Origin: Mobula birostris
Taxonomy: Eukaryota
Assembly (NCBI RefSeq): GCF_030028105.1
Contig: NC_092384.1
Coordinates: 3,577,665 to 3,641,664, forward strand
DNA: 64,000 nucleotides
Reading direction: 5' to 3'
The translations under genes and the position numbers were made by a program. Of this stretch, positions 1 through 64,000 are shown piece after piece. The notes beneath the pieces are model-generated. The model was not told where the DNA came from, did no database searches, and saw nothing but the letters and a program-made list of their open reading frames with translations. Within the stretch, counting starts at the first letter, position 1, and each line of letters starts with the position of its first letter.

Positions 1-559
1 GACATTGGCGAGGTATGCGAAGATTAAAGATTGCACAAGAGTCATTTAAGTATGGAATCATACAGCACCATGAAGAATCATACAGTATCATTCAGTTCGA
101 CTCTTCCATGGCGACGGAGAGGCCTCACTTCGCTTGCGATTCACCCTCCAGGCCCTAAGATTTTCTCTGCTATCTTCCGCTTCCTGGGACGGCAAGATGA
201 TATTCTCCAAGGTTAAGTAATAGTTATTGACATACTTAAGCGCAATACCGCACGAAACAGTGATAACTGAAATTTGGACTTTTCTGTAAAGACTAAATAG
301 TGAAGTAAAATAGTTTTTTTTTGTAGCGGAGCTCAATGCACTATAATCTTGCTAAACTGAAGATACTCCAAGATGCTTATATCAGATACAGCACAATGAC
401 TAAATTAACTTTTAAACTCGCAATCCGTGCGCTTAAGATGGCGCGCGATGTAGTCATGTTTATTGTAAAGCAGTAGTCCGACTGCTCAGGCACACGTCTG
501 TTACTACAGACTGTCGATATTATGATTCCAGTAGTTGTCCAAGTAAATACAGGTCGATG

Positions 560-960
560 TTATGGATGTGCTAACGAGGTGGAGGCGACATTTAAAAAGT
601 GAGGAGGACCGTGCGGAAGTTTCTAGCAGGCTTGCGATATTGGGAGCATTCGCTTTTTTACTGCAGAGTGATGAAAGGTGTGAAGGGACAGAGGGACCTT
701 GCGTTATACGTCCATATGCACCTGAGTGTTGCAGTGAATGTTGATTGGGTTGTTAGGAAGACGTATGGTGCGTTGCATTGTTCATTTTCATTAGTCAGGG
801 GATAGAGCTTAAGAACTGCGAGATAATATTACAGTTCTTTATAATTCTGGTTAAATCACACTTAAAGTATTGTGTTCTCTTCTGATCATTTCATAATAAG
901 AAGTACATGGAAACTCTCCAGTGGTTACAGGGGATATTGACCAGAATGTTACCTGAATTG
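560..960 (+). mobile_element. Old degraded CR1 fragment inside the duplicated arm (mirror copy at ~21970-22380)
   Basis: Decayed similarity to the CR1 ORF2 3' region seen in younger copies in this window. Confidence 0.55.
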
Positions 961-1260
961 AAGTACTGGTTCAGACGCTAGCCACACTGACTGTCTCAGC
1001 TTTGGTTTGCAAAATAAAGTTTGAAATTTCCTGAAAATTTTTCGGCGACTCCTTGTCATTTGTGAAATCACGACAGGGGCTAGTAGAAAGAAGACGTGAG
1101 GATGGAAAATGGATGGAGTGGAAAGTACCAGAGAGACATTTTGTAATGACCAATGAATGAAATGTTTGGAATCAACTGAGCTTGCCTGCTGTCTCAGGGC
1201 TGGGTGTGATTGCTCCGCACCACAGCCACCCCCTGTTCACCTTCACTGTACCTGCCCCAT

Positions 1261-3114
1261 ACTGACTGTAAAAGCTTTTATAGATATGTAAAAAGGAAAA
1301 GACTGGTAAAGACAAATGTAGGCACCTACAGACAGAAACAGGTGAATTGATTATGGGGAGCAAGGACATGGCAGACCAATTGAATAATTACATTTGTACT
1401 GTCTTCACTACGGAGGACATAAATAATCTTCCAGAAATAGTAGGGGACAGGGGGTCCAGTGAGATGGAGGAACTGAGCGAAATACATGTTAGTAGGGAAG
1501 TGGTGTTAGGTAAATTGAAGGGATTAAAGGCAGATAAATCCCCAGGGCCAGATGGTCTGCATTCCAGAGTGCTTAAGGAAGTAGCTCAAGAAATAGTGGA
1601 TGCATTAGTGATAATTTTTCAAAAGTCGTTAGATTCTGGACTAGTTCCTGAGGATTGGAGGGTGGCTAATGTAACCCCACTTTATAAAAAAGGAGGGAGA
1701 GAGAAACCGGGGAATTATAGACCGGTTAGCCTAAAGTCGGTGGTGGGGAAACTGCTGGAGTCAGTTATCAAAGATGTGATAACAGCACATTTGGAAAGCG
1801 GTGAAATCATCGGACAAAGTCGGCATGGATTTGTGAAAGGAAAATCATGTCTGACGACTCTCATAGAATTTTTTGAGGATGTAACTAGTACAGTGGATAG
1901 GGGAGAACCAGTGAATGTGGTATATTTGGATTTTCAAAATGCTTTTGACAAGGTCCCACACAGGAGATTAGTGTGCAACCTTAAAGCACACGGTATTGGG
2001 GGTAAGGTATTGATGTGGATGGAGAATTGGTTAGCAGACAGGAAGCAAATAGTGGGAATAAACGGGACCTTTTCAGAATGGCAGGGAGTGACTAGTGGGG
2101 TACCGCAAGGCTCAGTGCTGGGGCCCCAGTTGTTTACAATATATATTAATGACTTGGATGAGGGAATTAAATGCAGCATCTCCAAGTTTGCGGATGACAC
2201 GAAGCTGGGTGGCAGTGTTAGCTGTGAGGAGGATGCTAAGAGGATGCAGAGTGACTTGGATAGGTTGGGTGAGTGACAAATTCATGGCAGATGCAATTTA
2301 ATGTGGATAAATGTGAAGTTATCCACTTTGGTGGCAAAAATAGGAAAACAGATTATTATCTCAATGGTAGCCGATTAGGAAAAGGGGAGGTGCAACGAGA
2401 CCTGGGTGTCATTATACACCAGTCATTGAAAGTGGGCATGCAGCTACAGCAGGCGGTGAAAAAGGCGAATGGTATGCTGGCATTTATAGCGAGAGGATTC
2501 GAGTACAGGAGCAGGGAGGTACTACTGCAGTTGTACAAGGCCTTGGTGAGACCACACCTGGAGTACTGTGTGCAGTTTTGGTCCCCTAATCTGAGGAAGC
2601 GCATCCTTGCCATACAGGGAGTACAAAGAAGGTTCACCAGATTGATTCCTGGGATGGCAGGACTTTCATATGAAGAAAGACTGGATGAACTGGACTTGAA
2701 TTTAGAAGATTGAGGGGGGATCTGATTGAAACGTCTAAAATCCTAAAGGGATTGGACAGGCGAGATGCAGGAAGATTGTTCCCGATGGTGGGGAAGTCCA
2801 GAAGAAGGGGTCACATTTTGAGGATAAAGGGGAAGCATTTTAGGACCGAGATTAGGAAAAACTTCTTCACACAGAGAGTGGTGAATCTGTGGAATTCTCT
2901 GCCACAGGAAACATTTGAAGCCAGTTCATTGGCTATATTTAAGAGGGAGTTAGATATGGCTCTTGTGGCTATGGGGATCAGGGGGTATGGAGGGAAGGCT
3001 GGGGCGGGGTTCTGAGTTGGATGATCAGCCATGATCATAAGAAATGGCGGTGCAGGCTCGAAGGGCCGAATGGCCTACTCCTGCACCTATTTTCTATGTT
3101 TCTGTGTTTCTATG
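1261..3114 (+). mobile_element. 5'-truncated CR1 LINE (family A), RT region plus 3' UTR and (TTTCTATG)n-like tail; disrupted
   Basis: ORFs 1347-2276, 2273-2713 and 2710-3015 carry RT motifs ([27 protein letters not shown]) and the CR1 C-terminal RPHLEYCVQFWSP; tail tttctatgtttctgtgtttctatg. Confidence 0.95.
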
Positions 3115-6100
3115 CTGCTATTTCATTAAGTACTCATATAGAGAACTTTATTCACAGTCATCCTAACTGGCGATTCCAGGTGATACGGCTACAAAACCAA
3201 GACGTTGTTAAATTTGTGGAAACTAAAATAGATAGTTATTTTGAGTTAAATACAGTTCAAACTAGTGGCAGCACGAGATGGGAGGCGTTCAAGGCATATA
3301 TTAGAGGATAAATCATTAGTTATACAAGCTCCACGTCCAAACAACAAAAATAGAGATGGAAACTTTGGAAAAATAAGTTATACCTTTAGAGAAAGAACGA
3401 AATGAAAGGGATGATCTACAAAACAAAGACATCTGCTACCTTTGAGAGCCAAATATGAAAAATTATATGCAGATAAAGCTGAAAAAAAGTTTAATGTGGT
3501 TGAAGCAATCTTATTACGATCAATGAAAAAAAGCTGGAAAACTATTCGCATGGAGAATTAACAAAGTAGGGGTTGATAGAGCAACTAATAATATAACAAC
3601 CTCTTTAGGAAGCCGAACAGTAGACTCATTGGAAATTAAAAACTGTTTTACAAAGTTGTATGTGCACTTATATAGATCAGAATGCCCCCAAGTCTCAGAA
3701 TAACGGGATACATTTTTTGATCACTTTCAATTCCAGATACTGCCAGTAGATGTAAAAACAGGAGATAGGTACAGGTATAACAATTCAAGAGATATCACAG
3801 GCTATCCAGAATATTAATAGTCGTAAAACGCCAGGGCATGACGGCCTAAGAATTGAATTCTACAAATCATTTCAAGAAAAAAATTACTCGTCTCACTCTT
3901 AAATATGTATGATGAAACTTATCTGAATGTAATTCTCCCACACTCTGTAAGGTTGGCAATGATAACTCTGATCTTGAAGCCAGGCAAACCGCCTACAGAC
4001 TGCTCCTCATTTAGACAGATAAGTTTAATTGGATCGGACACAAAAATACTTTGTAAAGCCCTGGTGAGAAGATTAGATAATTATATGTCACATCTAGTTC
4101 ATAATGATCAGAATGGTTTTCTGCAAAAACGCCAAGGATTTCATATATTAGAAGAGTTCTTCACATAATTCACGAAAAAAATAACGCTAAAATACAGCGG
4201 TGTTATCATTGGATGATCGGTAGGCCTTCGTTGAAATAGAATGGCCATATATATTTAATATATTGCCTAGATTCGGATTTGGAAATAACTTCCTTAAATG
4301 GATTCAGATTTTATATTCAAATCCAAAAGCCAGTGTCTTAACAAATAGTACAGTTTCTAAACCAGTCGTCTTGAAGCGAGGTACTCTCCAAAGATTCCTT
4401 TGTCACAGATGTTCTTTATACTGGCCATAGAACACCAAGCTATGGCAATAAGAACACAAACAGGTCTATTGGGCATCCAGCAAGGATAACAGGAACACAG
4501 AATATCCTTATATACTGACAATGTGTGTTTTTTTTACATCTTTTTCTGTCATTATTCCAAACCTAATGCAACAGATTGAATCGTTTGGCCAGTTCTCTGG
4601 TTATGACATGAACAACTCAAAATCATCAATACTGTTTTTGAACAAAGAAGAAAGATTGAAACCAGTCATAAAAAATACATTTATAAATGCAAAGGAAGGA
4701 TTTACCTACCGTGTGTCAAAATTACCCCTGAAATTAAAACAATGGTCCCAACAAACTGTAATCCACTAGTGGGGGAAGTGAACGAGACTTTGGATCGATG
4801 GATAACAATGCCCACATCGATGAATGGCCGTATAAACATGATGAAAATGAATATATTGCCAACATTTCTATACCTTTTTCAATAAGTTCCTCTCCCACTA
4901 CTAAAATTTTAGTAAATTCATTTGGAATAATAAAAAATCTAGACTGGAAATTAGGCTGTTATACGTGCCATATCAAAGTGGTGGACTACAGCTCCCGAAC
5001 CTGAAATGGTATAATTGGTCTGCTCAGTGACATTCCACATTGTTTTATTTCTTAATGGATGACATTCCAGCTTGGTTGAACATTGAACAGGCATCAATGC
5101 AAAAACTCCCATTAAAGCTCTATTTATACTCTGCAGGCCCAAGAAATCTCAAAAGAACAACCGAGAACCCTTTCCTCGAAAATACTGTTGACATCTGATA
5201 TAAAGCACATCAACATATTAAAGATACTCATCCCATTACTCACTTCTCCCCAATATATGGCAATACGTACTTCAGGGCAGGAAGAGCAGATGGTGGTTTC
5301 AGAATCTGGGCAGGCAAAGGTGTGCAGAAAATAGTGGGCCTTTATATGAATGGTATCCTCACTATAGGAAAGATGTGGAAGCATTGAAAAGGGTACAGAG
5401 GAGATTTACCAGGATGCTGCCTAGTTTAGAAAGTATGCATTATGATCAGAGATTAAGGGCGCTAGTGCTTTACTCTTTCGAGAGATGGAGGATGAGAGGA
5501 GACATGATAGAGGTGTACAAGATAATAAGAGGAATGGATAGAGTGGATAGCCAGCGCCTCTTCCCCAGGGCACCACTGCTCAATACAAGAGGACATGGCT
5601 TTAAGGTAAGGGGTGGGAAGTTCAAGGGGGATATTAGAGGAAGGTTTTTTACTCAGAGAGTGGTTGGTGCGTGGAATGCACTGCCTGAGTCAGTTGTGGA
5701 GGCAGATACACTAGTGAGGTTTAAGAGACTACTAGACAGGTATATGGAGGAATCTAAGGTGGGGGCTTATATGGGAGGCAGGGTTTGAGAGTAAGCACAA
5801 CATTGTGGGCCGAAGGGCCTGTACTGTGCTGTACTATTCTATGTTCTATGTAATCTGATTACATTTGATAAATTGTATCAGACATTCCATTTTCCTGGAA
5901 ACACTTTAAAAAATATTTGCAACTGAAATATTTCATACTATCAAAATATAAGCCTTTAATATCCGAACCACCACTATCACATCTTGAAAATCTCACAGTT
6001 CTAAACCTAAAAGAGAGGAGTCAGATTTCTTTATTCTATACAGCTTTGATGTCATATGGTAAGGATTCCGCAATTGACAGGCTAGGGGCATGGAGCCTGG

Positions 6101-6890
6101 AGGTTCAAGAGGACATACAAGAAACTGAGTGGGAAATGACATGCTTAAAAGCTCAAAACTAATCAATAAACACGAGAGTGAAGCTATTGCAATAGAAATG
6201 ATTAATGAGAACTATATTACCCCGGGCAAACTGAAACGTTGGTCCCCTGACATCACGGAGAACAGTGTTAAATGTTATAAGAAAAGGGTACACTGTTTTC
6301 CTGTGTATGGGACTGTCCAAATTTTAGGAAAAATACTGGAAAATAGTTGCTCAGACTACATCTGAGATCGTTGGAGTAAAGGTGACTCACCAAGCAAAAA
6401 TGTGTGTACAATGTATATATCCAAAGAACTTTACTGTTAGTGAAAAAAAACAATCAATTTGAATTGACTTTGGACTCCTGCAGGCCAGGAGGATGATAGC
6501 TTTATCTTGGAGAAAAATGGATATACCTTCGGTGCATGTATGGGTGAAGGAGATGACATCTTGTATTGAATTGGAGAGACTGGCTTACATAACTAGAGGA
6601 AGGGCAGGAGAATTTGAAAATATGTGGAAACCTTTATTGGTGTTTTTTGGACATCAAGGTGCAAAGTCATTTTAAAACAGCTGTGTGTTGTTGAGTGTTT
6701 CTTCGTTTTTTTTTCTTTTTTTTTTACTTCTTTGTAAACTATCTGAAGCATGTGCAATGTTATAATTCTATTCCTTTGATGATTGTGAACAAAAAACCAT
6801 GAGGACATTTCTCAATGTTTAGTTAATTATTATTATTGTTTATTTGTATACGTGAAATGCATGTAAAATTCAATAAAAATATTGCTAAAA
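3115..6890 (+). mobile_element. Decayed 5'-truncated L1/Tx1-clade LINE ORF2 with 3' UTR
   Basis: Fragments WEAFKAYIRG, MITLILKPGKPPTDCSSFRQISLIGSDTKILCKALVRRL...DQNGF, FGQFSGYDMNNSKS and WRKMDIPSVHVW are typical of L1-clade ORF2; many stops and frameshifts; T-rich 3' UTR ending in caataaaaa near 6870. Confidence 0.85.
5351..5850 (+). mobile_element. CR1 (family B) 3' fragment inserted into the L1 relic
   Basis: ORF 5375-5788 is nearly identical to the C-terminus of the CR1 at 30882-31847; ends in a (TTCTATG)n tail; L1 sequence resumes at taatctgatt. Confidence 0.92.
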
Positions 6891-7089
6891 CTTAGCAGCA
6901 GCAGTTCAATGCAATACATAATATAGGAAAAAATTATATTAATAATACATACATTACTGTATACGTATATTGAATAGATTAAAAATCGGGAAATATATAT
7001 GATTATGTTCATTATGATTATGATTATGACACGTAGACTCCTTTCATTGTAATTTATTAATGCATGCATTAAGAAATGATAATATGCTT

Positions 7090-7646
7090 TTTTCCAGAAC
7101 GATATCACGAAAAACACATGAGAAACCGATTTAAAAAACTCACAGAAAGCACAAAATTATAGCATATAGTTACAACAGTGCAAAACAATACTGTAATTTG
7201 ATAAGAACAGACTATGGCACAGTAAAGTCTCAAAGTCTCTCGAAAGTCCAATCTTCTCAAGCAGACGGTAAACCTCCAAAGCCACCAACTTGCCTGTGCA
7301 GCATCCTGTAAGCATCCGTCCACAGTCCGCCTCCGAGTCCGTCCGAAAAACTCCGAGTTTCCGACCACCTATTCGACGCCGAGCACCGAGTACTGTTTGT
7401 GCCGAGCGCTTCGACCACAGCCCCGGCAACAGGTGATACGCAAAGCCTAGTATTCGGGGCCTTCGTCTCCGGATGTTCTCGATCACACAGTAGCAGATGC
7501 AGCGAAACAGGCATTTCAGAAGTTACTCCTGATGCTCCTCTGTGCTTCTCACGGCTGTCTCCATCAAATGCGGATTGTGCACGGCCCCTAGTTACATATA
7601 AGAAACATTCGGAATGGCCGCGTGCGCTGCGTCGCGTCGCCATCTT
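7090..7646 (-). mobile_element. CpG-rich non-autonomous LINE/SINE-like repeat (begins AAGATGGCGACGCG on the minus strand)
   Basis: Shares the 5' start (aagatg..cgcgacg.cagcgc) and a similar 3' region (gactttgagact...ccatg...tgtaactatatg) with the copy at 8036-8695. Confidence 0.6.
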
Positions 7647-8035
7647 CTTCTCCCTCCTCCAAAGAGCGAGGTTCTGACCAACGGTTCAATGTCCATTTGG
7701 GAATCGGATGACAGAGGGGCAGAGGTAGATCTCTTGAAATGATTGATAACACGACATTTGCCTTCCTCGCTTCCGACTCAGACTGCAAGGTAAAATTCAG
7801 TGTTTTCTGCATTAGGACTGCCAAATCCCTCTGTAACTCAGATTCCTGGATTATCTCCCCGATTCGAAAACAATCCGTGCTAGTACAAAATTGCATGACC
7901 ATGCATTTTCCGACATTGTATTTCATTTGCCACATTCTTGCTCATTCTCCTAATCTGACTGTCCTTCTGCATCTTGCCTGTTTCCTCAACACTACCTGCC
8001 CCTCCACCAAACTCTGTATCACCTACATTGAGGAG

Positions 8036-8695
8036 AAGATGACAGCGCGACGGCAGCGCGTGCAGACTCTCCAGTGATGAATATCTGCTGTCTATCAAGT
8101 AGGGGACCCGGCACAATTCTGATTTGATGGAGACGGAGGTAAGAGTACGGAGGAAAATCTGGAAAACTTCTGAAATTCCCGCTTCGCTGCCGCTGCTGCT
8201 GTCTGGTAATCGGAATCTCGGGACCAGAATGCCCCGAATACTCGGCTTTGCTTGTTTCAGCGGCCGGGGTTAGGTCGAGAGCGCCCGGGAGGCTGTATCG
8301 GAGGGACTGGTCGGAGGCTTGAAGTTTTCGGACGGACGGACTGTGTTCCGGCTGTGGTCGGCTGCTTCCAAGGCATCGGCAAGTTGACGGTGCCTGGAGG
8401 TTTATGGCAGGGAGTTTTACTATTTTGTTGCCTGCCATCGGGGACTCGGGAGTCGTTCGACTCGGGGACTTTTGAGACTTTTTTTTTACCGTGCCCATGG
8501 TTTGTTCTTCATTAAATGATGGTATTGCTTTTCCTGCTGTAACTATATGCAATAATCATGTGGTTCCTTCAGTGTTAGTCTTTGGTTTGTCCTATTTTCT
8601 GTGATATCACTCCTGAGAAACATTGTATCATTTCTTAATGCATGTATGTATTTGTAAGTGACAATAAGAGAGGTCTGTGTGTTAACATAATCTAA
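8036..8695 (+). mobile_element. CpG-rich non-autonomous LINE/SINE-like repeat, same family as 7090-7646
   Basis: Starts aagatgacagcgcgacggcagcgcg and ends gacaataagagagg...cataatcta; no coding capacity. Confidence 0.6.
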
Positions 8696-11600
8696 AATTT
8701 GGAAACAAAACAGTCTGTTCCATCATCTAAATCATTTATATACAGCACAAAAAGAAGTGGTCCTAACAGCGACCCCTGTGGAACACAGCTAGTCACTGGC
8801 AGCCAACCAGAAAAGGATGATTTGATTCCCACTCGTGGCCTCCTAGCAAGCAGCCAATGCTCTAACCATGTTAGTAACTTTCCTGTAATACCATGGGCTC
8901 TTAAGCAGTCTCATGTGTGACAGTTTTCCAAAGGCATTCTGAAAGTCCATATATACAACATGCCCTTTATCTATCCAATTGAGGGATAACCTGAAGGAAT
9001 TCCAATAGGTTGTTCAGGCAGGATTTTCCCTGCAGGAAACCAAGTTGACTTTGTACTATCTTGTCCTGTGTCACCAAGTACTCCATCACCTCATCCTTAA
9101 CATTTGCCTCTAACAATATCCTATCTCTATGAATGATGTCCAGGAATTTCCCAACAACTGACGCCTGACTCCCCAGTCTATAGTTCCCAGGATTTCCCCT
9201 TCTTTGCTTCTCAAATAGAAATACAACATTAGCCAACCGCTACTCGTCCAGAACCTTGTCTTTCCCAGAAAGGACACGAGATTTCTAGTCAAGGCCTCAG
9301 CAATCTCGTCTATTGCTTCCTTCCATGATCTTGGCTAAATCCTATCGGGACTTGATGACATCCACATGAGTGCACTAAGGAAACCTACACTTCCTCTTCT
9401 TCGACCTCTGCATGCCCTAAAATATTGATTCACACAAAACTAGTCACCTGGTTCTTCATGTCCTTGTTGTCGGGAAATACTGAAACAATGTACTCATTAG
9501 GTACCTCAATTACATTCTCTGCATCTAAGCGAATATTCCTATATTTATTCTTGATCCTTAATATTACCTGCTAATAACTTTTCATGGCCTTTTCTGGCTT
9601 TCTTAATTCCTTTATTTTGTTTGGCTCTTTTCTGGCTGCATTATACTCCTCATGTGCTCCAGTAGAGCTTAACTTCCGAAGCTGTACGGAATTATCATGC
9701 TTCTTCTTGACTAACTTCATCAGCTCTCTGGATATCCAAAGTTCGAATATCTTTCCATCCTTGTTCTTCATTGTAACAGGTACATACCCTTCCAGTATTC
9801 TGTGCAACTGATCTTTAAACACCATCCACATGACTGATGTGGACTTGTCAGAAATAAAAGGCATAGCCAATAATCTCGTCTTAGTTCTTTCCTAAAACCC
9901 TGGTAATTTACCTTACTCCAGTAAAAATACTCTTATAAACACCTATCCATCCTTATCTATAGCTATCCTGAGAGTTAAGGAGTTGTGGTCACTGTTCCCT
10001 ATCTGCGAACCCACAGAAAGGTCAGTTACCTCACCAGTTGCATTGCCCAACAACTGAATAATCAAGATTCCATGTATCTCTGCTCTAAAGATACTCAGCA
10101 GTGAGTGGCGATGCATTCCACAGATTCATTACAGGCCGCCAAAAATAATCTTCCTCATCTCTGGTGTAGAAGGTCGACCTTGTGTTCTGCTGCTGTGCCC
10201 TCTGGCCCAAGACACTTCCACTCAATCCACCCCCCCCCCCCCCGCCATCACTCTGAACTCCAGAGTGTACAGGAAACCAATAAATGTTTCTCATACTGTA
10301 AATCCTTCAATTCTCCTCAACATGCTCTGGACCCTCTCCAGTGTCAGGACAGCTTTTTTTGGATCAGGTGTCCAAGTTTGCTCACTATACTCACTCAATT
10401 GCTCACCAAGTGTGGTGTAACCAATACCTTATAAAGCCTCAGCCACATTATTCCTCCGATTTTTGAATTATCTCTCTGTTCACATTTTCATTTCTACCAA
10501 ATGTATGAGCCTTTACTGCCCTAGCCGAAATTCCATATGTCCATCATTTGTCCATTCTAATCTGAATACGTTCTTCAGTTTCCCTGCTTCCTCAAACCAC
10601 CAACACCGATCCCTGCGGACCACATGCAGCCAACCAGAAATTCCCCACTTTATTCAAATAAAATTGTTTCAGTCCCGCACTAGCACAAAAATGTTGAGAT
10701 AGGATCTTATGTGTATCATAGGGAAAGTTGGGATGCCTATGAATTTACTATGGGCTGTTTTGCCTACACGCAATTTGCTGTCTATTGCTTATACTGCTGC
10801 TAGAATTGGAAGAATGCAAAAACTTATTGCAAAACACATTCAGAGGGAAGGACAGGGATGGAAAGGAAACAGTACCTTGGATGTAAAGAGAGGTGATGAA
10901 TTTAGACAAGAAGGAAAATGAGAATTATATGAAGCTTCGGAAGCTAAGATCAAACGTGGCATATGAGGATTATAAAAAATCCAGAAATAACTTGAGAATA
11001 GAAATAGGAAACTTGAGAGGGGTCATGATAAGCCCTTGACAAGTAGGATTAAGGTAAATCCCAAGGAATTCTATATATACATCAAGAAAAAAAGAGAATA
11101 AGTTGGGAGAGGTAGGACCATTCAATGAAAAACACGGGGCATTTGTTTAAGATCATAGAGTCACAGACAAGTACAGCTCAGAATCAGGCCCTTCGGCCCA
11201 TACAGTTCGTATTAAACCATCTGAATTGCATGCTCCCATTGGGACCACTGGAGCCCCTACCATCCATGTATCGATTCAAACCTCCCTTAATCTTTCAAAA
11301 TGGAAGCTTGACAACATTCTTAGGACACTTTTGAGAAGAATTTCCCCCTGATATTCCTCTTAAACTTTTCGCCTTTCAGCCTTAACGTATGACTTCTCGC
11401 TGTCGTCACACCCTTCCTTAGTGGAAAAAAAACCCTTCTTGCATTTGCCCGATCTACACCCTTTCTAATCTTGTATATCTCTCTCAATCTTCTATCATCC
11501 AGGAATTAAGTTCGGACTTAGTCAATCATTCCATAAACTTAGGTCCTCCAGACCCGGCAACAAACTTATGAAAAATCATTATACTCTTTCAACGTAATTT

Positions 11601-12870
11601 CCATCTTTCCTATACGTAGATGACTAAAACTGCACAAATTAGGGCTGGTCAAAGTCCAATTCAACTTGAAAATCTCCTGTACTCAATATTTTGTTTTATG
11701 ATTGTCACTGTACTAAATGCTTTATTTCCGACCCTATCTACCTGTGGCGCTGGTTTCAATGAATTATGAACCTGAATAGTTATACTACACACCACAGTGT
11801 CCTACCATTCACTGTGTAAACGAATCGTAGTTGGCCCCACTGAAGCACAACACCTGGCAATTGTCTGCATTAAATTCCATCTACCATTTTTGAGTCCTCC
11901 TTCCCAGCTGACCCAGATCCCGCTACAAACCATAATAGTCTCTCTCAATGTCTAAAACACCCCCACTCTTGGCATCAGTCGCAAATTTGTTGATCCAGTA
12001 AGCCACATTAATATCCAGATCATTGATATAAATAACAAGCAACAATGGACCCAGCACAGATACCCACGGACTCCACTAGTTACAGGCTTCCAGTCAGAGA
12101 GGAAGCCATCTACTACCACTTCCTGGCTTCGCCCGCACAGCCAACATCTACTGCAATTTACCACTGCACATTGAATGCCGAGCGACTTAACGCCTTGACC
12201 AATCTCCCATGCAGGACCTTGTCAAATGCCTTACTTAAGTCCATATAAATACTATTACCTGCCTTGCCTTCATCAACGTTCATAGACCACATAGAGCTAG
12301 AATAAGAACATGTAATCCACTCTAGAAACTGCCTAAAATTTCCCTACCTCATAGCCCTAGATTTTTCTAAGCTCCACGTACTTACCTAACAGTCTCTTAG
12401 AAGACCCTTTTGTATCCGCCTCTACCAACTTCACAGGCTGTGCATTCTACGCACCCACCACTCTCAGTGACAAAAAAAAAAAACCTTTCATATCCCCATT
12501 GTAACTACTTCCATGAATCTTAAAATTGCCCCCTCAACCCTAGGAAAAAATACCTCTGGTTGTTCACAGCATCAATGCCTCTTATCATCTTATACAGCTC
12601 AAACAGGTGTCCTCTCATCCTCTATTTCTCAGGGAAAAGGTCAAGGTGACTTAACCTATCTCGTAAGTCATGTTCGGCAGTCCAGGCAACATCCCAGTGA
12701 ATCTCCTTTGCACTCTGTCTATAGCATCCACATCATTCTTGTAGTGAGGTGACCAGAAATGAACAGAGTACTCCACGTGGGGATCTAACCAGAGTCTTAT
12801 ATTGCAACATTTCCTCACGGCCCACGTTGATGAAGGCCAACACACGATACAGCTTATTAACAATACTGGT
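8696..12870. mobile_element. Patchwork of decayed CR1 fragments, mostly minus strand
   Basis: Antisense ORF pieces such as GNPGNYRLGS...GFLQGKSCLNNLLEF and PHVEYSVHFWSPHYKNDVDAIDRVQRRFT; internal boundaries not resolved. Confidence 0.75.
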
Positions 12871-13069
12871 CTCTTCTCTTCCCCTCTTTATCAGGGAGAA
12901 GCAGAGAGAAAAAGAGAGAGCCTGTTACATGAGTAACTCCTCTGTCAGTTTATTAAGTATTAAGAGAGATCGTGGCATGTAAAATTGGTCGGGTAAACGG
13001 TTAGTTTTTTTTTCATAACTGAAGATCATGGTCTCCTGAAGGGGATTTGCGACTGTGGGTGGTGGGTGC

Positions 13070-13500
13070 TGGGTGCCGATGCATTTCGAATGAAGTAAGT
13101 GGGGAATGGGAAACGGGAGGGTTGATGCATTGTTACTGCTTGTGGGTGAGATGAGGGAGAAGGAAGCTTTGTGGTTATGTTGTTTTTATTGTCATTCATT
13201 CGTTGGGGTACTCTTCCGTTTTCGTGGATGTTTATGAGGAGCAAGAATTTAAGGTTGTATATTATATATAGGCATAGGTTAATCTCATGAGAGCATGGAT
13301 TTGCGCCTTGGAAAATTTCCGGGGCCCAGGCCTGGCAAGGTTGTATGGAAGACAAGCAGTTGACAATGCTGCAAGTCTTCCCACTCCAGGCCACGGATGT
13401 TGTCCAAGGGAAGGGCATTAGGACCCATATAGCCTGGCACCGGTGTCATCGCAGTGCAATGGGTGGTTAAGTGCCTTGCTCAAGGATGTATATTATATAC
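13070..13500. mobile_element. LINE/SINE 3' remnants, including a tRNA-SINE-like piece on the minus strand
   Basis: Minus strand reads ccttgagcaaggcacttaacc, a common post-B-box motif of fish tRNA-derived SINEs; remainder decayed. Confidence 0.4.
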
Positions 13501-14200
13501 ATTTGTTGATATTAATTCGGACTACTGAGACGTAGCAGCTTTGAAGTTTTTACTGCATACTTTGCTTCAGCGTTTACCAAGGGAAAGGACATAGCGGACC
13601 AGGTGATCAGTACTGAGTGCATAAATATATTAGGGCGTTTAAAGGTCATGGAGGAAGAAGCGTTAAGTCTCCAAATCAGTGCTAAGGTGGACAATACCCC
13701 TGACAGATGGGATTTACTCCTGGCATTTGAAGAATGCAAGAGACAAGAAGCCTTCTGCCCGCCCCAGTATCATTGTGTCCTCTCTAGGCATAGGAGAGGT
13801 CTCGAGCAGCTGGATAGTGGCTAACTTTATACGTCATGTAGGCGGTGCACAAGGGAAACCTCTGTGAACTATAGACTTGTGTACAACAATAGTCGTGTGC
13901 AAATTGCTGGAGAAAATTATAAGAGATAGGATATATGAGCATTTGGAAACCCATTGTCTAATTAGGGAGAGCCAGGGTGCTCTGGTTGGTGCAAGTTGTA
14001 TCGTTTCAATTTGATTGTGTTTTCTGACAAGGTGACAAAAGTTTGATGAACCTAGGGCATTGGACGTTGTCTACATGAATCTTAGTAAGCGTTTGACAAA
14101 GACCCTCATGTGAAGCTAACCAGAGCATTAAAATGCATGCGGTCTATGGTGAATTGGCTGGTTGGATTCAGAATTGGCTTGCAAATAGAAGACAGAGGAT

Positions 14201-15132
14201 GCAAACAGCAGGAATTCCGCAGATGCTGGAAACTCAAGCAACACACATCAAAGTTGCTGGTGAATGCAGCAGGCCAGGCAGAATCTCTAGGACGAGGTGC
14301 AGTCGATGTTTCAGGCCGAGACCCTTCGTCAGGACTAACTGAAGGAAGATTTAGTAAGAGATTTGAAAGTGGGAGGGGGAGGGGGAGATCTGAAATGATA
14401 GGAGAAAACAGGAGGGTGAGGGATGGAGCCAAGAGCTGGACAGATGATTGGCAAAGGGAATATGAGAGGATCATGGGACAGGAGGTCCGGGGAGAAAGAC
14501 AAGTGGGGGTGGGACCCAGAGGATGGGCAAGGGGTATAGTCAGAGGGACAGAGGGAGAAAAAGGAGAGTGAGAGAAAGAATGTGTGTATAAAAATAAATA
14601 ACGGATGGGGTACGAGGGGGAGGTGGGGCATTAGCGGAAGTTGGAGAAGTCGATGTTCATGCCATCAGGTTGGAGGCTACCCAGACGGAATATAAGGTGT
14701 TGTTCCTCCAACCTGTATGTGGCTTCAGCTTTATAGTAGAGGAGGCCGTGGATAGACATATCAGAATGGGAATGGGATGTGGAATTAAAATGTGTGGCCA
14801 CTGGGAGATCCTGCTTTCTCTGGCGGACAGAGCGTAGGTGTTCAGCAATGCGGTCTCCCAGTCTGCGTCGGGTCTCACCAATATATAGAAGGCCACATCG
14901 GGAGTACCGGATGCACTATATCACCCCAGCCGACTCACAGGTGGTGTCGCCTCACCTGGAAGGACTGTCTGGGACCCTGAATGGTGGTAAGGGAGGAAGT
15001 GTAAGGGCATGTGTAGCACTTGTTCCGCTTACAAGGATAAGTGCCAGGAGGGAGAAACGTCCTGAAACGTCGACTGTACCTCTTCCTAGAGATGCTGCCT
15101 GGACTGCTGCGTTAACCAGCAACTTTGATGTG
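14201..15132 (-). mobile_element. 5'-truncated Penelope-like element (GIY-YIG remnant) with inverted pLTR piece, inserted in an old CR1
   Basis: Minus strand reads GVI*CIRYSRCGLLYIGETRRRLGDRIAEHL. 14244-14315 and 15061-15132 form a 72-bp inverted repeat. Flanks agaagacagaggat (14187-14200) and agaagacaggggat (15133-15146) look like a 14-bp TSD. Confidence 0.85.
14301..14336 (-). ncRNA. Minimal type I hammerhead ribozyme motif in the Penelope pLTR (one stem III substitution)
   Basis: Minus strand AGUC-CUGACGA-AGG gucucgg CCU-GAAAC-AUC-GACU gives a 4-bp stem I, the CUGANGA and GAAA cores and a 3-bp stem II. The usual ACGU palindromic stem III reads ACAU here. Confidence 0.7.
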
Positions 15133-16030
15133 AGAAGACAGGGGATAGTGATTTAAGGGACTTATTCGAGCTGTAGAACTGCACTTAGAGGTGTTCCGCA
15201 GGGATCTCTGTTGGGACCTCTGAAGTTGGTGGTTTAAAATGTAGATCGGTGAGAATGAGTACGTTTGCGGATTATAACAAGATTGTTGGAGTTGTGTACG
15301 GTGTAGAAGACTGGCAAACAATAGATTTAGACAGATATATGGGAGATGGTGTTACACCTTGGCAGGGCATTCACAAGAAAACAGCACACTGTTACAGGCA
15401 AGACCCTTAACAGTTTTGCTTACCAGAGAGATCTTGGGGTCCAAGTTCATTTCTATGAACGTGACTGCATACATCCGTAGGGAGGTTCAGAAGGATTATG
15501 GAATGCTTACTTTTATTAGTTGAGGCATTGAGTTCTAAATTAAAGATGTTGTGACTTTGGAGAGGGTGCAGAAGAGCTTAACCAGGACGCTACTGGTTTA
15601 GAGGACATGTGCTTTCATGAGATGCGGGACAAATTTTGGTTGTTTAATTTGGAGCGGCGGAGTCTAGGGTAAGGTCTGATGGAGGTTTATAAGATCATGA
15701 GAGGCATAGATAGAGTACAGTGGGAGTATCTTTCTTCTCAGGGTAAAATGTCGAAAACCAAAAGGCATGCAGTGAAGATGAGAGAGAATAGGTTCAAGGG
15801 GATGTGAACGGTACTTTTTGTTTCACTCAGAGAGCGCTGGATTGTGCTTCCTGGAGACTTTGAAGTAATGTTCAGATAGGCACATGAATATAATGGAAGA
15901 TGGCGAAGAGGGACATTTTCTAGGTTGGAGATATTAGGCTTTGGGCTGTTTTATTTACTTCTTAGCTGAGTCAGCACAATTTTGAGAGCCAAAGAGCCTG
16001 TTCCCGTGATGTGCTGTTCATTCTTATGTT
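15133..16030 (+). mobile_element. Old CR1 RT/3' remnant (continuation of the host at ~13860-14200)
   Basis: Decayed gttccgcagggatctctgttggga and gggtgcagaagagcttaaccagg motifs. Confidence 0.7.
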
Positions 16031-16827
16031 TTCTGTATTTGACAAAGTACCTTTGGAATTTCATTCGTAATTTCAACAATAGTTTAGAGAAAATTCGTTA
16101 ATTTGTTATTTTTAGGACCATGACAATCAGAAATCTATCATGACAGGGTAAGCGTCCAAAAGATTATTCCAACTTAGAGTCAAACATTGATATTATTCTC
16201 TGTCGTTCAATCAGCAGGCATATAAACCTCTTTCGTATGAATATTTTGTGTCATTACATTAAATAACACCAGAACAGTTCTATAAATGCATTCTGCGCTA
16301 TATTGTCAACTACATGGGTATTGCTACATTGCTGAATTCATGTACCCATACTGAGTTCGGTAAATACCTCAACTTTCCCTTCAATTTCCACACTATCGTC
16401 AAAATCACTTAGTCCATTACTGTCACCTCCCAGACCCCCACCACCACAATCTCTCTGTCTCTATCAAGAAGACATGTAAGAACAGAAGTATCTAAGAGAA
16501 TCTCAGCACTAAAATTTTGCACAGGGAGCTATTGTTGTTTGTTATTGCCAGTCAGAGTTAGTGATAAAATCAGATGATATAACTATATATTGTAGTCCAA
16601 GTTTAAATTGGAGCGATGGAGAAGAATGAACACCTGCCAAAAACAGATGACATTGGTTCAGATTATCAACAAGGGCTTAGTGGACAAATTACTGTATTAT
16701 CTCACTCAGTAGCTCGTTAGGCAATTAACACAGAAACATTTAAGACAAGCTGTGAGTGATTAATCACTGAGACGGCAAATATTAAGCATTTTGAATGAGC
16801 AGTAACTGTTAAAGCAACTTGCCCCCT

Positions 16828-17133
16828 TTAAGACGTCTCAGGTACCTATCATAGATTCACGATTGGGATTCAGTAATTCTGTACAGCAATAAATCTGCTG
16901 GAGACGCAGTTTGAGTGGCATCCATAGGAGAAAAGAATTGGTTGACTTTTCAGGTCAGAACTCTAATTGGCTCCACGCTCTGTGACGAAGCAGAGTTCTT
17001 ACCTGGAACGTCAACAAATTATTTTGTCATATAGATGCTACTCAAACTGCTAAGCTTCCCCAGCAAACTGATTGTTCTATGGAATTTCTGAATCTTTGTA
17101 GTGAAGATATGATAGGTACCTGAGACGTCTTAA
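16828..17133. repeat. ~306-bp imperfect palindrome with perfect 26-bp outer arms around a Penelope-derived foldback
   Basis: ttaagacgtctcaggtacctatcata (16828-16853) is the exact reverse complement of 17108-17133; the inner arms also pair imperfectly and contain a decayed TGACGA...GGAACGTC hammerhead-like core. Confidence 0.85.
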
Positions 17134-17289
17134 TGGTGCTAAATTTCTCCAGAATTTTCTTTTTTGTTGTTTCATAGATCGAGCATCTGAATTCTCTTGT
17201 GCTTCCTCAATGACAACATTTTTTTGAATATTAAAACAATATGTAACATATTCATTTGTTTGTTTATTTATGAATGAATTTATTTACCG

Positions 17290-17520
17290 TACAGAATAGG
17301 CCTTTCCAGCAATCCCCCGATCTAATCCTACCCTAATCACGGGACAATTTACAATGACCAATTAACCTACAAACTGCTAGATCTTATGGACTGTGGGACG
17401 AAACCGGAGCACCCGGAGGAAACCCACACGGTCACGGGAAGCATGTACAAGCTCCTTACATGCAGAGGCGGGAATAGAGCAAGGTCACCCTACTGTAAAT
17501 GGTTTTGCTACCACTACGTT
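17290..17520 (-). mobile_element. V-SINE/HE1-like tRNA-derived SINE
   Basis: Contains gtgggacgaaaccggagcacccggaggaaacccacacggtcacggg, the conserved V-SINE core in antisense, and a caatgaccaattaacctac 3' portion. Confidence 0.75.
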
Positions 17521-18129
17521 ACCATCCAGCTACATACCTTTGTCATTCGTCATCCTAATTAAAATGCATTTTAGCTGATGTGCAGGAAACAGAATATTGT
17601 TCTGTATGGACATTGCTTAGTTCGGAGGGATTCATTTATATATATATGGGGATCTAACAGTGTACATAACTGGTCTGGGAAATTGTAAATAGAAGTCAAC
17701 CTGGTAAAATGAAAGGTTATTCACCTGCATGTTCAAATTTGAAGGCAAAATGCAGTGTTAATAACAGGATTCTTTGTAGTGTGAACCGATGGATCTTGGT
17801 TTCCTGCCCATAGGTCTCCAAAAATTACGGTGCAAGTTGAGAGGGCTGTTTAGAAGGCATATGGTGTATTGGCTTTCATTGATAGGGGATTGTTTTCAGG
17901 AGCCGCAATGTAATTTCAGTATTCTATCAAAACCCTATCTGGACATTGGAAATGTTTGAACCAATTAAACCCTGGAATATTGAGTTCATTTGTGTTTCGC
18001 TCATTATGAGAAGGGTATGGGCACTTTAGGGAGGCTGCACAGGAGATTTACCAGGATGCTGGTAGGCTTCCAGGAGAGGCTCAGTTTCTGGTACTTCTGG
18101 TTTCATTGGTCTGAACTATGGAGGAAGGA

Positions 18130-18760
18130 ATTTATAGAGGAATGGAAGCATGATTCTGAAGTGGTGGCTTCAAAGGAGATAGCTCAGACAGGAGAGGATG
18201 CTCAGAGAGAAGAAGTAGGATATTATCTTAATAATGGGCTGTTGATGAGGAAACGACCCTGCAAGTCAAGTGGTGGTTCCGAAAGTTTACAGGGCTGAAA
18301 TTTTAAGCATGGCTTACAGTATTTCTTTAGGTGAACATCATGGAGTGAGAAAGACAGTGAACAGGATTATGAAGGATTTTTGCTGGCCCAGTTTAAGAAA
18401 GGACGTTGTGGAATTTTACAGGACTTGTCATACCTGACAAGTTGAGAGGAAATCTCATCAGGTTATTCAGATAGCACTACTAAAACTGATACCTGCTTTT
18501 TGTGAGCCCTTTTATTAGGGTGATATTGGATTGTGTAGGGTCATTGCCAAAGACTGCAGCTGGTTATCAGCATCTGTTAACTTTTATGGTTGCAGTGTCA
18601 AGGTTCCCTGGAACCATGTCTCCTGAAAATATCGAGACCAAGACTGTGGTGAAGTCAGTCAGTAAGGTTTGCACACTGGTAGGTCTGCCCAAGAAACTCA
18701 ATTTGACCAGGGTAGTAACTTTATTTGGAGAAAAAAAAAGAACACCAACAAACTGCATGC
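18130..18760 (+). mobile_element. Gypsy/Ty3 integrase relic (zinc-binding region plus catalytic core start)
   Basis: Reads H.GVRKTVNRIMKDFCWPSLRKDVVEFYRTCHT*QV, then PFIRVILDCVGSLPKTAAGYQHLLTFMVAVSRFP; frameshifted; no LTRs seen. Confidence 0.8.
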
Positions 18761-19813
18761 ACTGAAATCCATAGTAAACAATGGATAAAATGAATGGGCT
18801 CAGGGAATCCAGCATTATCTGGGAGGATGTTAGGGATGGTCGATATTTGAGTTGAGATTCGGTTTCTGGATTTGTTGATGATGCACCTCATAGTGGTGCA
18901 TTTTCTCGACACAAAATTCGGAGTATTCTTTTCCGGCCACAAATGATAAAGACCCGCTGACCTACCCCAGCAAAATGATTGTCCCTTTAGTTTTAAGTAA
19001 AGTGACTTAGGCTTTAACAAACTCTTCATAAGTTCGATGTATTTTCAAAGGAAGTAGACTGATAATGCATTAGCCATATTGTCTTTTCATCCTCATCTTC
19101 ATTCAGAGAATGTCTCTTCGCATCTGCTGAGAAGTGAACTGTGATGAATCGACAAGCAAGAGGGTGACAGTTATTACTGGATACAGATGTCATATATTAA
19201 TGGCATGGTGGGTGGATGATGTTTCACGATATACCATATGGAGGCTAAAACTGCCTTCTGTGTGTTGCGTTCCTTTCGATGAATCTGGACACTTGTTTTT
19301 AAATCTTATAGTTCACAGAGTCTGAGATCTCTCAGGTACGAGGCAACACATATTGAGGCAAAGCAGGGGTGTAAACAAATTTCATCACCAAACTTGTATG
19401 CATCATCAACGATCATATTTACAACGATGCTACTTCTATCGTCATTTCAGAGGTTCTTGTATTCTCTTCACTGTAGAACATGGGACGTAAAGAAATACAG
19501 CAGATTGGTCTACTGAATTAATTAAAATAGTATTTAAAAAATTAACTGAACCAATCCCTTCAGCCTACATAATGGCCATATCCCTCCATTTCCGGACACT
19601 CGTACACCTACCTAACAGTTTCTTAATCGACTGAATGACAAACTTGCCAGCACAATGTTGTTGATATCTCAGTCATCCGAGCTATATCGATCTGTATAAC
19701 ACTTTTCCACAGCGTTGTATTTGTCAACCTGGAGTGGTGAGCGGAGCGATTTATAAACCTGGCGGGAGACATGGGTGCTGGGAATAACGAGAGTGGAGCA
19801 CAGCGGGAGCGGT

Positions 19814-21676
19814 ATAGAAACATAGAGACATAGAAACATAGAAAATAGGTGCAGGAGTAGGCCATTCGGCCCTTTGAGCCTGCACCGCCATTTATTATGA
19901 TCATGGCTGATCATCCAACTCAGAAACCTGCCCCAGCCTTCCCTCCATAACTCCTGATCCCCGTAGCCGCAAGGGCCATATCTAACTCCCTTTTAAATAT
20001 AGCCAATGCACTGGCCTCAACTGTTTCCTGTGGCAGAAAATTCCACAGATTCACCACTCTCTGTGTGAAGAAGTTTTTCCTAATCTCGGTACTAAAAGGC
20101 TTCCCCTTTATCCTCAAATTCTGACCCCTCGTTCTGGACTTCCCCGACATCGGGAACAATCTTCCTGCATCTAGCCTGTCCAATCCCTTTAGGATTTTAT
20201 ACGTTTCAATCAGATCCCCCCTCAATCTTCTAAATTCCAACGAGTGCAAGCCCAGTTCATCCAGTCTTTCTTCATATGAAAGTACTGCCATCCCAGGAAT
20301 CAATCTGGTAGACCTTCTTTGTACTCAAGATATCTTTCCTCAGATTAGGGGACCAAAACTGCACACAATACTCCAGGTGTGGCCTCACCAAGGCCTTGTA
20401 CAACTGCAGTAGTACCTCCCTGCTCCTGTACTCGAATCCTCTTGCTATAAATGCCAGCATACCATTCGCCTTTTTCACCGCCGGCTGTACCTGCATGCCC
20501 ACTTTCAATGACTGGTGTATAATGACACCCAGGTCTCGTTGCACCTCCTCTTTTCCTAATCGGCCACCATTCAGATAATAAGCTGTTTTCCTATTTTTGC
20601 CACCAAAGTGCATAACTTCACACTTATCCACATTAAATTGAACCTGCCATAAATTTGTCCACTCGCCCAACCTATCCAAGTCACTCTGCATCCTCTTAGC
20701 ATCCTCCTCACAGCTAACACTGCCACCCAGCTTCGTGTCATCCGCAAACTTGGAGATGCTGCATTTAATTCCCTCATCCAAGTCATTAATATATATTGTA
20801 AACAACTGTGGTCCCAGCACTGAGCCTTGCGGTACCCCACTAGTCACCGCCTACCATTCTGAAAAGGTCCCGTTTATTCCCACTCTTTGCTTCCTGTCTG
20901 CTAACCAATTCTCTATCCACATCAATACCTTACCCCCAATACCGTGTGCTTTAAGTTTGCACACTTATCTCCTGTGTGGGACCTTGTCAAAAGCCTTCTG
21001 AAAATCCAAATATACCACATCCACTGGTTCTCCCCTATCCACTCTACTAGTTACATCCTCAAAAAATTCTATGAGATTCGTCAGACATGATTTTCCTTTC
21101 ACAAATCCGTGCTGACTTTGTCCGATGATTTCACCGCTTTCCAAATTTGCTGTTATCACATCTTTGATAGCTGACTCCAGAAGTTTCCCCACCACCGACG
21201 TTAGGCTAACCGGTCTATAATTCCCCGGTTTCTCTCTCTCTCTCCTTTTTTAAAAAGTCGGGTTACATTAGCCACCCTCCAATTCTAAGGAACTAGTCCA
21301 GAATCTAACGAGTTTTGAAAAATTATCACTAATGCATCCACTATTTCTTGGTCTACTTCCTTAAGCAGTCTGGGATGCAGACCATCTGGCCCTGGGAATT
21401 TATCTGCCTTTAATCCCTTCAATTTACCTAACACCACTTCCCTACTAACATGTATTTCGCTCAGTTCCTCCATCTCACTGGACCCCCTGTCCCCTACTAT
21501 TTCTGGAAGATTATTTCTGTCCTCCTTAGTGAAGACAGAACCAAAGTAATTATTCAATTGGTCTGCCATGCCCTTGCTCCCCATAATCAATTCACCTGTT
21601 TCTGTCTGTAGGTGCCTACATTTGTCTTTACCAGTCTTTTTCTTTTTACATATCTATAAAAGCTTTTACAGTCAGT
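19814..21676 (-). mobile_element. 5'-truncated CR1 (family A), paralogous to 1261-3114
   Basis: Minus-strand ORFs 21285-21590, 20965-21195, 20272-20847 and 19920-20303 carry RT motifs; same 5' truncation point as copy 1; tail in antisense at 19814-19845. Confidence 0.95.
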
Positions 21677-22934
21677 ATGGGGCAGGTACCGTGAAGGTGA
21701 ACAGGGGGTGGCTGTGGTGCGGAGCAAACACACCCAGCCCTGAGACAGCAGGCAAGCTCAGTTGATTCCAAACATTTCATTCATTGGTCATTACAAAATG
21801 TCTCTCTGGTACTTTCCACTCCATCCATTTTCCATTCTCACGTCTTCTTTCTACTAGCTCCTGTCGTGGTTTCACAAATGACAAGGAGTCGCCGAAAAAT
21901 TATCAAGAAGTTTCAAACTTTAATTTGTAAATCAAAGCTGAGACAGTCAGTGTGGCTAGCCTCTGAACCAGTACTTCAATTCAGGTAACATTCTGGTCAA
22001 TATCCCCTGTAACCACTGGAGAGTTTCCATGTATTTCATATTATGAAATGATCAGAAGAGAACACAATACTTTAAGTGTGATTTAAGCAGAATTATAAAG
22101 AGCTGTAATATTATCTCGCAGCTCTTAAACTCTATCCCCTGACTAATGAAAATGAACAATGCAACGCACCATACGTCTTCCTAACAACCCAATCAACATT
22201 CACTGCAACACTCAGGTGCATATGGACGTATAACGCAAGGTCCCTCTGTCCCGTCACACCTTTCATCACTATGCAGTAAAAAAAGCGAATGCTCCCAATA
22301 TCGCAAGCCTGCTAGAAACTTCCGCACAGTCCTCTTCACTTTTTAAATGTCGCCTCCACCTCGTTAGCACATCCAAAACATCGACCTGCAATTACTTGGA
22401 CAACTACTGGAATCATAATATCGACAGTCTGTAGTAACAGACGTGTGCCTGTGCAGTCGGACTACTGCTTAACAATAAACATGACTACATCGCGCGCCAT
22501 TTGTGATTATATTAAGCGTACCGATTGCGAGTTTTAAAGTTAATTTAGTCATTGCGCTGTATCTGATATAAGCATCTTGGAGTATCTTCAGTTTAGCAAG
22601 ATTATAGTGCATTGAGCTCCGCTACAAAAAAAAAAAACAAACTATTTTACTTCACTATTTAGTCTTTACAGAAAAGTCCAGATTTCAGTTATCACTGTTT
22701 CGTGCGGTATTGCGCTTAAATATGTCAATAACTATTACTTGACCTTGGAGAATATCATCTTGCCGTCCCAGGAAGCTGAGAATAGCAGAGAAAATCTTAG
22801 GGCCTGGAGGGTGAATCGCAAGCGTAATGAGGCCTCTCCGTCGCCATGGAAGAGTCGAACTGAATGATACTGTATGATTCCATACTTAAATGACCCTTGT
22901 GCAATCTTTAATCTTCGCATACCTACCCAATGTC
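19814..22934 (+). repeat. Right arm of the inverted segmental duplication (upstream region of the Ig receptor gene)
   Basis: Reverse complement of 1-3114; homology ends at the CR1 tail on the inner side and at the window edge on the outer side. Confidence 0.95.
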
Positions 22935-23414
22935 TACACGTACGACTCGACAAAACAGTTTGGAGAATATTCACTACGCTCATTTTACCTCAGGTATACA
23001 GATCAAGGACCGATGAAAATTCCGGCATTTTTTAAGATTGCGCTCATACCAAAGCCCCGCAAAATCCCAAGATATGCAGTCCTTTACTTTAATTGTCGTT
23101 TTAGAGATGTGTGCACAAAGATACCTGGGTTCCGGTTCAACAAAGGCACAGTTCCCAATCCATTGTTCATCGCCTACCAACATGCCTCTGTATTTTAAGT
23201 TTTTGAATTCTAAGCATTAAGCAACTCCTAATAAATACTTCACATTAATCGCTAATCAAATGTTATTTTTACAAACGTCCAAGCTATAAACTGACTGAAC
23301 TCTTCGGGGAGCCCAAAGATTGTTATACCCCACCATACCGCCTAGCACAACCCTGTCTGCACCGCCTAACAGATAACTAAAAATAACAAAAACTTAATTT
23401 GTATGCTATCTTCA

Positions 23415-23427
23415 TCCCTCCCTCCCT

Positions 23428-23515
<88 letters not shown>
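23415..23515. repeat. Compound microsatellite (CCCT)n-(C)n-(CT)n-(CTAT)n
   Basis: Directly visible, about 575 bp upstream of the ATG at 24091. Confidence 0.95.
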
Positions 23516-23779
23516 TTGCCTCCCCCACACTCCACATCCGTTTGGAAGCCCGGATTTTGATAATTAGCTGTCTGGATTCATCAGTTTTCGGCTCATTATT
23601 TCCTCTTAGTTTTTGATAGAGTTTCCTTTTCCTCTATCATTTGCACTCATCCTTTATGCGACACTATTTATCTAAAGCTTCTGCGAACTCCTACGAAGGC
23701 AGAGGTAATAGGTTCAATTGTTCTGCCTGTTCCTTTTCACTCTAATGCTGTGACTGCATGTTTTTTTGGTTTTTCATAA

Positions 23780-24090
23780 AGACACTGTAACCACAGCGGT
23801 GTATCTTTCCGCCGAGTTACTCTCGCATTCGATTTCCATTCCTCAATGTGTTTCATAACAACTGAGAAAGCCAATGGAAATTCTGACCTGATTGTAATAT
23901 CAGATACGTCCAGCCAGCGTGCAACTTTAAACGTTTTTATTTTGTTCGCCGTTGTGACATAATTTGAAACAAAGTCATCAGTTGCAACAGCTTTTCCATC
24001 AGGCACCCTTAAAGCTTCCTTTCCTTGTGTTATTTGACTGAGCCGCTGCCAGACAGTTACCACTGTTCGAATTTATTGCTTCTGTTCAAA
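23780..24090 (+). promoter_or_regulatory. Putative TATA-less proximal promoter of the Ig receptor gene
   Basis: Lies just upstream of the leader ATG; RUNX-type AACCACA at 23789-23795 and ETS-type CTTCCTTTCC at ~24015-24024. Short motifs only. Confidence 0.3.
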
Positions 24091-24145
24091 ATGCAAATAT
24101 TTACTTTGTTGCAGTATCTCTTAGTCCTGCAGATTACTTACACTG
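24091..24145 (+). CDS. Exon 1 (signal peptide) of V(J)-C1 inhibitory Ig receptor: MQIFTLLQYLLVLQITYT
   Basis: ATG in aaaATG context, hydrophobic 18-mer, phase-1 donor G|GTATGT compatible with the V exon acceptor. Confidence 0.8.
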
Positions 24146-24375
24146 GTATGTATACGCTTCTCTCGTTAATGCTGAATAACGGAACGGGTGCAGGGGATAT
24201 CTTCATGAGGTACTTTTTGCTCAATTAGTAAATCGCAGTTTAGTTAACTACAATTGATTTACTTTAATCACAAGGAAATTGACCTTTTTTTCGTTTACAG
24301 TGACAGTTTATGTTTTTTTCTGGTCAATAATGCCGATCATTATGCTCTGATAACGAATATTTTTCATTCTGACAG

Positions 24376-24696
24376 TTGCTGACAGGGCCTCGTTCACAAT
24401 ACACCAGTTTCCTGAGCAGGTGACGAAGGCAGAGGGTGAAAGTGTGTCAATTTACTGCACCTACCCAATCTTCGCTCAGAACTCACTGGTGGATGTTTAT
24501 TGGAGGAAAGGGGGACAAAAACAATTTATAGATGCCACTGCAGAGAGAAGGATGAGTATTATAACTTCAGAGCAAGGTTCTGCCGAACTCCATATCCTCG
24601 GGGTGAGTTTCGGTGACTCTGGAATCTATTATTGCAGTGTGAGAGACTGGACAAGAAAATTTTCCCAAGGCAATGGCACGAACGTTATTGTACACG
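24376..24696 (+). CDS. Exon 2: V-set Ig domain with germline-joined J-like strand
   Basis: Acceptor ttttcattctgacag, donor G|GTAAGT, 321 nt, phase 1-1. Motifs VSIYC, VYW, AELHI, DSGIYYC and SQGNGTNVIV. Confidence 0.95.
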
Positions 24697-25354
24697 GTAA
24701 GTCTCACTCGGCGTGTCTTAGACAAATGCAACGACTACATTTAACGGAGCGCGTTATATATTGATAAAGTAGAACAAGGGACTGCCACACTATCCACAAT
24801 AGTATTCTTCCTTTCGGGTTTGAATAACCACCGTTTACTGTTGGTGGAACAGTGTAATCTCCGAAAGAACATTGTTTTCTAATTTCAGAAAAAAAAAGTA
24901 TGCTCCTTTTTTATCTGGAAATTTAATTCCTGGGAAGTATATCTAATGAAGAATTTTAAGTCCGTAGCTAGGCAATTACTGAAATAGAATGTTACATGTG
25001 TTAACTGAAATTATTTCATCCGATTGTAGACCTGTGAGTTACAGATGATGTCGTGTCCTTCGTAAGTTAAGAATTCAGCGATTACCTGCAGAATATCAAA
25101 ACGATTCTGGAAAAGGTTCCAATGTTTTGTCAGCATATATAACAAATAACCGCTTCTCGGGTTTCCAGCCGGGTACAAATATCAATTGCAACCGATGTCT
25201 CGGTTGCATACTCTGGCATCATTAGGAAAGCCCGAGAATAGTTTATTTGTAAACTCGAGTCTGTCTGTCACTTTGCAAATGGAAAAAAAAATAAATAAAT
25301 GTTTGTTATGTCTATTTAGCGAATGGAGAACTTCTAAACAGAATTAACTTTTAA

Positions 25355-26345
25355 TCAGAATCAGAATCAGGACTAAAATCATCGGCGGGATACGTCGTGA
25401 TATTTATTAACGTACCGGCAGCAGTACAATATAAAGCAAATAAAACATAATAATATAGGAAAAAGAGAAAATCAGCAAAATCATTTAAAGTTGTTGTTCA
25501 GTGGTGAAGTACTTAAGTCGAGTCCGACTCTTCGTGACAGCGTGGACCATAGGGTATACAGGGTATTCATGGCAGTTATGGAAGTAGATGGCCGAGCATT
25601 TGTTCTCTGCAGACACTGCTTCTGTCCAGGCTAGGACCCGGCTGGGTTTGAACTCAGAACAATCCGGCCTTGGAGTCCAGTGCTGATGTCAGTAAGGTAG
25701 TGTTTATAGGGTCGTTATCCATGAGAGATCGGATAGCAGAGAGGAAGAAAGATCTCTTTAAATCGCTGAGTGTGTGTCTTCAGGCTTTCACACCTGCTTC
25801 CTTAAGGTTATAATGAGAAGAGGACATGACTTGGGTAATGGAAGTCCTTAATGATGAAGGCAGTCCTCCAGAGACACTGCTCCTTGAAGATGTCTTGGAT
25901 ACTATGGATGCTAGCACCCATGATAGAACTGACTCATTTATAACTTACTGTAGCTTCTTTCGATCTAGTACAGTAGTCGCTCCCCAGCATGCCAGACGGT
26001 GATGCAACCTGTCAAAATGCTCTTCTGGTACATCCCTAGACGTTTCCGAGGGTCTTAGGTGACAAACCAAATCTCCTCAAACTTCCAAAAAAATATAGCC
26101 ACTAACTTGCCCACATTATAGCAACGTCGATTTGTTAGGACCAGGTTAGTTCCCCAGAGATATTGACACCCAGGAACTTGAAATTGCCCTCTCTCTCCAA
26201 ATTTGAGGATTGATTTATGATCCCTCCTCCTACTGTTTCTGAAGACCTCGGTCAACTTTCTCGTCTTACTGCGTTGAGTGAAAGGTCGTTGCTGCAACTC
26301 CACTCAGCTGGCTAATATCGCTCTCTGCTGTACGCCCTCCCCTTT
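25355..26345 (-). mobile_element. Decayed L2-like LINE 3' portion, interrupted by a SINE
   Basis: Antisense (ATTCTG)n tail (aatcagaatcagaatcag) followed by typical antisense L2 body. Confidence 0.6.
25490..25690 (-). mobile_element. tRNA-derived SINE with an RTE-LINE-type 3' end and (CAA)n tail
   Basis: Minus strand has B-box gagttcaaaccc (25644-25655) and ends gtcacgaagagtcggactcgactt...gaacaacaac, resembling RTE/BovB 3' termini. Confidence 0.65.
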
Positions 26346-26829
26346 CCATCTGAGATTCTGCAACAATTGTTGTATCATTGCCAAATTTATTGCTGACATT
26401 TTAGCTATGCCTAGCTACATAGCCATGGATATAGAGAGAGTAGATAAGTGGTCTAAGGGCACATTCCAGAGATGCGCCAGTGTTGGTCCTCAGTGAGGTA
26501 CAGAGACCCATGGCTTATCAATCAGACTGAAAGAATGATGGTGATAAAGGCTGGAGTCAACGAACTGCAGTCAGCATCGTGAGCGCGTATTGGTATTGTC
26601 CTGGTGATCTAAGGCCGTCTGAAAAGCCGCTGATTTTGGTTCTAGTCCTGTGAGCTACCATATCTTCTGCCGTACATTCTGATTCTGAAAAAAATACACA
26701 GCAGCGTGCACTGTATGAATTCCTCCGTCAATAACTATTAGGAACCACAAGACGGTTTTAGTGGTATTGACCGTGTTCTAGTTTGTTCTCTGTTTTATTT
26801 AAAAACACAGTTTATTACTTAGTTTAGAA

Positions 26830-27062
26830 TGCTAAATCTGTTCAATTCTCTGCCCAGTGAAGCAGTGGAGGCTACCTCAGTTAATATATTTAAGAGAAGG
26901 TTGGATAAAAGTTTTGTATAGTAGGGAAATTAACGATTACGGAGAAAAGGCAGATAGGTATGGAGATGAGTCCATTACCAGATCAGCCGTGATCTTATTG
27001 AATGACGGAGCAGGATCTAGGGGCCAGATGGCCTTCTTCTGCTCCTATTTCTTATGTTCTTA
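26830..27062 (+). mobile_element. CR1 3' end fragment
   Basis: aattctctgcccagtgaagcagtggaggc...ctgctcctatttcttatgttctta tail. Confidence 0.8.
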
Positions 27063-28809
27063 AGTAATCAGTTAAACAGTAGAACATGTAAAAATAAAAC
27101 AGTGATTTTAATAATTATAAATATATGAAAGATTTCATGACATTTTGCGAGTTTCAGTTGTGAAAGCGGTACAGCATATAATATAAGTTTGTCTTGGAGG
27201 CAGGGATCGGTAAAATAAATGGCAGTAAGTTTGCTCACGATGGAAGACAGAACACTTTAAATCACACAATTGAGCATTGTACACATAATCAATGCAACGT
27301 CTAACAAAAGATTGTTCCAAAGTATGTAAAAAACAGAAATACCTGTTAAATTCAGAATTCCTAAACATTTAACGGTTGTAACCCTCCTTGGGATGATATG
27401 TCCTTGTTATACATTTCGAAGCTGTCACTGGGAAATTTATAATTTATTTTGCTCAGCAGTGAAACCCGCAATTTCTGGTCATCATTGTCATTACAGTACT
27501 GGAAGCAACCTTTATTTAATTATGTGCCCTCTTTTCACCTTATGTCTGCATTACTACATCAAGCTAGTTGGAAAATCGCTACAGCAATATGTTCCCCCAG
27601 AAAAGACGGCATTTTCCTTTTTTGTTCCAATATTATTTTCCAGTCTTTCCCGCAGGTTAACGATGTTACTCTGAAAAAAAAAAATCCTTCTTTATATTCC
27701 GTTCTGAACGTCAGGGAGTTTTCATCATTTTGTCATAACTTGCTGCAGCCTCAGAGACAAATCAAAAACACGTAGCGTCCAAAACATTACACAAATAATG
27801 ATCTGTAACATTTCAAAATAAATATTTCACCAGATTCATTTGAAATAAGGGCAAAGGGTATAATATCTTTGGCAGATTTGCTTTATAAATTCTGTCCTGA
27901 TCACAAGAGAATTAAAGATTTTAGCTTTATTGTTTCACTCTTACTGCAATTCCTGCTTATTATATTCCTCCTGTTACTTATTATTTTTCATTCCCCTGCT
28001 TGCCCCTCATTCCAGCATGGTCCAACATGCTGACTTCCACAATCACGCGTTCTCGATCCTCTGCGCCCATCAAACATTTTTTTTGTTTATTCCTTTACCT
28101 GCTGCAATGCTATTTATTCCGGAAATATACGTTTACTGCAACTTCTGGAGCTATGCAAAGCCTCTGATGAATATCTTCCACAGAACATCTAGGTATGCAG
28201 ATTCAGGATGTTTACCAGACATCCGGGTAGGATCGCTGAATTATTTCCCCGGAACGATGGTCTTGTGGTTTACAGTGGGTGGACACCATTTTTTTTTCTT
28301 GAATTGGAAGCCTTTGCTCTACATAGGCTTGGGTTGTATTTATGACGAAATATCACTGAATATTTTGAGATTTCGTCAAAAAACAATCTTTCAGGCCTCT
28401 AGCAAAGTTTCCCGCAACCCTTTGTTTCAAACAAAGCAAGCACATGGGTGACGGTGTGTTATGCTCAGGCTACACAGAACTTTCAGCGGGTTTAGAGAAT
28501 TAGAACATAGGGGTAAATAAGTGTTAAATAAGTAGTCGTAATATTGTGTTAAATGAGTAGTAATTTACTCTGACACAACCAAATAGAGGGGTCGAGTGTT
28601 TCGTCACTAGTGAGGGGTTACAAGGTTTTGGTAGTCACTGAGTTCTGTTCTTGTCTGTGAATGTTACACCTGAACCCCGTCCGGTGAGGAAAACCGCATA
28701 CTGTCAGACAGCAGCAAAATGAATGACGGAAGAAACAGTTTATTAAGGAAATAATGAAATCCAAACATTATAAATTACAATACCTGATATTCCAACACCT
28801 TAAATTTAC

Positions 28810-31800
28810 AGATGTAAGTTAAAGTGTATAAATCTGAGGTTATCTACTTTGGTGGCAAAAACAGAAAAACAGATTATTATCTGAATGGTGGCCGATTAGG
28901 AAAGGGGGAGGTGCAACGAGACGTGGGTGTCATTATACACCAGTCATTGAAAGTGAGCATGCAGGTACAGCAGGCGTTGAAAAAGGCGAATGGTATGCTG
29001 ACATTCATTGCAACAGGATTCAAGTACAGCAGCAGGGAGGTACCACTGCAGTTGTCAAGGCCTCGGTAAGACAACACCTGAAGCATCAGGAACAAAGGTG
29101 ATGAACTGAGAGCTTCGATACATACATGGAATTATGATGTAGTGGCCATTACGGAGACTTGGCTGGCACCAGGGCAGGAATGGATTCTCAATATTCCTGG
29201 ATTTCAGTGCTTTAAAAGGGATAGAGAGGGCGGAAAAAGGGGAGAAGGGGTCGCATTACTTGTCAGGGATACTATTACAGCTACAGAAAGGGTGGGTAAT
29301 GTAGCAGGATCCTCTTTTGAGTCAATATGGGTGGAAGTCAGGAACAGGAAGGGCGCAGTTACTCTACTAGGGGTATTCTATAGGCTCCCTGGTAGCAGCA
29401 GAGATACAGATGAGCAGATTGGGAGGCAGATTTTGGAAAGGTGCAAAAATAACACGATTTTTACCATGGGTGACTTTAACTTCCCTAATATTGATTGGCA
29501 CCTGATTAGTTCCAAGTGTTTAGATGGGGCAGAGTTTGTTAAGTGTGTCCAGGACGGATTCCTGTCACAGTATGTGGACAGGCCGACCAGGGGAAATGCC
29601 ATAATAGATCTAGTACTAGTTCATGAACCGGGTCAGGTCACAGATCTCTCAGTGGGTGACCATCTGGGGGACAGTGACCACCGATCCCTGGCCTTTATAA
29701 TTATCATGGAAAAGGATAGAATCAAAGAGGACAGGAATATTTTTAATTGGGGAAAGGCAAATTATGAGGCTATAAAGCTACAACTTGCGGGTGTGAATTG
29801 GGATGATATTTTTGCAGGGAAATGTACTATGGGCACGTGGTCGATGTTTAGCGCTCTTTTGCGGGATGTAAGGGATAAATTTGTCCCGGTGAGGAAGATA
29901 AAGAATGGTAGGGTGAAGGAACCATGGGTGACAAGTGAGGTGGAAAATCTAATCAGGAGGAAGAAGGCAGCATACATGAGGAATAGGAAGCAAGGATCAG
30001 CTGGGTCTATTGATGAATATAGGGAAGCAAGAAAGAAGCTTAAGAAGGGGCTGAGAAGAGCAAGAAGTGGGCATGAGAAGGCCCTGGCGAGTAGGGTAAA
30101 GGAAAACCCCAAGGCATTCTTCAATTACGTGAAGAAAAAAAGGATGACAGGAGTTAAGGTAGGACCGATTAGAGATAAAGGTGGGAAGATGTGCCTGGAG
30201 GCTGTGGAAGTGAGCGAGGTCCTCAACGAATACTTCTCTTCGCTATTTACCAATGAGAGGGAACGTGATGATGGTGAGGACAATATGAGTGAGGTTGATG
30301 TTCTGGAGCATGCTGATATTAAGGGAGAGGAGGTGTTGGAGTTGTTAAAATACATTAGGACAGATAAGTCCCCGGGGCCTGACGTAATATTCCTCAGGCT
30401 GCTCCACGAGGCGAGAGAAGAGATTGCTGAGCCTCTGGGTAGGATCTTTATGTCCTCGTTGTCCACGGGAATGGTACCGGAGGATTGGAAGGAGGCGAAT
30501 GTTGTTCCCTTGTTCAAAAAAGGTAGTAGGGATCGTCCGGGTAATTATAGACCAGTGAGCCTTACGTCTGTGGTGGGATAGCTGTTGGAAAAGATTCTTA
30601 GAGATAGGATCTATAGGCATTTAGTGAATCATATTCTGATCAGGGACAGTCAGCATGGCTTTGTGAAGGGCAGATCGTGTCTAACAAGCCTGGTAGAGTT
30701 CTTTGAGGAGGTGACAAGGCCTATAACTGAGGGTAGTGCAGTGGAGGTGATCTATATGGATTTTAGTAAGGCATTTGACTAGGTTCCACACGGTAGGCTT
30801 ATTCAGAAAGTTAGAAGGCATGGGATCCAGGGAATTTCGTTCAGGTGGATTCAGAATTGGCTTGCCTGCAGAAGGCAGAGGATGGTGGGGGAGGGAGTAC
30901 ATTCAGATTGGAGGATTGTGACTAGTGGTGTTCCACAAGGATCTGTTCTGGGACCTCTAATTTTCGTAATTTTTATTAGCGACCTGGATGTGGGGGTAGA
31001 AGGATGGGTTGACAAGATTGCAGACGACACAAAGGTTGGTGGTGTTGTAGATAGTGTAGAGGATTGTCAAATATTGCAGAGAGACATTGATAGGATGCAG
31101 AAGTGGGCTGAGAAGTGGCAGATGGAGTTCAACCCGGAGAAGTGTGAGGTGGTACACTTTGGAAGGACAAACTCCAAGGCAGAATACAAAGTAAATGGCA
31201 GGATACTTGGTAGTGTGGAGGAGCAGAGGGATCTCGGGGTACATTTCCACAGATCCCTGAAAGTTGCCTCACAGGTGGATAGGGTAGTTAAGAAAGCTTA
31301 TTGTGTGTTAGCTTTCATAAGTCGAGGGATAGAGCTTAAGAGTCGCGATGTAATGATGCAGCTCTATAAAACTCTGGTTAGGCCATACTTGGAGCATTGT
31401 GTCCAGTTCTGGTCACCTCACTATAGGAAAGATATGGAAGAATTGGAAAGGGTACAGAGGAGATTTACCAGGATGCTGCCTGGTTTAGAAAGTATGCATT
31501 ATGATCAGAGATTAAGGGAGCAAGGGCTTTACTCTTTGGAGAGAAGGAGGATGAGAGGAGACATGATAGAGGGGTACACAATAATAAGAGGAATAGATAG
31601 AGTGGACAGCCAGCGCCTCTTCCCCAGGGCACCGCTGCTCTATACAAGAGGACATGGCTTTAAAGTAAGGGGTGGGAAGTCCAAGGGGGATATTAGAGGA
31701 AGTTGTTTTACTCAGAGAGTGGTTGGTTCGTGGAATGCACTGCCTGAATCTGTGGTGGAGGCAGATACACTGGTGAAGTTTGGGAGACTGCTAGACAGGT

Positions 31801-32475
31801 ATATGGAGGAATGTAAGTTTGGGGCTTATATGGGAGGCAGGGTTTGAGGGTCGGCACAACATTGTGGGCCGAAGGGCCTGTATATGTGCTGTACTATTCT
31901 ATGTTCTATGTTCTATGTACTGTGTGCAGTTTTGGTCCCCTAATCTGAGGAAAGTCATTCTTGCCATAGAAGCAGTACAAATAACGTTCACCAGATTGAT
32001 TCCTTGTATGGCAGGACTTTCATATGATGAAAGACTGGATCGACTAGGCTTATACTCGCTGGAATTTAGAAGATTGAGGGGGGTTCCTATTGAAACGTAC
32101 AAAATCATAAAGTGATTGGACACGCTAGATTCAGGAAGATTGTTTCCGATGTTGGGGAAGTCCAGAACGACGGGTCACAGTTTAAGGATAAAGGGAAAGC
32201 CTTTTAGGACAGAGATGAGGAAAAACATCTTCACACAGAGAGTGGTGAATCTATGGAATTCTCTGCGACAGGAAACATTTGAGGCCAGTTCATTGGCTAT
32301 ATTTAGTAGGGAGTTAGATATGGCCCTTGTGAGGAAAGGGATCGGGGTATGGAGAGAAGGCAGGTACAGGGTTCTGAGTTGGATGATCAGTCATGACCAT
32401 ACTGAATGGCGGTGCAGGCTGTAAGGCCCGAATGGCCTACTCCTGCAACTATTTTCTATGTTTCTATGTTTCTAT
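28810..32475 (+). mobile_element. CR1 family A 3' fragment (28810-29081 and 31918-32475), split by a nested CR1
   Basis: The sequence encoding RPHLEYCVQFWSP is broken at cacctgaagca|...|gtactgtgtgcag and resumes after the insert's tail. Confidence 0.88.
29082..31917 (+). mobile_element. Near full-length CR1 family B ORF2 (AP endonuclease plus RT) with two nonsense mutations
   Basis: ORFs 29142-30581, 30585-30782 and 30882-31847 are in one frame, separated by TAG at 30579-30581 and 30780-30782. APE motifs AITETWL, GDFNFP and SDH; RT motifs [20 protein letters not shown] and ADDTK; (TTCTATG)n tail. Confidence 0.95.
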
Positions 32476-33099
32476 TCCATGGCATTATTAAAAGAATGAC
32501 ATTAAATGTCGCTAAATACCCTACACCGGAACAATCTCACTACGCTGTGCTTTGATCATTAACTTTATTGACGTAGTAATTTATTCTTGTTATAAGCAAC
32601 TGACAACTGTATGTTTACTTTGAAACGATTCGCGTCGTAACGAGCTTAGGACAATGTCCAATTACAATCACTTCTTTCCTGTTGTTGCTGAATCCGACCT
32701 AGCTAAATGAACGCCTGTGCTTCTTCTTAAATCGGGTATTTTTCGTCTTCATAACCAGATCTAGAGAAACCCTGTCATGGAAAGCAGGAGGGTTGGGCAT
32801 GAAATAATACTTACGTTTTTTTGGCTCATTTTCATACATCTCTGTTTTGTTTCATTTCCCATTGCCAAGCATGATCACTTTCCTCTCCAAGCCGATTTAA
32901 CAAAATGATATCTCCCCGGCGACAAAGTCATGGTACATTTCACCTTCCAACTTGAAACTGAAGATGCAGATCGGCCATAATCTTTCAGTGTGTTAGAAAA
33001 AAAATGTTGTTTTTCTTGCATGTTGACAGACAGGAGGGAACTACAGGAAACCAATTAACCGCTGAAATTGTAGGGTTATTAAAATGCACAAAATTAGTT

Positions 33100-33830
33100 T
33101 GAATTTTTTTTGACACGAGTCATAGATTTATACAACCTAGACGGACACTTCTCAACCCAAATCTGACATGCCGAACAAACCCCAATATCCCTGAACACAT
33201 TTTTTTTCTATTCATGCGCATGTCTGAATGTTTCTTTTTCTTTGGCATTATCATTTTATCCCGCTTCCTCAACTTCCTCGTGCATGTCATTTCATGTACC
33301 TACTGCCAAGTGTGCAGAAAAAAATACCTTTTAGGTTCAATTTAAACCTATGCCCATTCATTTTAAATCCATCCCTCCAGTTGCAAACACCGAGAATCTG
33401 GGAAGAAGACTTTGACTATCCACATTATCTTGGTCCTTATAACTTTATAAGCATCTATCAGAGCACTCTTCGACCTCCTTCTCTGCTGACAAAGAGTCGT
33501 AGATTCTCCAAGTAAATGAAATCCTGCAGAGCCAGTGCTGCACGCACTCATTCCAGATTAATGACATTTATGCTGTGGCTAGGTGAAGGGAACCATGGAC
33601 AATACCCCAAGTATGTTCTCGCCAACGACTTGTGCAATTTCAGCCTGACGTCTCAATTCCTGACCAACGCAGGCAGGAATATCAAACTGCCTTCTTCGCC
33701 ACATTTCCCAACTGTGAAACTACTTTAAGGGATTATGCACGTACGGTACTAGGGTTCAGTTTATGTCAACCCTCTCTATGGAACTCCCAATTATTGTTTA
33801 AGCGTTGTTCTAGTTTAATGTAGAAAATAG
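33100..33830 (-). mobile_element. Old CR1 3' remnant
   Basis: Antisense of CR1 C-terminal region, heavily decayed. Confidence 0.6.
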
Positions 33831-35516
33831 AGCACATCGCTATACGATATTTTTTCGTATTGCAAACAGGTTTGTTCCGGGTAAACATGTTGGAATTAGC
33901 AGTCTTAATGCGACACCGATTAGAGCATTGTTGGATAACCAATTGTATGTGTGATGAATTCTGAGAGATTTAATTATTGTCCTTATAGGAATTTGATTAG
34001 TTGACATTTCAATGCCCGTCGATTATACAGAATGCTGTTGTGCCGCACTAATTTCAACTAACAATTGCAACACGCCCAAGTTCCATGTCCCCTCCATATA
34101 TACTGATTTCCACTTCCAGTCCATTCAGATGGATATCATTATTCCATCCTCTCTAAATAGTAACATTTTATTAAGCGAGTTACAGAACAGTTGATACAAC
34201 ACTTATTCCTGATTTAAAAGTGGATTTTTTATTTCTGCTTATAAAACGATCTCTTTTTCTCACTAAACCTAGTGTAGGATTTACACTCTGTACAAGAAGG
34301 AGATTTGTTCTCACAAAAGCTTCTTGGGTTTTTCTATTGCTGATGAATTACATTCTGAATTGAACGTTCTTTCCTTAAATTGTTTTTGATAGCAACACAA
34401 TCAATGGTATTATAAATTACTCACTGCATCATTTTGCATCACTGCGTCAGTAATCAAAATCTCGCACGTCCTTCTGCACTGTAAGATTTTGGCCGTTAAT
34501 CATACTAGATAGTGTAGACCACCTTGCGTTCAAAACCTCCTTCCCTTAAGTTACTCTTCCCGCTTTGTTTTGACTCAATCTCGCCCACCTGATTGGTTCT
34601 ATGGAACCAATACCAATCCGAGATGTGGAACTGCTATCTGCAGTGAAGGTCCCAAATTCAAGATTCAAGATTGCTTCATGTAATTTCCTGTACACAAGTA
34701 TAAAGGAGAATGAAATAATTATTAGGCAGGATCCGATACAATACAAGTAAACACTTGATAACAACACAATTAGATTAAAACTCACGATAAATTTAATTGC
34801 ATACGTTAGCTAAAATAGGTCCTCTGTACCTTCAAATTATTTTTATATGCAACACTCTGTAAGGTAATTGACGTGACTAAAAGTGTATATATTTTCAGTC
34901 GGTATGAAGAGTCGATGGAAGATATAATGGGATTCAAACTGAATTCAGTATTTGCAAAAATAAGTCATTTGCTTGTGTAATATGTAGTGAGATTCTGTTG
35001 TTTCGGCGTATAACCATTACGACATATAAAACATGAGAAGAATTACGAGGACCTAATCGAAATGCTTTACAGCACAACGCATTATAGATCGTGCAGAACG
35101 TTCTCACAATGCAAATCCAATCATTTATAAAATGTTGATTTAAGATTAGACAAATTTACAAAAAAAAAACAAACTAATCTTATTGCAGCTTTTTGCATGT
35201 GGAATAAGGAGAAATAAATAGTGGTCACGGAGTTAAAGAGTAACACGGAAAGGTTTTATGTAATTTCTCCGTGATACGTTCACCTGAGTTGAAAGTGTTC
35301 TATTCAATGAAAAAAAAACAACTAACGAAGATGTATATCGCCGCATAAAACGTCATGCAGAAATGTTTAACCTGCTTGATTTGGGATTAATGTTTTCAAG
35401 TTAAATTCAGATTAACGTTCCAGGTTGTGAAGAGTACTTTTCTGTCGGCGATTATTTTCTCGAATAAATGCGCGCTTAGAGATTCTAGCTCTCTTCTTTT
35501 TTTAAATCATTTGCAG

Positions 35517-35794
35517 TTCCGTCGGCTCCGTTGAAAATCACCGAAGTAAACGCTCCTTCCGTGACTCTGACGTGCACAACTGCTGCTTTTTTCCCAAGGA
35601 CTATGAGCTCATATGGTATAAAAATGAAATCAAAATCACTTCAGGAATGCATACCACACGAATGCAGAACGAGGAGGGATTATATCTCGTTTCAAGCTCC
35701 CTCAATGTAACAGAAAGCGGGTATGTTTATACTTGCCAGGTGTTCCATGAATCTATGAAGGAGCCAGCTTCCGAGTCATATAGAATCATATTGG
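35517..35794 (+). pseudogene. Exon 3: C1-set Ig domain with a 1-nt deletion and a non-canonical donor
   Basis: Strong acceptor ctcttctttttttaaatcatttgcag. VPSAPLKITEVNAPSVTLTCTTAAF then shifts frame at T6C3 (35587-35595) into PKDYELIWYKN...YTCQVFHES. Length is 278 nt instead of 279; the expected donor reads TTG G|GGAGGC. Confidence 0.85.
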
Positions 35795-36996
35795 GGAGGC
35801 TTATATTCTTAACCACATGTTTTATGTCTGGTATTTATCAATTCCTCACAAACAGTGATGAAGCGAGCATATTCAAAGGGGGAAAGCGAAATGTAAGGCA
35901 TTGGCTATACAAAGAAGAGTTAGATATCATATTATACTGCTGCTGTTTCCTGCTTCAAGGAATAATATGCAAAAATAAATGGCGTAACTCCTTGTCTTTT
36001 GCAGATCCTGTTTTTTCTAAATCCCTGTTATCAGCAATGCAGACTTGCCCTTTTATGTAATTTTATCTGATCTCAACTTTGCACGATCAGATTCACTGAA
36101 TTTTCTCATCACTTAATTACATGACCTGAAATTTGTTGTTGTTTGACAGCAGTACAATGCAGTCATCGACCTACTAGAAGTTACATAGATAAATCAGTAG
36201 TACAAAAATGTTCCCGTAAGGAAACAGAATGTTTCATAATCGGTGTGTGGGGGTCTTCAGTTATCTTCTCCACGACTGAGCAAAGTGAAGAATGCATGCA
36301 GTTTCGACTGCATCTCTAACAGAAATAGACTTTCCTGGATTCTCTCTAACGCGTCACAATCTTACTCTAATTGAACACAATATCACAATATCCCAGACCA
36401 TAGTTCAATAAAAATGCGGCATGACTTCACTTCTTTCAGATTCCACATTTGTGCCGACGAATGGCATAAGCCTTACTAGCATCTTCGCAACCTGCCCTGA
36501 CATGATACTATAAATAAATGTAAGCTGCTTTTCCCTTCATCTGGTTTAAAACAACATATTGATATCCCTAATTCTGCACACCAAGCTGCTACACCTTATA
36601 TTAGCCTACCTGCCTATTATATCAGAGTTTTTATCTGCTAAATTTTGCCGGCACAATTCACAACTCGACCAAGAAATTCCGTTTTGCATCATCATATTCT
36701 TTGACCTGAGTTCGCTTGTGTATGTTTGCCAGCCCTCGCTTCAATCCATGCCTTATCAGCTTACTCAAGAGTACAGAATTACTGATGAAAATAAGCTGAA
36801 TTAAATATTGATATAGTTACTTATTAATGTCCTACGCATAATCCACGTTTTATTTCAATTTGCGATTTACTACGAAGGCAATGTGGTCAAGATGCGAGAG
36901 GAAGTACGGATCGGATTCTTTACGTCCGCAGTACACGTGATTCAATTGTTTAATCTCCGTAAAACGCTAATATTTGACTTCTATTGCACACCTCAG

Positions 36997-37098
36997 AAAG
37001 CAGATACCAGTTCATCTTAATCCTGACGGGTGCACTTGCAGCATGCGGAGTCATTATCCTAGCGCTGTTGTTACTTATCAGGCGTTGCAGAGTAGACG
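36997..37098 (+). CDS. Exon 4: transmembrane segment ESRYQFILILTGALAACGVIILALLLLIRRCRVD
   Basis: Acceptor cttctattgcacacctcag, donor G|GTAAAT, phase 1-1; 22-residue uncharged hydrophobic stretch followed by RRCR. Confidence 0.9.
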
Positions 37099-37580
37099 GT
37101 AAATCGTTACATTGCCTTGGTCCATATTTAGTTTCACTAGCATACTGGAGTTGAAATGGCAGTGAGAAGGATAAAACATTCATGTTAAAATATAGGTTTA
37201 AGTAGATATGCTTGAGAGTCTATCTGACAGCTGAATGCTGTGTGCAGAACAAGATTTAAAACGCATTTTACTCGATGTTACTAAATTATGTAACAACTAA
37301 AAAAAATATTGTTAACTCTGCAACTAGTGTTACAAATTTAGAATGTTTGTTGCGCAGGAGAACACATGCAAGCCACAGAGTTTGAACATTTCTACGCATA
37401 CACTAGGTCAATTTTTATCATCAGTAATATAATCTTTGGGTGGTTTGATAAAATGACAAGAATTGCATCAGATCACTGGCCTATTTCGAACCGATCTGGT
37501 TGCTTTTGGAATATTCAATAACATTCGGTGCAGCAGTTCACAAGCTGAGGATGAAATTGGTCACTTTTTATTTCCTCCAG

Positions 37581-37627
37581 TTGTAGCCGAAAATGATGAG
37601 AACTTAAGTCGCTACCTGGAAAATCAG
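37581..37627 (+). CDS. Exon 5: short cytoplasmic exon VVAENDENLSRYLENQ
   Basis: Acceptor tttttatttcctccag, donor CAG|GTAAGA, phase 1-0. Confidence 0.8.
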
Positions 37628-37666
37628 GTAAGATTAATATTATTATGACATATATAGGGGTTTATA

Positions 37667-38190
37667 TATAGTCATAGTCATACTTTATTGATCCCGGGGG
37701 AAATTGGTTTTCGTTACAGTTGCACCATAAATAATAAATAGTAATGGACCCATAAATAGTTAAACAGTAATATGTAATTTATGCCAGTAAATTAAGAAAT
37801 AAGTCCAGGACCAGCCTATTGGCTCAGGGTGTCTGACCCTCCAAGGGAGGAGTTGTAAATTTTGCTGGCCACAGGCAGGAATGACTTCCTATGACGCTCA
37901 GTGCTGCATCTCGGTGGAATGAGTCACTGGCTGAATGTACTCCTGTGCCCATCCAGTACATTATGTAGTGGATAGGAGACATTGACCACGATGGTATGGA
38001 ACTTAGACAGCATCCTGCTTTCAGACACCACCGTGAGAGAGTCCAGTTCCATCCCCACAACATCACTGGCCTTACGAATGAGTTTCTTGATTCTGTTGGT
38101 GTCTGCTACCCGCAGCCAGCTGCCCCAGCGCACAACAGCAACAAATGATAGCACTGGACACCACAGACTCGTAGAATATTCGCAGCATAT
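37667..38190 (-). mobile_element. L2-like LINE 3' fragment with (ATGACT)n tail, in intron 5
   Basis: catagtcatagtcatactttattgatcccggg antisense tail; minus-strand ORF piece RVADTNRIKKLIRKASDVVG. Confidence 0.7.
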
Positions 38191-38329
38191 GTTGCACATA
38201 CACCCATTATCAGGAGCACATAATTAGAGCAACAGAATGACTGTCACTTTGTATGTAACACCTTATGTTCCAGAATAGCAGTGCTCATTTTTGTTCTGTA
38301 TCTCTGACTTACGTTGTGCAGCATCTTCA

Positions 38330-38840
38330 GCGATTTATTTATTCAGAGGAGTTTCACAAGGACGATTCCAGGAATGAACGCTGTATCACACAAGGAAAGT
38401 TTAATGGCTCCGGATCTGCACTTGCTGGAATTCAAAAGGCTGAGGGGGATCTCATTGAAACCTTTCGAATGTTGAAAGGTCTAGACAGGGTAGATTTGGA
38501 AAGGATGTTGTCCATGGTCGGAGAATCTCGGACAAGATAGCAGAGCCTCAGGAAAGAGGGGCGCCCTTTCAAAGCAGAGATGCAGAGATTTTTTTTTAGC
38601 AAAAAGTTGTGAATTTGTGGAATTTGATGCCACATATCGCTGTGTAGGCCAATTCATTGGGTGTAATTAAGGCAGAGATAGATAGTCTCTGATTGAACAT
38701 AGCATTAAAGGTGACGAGAAGATGTCGGGAACTGGAGTTGAGGAGAAGAAAATAAAGTATTAGGCATGGTTGAATGGCAGAGCAAACTCGATGAGCCAGA
38801 TGGCTTAATTCTGCTCCTATGTATTATCGTCTTCTGGTCT
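38330..38840 (+). mobile_element. CR1 3' fragment
   Basis: GDLIETFRMLKGLDRVD-like translation and gtattatcgtcttctggtctta tail. Confidence 0.75.
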
Positions 38841-38989
38841 TATTAAGGAATTCCTTAACCTCCCCAAGATACTGCATTTGATATTTTAACTAATCAGACT
38901 GGTCCTGTGTGAATCATTTTACTTGAGGCCCGTCATTTTCTAATTGGGCATTCGTCCTAACAAAATAAAGTTTAGGACAGTAGCTAGTG

Positions 38990-39335
38990 CAGTGGTATGC
39001 GAAGGTTTCAGCACCCCGGCCAAAATTTCTGTTACTGCGTATAGTTAAGTGAGTAGAAGATGAACTGATCTGCAAAAGTAATAAAGTTAAATATGAAACA
39101 TTCTTTTCAATATGTTAAGCAAGTTAAGAGTATTATTTTTGTGTTGTACAATTTTAGGTTGAAAAAAGGAAAGGAGAACCATGCAAAATTTGGGCACCCC
39201 AAGAGATTTGAGCTTTCAGATTATTTTTACCAAGTTCTCACACCTTAATTAGCTTGTTAGGGCTATGGCCTGTTCACAATCATCATTGGGAAAGGCCAGG
39301 TGATGCAAATATTAAAACTTTATAAATACCTTGAC
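38990..39335 (+). mobile_element. One end of a Tc1/mariner IR/DR-type DNA transposon
   Basis: Starts CAGTGGTATGCGAAGGTTTCAGCACCCC (38990-39017) with an inner direct repeat CATGCAAAATTTGGGCACCCC (39180-39200); no transposase and no opposite end seen. Confidence 0.7.
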
Positions 39336-39354
39336 TACTCAAAACTTGCCCCAG

Positions 39355-42300
39355 CAATATCGGGATTGCTAACTGTGCCATGTGCTAGCGAGACCAAGAA
39401 TAGTAGGATCAGGCAGATGAATGCGTGGCTGAGAGACTGGTGCAGGGGGCAGGACTTCAGATTCTTGGATAATTGGGACCTCTTATGGGGGAAGTATGAC
39501 CTGTTCAAAGGACAGGTTACACCTGAACCCGAAGGGGACCAATATCCTGCCGGGTAAGTTTAACAGAGTTGTTAAGGAGGGTTTAAACTAATTTCGCAGG
39601 GGGATGGGAAACGGAATGACAGAGCGGAGGAAGGGGAAAACAGAAATAAATCTAAGATAACGAGCAGTAAATATGTCAGGAAAGACAGGCATGTGATGGG
39701 GCAAATTTGTAACCATTGGGATGAATTACAATGCAATAAAGTAGCAGTGAAATCAAAGCAAAAAATACCAAATACTGGTCTTAAGCTGTTATACTTAAAC
39801 AGACGCAGCATAAGGAATAAGGTGGATGATCTTGTTGTACAGCTACAGATTGGCAAGTAAGATACTGCGGCCATCAATGAGACGTGGCTAAAGGATGCAT
39901 GTCTCTGGCAACTGAACGTCCAAGGATACACGGTGTATTGGAAGGATAGGAAGGTAGGCAGAGGGGGAGGCGTGGCTTTTTTGGTAAAAATGATATTAAA
40001 TCATTAGAAACAGGTGATATAGGATCGGAAGGTGAAGAATCTTTATGTGTTGAGCTTAGAAGTCGCAGGGGTAAAAGGAACCTGATGGCAGTTATTTATA
40101 GGCCTCCAAACAGATGCAGTCATGTGGACTACAAATTACAACAGGAAATAGACAAGGCTTGTCAGAAGGGCGGTGTTATGATAATTGTGGAGAATTTTAA
40201 AATGTGAATGGATTCAGAAAATCAGGTCGCAATTGGATCTCAAGAGAGAATCTGGAGAATATCTGCGAGATGGCTTTTTAGAAGAGCTTGTTGTTGGCCC
40301 ACAAGGGGATCGGTTGTACTGGATTGGGTATTGTGTAATGAACCGGAGGTGATTAGACAGATGGAGGTGAAGGAACCCATAGGAGGCAGTGATCATAACA
40401 TGATTGAATTCACTGTGAAATTTGAAAAAGAGAAGCCGAAATCTGATGTGTCGGTATTTCAATGGAGTAAAGGAAATTACAGTGGCATGAGAGAGGTTCT
40501 GGCCAAAGTTGACTGGAAAGGGACACTAGCGGGAAAGACGGCATAGCAGCAGTGGCTGAAGTTTATGTGAGATGTAAGGAAGGTGCAAGACAGGTATATT
40601 CCAAAAAAGAATAAATTTTCGAATGGAAAAAGGATGCAGCCGTGGTTGACAAGAGAAGTCAAAGCCAAAGTTAAAACAAAGGAGAGGGCATACAAGGAAG
40701 CAAAAATTCGTGGGAAGACAGAGGATTGGGAAGTTTCTAAAACCTTACAAAAGGAAAGAAGAAGCATACAAATTAGCCAGAAAAAGTGGCTCGCCTGAGG
40801 ACTGGAAGAAATTCAGAGTTCAGCAGAGGAGGAAGGGGAAAACAGATTATGAGAGAGAACTGGCAGGGAACATAAAAACTGACTGTAAAAGCTTTCATAA
40901 ATATGTAAAAAGTAAAAGACTGGTAAAGACAAATGTAGGTCCCCTACAGACAGAAACAGGTGAATTGATTATGGGGAGCAAGGACATGGCAGATTAATTG
41001 AATAATTACTTTGGTTCTGTCTTCACTAAGGAGGACATAAATAATCTTCCAGAAATAGTAGGGGACAGATGGTCCAGTGAGATGGAGGAACTGAGCGAAA
41101 TACATGTTAGTAGGGAAGTGGTGTTAGGTAAATTGAAGGGATTAAAGGCAGATAAATCCCCAGGGCCAGATAGTCTGCATCCCAGAGTGCTTAAGGAAGT
41201 AGCCCAAAAAATAGTGGATGCATTAGTGATAATTTTTCAAAAGTCGTTAGATTCTGGACCAGTTCCTGAGGATTGGAGGGTGGCTAATGTAATCCGACTT
41301 TTTAAAAAAGGAGGGAGAGAGAAACCGGGGAATTATAGACCGGTTAGCCTAACGTCGGTGGTGGGGAAACTGCTGGAGTCAGTTATCAAAGATGCGATAA
41401 CAGCACATTTGGAAAGCGGTGAAATCATCGGACAAAGTCAGCATGGATTTGTGAAAGGAAAATTATGTCTGACGAATCTCATAGAATTTTTTGAGGATGT
41501 AACTAGTAGAGTGGATAGGGGAGAACCAGTGGATGTGGTATATTTGGATTTTCAAAAGGCATTTGACAAGGTCCCACACAGGAGATTAGTGTGCAAACTT
41601 AAAGCACACGATATTGGGGGTAAGGTATTGATGTGGATAGAGAATTGGTTAGCAGACAGGAATCAAAGAGTGGGAAAAAACGGGACCTTTTCAGAATGGC
41701 AGGCGGTGACTAGTGGGGTACCGCAAGGCTCAGTGCTGGGACCACAGTTGTTTACAATATATATTAATGACTTGGATGAGGGCATTAAATGCAGCATCTC
41801 CAAGTTTGCGGATGACACGAAGCTGGGTGGCAGTGTTAGCTGTGAGGAGGATACTAAGAGGATGCAGAGTGACTTCGATAGGTTGGGTGAGTGGACAAAT
41901 TTATGGCAGATGCAATTTAATGTGGATAAGTGTGAAGTTATCCTCTTTGGTGGCAAAAATAGGAAAACAGACTATTATCTGAATGGTGGCCGATTAGGAA
42001 AAGGGGAGGTGCAACGAGACCTGGGTGTCATTATACACCAGTCATTGAAAGTGGGCATGCAGGTACAGCAGGCGGTGAAAAAGGCGAATGGTATGCTGGC
42101 ATTTATAGCGAGAGGATTCGAGTACAGGAGCAGGGAGGTACTACTGCAGATGTACAAGGCCTTGGTGAGACCACACCTGGAGTATTGTATGTAGTCTTGG
42201 TCCCCTAATCTGAGGAAAGACATCCTTGCCATAGAGGGAGTACAAAGAAGGCTCACCAGATTGATTCCTGGGATGGCAGAACTTTCATATGAAGAAAGAC

Positions 42301-44638
42301 TGGATGAACTGGGCTTGCACTCGTTGGAATTTAGAAGATTGAGGGGGGATCTGATTGAAACGTATAAAATCCTAAAGGGATTGGACAGGCTAGATGCAGG
42401 AAGATTGTTCCCGATGTTGGGGAAGTCTAGTACGAGGGGTCACAGTTTGAGGATAAAGGGGAAGCCTTTTAGTACAGAGATTAGGAAAAACTTCTTCACA
42501 CAGAGAGTGGTGAATCTGTGGAATTCTCTGCCACAGGAAACAGTTGAGGTCAGTTCATTGGCTATATTTAAGAGCGAGTTAGATATGGCCCTTGTGGCTA
42601 CGGGGATCAGGGGGTATGGAGGGAAGGCTGGGGCAGGGTTCTGAGTTGGATGATCAGCCATGATCATAATAAATGGCGGTGCAGGCTCGAAGGGCCGAAT
42701 GGCCTACTTCTGCACCTATTTTCTATGTTTCTATGAAACTAAGGTCATTAAGAGTGAAAAGATTTAATAAGAAAGGAAGTTAGCAAATAATATCAAAAGA
42801 TACTAAAGGCTTTTTCAAGTATATAAAGAGCAAAAGATAGGTGAGAGTAGATGTAGGACCGATGGAAAATGATGCTGGAGAAATTGTAATCGGAGTTAAG
42901 GAGATGGCGGAGGAACTGAACGAGTATTTTGCATCAGTCTTCACTGAGGAAGACATCAGCACCATACTGGACACACAAGGGTCGCCGGGAAGAGAAGTGT
43001 GCGCAGTCACAATTACGACAGAGAAAGTACTCATGAAGCTGAATAGTCTAAAGCTAGATAAATTTTCCAGACAAGATGGAATGCACCCTCGTTTTCTTAA
43101 GGTAGTAGCTGTGGAGATTGCGGAGGCATTAGCGATGATCTTTCAATAGTCAATCGATTCTGGCATGGTTCCGGAGGACTGAAAGACTGCAAATATCACT
43201 CCGCTATTCAAGAAGCGGGTAAAGAAGCAAAATGGAAATTATAGACCTGTTCGCTTGACATCTGTGATTGGGAAGTTGTTGGAGTTGATTGTCAAGGATG
43301 AGGTTACAGAGGTACCTGGAGGCATATAACAAGAGAGGCAGAACTCAGCATGGATTCCTTAAAGGAAAAACTTGCCTGACAAACCTATTACAATTTTTTT
43401 GAGGAAATTTCCAGTAGGCTAGACAAGGGAGATGCAGTAGATGTTGTATATTTGGCTTTTCAGAAGGCCTTTGGCAAGGTGCCACACATGAGGCTACTTA
43501 ACAAGAAAAACGCGCATGGAATTACGGGAAATTTGCATACGTTGGATAGAGCGCTGGTTGATTAGCAGGAAACAGAGAGTGGGAATAAAGGGATCCTAAT
43601 CTGGTTGGCTGCCGGTTACCAGTGGTTTTCCACAGGGTTCCGAGTTGGGGCCGTTTCTTTTTACATTGTATATCAACGATTTGGATTATGGATTAAATGG
43701 TTTTCTGGCTAAGTTTGCTGACGATACAAAGATAGGTGGAGGGACCAGAACTGCCGAGGAAACGGAGAGTCTGCAGTGAGACTTGGATAGATTGGAAGAA
43801 TGGGCAAAGACGTGCTAAATGAAATACAGTGTTGGAAAGTGTATGGTTATGCACTTTGGCAGAAAAAAAAACGGGCAGACTATTAATTAAGTGGGGAAAG
43901 AATTTAACATTCTGAGATGCAACGGGACTTGGGAATCCTCGTACAGGATACCCTTAAGGGTAACCTCCAGGTTGAGTCAGTGGTGAAGAAGGCGAATGCA
44001 ATGTTGGCATTCATTTCCAGAGGAATAGAGTATAGGAGCAGGGATGTGATGCGAGGCTCTATAAGGCAGTGATGAGACCTCACTTTGAGCACTGTTGGCA
44101 GTTCTGGTCTCCTTATTTAAGATAGGATGTGCTGACGTTGGAGAGGGTACAGAGAAGATTCAGTAGAATAATTCCAGGCATGAGAGGGTTAACATATGAG
44201 GAATGTTTGTCTGCTCTTGGACTGTATTCCTTGGAGTTTAGAAGGATGAGGGGAGACCTCATTGAAGCATTTCGAATGTTGAAAGGCATGGCCAGAGTGG
44301 ATGTGGCAAAGATGTTTCCCATGATGAGGGAGTCTAGTACGAGAGGGCATGACTTAAGGATTGAAGGGCGCCCATTCAGAACAGAGATGCGAAGATTTTA
44401 TTTTAGTCAGAGAGTGGTGAATCTATGGAATTTGTTGCCATGTGCAACAGTGGAGGCCAAGGCATTGGGTGTATTTAAGGCAGAGATTGATAGGTATCTG
44501 AGTAGCCAGGGCATCAATGGTGAGAATGCAGGGGAATGGGACTCAATTGGAGAATGGGTCAGCTCATGATAAAATGGCGGAGCAGACTCGATGGGCCGTA
44601 TGGCCGACTTCTGCTCCTTTGTCTTTTGGTCTTTTGGA
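39355..44638 (+). mobile_element. Decayed CR1 family C (ORF1 esterase C-terminus plus ORF2), split by a nested CR1-A
   Basis: SRIRQMNAWLRDWCRGQDFRFLDNW (SGNH esterase end), APE remnants and RT remnants; tail gtcttttggtcttttgg; host broken at caaaaggaaa|...|aaactaaggtcattaag. Confidence 0.85.
40757..42735 (+). mobile_element. Young 5'-truncated CR1 family A nested in CR1-C
   Basis: 398-aa ORF 40998-42194 and ORF 42261-42644, nearly identical to 1261-3114; tail tttctatgtttctatg; short gaaa duplication or microhomology at the junctions. Confidence 0.93.
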
Positions 44639-44700
44639 CTTAATTAGTTTTCAAAAATAGTGGATCAGAAGCTCCTTATCTCTAATGATTGTTTCCATAG

Positions 44701-44868
44701 ATTATGCAAGGAACTGAAGATACACTTATGTATGCATGTGTGGATCTCGCCGCTTCTCAGAAAAACGCAAGAAGAGTGCAGAAGACTCATGAGACCGAGT
44801 ATGCCGGAATAAAGATAAAGGAAGAGGCGAGAAATATGGAAACGAAAACAGCAACATACAGCTATTGA
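44701..44868 (+). CDS. Exon 6: cytoplasmic tail with ITIM (LMYACV) and ITSM (TEYAGI), ending in TGA
   Basis: Acceptor gattgtttccatag, phase 0. Translates IMQGTEDTLMYACVDLAASQKNARRVQKTHETEYAGIKIKEEARNMETKTATYSY*; TGA is followed by TAA. Confidence 0.88.
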   Translation: MMQGTEDTLMYACVDLAASQKNARRVQKTHETEYAGIKIKEEARNMETKTATYSY

Positions 44869-45286
44869 TAATTGTATTACACGTTACTGGTTATCGTGGT
44901 GTCGAGGGGTTGTTACTGTTTCGTAACAACTGTGGAGTAAGCAAAGGATTTTAATGAGGAATCACCAATTCCAACAAAACAAAAAAGCTACGATTAATGG
45001 ACCACTGAATAGGAAATCGTGTTCAGCACAGCAAGTGTATAGAAACGAAATCCCTATCAGCAGCATTGTGCCCGCATCACATGACACTTTACAATATAAT
45101 CACCAGTTCAAATACATTTTAACCGTTGGTTGTAGCTGCCTCCATTACCTTCCGGGCAGCTCATTCCAAATAAACTACACCCTATGACTTACATACGCGC
45201 TCTTGTTTTAAATTCCGCCCTCTAATTTTGAACAGTTGTTCTCAAGTTCTAGAGTCCCCTGCCGTGGTAAAATTACACTGTGTATC

Positions 45287-46716
45287 TGTCACAACGGGAG
45301 CGTTGAAGGCAGACCCAAATGCCATACACAGACACTGAAGTAGTAGGAGCAGGACAGGACTAGAGACTAGACCTGTTAACGCAGCAAGAGACGGAACTGG
45401 ATGCAGACTAGGAGCTGAGACAAGAACACAAACTTTGGCTAGGCAAGCAAGACCAGGACTAGGAACTGGGAACTAGGAGCCTGGGCTTGTACTCCGAGGC
45501 AGAGACTGGACAAGGACCCAGAACCTGGGTCTTGTCTCGGGCTCGGACACCGGAACTAAGCGAAGACATGACTTGCCTACAGGACCGGACATGGCTTGGG
45601 ATCCTCGAGGATTGTGTTCTTCGTGGGTTGGGTTCCTCGAGGCGAGGACAGGACGAGATTGGGTTTGGACTCCGAGCGAGAGCCTGGACAAGGACACAGA
45701 ACCTGGGTCTTAACTCCGGCTCGGAATCCGAAACTATGCGAAGAACTGACATGGTCTTGTGAGACAGAACTAGGCGCGGCTACAGGACAGAACGAGAGAC
45801 CCCTGGGCAAGACAAGGGAAGTCCAATACAGGACGAGGGAACTCCAGCACTGCACGACACACACGGACGGGACGAGGCACATGGACAGGACGAGAACACG
45901 AAGCCTTGACTTGGTCGAGGAAGACAGGAACGCAGAGCCCTGGTTGAAGGGAGTCATAAAGGCAAAACACAGAGCCTTGGGCTTGGGAGACAGGAACGCA
46001 GAACCTTGTTCGAGGGAGGACAGGGATACAGAGCCTTGGACTTGAGAGGACAGGAACGCAGAGACATGGAACACAGAGCCGTGAGCCCTCCTTGGGAACA
46101 GGACCTGGGGCCGGGGCTCTACACAGAGTCAGGACCCTTCGTAGGAAGCAGGACGTAGCCAGGACTCGGATACAGAGCACAGAGAGGCAGTTACCAACGC
46201 AAGATAGCGGCAAACGGCCGAAAGTACCTATCGAAGGCGTGGACACAGAGGAGCAGTTCCAAACAATGACAGATAGTTTCTTATCCAGACACATAAAGGC
46301 TCCGGTCTTGCTCCGACTGTTGAACTTGACAGTGGTGCAGGCGAGGTTTCAGGCGAGACAATGGTTGCAGGCGAGGTGAGGCTTCAGCGGAGGCAAGGCT
46401 TCACGGCAGACAAGGCTTCAGGCGAGGCAAGGCAAAGCTATAGACATAGGTTGCAGGCAAGGCTTCAGACATTGGTTGTCGGGCAAGGCTTCAGGAGGAA
46501 GGGGCAGGGAAGGGATTCAGATAGTGCGTTTTGACGGGAACAATCCAGCAACTGAAGCTGAAAAAGGAGCTATTTATGTAGCCAGTCGAAAATGTGAATC
46601 AGCTGCCTCAATTAGACCACCCAACAGAAAAAAAGGGAAAACCAGAAAACCTGGAATAAGGGACGATGGACCAGACAGTGAACCGGAATCCGGAGTTCAC
46701 GTACAGGACCATGGCA
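45287..46716 (-). mobile_element. 1430-bp solo-LTR-like element (TG...CA) with internal short tandem repeats, inserted in an antisense CR1 remnant
   Basis: Termini TGTCA and TGGCA; flanks GTATC and CTATC (5-bp TSD, one mismatch); termini shared with 60806-62263. Confidence 0.75.
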
Positions 46717-46929
46717 CTATCTGCCTTACATGTGCCTCTTATACATAAATAAACTTCCACAAGGTCATCCTCAACAGCGCATTCCCAACCTATCCAATTG
46801 CTCCTTACAACTACATTTTAAGATTTCAGACAACATCTATGATTCTCTTCTGCTATCTCACCACCCTTCCACGTCATGCGGAGAACGGAAATCTTTAGAA
46901 TACATTAGTATATATTTTGCCCAGCCGCA

Positions 46930-47790
46930 AAATAACGTTGACACAAAGTCAGCCGGAGAGATAGGTAGTGTTGAGGAAGAAATACGATTGCAGCAGGACT
47001 GAGACAAATTGTGAGAATGGGCAAAACAGTACAGTATTTGGGAAATGTATGATAACGCATTTTGGTAAAAGGAACAATACTGCGGAAAATAATCTAAATA
47101 GAGAGACGGTTGAAACATCAGAGGTGCAAGGAGATTTCGGAATACTCGTTCAAGAATCCCAGGTGAGTCTGTAGTACAGAAGACAAATGTAATGTTGTCA
47201 TTTTTTTTCCAAATGGGTAGAATAAAACAACAAGGAGATAATACTGAGCCTTTATGAGACTAGTCAGATCCAACTTGGAAAATTATCAATAGTTTTGGTC
47301 CCAATATCTCCGAAAGCAAGTGCCGTAATTGGAGATAGTTTAGGGGGGTTCACGAGAATAAAGGGGTTGACATATCAGGAGCGTTTGGCAGCTTTGGGCC
47401 TGTACTCACTGGAATTTAGAAGAATGTGTGTTTGTGTGTGTGTTTGGGGTGGGGGGGGGGGGTAGATGGGTGATCTCATGTCAACCTACCGAATGCATGG
47501 TAATGTCAACAGGCTGTTTCCTATGGTGGGGTTACCCGGAACTAGAGGGCATAGACTCAAAGGTGAGGTGCGACCCTTTAGAACAGAGGTAAGGAGGATT
47601 TTTTTTTTTTCCCCAGAGAGTCAATATCTGTGGAATGCTGTGCCACAGACTGGGGTAAAGGCCAAGTTCCTGCAAACATTTAAGGCGGAAGTTTATGGTT
47701 TGCTGATCAGTCAGGGTAGCAATGGACATGAAGGAAGTGCAGATGGTTGGGGTTGAGTGTGATCCGGGATCAGCTATGCTGTAATGGGAG
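46930..47790 (+). mobile_element. Old CR1 RT/3' remnant containing a (GT)n/G-run
   Basis: Decayed gccggagagataggtagtgttgagg and ggaatgctgtgccacag motifs. Confidence 0.65.
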
Positions 47791-47809
47791 AACAGACTCG
47801 ATGGGCTTT

Positions 47810-48465
47810 AGAATCAGAATCAGAATCCTTTATTATCGCCAAGTATGTGGACACATACAGGGAGTTTGATATCGGTTTCCCCGAGCTCTCGCTGTACAGC
47901 ATCAAAAAGCAAACAAAACAATAGTGCAAATAATCGTGAACTATATACAATAAGGTATACCTGTGCATGTACAGTGGACATGGCTTATAATGGACCAAAA
48001 TTCAAGTGTTCATTAGACTGATGGCATAGGGAAAGAAACTGTTCTTGTACCTATTTGACCTGGCATACAGTGATCTAAGGCGCCTACAGAAGGAAGGAGT
48101 TGGGACAGGTGATGTCCAGGGTGTGATTGGTCTACAATGATGCTGCTTGCTCGCTTCCTGACTCTAGATGCTTATAAGTCCTGGATCGAGGCAGCTTCAC
48201 ACCAACAATTCTTTCCGCAGTCCTGACGGGTATTTAGAGTATATTCGTGTCCTGTGAGTTAGCTGATACAAACCAGACAGTGATGGACGAACAGAGAACA
48301 GACTGGATTATTCCTGAATAGAATTGAATCAGTAGCTCCTGAATCAGGTTGTACTTCCGGAGATGACGTAGGAAATACAACCTTTACTGAGCCTTTTTGA
48401 TAAGAGTGTCCGCGTTGGGTGTCCATTTCATGTGTTGGGCGATTTGTGGTCCAATTCTGCTCCCT
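47810..48465 (-). mobile_element. L2-like LINE 3' fragment with (ATTCTG)n tail
   Basis: tagaatcagaatcagaatcctttattatcgcc antisense tail. Confidence 0.65.
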
Positions 48466-48469
48466 TGTC

Positions 48470-51400
48470 TTATGGTCGGGATGAGGATTACAAACTACAG
48501 CAGGAGGTGGAAAAGACGTGTCTGAAAGGCAATGTCCTGATAATCGTTGGGGATTTTAAAATGAAAGTGGTTTGGGAAACCAGGTCAGTACGGGCTTTTT
48601 AGAACAGCTTGCCGGTGAGCCCACTAGGTGATCGGTTGCGCTGAATTGGGTGCTGTGCAATGCTACGGAGCTGATAAGAGAGCTTATGGTTAAGGAACCC
48701 TGAGGGGCAAGTGATCACAATATGATGGAGTTCACATTGAAAACTGAAGGGAAGAATAAAATCCAATGTGTCAGTATTGCAGTGGAATAAAGGAAATTAC
48801 AATGGCATGAGAGTGGATCTGGCCGAAGTCGACTGGAAAGGAACAATTGCAGGAACGGCAGCAGAGAAGCAATGGTTGGAGTATCTGAGGAAAATGAGGG
48901 AAATGCAAAACATATACATTCCAAACAAGAAATTTTCAAGGGAAGGAGGACACTACCGTGGCTGTCAAGTGAAGTCAGAGCCAAAGTAAAAGCAAAAGAG
49001 AAGGCATAAAACGAACCCAGCGCTTGTGGGAATATAGAGGATTGGGGAGCTTTTAAGAACTTGCACAAGTAAACTAATAAGGTCCTTAAGAAGGAAAAGA
49101 TGAATTATGAGCGGAAGCTGACGACTAATATCAAAGAAGATACGAAAAGCATTTTTAGGTACAGTATATAAAGCATAAAAGAGAGTCGAGGGTAGATATA
49201 GGACCAGTAGAAAATGATGCTGGATATATTGTAATGAGAGATGCAGAGATGGCAGAAGAACTACAATGCGTATTTTGCATCAGTCTTCACAGTGGAAGAC
49301 GTCTGCCGTATATCGCACATTCAAGAGTGTCAGAGAAGTTATGTTTGTGGAGAGAAAATTACGAATGAGAAGGTGCTCAGGAAGCTTAATGGTCTGTGGG
49401 TGAATAAATCTCCTGACCCTGATAGAGTGCACCCTCGGGTTCTGAAAGAAGTAGCTGAAGCATTTGCAGAGGCACTAACAATGATCTTTGAAGAATTGAT
49501 AGATTCTGGTATTGTACAGAATGACTGGAAAATTGCAAATGTTACTCAACTATTTAAGAAGGGTGGGAGGTAGCAGAAAGAAAACTACAGACCTGTTAGC
49601 CTGGTATCAGTGGTTGGGAAGTTATTGGAATCAATTGGTAGGGATAAGATTACACAGCAATTGGAGGCACATGACAAGATATGCCAGAGCCAGAATGGTT
49701 TCCTGAAAGGAAAATTCTGCCTAACAAACCAAATGCACTCGTTTGAGTAAATGCAAGCAGGGTAGACAAAGGAGATGCAGCAGGCATGGTGTATTTGGAT
49801 ATTCAGAAGGCCTTTGACAAGGTGCCACACATGAGGCTGTTTAGCAAGATAAGATCCCATGGAATTACAGGGAACTTAAAAGCGGGGGGCGGGGTGGGGG
49901 GGGGTGGTTTGGCTGGTCGGCAGAAAACAGAGAGTTGGAATAAAGAGATCCTATTCCGGCTGGCAGCCAGTTACCAGTGGAGTTCCACACTGGTCGGTAT
50001 TGGGACAGCAGCTTTTTAAGATGTATGCCAATGATTTAGAAAACGGTATTAATGAATTTGTTGCTAAACTTGCCGATGAAACAAAGATAGGGGGAGGGGA
50101 GGGTAGTGTTGAAGAAACAGAGAGCTGCAGAGAGGCTTAGATATCTATCTCGAACCCCTAGTCCGTGCAGAACTCTTACTGTCACCTATTCCCGCCGACC
50201 TGCACTCAGCCTAGAACCCTCAATTCCTTTCCTGTCCATATAGCTGTCCAATTTAACTTTAAACGACAACTTCAAACCTACCTCAACCACTTCAGCTGGA
50301 AGCTCGTTGAACACAGTTGCCACTCCCTGAGTAAAGTACTCTCCCTCATTTTACCCCTAAACTTTTGCCCCGTAACTCTCCAATTATGTCCTCTTGTTTG
50401 AATCTCCCCCACTCACAATGGAAAAAAGCCTATCCACGTCAACTCTGTCTATCCCATTTATAATTTTAAACACCTCTATCAAGTCTCCACCCCCCAACTT
50501 TCTACGTTCCAAAGAATAAGGACTGAACTTGTTCAACTTTTCTCTGTAAGTTAGGTGATGAAACCCAGGTAAAATTCTAGTAAATCTTTTCTGTACCATC
50601 TCTATTTTGCTGACATCTTTCTGTACTCTCTTTATGTTGTTCGCATCTTTCTGTACTCTCTCCATTTTGATAGTGTAGGGGAATAGGCAAAGAAGTGGCA
50701 AATTAAATACAATGTTGGATACTGTATGGTCATGCAGCTTGGTGAAATAAATAAACGAGCAGAATATTATTAAGACGGAGAAAGAATTCGAAATGCAGAG
50801 ATGCAAAGCGACCTGGGAGTCATTGTGCAAGACATCCTAAAGGTTAACCTCCAGGTCGAGTCGGTTGTGAAAAGGCAAATGCACCGTTGACATTGATATG
50901 TCGAGGTATTGAATAAAAGAGCAGGGATGTGATGTTGCGCGCTCTATAAGGCTCTCGTGAGACCGCACTTGGAGTATTGTGTGCAGTTTTTGGGCTCCTT
51001 ATTTTAGAAAGGATATGCTGACATTGGAAAGTATTCAGAGAATATTTTCGAAATTGATCCCAGGAATGAAAGGGTTACCGTATGAGGAACGTCTGGCAGC
51101 TCTTGGGCTGTATTCCCTGGAGTTCGGAAAACTGAGGGGGCATCTCATAGAAACATTACAAATCTTAAAAGGCCTGAAAAGATTAGATATGGCAAACTTA
51201 TTTCCTATGGTGGAGGACTCTAGGACAAGATTGAAGGACATCCTTTTAGAACTGAGCTGCGGAGAAATTACTTTAGTCAGAAGGTGAGAAATATGGAATT
51301 TTTTGCCACGATCGGCTGTGGAGGCCAAGTCATTGGGCATATTTAAGGCAAAGATAGATAGAGTTTTCATTAGCCAAACCATCAACGGGTAGGGGTGAAA

Positions 51401-51500
51401 ACAGGGGAATGCGGATGACTGGAAGGAATTCATCAGTCTATGATTTAATGGCGAAGCAAACTGGATGAGCCTAATGGCCCACTTCTGCTCCTATATCTTA
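48470..51500 (+). mobile_element. Decayed CR1 family C ORF2, with an antisense CR1 3' piece inserted at ~50150-50630
   Basis: ORF pieces KSPDPDRVHPRVLKEVAE, VYLDIQKAFDKVPH and FWAPYFRKDMLTLESIQR; tail tcttatggtcttattgtctta. Confidence 0.8.
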
Positions 51501-52959
51501 TGGTCTTATTGTCTTATCTCACTACCATGTCCTATGAGCCAAACCTGCCAAATGCCTTCTTCACTACCCTGTCCTAGAGTTTCAACATGTTCTAGCGAGG
51601 TATAGATTTGCAACACAAGATCAGACTTCCAAAGGTCCTTTCATTTACTCTACTTTTCATACAATAGGAATAAACTCAAAATGTAGACGTCAGAAATTTA
51701 TGGTTGAATTTCCATTTATGGTCAGCAATATCAATGGAAACACTTATTCGCTATCTACATCTCCAACAATTATATAATTAGGTATCAATGTTGCAATCCC
51801 AACTTGTCAAAAACAAACATCCCGAAAAAAAACATCCAGTATCAAAGTCTGTTCTCCGATCGAGAAAACAATTTAAGATCCAGCTTGCTAACACGGTTTT
51901 TCTTCGTGCTTTATTCTCCCTAACAGAACTGAGTACAATTTGAAATCTTGTAAAAGTATTACAGAAGTTTATGTAAATTATATCTACTGGGTCGTTATAT
52001 CCCATTTTCTACACTCCTTACGTTACGCTGTGAACATTTTGCTGCACAGAACCGAGTCATTCGGCTCGTCTAGCTTACTCTATTGACCACCGTTACGCCC
52101 ATGTCATCAGCAAATGTTCCAAGTATTCTTCTGTTTCTCGAGGCAAAGTAAATAAAATAAATGGTCGACAATGTTTTTTTTTTCACTCGCTGTATGCATA
52201 TGCTGTAGAAAATAATATAAAAGATCTAGTTTTGCGGGAGACTGTATAATCTTTCGGAATTTGACCATATTCCACCTGTCAATTTCGCCAGCATTTTAAA
52301 TGTTCCCATGGATGATCTACTTTCTGCTAATAGTCATGATTTGTGCAATTTAGCATGCAGATTTTGAAATTCCAAATGTCTTGCAGTAATGTCTTATCCC
52401 ATAACGCTGTTAATTCATTAAATAATATCAGAATTCTGATATTGCATGCACATTTGTTTACAGAATTCGGACTGTAAGAATATCATGAGCAAGGGCGAAT
52501 AGAAACGAGGCAAGTGCAAGCGGAGTAGACATTATTTTCAGTACGCCAGTGTTTAAAGAGGCTTTGCTTCATCAGTCTTGGGCAAGTGAGTTTAGAAACG
52601 GAGAATATAGAAATTCACAGCATATTGCACGTCTTTCGGCCCACAATGTTGTGCCGACAATATTACGTACTCCAGAAACTGCCTGGCGCTTAGCCATCTA
52701 TCTTTCTAAGCTTCATGTACCTATTTAAAAGGCTGTTAAATTGCCCTATTGTATTCGCGTCGATCACCGTGGCAGACAGAGCATTCCACGCATCCACCAC
52801 TCTCTGTGTGAAAAAAAAAATACCCTGGGCATCCCCACGGTACCTATTTCCAAGCACCTTAAAACTATGCCTCATCATGTTAGCCATTTCAGCTCTGGGA
52901 AAATATATTTGGCTGTTCACGATCAATGCCCTTCATCATAATTTCTTCCCCTTTTATTT

Positions 52960-55900
52960 CTTCATTCCTCGCCTGTTAGGACATTGTAGTGCAATGAGAA
53001 GGGCTCCAGGGGCAGTGTTTTGTACTGTGTGTGCGCTGTAAGAAGTCTTGAATGCCCACAGTCTCCCGGATGAACACAGCGGCACCAGGTGCACGGAGTT
53101 GCTGAGAAAACGTATTAAGGAACTGGAACTGCAGCTCTGTGACGTGCGACTCACACTGAAGAATGAGGAACTGATAGATAGGAGCTACATAGAAAATAGG
53201 TGCAGGAGTAAGCCATTCGGCCCTTCGAGCCTGCACAACCATTCATTATGATCATGGCTGATCATCCAACTCAGAATCCCGCCCCAGCCTTCCCTCCATA
53301 CCCCCTGACCCCCGTAGCCACAAGGGCCATATCTAACTCCCTCTTAAATATAGCCAATGAACTGGCCTCAACTGTTTCCTGTGGCAGAGAATTCCAGAGA
53401 TTCACCACTCTCTGTGTGAAGAAGTTTTTCCTAATCTCGGTCCTAAAAGGCTTCCCCTCTATCCTCAAACTACATGGAGGAAGTCACCCGAGGTCGCAGG
53501 AGACAGGTATTTAAATAACTATTAAGAGGATGAAGAGAAATGAACAGCCAGTGCATAGTAAGCCTGCGGCCGTTTCCCTCAATAATAAGCATACATACTC
53601 AGATACTGTTAAAGGCAACAAACTACGAGGGGTGAACCACAGTGACCGGGTCTCTGGCACTAACTATGCTGTTCTAGCTCGGAAGAACAGAGAAGTGAAC
53701 AGGACTGATAGGAGATTCCACAGTCAGAGAGTCAGAGAGGAAATTCTGTGGGTGTGATAGAGACATCCGGACTGCTAGTTGCCTCTCCAGTGCCAGGATG
53801 ACGGATGTGTCAGATTGGGCCCATGGCGTTCTCAAGGACGACTGTGCGGAGCCAGATGTCTTGGTGCATATTGGTACCAATGCGATAGGTGACAAAGTCA
53901 GGAGGTCTGGAACAGCGAATTTAGGAAATTGGGTAGAACGCCGAAAACAGGACCTTCCAGATAGTGATCTCTCAATTGCTGCCTGTGCCAGGTGCAAGCG
54001 AGAATAAAAATAGGACGATTTGGCAGGTGAAATCTGTGGCTGAGCAACTGGTACAGGGAGTATGGGTTCAGACCTATGGTCACTGGAATCTCTTCTGGGG
54101 TAAAGGGACAGGTTACAAATGAAACCGAGGGGTTCTATGATCCTTGCAGGTAGGTTTGCTAGAGTTGTTCGAAAGTAGTAAGGATGTGGTCTACAAGTCA
54201 CAACGGGAGACAGACAATGCTGAAAGTTAAATGTTGCAAGAGACATGAAGGATTTCAATATGCAGGTAAATCGGGAAAATAAGGTAGTGCTGGAATCCAG
54301 GAAAGGAAATTTCTAGAAAACCTACGAGGTGGCATTTTAGAGCAACTAGCTAGAGAATTAGCTCCTCTGGGCAGGGTGTTGTGCAGTTAATTGGAATAAT
54401 TAGAGATTTTAATTTAAAAGTACTCCTCTTGGACAGCTGTCATAGTATACCAGAATTCACGCTGAAAGCTAAGCTAAAATCAGATGCATTGCAAGGCAAT
54501 GACTGAGGCATGAGTGAGCAGTTGGTCAAAATCATTGGAAAAGAAAACTGGCAGGATTGACGGCTGAGCAGTAAAGGTGGAATTTCTGGAAGCAAATTGA
54601 ACTGTATAGGATATATACATTCCCAAATGGAAGAATCATTCTGAAGGTGAAATGACAGTACTGCGACGAACAAGAGAAGTCAAGGATATAAAATCCAAAT
54701 GGAGGATATACAGTAAAGTAATAATCACTGGGTAATTACGAAGATTGGGAAACTTCTTAAAAGCAGTAGGAGGCTACTGAGAGGTAAGCAAGCTAATAAT
54801 ATTAAAGATGATATTATAAGATTGTTCAGTTGCATAAGTTGTAAAATAGAGTCACTGTATGAACAAGTAGGCGGTAGTTAACATTGTTGCCTCTAGGGAA
54901 ACACTTCTCTGACAAATCTGTTAGGATTCTTTTGAAGAAATAACACGTTGGATAGAGAAAGAAGACTCGGTCGATGCTGTGTACTTGATTTTTAGAATGG
55001 CTTTGACAAACAGAGCACATGAGGCTGCTGAACAAGTTAAGAGCCAATGTTAATAGAGGAAATATACCAGCATGGATAAAGTAGTGGTTAATTGGCAGGA
55101 GAAAAAAGAGTGGGAATAAGGGGAGACATTTCTGGTTAACTACAGTTGACTACTGGTGTTTCATAGCGGTCTCCGTTGGGGCTACTTTTGTACGTTATCT
55201 GTCAATGATTTGGATAACAGAATTGATGGCTTTGTTTCAATTTTGCGGACAATATGAAGATACGCATAAGGGCAGGTTGTTTTAAGGAAGTGGAGAAGAT
55301 ACAGAAGGACGTAAACATATTAGGAGAATGGGCAAAAAAGGGGAAGATGGTATACAATGTCGGGAAAATGTACACTCGTGCACTTGGGTTAGAAGAAAGA
55401 AAAGAATGACTGTTTTCGAAATAGAGAGTAGATAAAAAAAAACAGATGTAGAGCAACTTGGGAGTCCCTGTGCAGAATTCTCTAAATGTGTACTTTGCAG
55501 GTTGACTCTGAGGTGAGGAAAGCAATTTCAAGGTTGGGATTCATCCCAAGAAGAGGGCATAATAAAAAAAAAAAAAAAAAAAAAAAAGGCAAGAATGTAA
55601 TTTTGCGGCTTTATACAGTACCGGCGGGGCCTCTGTTGGAGCATTACGAAAATGATTGGGCCCGTTATGATAGAAAGGAAGTGCGAGCACTGGAAGGGTT
55701 CAAAGGAAGTTCACCACAATGATTGCAGAATTGAACGGCTTGTAGTATGAACAGCAGTTGATGGCTCTGGGCCTGTATTCACTACAATTTGTTGAAATAG
55801 AGCGATTATTGAAAGGCCTTGATCGAATGGATATAGACAGCATGTTTCATATGGTAGGAGAGCCGAAGACCAGAGGTCACAGGGTCTTTATAGAACAGAT

Positions 55901-56140
55901 ATGAGCAGGAATTTCTTCACCCAAAGAGTAGTGAACCTATGGAATTCGGTGACACTAGCGGTGCTGAAGGCCAAATGTTTACCTAAATTTAAGGCAGAGG
56001 TTGATAGCCTTTGGTTGGTCAAGGGATGAATGGAAACAGGAAGAGTCAGGTAATTGGGACTGAGAGGAAAAGTGGATCAGCCATGTTGATATGTTGGAGC
56101 AGCCTCGACGGGCCAAATATCCTAATTCTTTTGCTATGTC
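52960..56140 (+). mobile_element. Old long CR1 relic with ORF1 (CxxC, coiled coil, SGNH esterase) and eroded ORF2
   Basis: FCTVC...LRKRIKELELQL and EPDVLVHIGTNAIG motifs; RT and 3' remnants through 56140. Confidence 0.7.
53191..53469 (-). mobile_element. CR1 family A 3' end (~280 bp) with 6-bp TSD
   Basis: CTACAT at 53185-53190 and 53470-53475 flanks an antisense copy of the CR1-A 3' end. Confidence 0.9.
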
Positions 56141-57334
56141 TTATCGTCTTATGCATCGATTGTTGAGTTCGTCTAACATTTGGTATGTGCTAGGAAATTA
56201 TATTTTCCATCTTGCAGAAACTACTGATTTGGCTTTCATTGTCCATTGGGGGACTAAAAAAATGCTGATTTCATGTCTATTGTCGCGCAGAAACGCCACA
56301 GTTCATCCCTCTTATCATTTTGAAGTTAATTTAGCTGTGAAATCTCAGTGTCAAATCTCTTGCTGCTGGTTTATTTCTAAACCGTTAAAATTGGTAACAG
56401 TATGCATAGTGTTATCCCACCACTTTGTGGCGACCACCTGTTAATAAAAAAAAAGCTGGCATCACGGTTGAAGAAATATCATTTATTTCATAGAAAAGGA
56501 TGCAAAGTAAATTGAAGGCTATTTCCAATCTGTTTGAATATTCATTGTAATTTGTTCACGAGTGGTTCACGTCATGGAGAATGTATTAATTGTTTAACCA
56601 TAAATGCTTCTGAACTGTAGAAGGACTTAAAAGCTTTCTGGGGTGGAGATACGTATAGGCAGGTTTTCTTTTCTGAAAATCGGACAGTTTTGTCTTTACC
56701 ATTAATGAGGTTACATTTGCTACATTCAAGTATATTTAACTATCATTGTTACGGCGAAAAAAAAAATCTCACGTGCAGCAGACAAAATAGATCAGGCCGA
56801 CTCAGAGAGTTGTTTCAGACTAGAGGACTTTATTGCATGACATCACGTACAGCCTTCTTCCAGCTAAGAGCTGTGCTTCGGAGCAGTGCTGATCTTGCAG
56901 ACCCGCTTTATTATATAGGCACAGCGTACGTGATTAAAAACACTTAACAGTAATATTGCTTGACTTTGAATTTAGGACTAGATGTTCAACAAACAGGAGA
57001 GACGTAAATGTGGTGCCATAGCATTCTTGTTTAGACTTTAGCAAGGTCTAGATTCTAAGACGTGCAAGGACTTTTTGATAAATTCTAAGAGCGTTCGCAA
57101 TCGAATAGATTAATACCGACATATGCAAAGAGTCTTAAATTCTTCAACAATTATAATTTAAATTAATTGAATTAATCTCTATAAAGAACAGCCAGGCAAG
57201 TATCTTCCCGTACCTCGGAATATGTGACAATAAGAAACAAAAACATCAATTATAATCACTGTTATAAACAGTGATTTCAAATTTCAGCTATTGCACCAAT
57301 GGCCCAGTGCTCTGCTAGATTGCCCAATAACACA

Positions 57335-58565
57335 AACACGAAAACATCTGCAGATGCTGGAAATTCAAGCAACACACATAAAATGCTCGTGGAACGCATC
57401 AGGCCAGGCAACATCTATAGGAAGAAGTACAGTTGACGTTTCGGGTCGCATCAGGACTAACGGAAAAAAGAGAGAGTTAAAAAATTAGAAAGTGGGAGGG
57501 GAAAGGGGAGACCTAAAACCATAATAGAACACAGAAGGGGGAGGGATGAAACCAAGAGCAAGGAAATTGATTGGCAAAAGGGATACAAGGCTGGAGAAGG
57601 GGGAATATCATGGGCGGAAGGCCTTGGAAGAAAGAAAGGGAGAGGGAGCACCAGAGGAAGATGGAGAACAGGAAAGGAATTATTATGAGAGGGAAAGAGA
57701 GAGAAATAAATAAACAAGCAAACAAACAAATTCATAACTAAATAGGAATGGGGTTAGAAGTGGAGGAGGGACATTAACGGAAGTAAGAAAAATCAATGTT
57801 CATGCCATCAGTTTGGATGCAGCCCAGACCGAATATAAGGTTCTTCCTCCAGCCTTAGTGTGGTTTCATCTCGACAGTAGAGGAGGGGATGGATTCACAT
57901 ATCCTAATTGGAATGGGACGTGGAATTAACATGAGTGGGCCACTGGGAAATCCTTCTTCCTCTGGCGGCCAGAGCAAAGGTGTCTAGTGAAGCGATCTCC
58001 CAATTTGCGTCGGGTCTCACAAATATATAGAGGGCCACACCGGGAGCACCGGGCACAGTATATCACACCGGCAGACTGACAGGTGAAGTGTCGCCTCACC
58101 AGGAAGGACTGTCTGGGGCCCTGAATGATGGTGAGGGAGGAAGTGTAATGGTCGCACTTGTTCCGCTTACAAGGATAAGTGGCAAGAGGGAGATCGGTAG
58201 GAAGGAATGGGGGATAGCGGGGTACAAATGGCAAGGGACTCGCGTAGGGAGCGATCCCTGCAGAAAGTAGAAAGTGGGGAGGGGTAGGGAAATATGTGCT
58301 TGGCGGTGGGATCCCGTTGGAGATGACGGACGTTACGGATGATTATATGCTGGACACGGAGGCTGGATGGATGGTAGGTGAGGACAAGAGGAACCCTATC
58401 TTTACTGGGGTGGCGCGAGGATAGGGTGACAGCAGATGTGCATGAAATGGGAAGATGCGTTTGAGGGCAGACTTCATGGTGGAGGAAGGGAATATCCTTG
58501 CTTTAATAAAGGAAGACATCTCCTTTGTCTTGGAATAAAACGCCTCATTCTGACAGCAGGTGCAG
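57335..58565 (-). mobile_element. Penelope-like element fragment (GIY-YIG remnant, broken hammerhead)
   Basis: Minus-strand ORF 57926-58234 contains GVIYCARCSRCGPLYICETRRKLGDRFTRHL; pLTR matches 14203-14340 with a deletion in hammerhead stem II. Confidence 0.85.
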
Positions 58566-59099
58566 TGGAGACGGGGGAATCCAATGAAGTTGATGGCATT
58601 TTTACAATTGACAGGGTGGGAAGAGGAATCCTTTGTCTCAGTGACATTAAGTGGAAGTTTATCGCTGCTACACCACTGACGAAACTGATCTATCTCACTC
58701 CTGTACGCCTCCCCTTCACCATTTAAAAATTGCTGTGCTTAATCTCACGGTCATAAATGCAGAACGAGACAATTCTACAGTCGGCTATACACGAACATTT
58801 GATATATACCAGCGTTAATCGTCAGTGATAACTATTTTCGATCCCTACTGAATGCGGTGATCTGATGAGTAAGTGAAGAGTCCACTTGCAGAAGGACGTA
58901 CAGAGATCCAGGCTTTGGAATTGTTGACTAGTAATCAGAATATGATGTTGTTGTATTCTGATGAGTAATCAATAAACAGCAAGCTAACGTGGGTATTGTT
59001 AGTGTTCAGATGATCCAAGGCCAAACCAATGATAATAGATTAACTGCAGGCATATTGTGGCAATTGGCAAATTTCAGCCGGTCAAGCTCAATGCTAAGG

Positions 59100-59725
59100 A
59101 AGGAATTGGTTCAGACCATAGCCAAACTCTCATAGCACTGCGGGACGGTAAGTTTGAATGCAACTGGGAGATAGTCCTTGAGTGAACTGACCCTGCCCTT
59201 CTTGGGTCCTGCATTTCTCGAACATTCGCCGTCACCCCACCATCTCGCCATCTTAACAAGGTAGACTTCCTTTTCACGCCTCTACTACCCCAGTAGGTTT
59301 TGCATCTAACACATTACTCTCTGCAACCGCCTCCATCTTCTACTGAACCTTAGCACAAGACTCCTCCTTACCTGACCCACACCCTCCGATCTCCGATTAC
59401 CCCAAGAATCTCTCCATTCGTATTTCCCTTGTCCATCAGTCCCACACTGTAACCTCCTTCTTGGCATTTTATCCAGAACAAACGAACTGATTCACCTGTT
59501 GTATGCTTCCTTCACCACCCAGGTAGTTTCATCTTCTAGCCAGTCTCTTTGCTCACTCGAACCTTCTTAGCCTCGCTTCATCACCCTCCTTTCCAGTCTT
59601 GACGTAAGGTCTAGGCCTGAAACATCCATTATTAATTTGCCTATGCCTGGCCTACTGCCTTCCCCCATAACTTTTTGTGTGATGATCTGGATTTCCAGCA
59701 TCTGCACAGCCCGTTGTGTTTATAT
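59100..59725 (+). mobile_element. Old Penelope-like fragment
   Basis: Ends cagtcttgacgtaaggtctaggcctgaaacatc...ggatttccagcatctgca, a decayed version of the same pLTR. Confidence 0.6.
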
Positions 59726-60009
59726 CAGACTGATCGGTTTTGGAAGAGAATTGACTTGCCGGAAATCAGGAAGATGATGTGCGGTGGCGACAAATTGCCG
59801 ATGCACCGCTCAACTATTGGTTTATCCGAAATGGATTTTTTTTGTCGATTCAGAGAGGCCATATCAAGAATAACAAATGTACAAACAAGACTGGAAATTA
59901 ATCTTTCCTTCAACAGGAAGAGTTTTTCGTTGAGGTGCTTAATGAAATTGCATTGCAACTCTTGTGAATGCAGAGGAAATTGTTTTCTTACATTCAATCC
60001 GATATGTTC

Positions 60010-60380
60010 TGGGACTGACCCCAGTCTCTGGCTCGGAGTCCATACCCAAGCCTCGAAGTACCCTAGCCCCGAAGAACGCAAGCCTCGTCATGTCTTCTCT
60101 TAGATCCGAGGTCCAAGCCCGAGTCAAGACCTATGCTTTGGGTCCTTATCCAGCTTCTGGCACGGAGTTCAAGCCCAGGCTCCTAGTTCCTAGTTCCATG
60201 TCCTGGTTCCACTATCCTAGTCAGCCTAGGCCCTAGATCTTTGTCTCGCCCAGGGCCTGTGTCATGTCCAGCGTCCTTTCTTCCCCACCTCTCTTGCTTC
60301 CTTGACTAACCTAGTACTGTTGATAGTAGTTCAATGTCCGTGTCTTGCTTTTGGGTCCGTTGACAGCGCCCACGTATGAC
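60010..60380 (+). mobile_element. 3' part of the same solo-LTR family in the opposite orientation
   Basis: Ends gtcttgcttttgggtccgttgacagcgcccacgtaTGACA, the reverse complement counterpart of 45287-45340. Confidence 0.75.
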
Positions 60381-60550
60381 ATTAATCTTCTGTAGCATAC
60401 CTACTTCCTCAAAACGACCTGCTTCTCCACCTATCTTCTTGCCGTCTGCTTAATTATGGACAAATTCGTGAATTCAGACCTTTAAGTGTAACCCTCAAGT
60501 TCTGCCAAGTGCGTAATTCTGTGGAAGACAATCTCTAGTCCCACCAAACG

Positions 60551-62940
60551 TGTGAGATTGAGGTGCAAATCCACCTGTTTGTTTGGATGTTGCGTGATGT
60601 GTCAGCCTGTTAGAAATCAGTACCACCAAATAACTGACAGTTCACCAAATGGAATTAAACCATTTCGCTTTATAATTGTTAAGTTTACTTAACTGTTAGT
60701 AAAGTAAAAGAAAAAGAAAAAAAGGGCAATTTTAATGAAATAATCTATTGTGTATAAGTTAGAGCTCACAGTATTCCTTCCACTGGTCCTCCACCAATTT
60801 CCCAGTGTCACATTGGCGGGGGCTTTGGCAGCAAGGGTGGACCCAAATGCAAAACACATCTTGTGAGGTTACTTAGATTTAGTTTATTATTCGATACCAG
60901 GAGAGCAAGGCAGGAGCAGGAAATAACGAACTGGACAAGGACTGGGGACTACGACTAGACTGGGACCAAGGGTCTGGGCTTGGACTCGTAATCGGTTCTC
61001 TGAACTAGAGGAGACATGAAGTGGCTAGGGCATGGACTCCGAGACAGAGAGTGGGCAGGGACCTTGTACCTGGGTCTTGTCTCGGGTTCGACCAGGCAAG
61101 GCCATGATATGGGCTAGGGAGGGGAGGAACATGTCAACACAGAGCCTTGGTCTCGGGGAGCAGGTACATGAGAGCATGGACACATACACAGAAAACAAAG
61201 TCGGGACCCCCGCTTCGGTACAGGACAGAGAGCCGGGACTCACACACAGAACAGAGAGCCGGGACCGCTCCTTGGGTACAGGACATAGGAACAGGACTCG
61301 CACAGAGAACAGAGAGCCGGGACCCCTCCGTTGGTACAGGACATAGGGCCGGGACTCAACACCCTAGGCGGGGCAACGATAAGACGGCCAGACTTTCCCC
61401 CACGGAGGCGAGGACCAGACAAGACACGACATGACCCCCGCGGAGCAACGGTACGACGGCCTGACTTACTCCACGGAGGCGAGGACAAGGCAAGTAAAGG
61501 CCAACACGAATGAACACCAGACAGTACATATCAGCTCCGATGGTGGAATTAGACCGAAGTGCAGGTCGGGGCTGCAGACGAGGGCTAGATGCGAGAGGGC
61601 CAGAGGAGGGATTCAGACAAGGGGGTAGGACAGGATTCACAGACGGCCAGGGACAGGACTTGACTCAGAACTGGGAAGCCACCAGGACCAGGACTTGTCT
61701 TTGTGCTTGAATGCCGTCAGGGCCAAGACTTGACTTGGTGCTTCAATGCCGCCATGGACAGGACTTGGCTTGGTGTTTGAATGCCGCGAGTGCCAGGACC
61801 TGACTTGGTGCGTGAATGCCGCCCGAGACAGGACTTGACTTGGAGCCACCGGGTAGTGGCGAGCTCTCGACTTGGCCCTGGAACAGTAAACAGCGGTTCT
61901 TGAATCCCTCCGGCGGGTTAACTGACGGACCCATCAGGGTGAGGAAGCTTTGCAGGCTCGCATTGCCGAAGTATCTGGACAGATTTGCTCCGGCGAGGAG
62001 AGGCGAGGAGAGGCGAGGAGAGGCGAATTACTGGCACTCGCTTCGGCAGAGACCAGGATGACATCTGCACACCCTACCTGCTATGACTTTGCCGATGCTC
62101 CCGCGCCGAACGGCTGAAAGCCGGGACTATAAACTACCGGTTCAGCCGAGTGTGTATTGCCTCTAATAGCCAAAGTCAAGGGACACGGGAAAACAGGGAA
62201 TTAACGGCCGGATCGTAACATAAACAAAGTAATTTTAAAGGGACCCCGATCCGGACCATGACACCCCGGGCTTCGTTGATTGCCGGCACCGCTTCATCTC
62301 CATTCCTTTCAGGTGTCTACGACCTCTCCTTTCTCGTATCTCCTCTCTTCGTCTTCCACCGAAAAAAGACACAGATCATTTCGGTGTCAGGCACACAGGC
62401 AGAACAACCCTCCCAAAATTGAACGTCTCACACTCCAAAGCCTCCGTTATCTCTAAACATAACCCAAACACCGCTGCTACAGAAAGACAAATACTTTGGC
62501 AGTGCTGCTAAAGACCATTACACTAGAAGTTAAACGTTTCCTAGGGTGGTAAACTTCCCCCCCCCCCCACCACCAAATTTAGTAATGTCCTCATGACATT
62601 AAGATAAATTGCCAACCCTTCATGCAAATCACAAAGTCCAACCCAGGTGTAAAAGGCAGTGACATAGCTCCCCAAGGTGTTAAGTGCCACATTTTGTTCC
62701 CTCGGTGCTACATGGCCTAGACTATCCGGTGGTCGCCTGATTCCTTGAGACCTCTGTACCCGCTGATCTATCCCTTCAGGTCCCAACACTACCTGGGGTA
62801 CTTCTGTTCTACCTGATGAGGACTCTCCCCGTGCCCTCCTGCAGCTCTGTCCCTCGGCTGAGCTCGGTTCTTCCCTTGCATGGTACAGTTGAATCCCAGT
62901 CCCCAGGCTGTCTACAGAAAGACCAACCCCACACCATCGC
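60551..62940 (-). mobile_element. Gypsy relic: pol C-terminal tail, G-rich PPT-like tract and ~510-bp 3' LTR (60551-62522) interrupted by a solo LTR
   Basis: Minus-strand ORF 62541-62789 contains QRSQGIRRPPDSL (RRSxRxRxPPxRL-type pol end); poly-G tract upstream of TGTAA; the LTR ends TCACA. Confidence 0.65.
60806..62263 (-). mobile_element. 1458-bp solo-LTR-like element nested in the Gypsy LTR
   Basis: TGTCA...TGACA termini; flanks CCCAG and CCCCG (5-bp TSD, one mismatch); minus strand has a TATA-like tttatagt near the 5' end and AATAAA near the 3' end. Confidence 0.75.
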
Positions 62941-63361
62941 TCCCCCCTCCGCCCAAGATTTCACCTAATGTGCCTCCTTACATAGTAGGTAAACCTTTCG
63001 TTGTCTTGAACAATGAATTGGCAACTTCCAAAGAATAACACGTGATAAAAAAAAAAAAATCATGGTGATTTTCATAATCAGTAGAGTAAAGTCCATAAGG
63101 TGCATACTAAGGTATTAAGGAAGCAAAATATGTTTTGCCAAGTGTTACCGTAGCCTTTCCTGAACAATGGACAACAGCAGAATCAGTATCAGAATCAGGT
63201 TTATTAACTCCGGCATGTGACGTGAAATTTGCTAACTTACAGCAGCAGTTCAATGCAACTCACAATGTAGAAGGTAAACAATAAATAAATAAATAAATAA
63301 TATATATTTATTTCGGTAAATGAATTGCAGTACACATATAATGAATATATTTTAAAACGTG

Positions 63362-63910
63362 CGTAATGGCTTCTTTGTCATGTTTCACTGCCAATGCTAA
63401 TGTAATAGCTTCTCTGTAATGTTCACTGCCGATGTAACGGTTTCTCTGTAGCAGAAATGTTTGGGTTATGGCTGGAGATAATTATGCACGTTAGCCAATC
63501 AGGATTCTGTTGCCAGTCTGGTAATTCTGGAAGCTGTTGGTTTAGCGGGCGTATGCTAGAGGGAGAGAGAAGGATGAAGAGAGAAGACGCGAATGGTGAG
63601 ATTCGATAGGCCGCCAGACAGAGTGGACTGCAACCGGTGGTCCGAAGGTCAGTTACACTCGGAGGAGATCGAATTGTGGTAGGAAGACTACTGAGTGAGC
63701 TCCAACGGTTCTGCACAGACTGTTTAATAAGATCCCCCCCCCCCATTTTCTTTTATATTTTGTTTCTCCACTGATCACATAGTCAAAGTAAGAGTTATAA
63801 AGCTTAATCATTTAATCGCATTTGGTGTACTGCTTGTTACTTTGGGGTACTGATTTGTGACATGGGACACGTCACGCAGCATCCACCCAAACGAGATTTC
63901 TTAAGTTTGG
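63362..63910 (+). mobile_element. Related Gypsy LTR copy
   Basis: tctgtagcagaaatgtttgggttatg and ggtactgatttgtgacatgggacacgtcacgcagcatcc match the minus-strand LTR at 60551-62522. Confidence 0.6.
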
Positions 63911-64000
63911 CCGGTCCCTGAGGATGTCCTGGTTATTTTTTAGGCTAATACCCAAGATGGAGCTGGCAGATTTACAACCCTCTGCAACTTCTTTTGGTCC

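What the first reader, a model, noticed from the sequence alone, without database searches (positions are those of the whole stretch)
24091..44868. Non-rearranging VJ-C1-TM receptor with an ITIM plus ITSM tail, hidden among transposons
Seen in sequence: six exons with compatible splice phases (1,1,1,1,0) join into a ~323-aa type I membrane protein once a single base is restored in exon 3. The order is leader, V domain with a J-like G strand, one C1-set domain, uncharged TM, and two tyrosine motifs. The ORF track shows only fragments of it. Established: C1-set domains are largely confined to antigen receptors, MHC, tapasin/B7-type and SIRP proteins, and germline-joined V(J)-C1 genes (PRARP/VJC1-type) are discussed as relics of the pre-RAG antigen receptor. 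Inference: this is a member of a poorly characterised chondrichthyan SIRP/NKp30-like inhibitory receptor family with an antigen-receptor-like ectodomain.
Basis: partly seen in the sequence, partly recalled or inferred. Interest (0 to 1): 0.8.

Follow-up and report, generated by a model that had tools for sequence, protein, structure and literature searches.

The report
Manta SIRP-like receptor, broken C1 exon
This is a real manta-ray gene for an inhibitory immune receptor with an antibody-like tip. Its antibody-type constant-domain exon is damaged in this copy, and it belongs to a large shark-and-ray gene family that databases already predict but nobody seems to have studied.

Summary
The six exons are real. 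They match a predicted 326-aa Mobula hypostoma protein of the same build (tblastn E 6e-66 to 2e-29 for the V, C1 and last exons; the two short exons match more weakly).

- **Splicing:** every splice site is canonical except one. The C1 exon ends in GG, not GT, and the assembly also lacks one base inside it. Restoring one base would therefore not rescue a VJ-C1 protein.
- **Intact product:** the only intact product is a 230-aa V-only form made by skipping the symmetric C1 exon. That isoform is annotated, and seen in RNA-like contigs, for paralogues.
- **Family:** the gene is the giant-manta orthologue of that M. hypostoma gene. Its family was found almost only in sharks, rays and chimaeras and carries only automatic names.
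- **Domains:** V is VJ-type, C1 is true C1-set, and the tail keeps an ITIM, 23 residues, then an ITSM. A whole-length fold search puts SIRP-alpha first, but there is one C1 domain, not two.
- **Reads:** read contigs confirm the GG but not the deletion. No exact RNA contig shows this copy expressed.

The scan has already reported this kind of gene elsewhere in this genome.

Verdict: a real, damaged member of a predicted but unstudied SIRP-like family, of modest interest.

The parts
24091..24145 (+). Exon 1: start codon and most of the signal peptide (split leader), ends in phase 1, donor CTG|gtatgt
   Evidence: Sequence. The splice joint 24144/5 to 24375/6 is seen in RNA-like contigs of runs X1, X3 and X4; these contigs come from paralogues or the orthologue. 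94% identical to the leaders of P0154 and P0156.
24376..24696 (+). Exon 2: end of the leader plus a germline-joined VJ-type V domain. It has the Cys and Trp hallmarks, YYC and a G strand GNGTNVIVH. Phase 1 to 1, donor ACG|gtaagt. No RSS.
   Evidence: Pfam V-set E 1.2e-12. 92% identical to P0156. No heptamer or nonamer in 24300-24900. The V-only model matches CD79b, Ig kappa V, CD8 beta, TCR alpha V and NKp30.
35517..35794 (+). Exon 3: C1-set domain (contains YTCQVFH). Symmetric phase 1 to 1, 278 nt instead of the expected 279. Damaged in this copy.
   Evidence: Pfam C1-set E 3.3e-8. 88-97% identical to P0156. Paralogue and orthologue RNA contigs splice at 35794|36997. If the exon is included as it stands, a stop follows at 35708-35710.
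35593..35596 (+). Site of the one-base loss in the C1 exon (window CCCA; relatives CCCGA)
   Evidence: Paralogue contigs carry one extra base and a G here (tables 3 and 4). The frame change is visible in tblastn. Exact read contigs do not bridge the site, and the window's base has 2.0 of 24.1 depth.
35795..35796 (+). Lost splice donor of the C1 exon: GG where GT is needed
   Evidence: Splice table. An exact DNA contig of the same species, X6 record 26 (35689-35951, no differences, depth 6.1), confirms GG.
36997..37098 (+). Exon 4: short stalk, uncharged transmembrane helix (about 37011-37079) and stop-transfer RRCRVD. Phase 1 to 1, donor ACG|gtaaat.
   Evidence: 84-91% identical to relatives. 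Predicted as a helix in the orthologue model.
37581..37627 (+). Exon 5: cytoplasmic (VVAENDENLSRYLENQ), phase 1 to 0. The acceptor lies 9 nt further 3' than the orthologue protein implies.
   Evidence: Paralogue RNA contigs join the TM exon to this exon (joint 37097 to 37585).
44701..44868 (+). Exon 6: ITIM LMYACV (44725-44742), ITSM TEYAGI (44794-44811), stop codon at 44866-44868
   Evidence: 96% identical to P0156. Across 12 relatives the ITIM tyrosine is invariant and the ITSM E-Y-A is nearly invariant; the tyrosines lie 23 residues apart.
45169..45174 (+). First AATAAA after the stop codon; possible poly(A) signal
   Evidence: Pattern search. Not otherwise tested.
29142..31847 (+). LINE fragment (endonuclease plus reverse transcriptase) inside intron 2
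   Evidence: Pfam Exo_endo_phos 2.9e-11 and RVT_1 1.3e-10.
40998..42194 (+). LINE reverse-transcriptase fragment inside intron 5. The middle cytoplasmic exon of the paralogues is missing from this intron.
   Evidence: Pfam RVT_1 1e-32. No tblastn trace of the SPSYADL exon anywhere in the window.

Best explanation
The locus is the giant-manta orthologue of a predicted 326-aa Mobula hypostoma gene. The species call comes from run matches and is probably Mobula birostris. The gene is one tandem member of a cartilaginous-fish family of germline-joined VJ-C1-TM receptors with a SIRP-alpha-like inhibitory tail.

In this copy the C1 exon has decayed. Its splice donor is GG (shown by reads), and the assembly lacks one base in the exon (not shown by reads). 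All other exons and splice sites are intact.

The likely output is therefore the exon-3-skipped mRNA, a 230-aa V-only type I receptor. Skipping this symmetric exon is already a regular isoform in the family.

Inferred mechanism: the V domain binds an unknown ligand. Src-family kinases then phosphorylate the ITIM and ITSM tyrosines, which lie 23 residues apart. The pair docks the tandem SH2 domains of SHP-1 or SHP-2, and this damps activation of the cell that carries the receptor.

Shown here: anatomy, orthology, family, motif conservation and the lost donor. Inferred: expression of this copy, exon skipping in this copy, phosphatase recruitment and the ligand.
For: - **Exons, phases and splice sites:**. 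The exon-3-skipped CDS is 693 nt with an open 230-aa frame.
- **Orthology:** identity to P0156 is 92% in V, 88-97% in C1 and 96% in the tail. The C1 tree puts WINDOW and P0156 as sisters with support 97/98. Three M. birostris / M. hypostoma pairs show that the paralogues predate the species split.
- **Shared loss:** the window and P0156 both lack the middle cytoplasmic exon.
- **Donor:** GG is confirmed by an exact DNA contig. A 97%-alike RNA contig of the sister species splices at 35794|36997 (record 21).
- **Isoform pairs with and without C1:** P0153/P0001 and P0006/P0007. A V-to-TM loose end appears in X2.
- **Where the lesions fall:** both sit in exon 3. The chance of that under random placement is about 0.08.
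- **Tail:** the ITIM tyrosine is invariant and the ITSM E-Y-A is nearly invariant in rays, sharks and chimaera.
- **Closest fold:** SIRP-alpha is the top Swiss-Prot match over residues 18-326. The PDB profile search hits SIRP-alpha V plus C1 in one stretch.
- **SIRP parallels:** SIRP ITIMs recruit SHP-1/2, and D1-only SIRP splice variants exist (PMC12975943).
Against: - No RNA-like contig matches this copy exactly. The best V-exon contig is 98% alike over 170 nt. All contigs over the C1, TM and exon 5 parts are 90-96% alike, so they come from paralogues.
- No protein of this locus appeared among the M. birostris predictions found.
- The window's V branch is five times longer than its orthologue's (0.06 against 0.012). 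That could mean relaxed constraint.
- The tail has one ITIM/ITSM pair instead of the two pairs seen in full-length relatives.
- Only contigs, not raw reads, were available, so expression and allele state are open.
Confidence: 0.5

Rival explanations
1. The whole gene is a young unprocessed pseudogene. After the C1 exon broke, or before, the locus stopped being used, and no functional protein is made.
For: - There are two disabling lesions.
- No exact RNA contig was found in three RNA-like runs of the species.
- No predicted protein for this locus was retrieved.
- The V branch is long.
- The middle cytoplasmic exon is lost.
- Earlier notes report a pseudogene paralogue 7 kb downstream (unchecked).
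Against: - Both lesions sit in the one exon that the family can skip.
- The five other exons keep open frames, canonical splice sites and the conserved tyrosines.
- The orthologue also lacks the middle exon, yet a 97%-alike contig, probably its mRNA, shows it spliced (record 21).
Confidence: 0.32
2. The gene is an intact VJ-C1 receptor in the animal. On this view the missing base is an assembly error or one allele, and the GG donor is a null allele or is bypassed.
For: - At 35595 only 2.0 of 24.1 summed depth in the species' DNA contigs shows the window's base.
- The exact contig stops at 35594.
- One contig aligned without a gap shows that intact-type sequence can be hidden at this site.
- The C1 exon is no more diverged than its orthologue's (end branch 0.025 against 0.041).
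Against: - The GG at 35795-35796 lies in an exact contig at normal depth (6.1).
- GG donors are essentially unused.
- RNA-like runs of the species hold next to none of this exon's words.
- Every C1 contig in them is 90-96% alike, so all come from paralogues.
Confidence: 0.1
3. On classification: the family is part of the published shark NCR3 (NKp30) family rather than a SIRP-like lineage.
For: - The G strand GNGT-x-V-I-V resembles the NKp30 J-like motif (from memory).
- NKp30 of rat, macaque and human are among the top V-only fold matches, with TM 0.77-0.81.
- A V-only ITIM form would resemble the inhibitory shark NCR3 genes reported by Kinlein et al. 2021. That paper could not be read here.
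Against: - CD79b, Ig kappa, CD8 beta and TCR alpha score as well or better.
- No hit carries an NCR3 name.
- The family has a C1 domain and no charged TM residue.
- Earlier notes place the manta NKp30-like clusters and UrIg on other chromosomes (unchecked).
Confidence: 0.15
4. The protein is a B7/butyrophilin-type ligand (IgV-IgC) rather than a receptor.
For: - Fold matches include PD-L1, CD276, butyrophilins and NCR3LG1.
- The C1 piece's best PDB sequence hit is the CD276 IgC domain.
- Several relatives are auto-named NCR3LG1-like or CD276 homolog.
Against: - The V domain is VJ-type, with the G-x-G-T G strand.
- The tail keeps a conserved ITIM/ITSM pair across the family.
- SIRP-alpha ranks first over the whole length.
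Confidence: 0.05

Closest known systems
SIRP family (SIRP-alpha / PTPNS1)
   Same: - A VJ-type V domain followed by C1-set domain(s), an uncharged TM and ITIM-type tyrosines that recruit SHP-1/2.
- Splice variants that keep only the V domain (PMC12975943).
- Top whole-length fold match, and V plus C1 matched in one stretch of 2wng.
- NCBI names many relatives SIRP-alpha-like.
   Different: - One C1 domain instead of two. A relative with two (P0052) has near-identical copies, which looks like a recent duplication.
- This copy has one tyrosine pair, not two.
- Only 17-18% identity.
- CD47 binding and synteny are untested.
- SIRP D1 is not among the top 30 V-only fold matches.
NKp30 / NCR3, including the expanded shark NCR3 family (Kinlein et al. 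2021, not readable here)
   Same: - A non-rearranging VJ-type V exon with a similar G strand.
- The V-only isoform has the NKp30 build.
- Fold TM 0.77-0.81.
   Different: - The family has a C1 exon.
- The TM has no charged residue.
- The tail is inhibitory.
- The V domain is not specifically closer to NKp30 than to other VJ domains.
UrIg and UrIg2 (non-rearranging elasmobranch antigen-receptor-like genes; PMC12227049)
   Same: - A split leader, a single VJ exon and C1-type domains.
- Found only in cartilaginous fish.
- UrIg2 (9dmx) is the second-best PDB profile hit.
   Different: - UrIg and UrIg2 have three to eleven C domains and no ITIM/ITSM tail.
- This family has one C1 domain and a signalling tail.
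PD-1 (V-only receptor with ITIM plus ITSM)
   Same: The exon-3-skipped product would be a single V domain, a stalk, a TM, an ITIM and then an ITSM (PD-1 build as described in PMC11599192).
   Different: No sequence or fold evidence of kinship. The likeness is one of design only.
B7 family / B7-H6 (IgV-IgC ligands)
   Same: A two-domain V-C ectodomain. The fold and sequence hits include PD-L1, CD276 and NCR3LG1.
   Different: A VJ-type G strand and a conserved ITIM/ITSM pair point to a receptor.

Membership tests
SIRP family | N-terminal V-set domain of the germline-joined VJ type | tested here: met
   Pfam V-set E 1.2e-12. One exon carries V plus a J-like G strand and there is no RSS. Fold matches are other VJ-type domains.
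SIRP family | [quoted passage not shown] | tested here: not met
   The window has one C1 exon, as do all 18 aligned relatives. Only P0052 has two, and they are near-identical.
SIRP family | Cytoplasmic ITIM-type tyrosine motifs (SIRP-alpha type) | tested here: met
   LMYACV and TEYAGI lie 23 residues apart and are conserved across the family. Phosphatase binding itself was not testable.
SIRP family | D1 binds CD47 | not testable with these tools
   No binding assay was possible, and no complex prediction was run because nothing pointed to a partner.
SIRP family | Orthology or synteny with the tetrapod SIRP cluster | not tested
   Flanking genes lie outside the window. No tetrapod SIRP sequence could be fetched for a tree.
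NKp30 / NCR3 | Ectodomain of a single VJ-type V domain, no C domain | tested here: inconclusive
   The gene carries a C1 exon, but it is disabled here. The skipped form would fit this feature.
NKp30 / NCR3 | Charged TM residue that couples to CD3-zeta or FcR-gamma (mammalian NKp30, established knowledge) | tested here: not met
   The TM FILILTGALAACGVIILALLLLI has no charged residue.
NKp30 / NCR3 | V domain groups with NKp30 rather than with other VJ domains | tested here: inconclusive
   NKp30 ranks 11th to 18th (E about 2e-8 to 4e-8, TM 0.77-0.81). It sits behind or level with CD79b, Ig kappa, CD8 beta and TCR alpha. No tree with NCR3 sequences was possible.
NKp30 / NCR3 | MHC linkage | not testable with these tools
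   There is no flanking sequence. Unchecked earlier notes place MHC genes, UrIg and NKp30-like clusters on other pieces of this genome.
UrIg / UrIg2 | A VJ exon followed by three or more C1-type domains (PMC12227049) | tested here: not met
   There is one C1 exon only. The split leader and VJ exon are shared.
Ig C1-set domain (PF07654) | Profile match above the gathering score, and the Y-x-C-x-V-x-H signature | tested here: met
   34.2 bits against a cut-off of 21 on the second piece alone. YTCQVFH is present. The family profile hits Ig CH domains, UrIg2 and SIRP.
ITIM / ITSM signalling pair | ITIM (S/I/V/L)-x-Y-x-x-(I/V/L) and ITSM T-x-Y-x-x-(V/I), with spacing suited to tandem SH2 domains | tested here: met
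   Regex scan of the tail. The spacing of 23 residues is conserved in alignment A4. Suitability of that spacing for SHP-1/2 rests on general knowledge.

The most novel reading that the evidence does not exclude
The family is an ancient line of non-rearranging VJ-C1 receptors specific to cartilaginous fish. It would be either the counterpart of tetrapod SIRPs or a separate relic of the pre-RAG antigen-receptor stock. On this reading, the locus catches a VJ-C1 gene turning into a V-only inhibitory receptor through decay of a symmetric exon that the family already skips. That is the route by which V-only receptors of the NKp30 or PD-1 design could have arisen.
Probability: 0.2. Interest if true: 0.55.

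Novelty: new member of a known kind. Interest (0 to 1): 0.3.

Why it matters
C1-set domains joined to a germline VJ domain are rare outside antigen receptors, and they figure in arguments about what the RAG transposon invaded.

This family shows that sharks, rays and chimaeras hold dozens of such genes with SIRP-like inhibitory tails. All of them are hidden under misleading automatic names. They should be included in V and C1 phylogenies alongside UrIg, UrIg2, NCR3 and SIRP.

This particular copy adds one small point. The C1 exon is dispensable enough to be skipped as a regular isoform and to decay on its own. That is a concrete path from two-domain to V-only receptors.

For genome annotation, the locus should be labelled either as a gene with a pseudo-exon or as a pseudogene, pending read-level checks.

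Tried and rejected
- **A hinge-to-TM deletion form.** I first read the X2 loose end after 24696 as a fusion of hinge and TM. This is an artefact of a consensus built from two short C1-type reads and one longer V-to-TM read. The last 14 letters fit the direct V-to-TM joint of P0157.
- **The GT at 35831 as the C1 donor.** I rejected this because relatives end the exon at 35794, and the read-on codes unconserved hydrophobic residues.
- **Other family genes in the window.** tblastn with 182 fetched proteins found none. The remaining hits are reverse-transcriptase pieces fused into some gene models.
- **The middle cytoplasmic exon.** No trace in the window.
- **Domain-level ranking in the PDB.** V, C1 and tail profiles gave no useful ranking. 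Multi-domain antibody chains swamp the top 60, and the tail profile hit nothing.
- **A nurse-shark NCR3 name among relatives.** Searches found none.
- **Papers not held.** Kinlein 2021, Flajnik 2012, Ohta and Flajnik 2015, and the 2023 UrIg paper could not be read.
- **Complex prediction.** Not run, because no partner is indicated.
Full report
**What is there.**
Six exons on the + strand build a type I Ig-superfamily gene:
- leader, 24091-24145
- VJ exon, 24376-24696
- C1 exon, 35517-35794
- TM exon, 36997-37098
- short cytoplasmic exon, 37581-37627
- last exon, 44701-44868, with the stop at 44866-44868

Pfam finds V-set (E 1.2e-12) in exon 2 and C1-set (E 3.3e-8, 34 bits against a cut-off of 21) in the second piece of exon 3. 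The leader is split as in antigen-receptor genes. The V exon carries its own J-like G strand (GNGTNVIVH), and no RSS heptamer or nonamer lies nearby. The TM is uncharged. The tail has an ITIM (LMYACV), then 23 residues on an ITSM (TEYAGI). The introns hold LINE endonuclease and reverse-transcriptase fragments. An AATAAA lies 300 nt after the stop.

**The lesions.**
Every splice site is canonical except the donor of the C1 exon. Relatives end that exon after the codon split at 35794. There the window reads TATTGG|ggaggc, so the intron starts GG, not GT. Inside the exon the assembly reads TTTTTTCCCAAGG, where contigs of paralogues read TTTTTTCCCGAAGG. That is a one-base loss that shifts the frame and leads to a stop at 35708-35710.
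- Skipping exon 3, which is symmetric (phase 1 to 1), gives a 693-nt CDS with an open 230-aa frame: leader, V, TM, ITIM, ITSM.
- Placed at random over the coding exons and splice dinucleotides, both lesions would fall in exon 3 about 8% of the time.

**What the reads say.**
Only Logan contigs were available. DNA-like runs of organism A hold 0.66-0.89 of the C1 exon's words, so organism A is the window's species. Organism B holds 0.25-0.27.
- An exact organism-A DNA contig (35689-35951, no differences, depth 6.1) confirms the GG.
- The deletion is not confirmed. The exact upstream contig stops at 35594. At 35595 only 2.0 of 24.1 summed depth shows the window's base. One contig (X15 record 8) shows that an intact-type sequence can be aligned without a gap and look like a plain mismatch.
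- The missing base may therefore be real, heterozygous or an assembly slip.
- RNA-like contigs show the exon 1 to exon 2 joint, V-to-C1 and V-to-TM continuations, and the C1-to-TM and TM-to-exon-5 joints. All of these are 88-98% alike, so they come from paralogues or from the sister species.
- One organism-B contig, 97% alike, splices at 35794|36997. It fits the orthologue's mRNA (record 21).
- No contig proves that this copy is expressed. The best is a 170-nt V-exon contig with 3 differences.

**Relatives.**
A full HMMER scan with the V exon found 248 proteins at E up to 0.001. All 30 single-V or V-C1 hits whose source I looked up are from cartilaginous fish. They cover rays, many sharks and the chimaera Callorhinchus, and all carry only automatic names:
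- SIRP-alpha-like
- tapasin-related-like
- NCR3LG1-like
- CD276 homolog
- Ig lambda-1-like
- H-2 class I-like
- uncharacterized

. The one non-chondrichthyan hit in those searches is a weak lungfish V-only protein (E 3.4e-4).

The closest relative is P0156 of Mobula hypostoma. It has 326 aa and the same six-exon build, and it also lacks the middle cytoplasmic exon. Identity is 92% in V, 88-97% in C1 and 96% in the tail.
- In the C1 tree the window and P0156 are sisters (97/98).
- Three M. birostris / M. hypostoma pairs show that the paralogues are older than the species split.
- Letters between exon joints in organism-A contigs code RTEAA as in M. birostris P0153. Those of organism B code RTEVAA as in M. 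hypostoma P0157. The window is therefore most likely from the giant manta, as earlier notes of the scan also say.
- No M. birostris protein for this locus was retrieved.
- Isoform pairs with and without the C1 domain are annotated in manta (P0153/P0001) and in horn shark (P0006/P0007).

**What kind of protein.**
- An AlphaFold model of the orthologue has a confident V domain, a seven-strand C domain and a TM helix, with a disordered tail.
- Over the whole length the best reviewed matches are bovine and human SIRP-alpha (E 3.4e-17, aligned from residue 18 or 6 to 326). PD-L1, TAPBPR, CD276, Ig lambda, butyrophilins, B7-H6 and TCR beta follow. In the PDB the top matches are antibody light chains.
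- A family profile hits IgA1 heavy chain, UrIg2, and then SIRP-alpha with V plus C1 in one stretch.
- The V domain alone matches the VJ-type set about equally: CD79b, Ig kappa V, CD8 beta, TCR alpha V and NKp30.
- In the tail, the ITIM tyrosine is invariant and the ITSM E-Y-A is nearly invariant across 12 relatives from rays, sharks and chimaera. The spacing of 23 residues is fixed.
- Full-length relatives carry two such tyrosine pairs. From memory, that is the SIRP-alpha layout.
- The family works like SIRP-alpha, but it fails one defining SIRP feature: it has one C1 domain, not two.

**How it most likely works.**
By inference, the V domain binds an unknown ligand. The phosphorylated ITIM and ITSM dock SHP-1 or SHP-2, as in SIRP-alpha (PMC12975943), and inhibit the carrying cell. 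In this copy the C1 spacer is lost, so the receptor, if made, would be a short V-only form. SIRPs also have D1-only splice variants. I put about 0.5 on this reading, 0.32 on a dead gene and 0.1 on an intact gene with assembly or allelic artefacts.

**Comparison with the literature.**
Known non-rearranging VJ genes of elasmobranchs are NCR3, UrIg and UrIg2 (PMC10751288, PMC12227049). UrIg and UrIg2 have many C domains and no inhibitory tail. I could not read the shark NCR3 paper (Kinlein et al. 2021), so an overlap with that family is not excluded. No hit carries that name, and unchecked earlier notes place the manta NKp30-like clusters and UrIg on other chromosomes. Five full-text searches found no paper on this family.

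**Verdict.**
The family call is right. The gene is a damaged copy of a predicted but apparently unstudied family. The scan has already met this kind of gene several times in this genome, both on this chromosome and on others. Novelty: a new member of a known kind. Interest: modest.

Noticed in passing
window 36102-36161 and 37662-37720: Two short stretches in introns 3 and 5 draw enormous summed contig depth in every run. In DNA run X6 the figures are about 4,400 and 640,000, and hundreds of loose ends flank them. They look like very high-copy short repeats (SINE-like or satellite).
   Followed up: no
window 37560-37585: The exon 5 acceptor (cctccag|TTGTAG) lies 9 nt further 3' than the orthologue protein implies (KTEVVAE against VVAE). 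The manta product would therefore be 3 residues shorter at this point.
   Followed up: partly
window 37196-37491: An RNA-like contig of run X1 (302 nt, 29 differences, 3 gaps) lies on intron 4, and matching variants appear in DNA contigs. It is probably a repeat or unspliced paralogue sequence.
   Followed up: no
protein P0052 (relative, source not looked up): One family member has V, then two near-identical C1 domains, then a TM and a tyrosine-motif tail. This is the three-domain SIRP layout, produced by what looks like a recent tandem exon duplication.
   Followed up: no
proteins P0015 (Heterodontus) and P0051 (source not looked up): The N-terminal parts of these predicted family proteins match reverse-transcriptase fragments in the window. 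The gene models probably fuse a LINE piece to the receptor.
   Followed up: partly
protein P0205 (Protopterus annectens, 234 aa): This is the only hit outside cartilaginous fish in the family searches (E 3.4e-4). It is a lungfish V-only receptor with an NGTGT-type G strand and two tyrosine motifs in its tail.
   Followed up: no
window 1347-2276 (+), 20272-20847 (-): Further LINE reverse-transcriptase fragments lie upstream of the gene. No other cellular gene was found anywhere in the 64 kb.
   Followed up: partly
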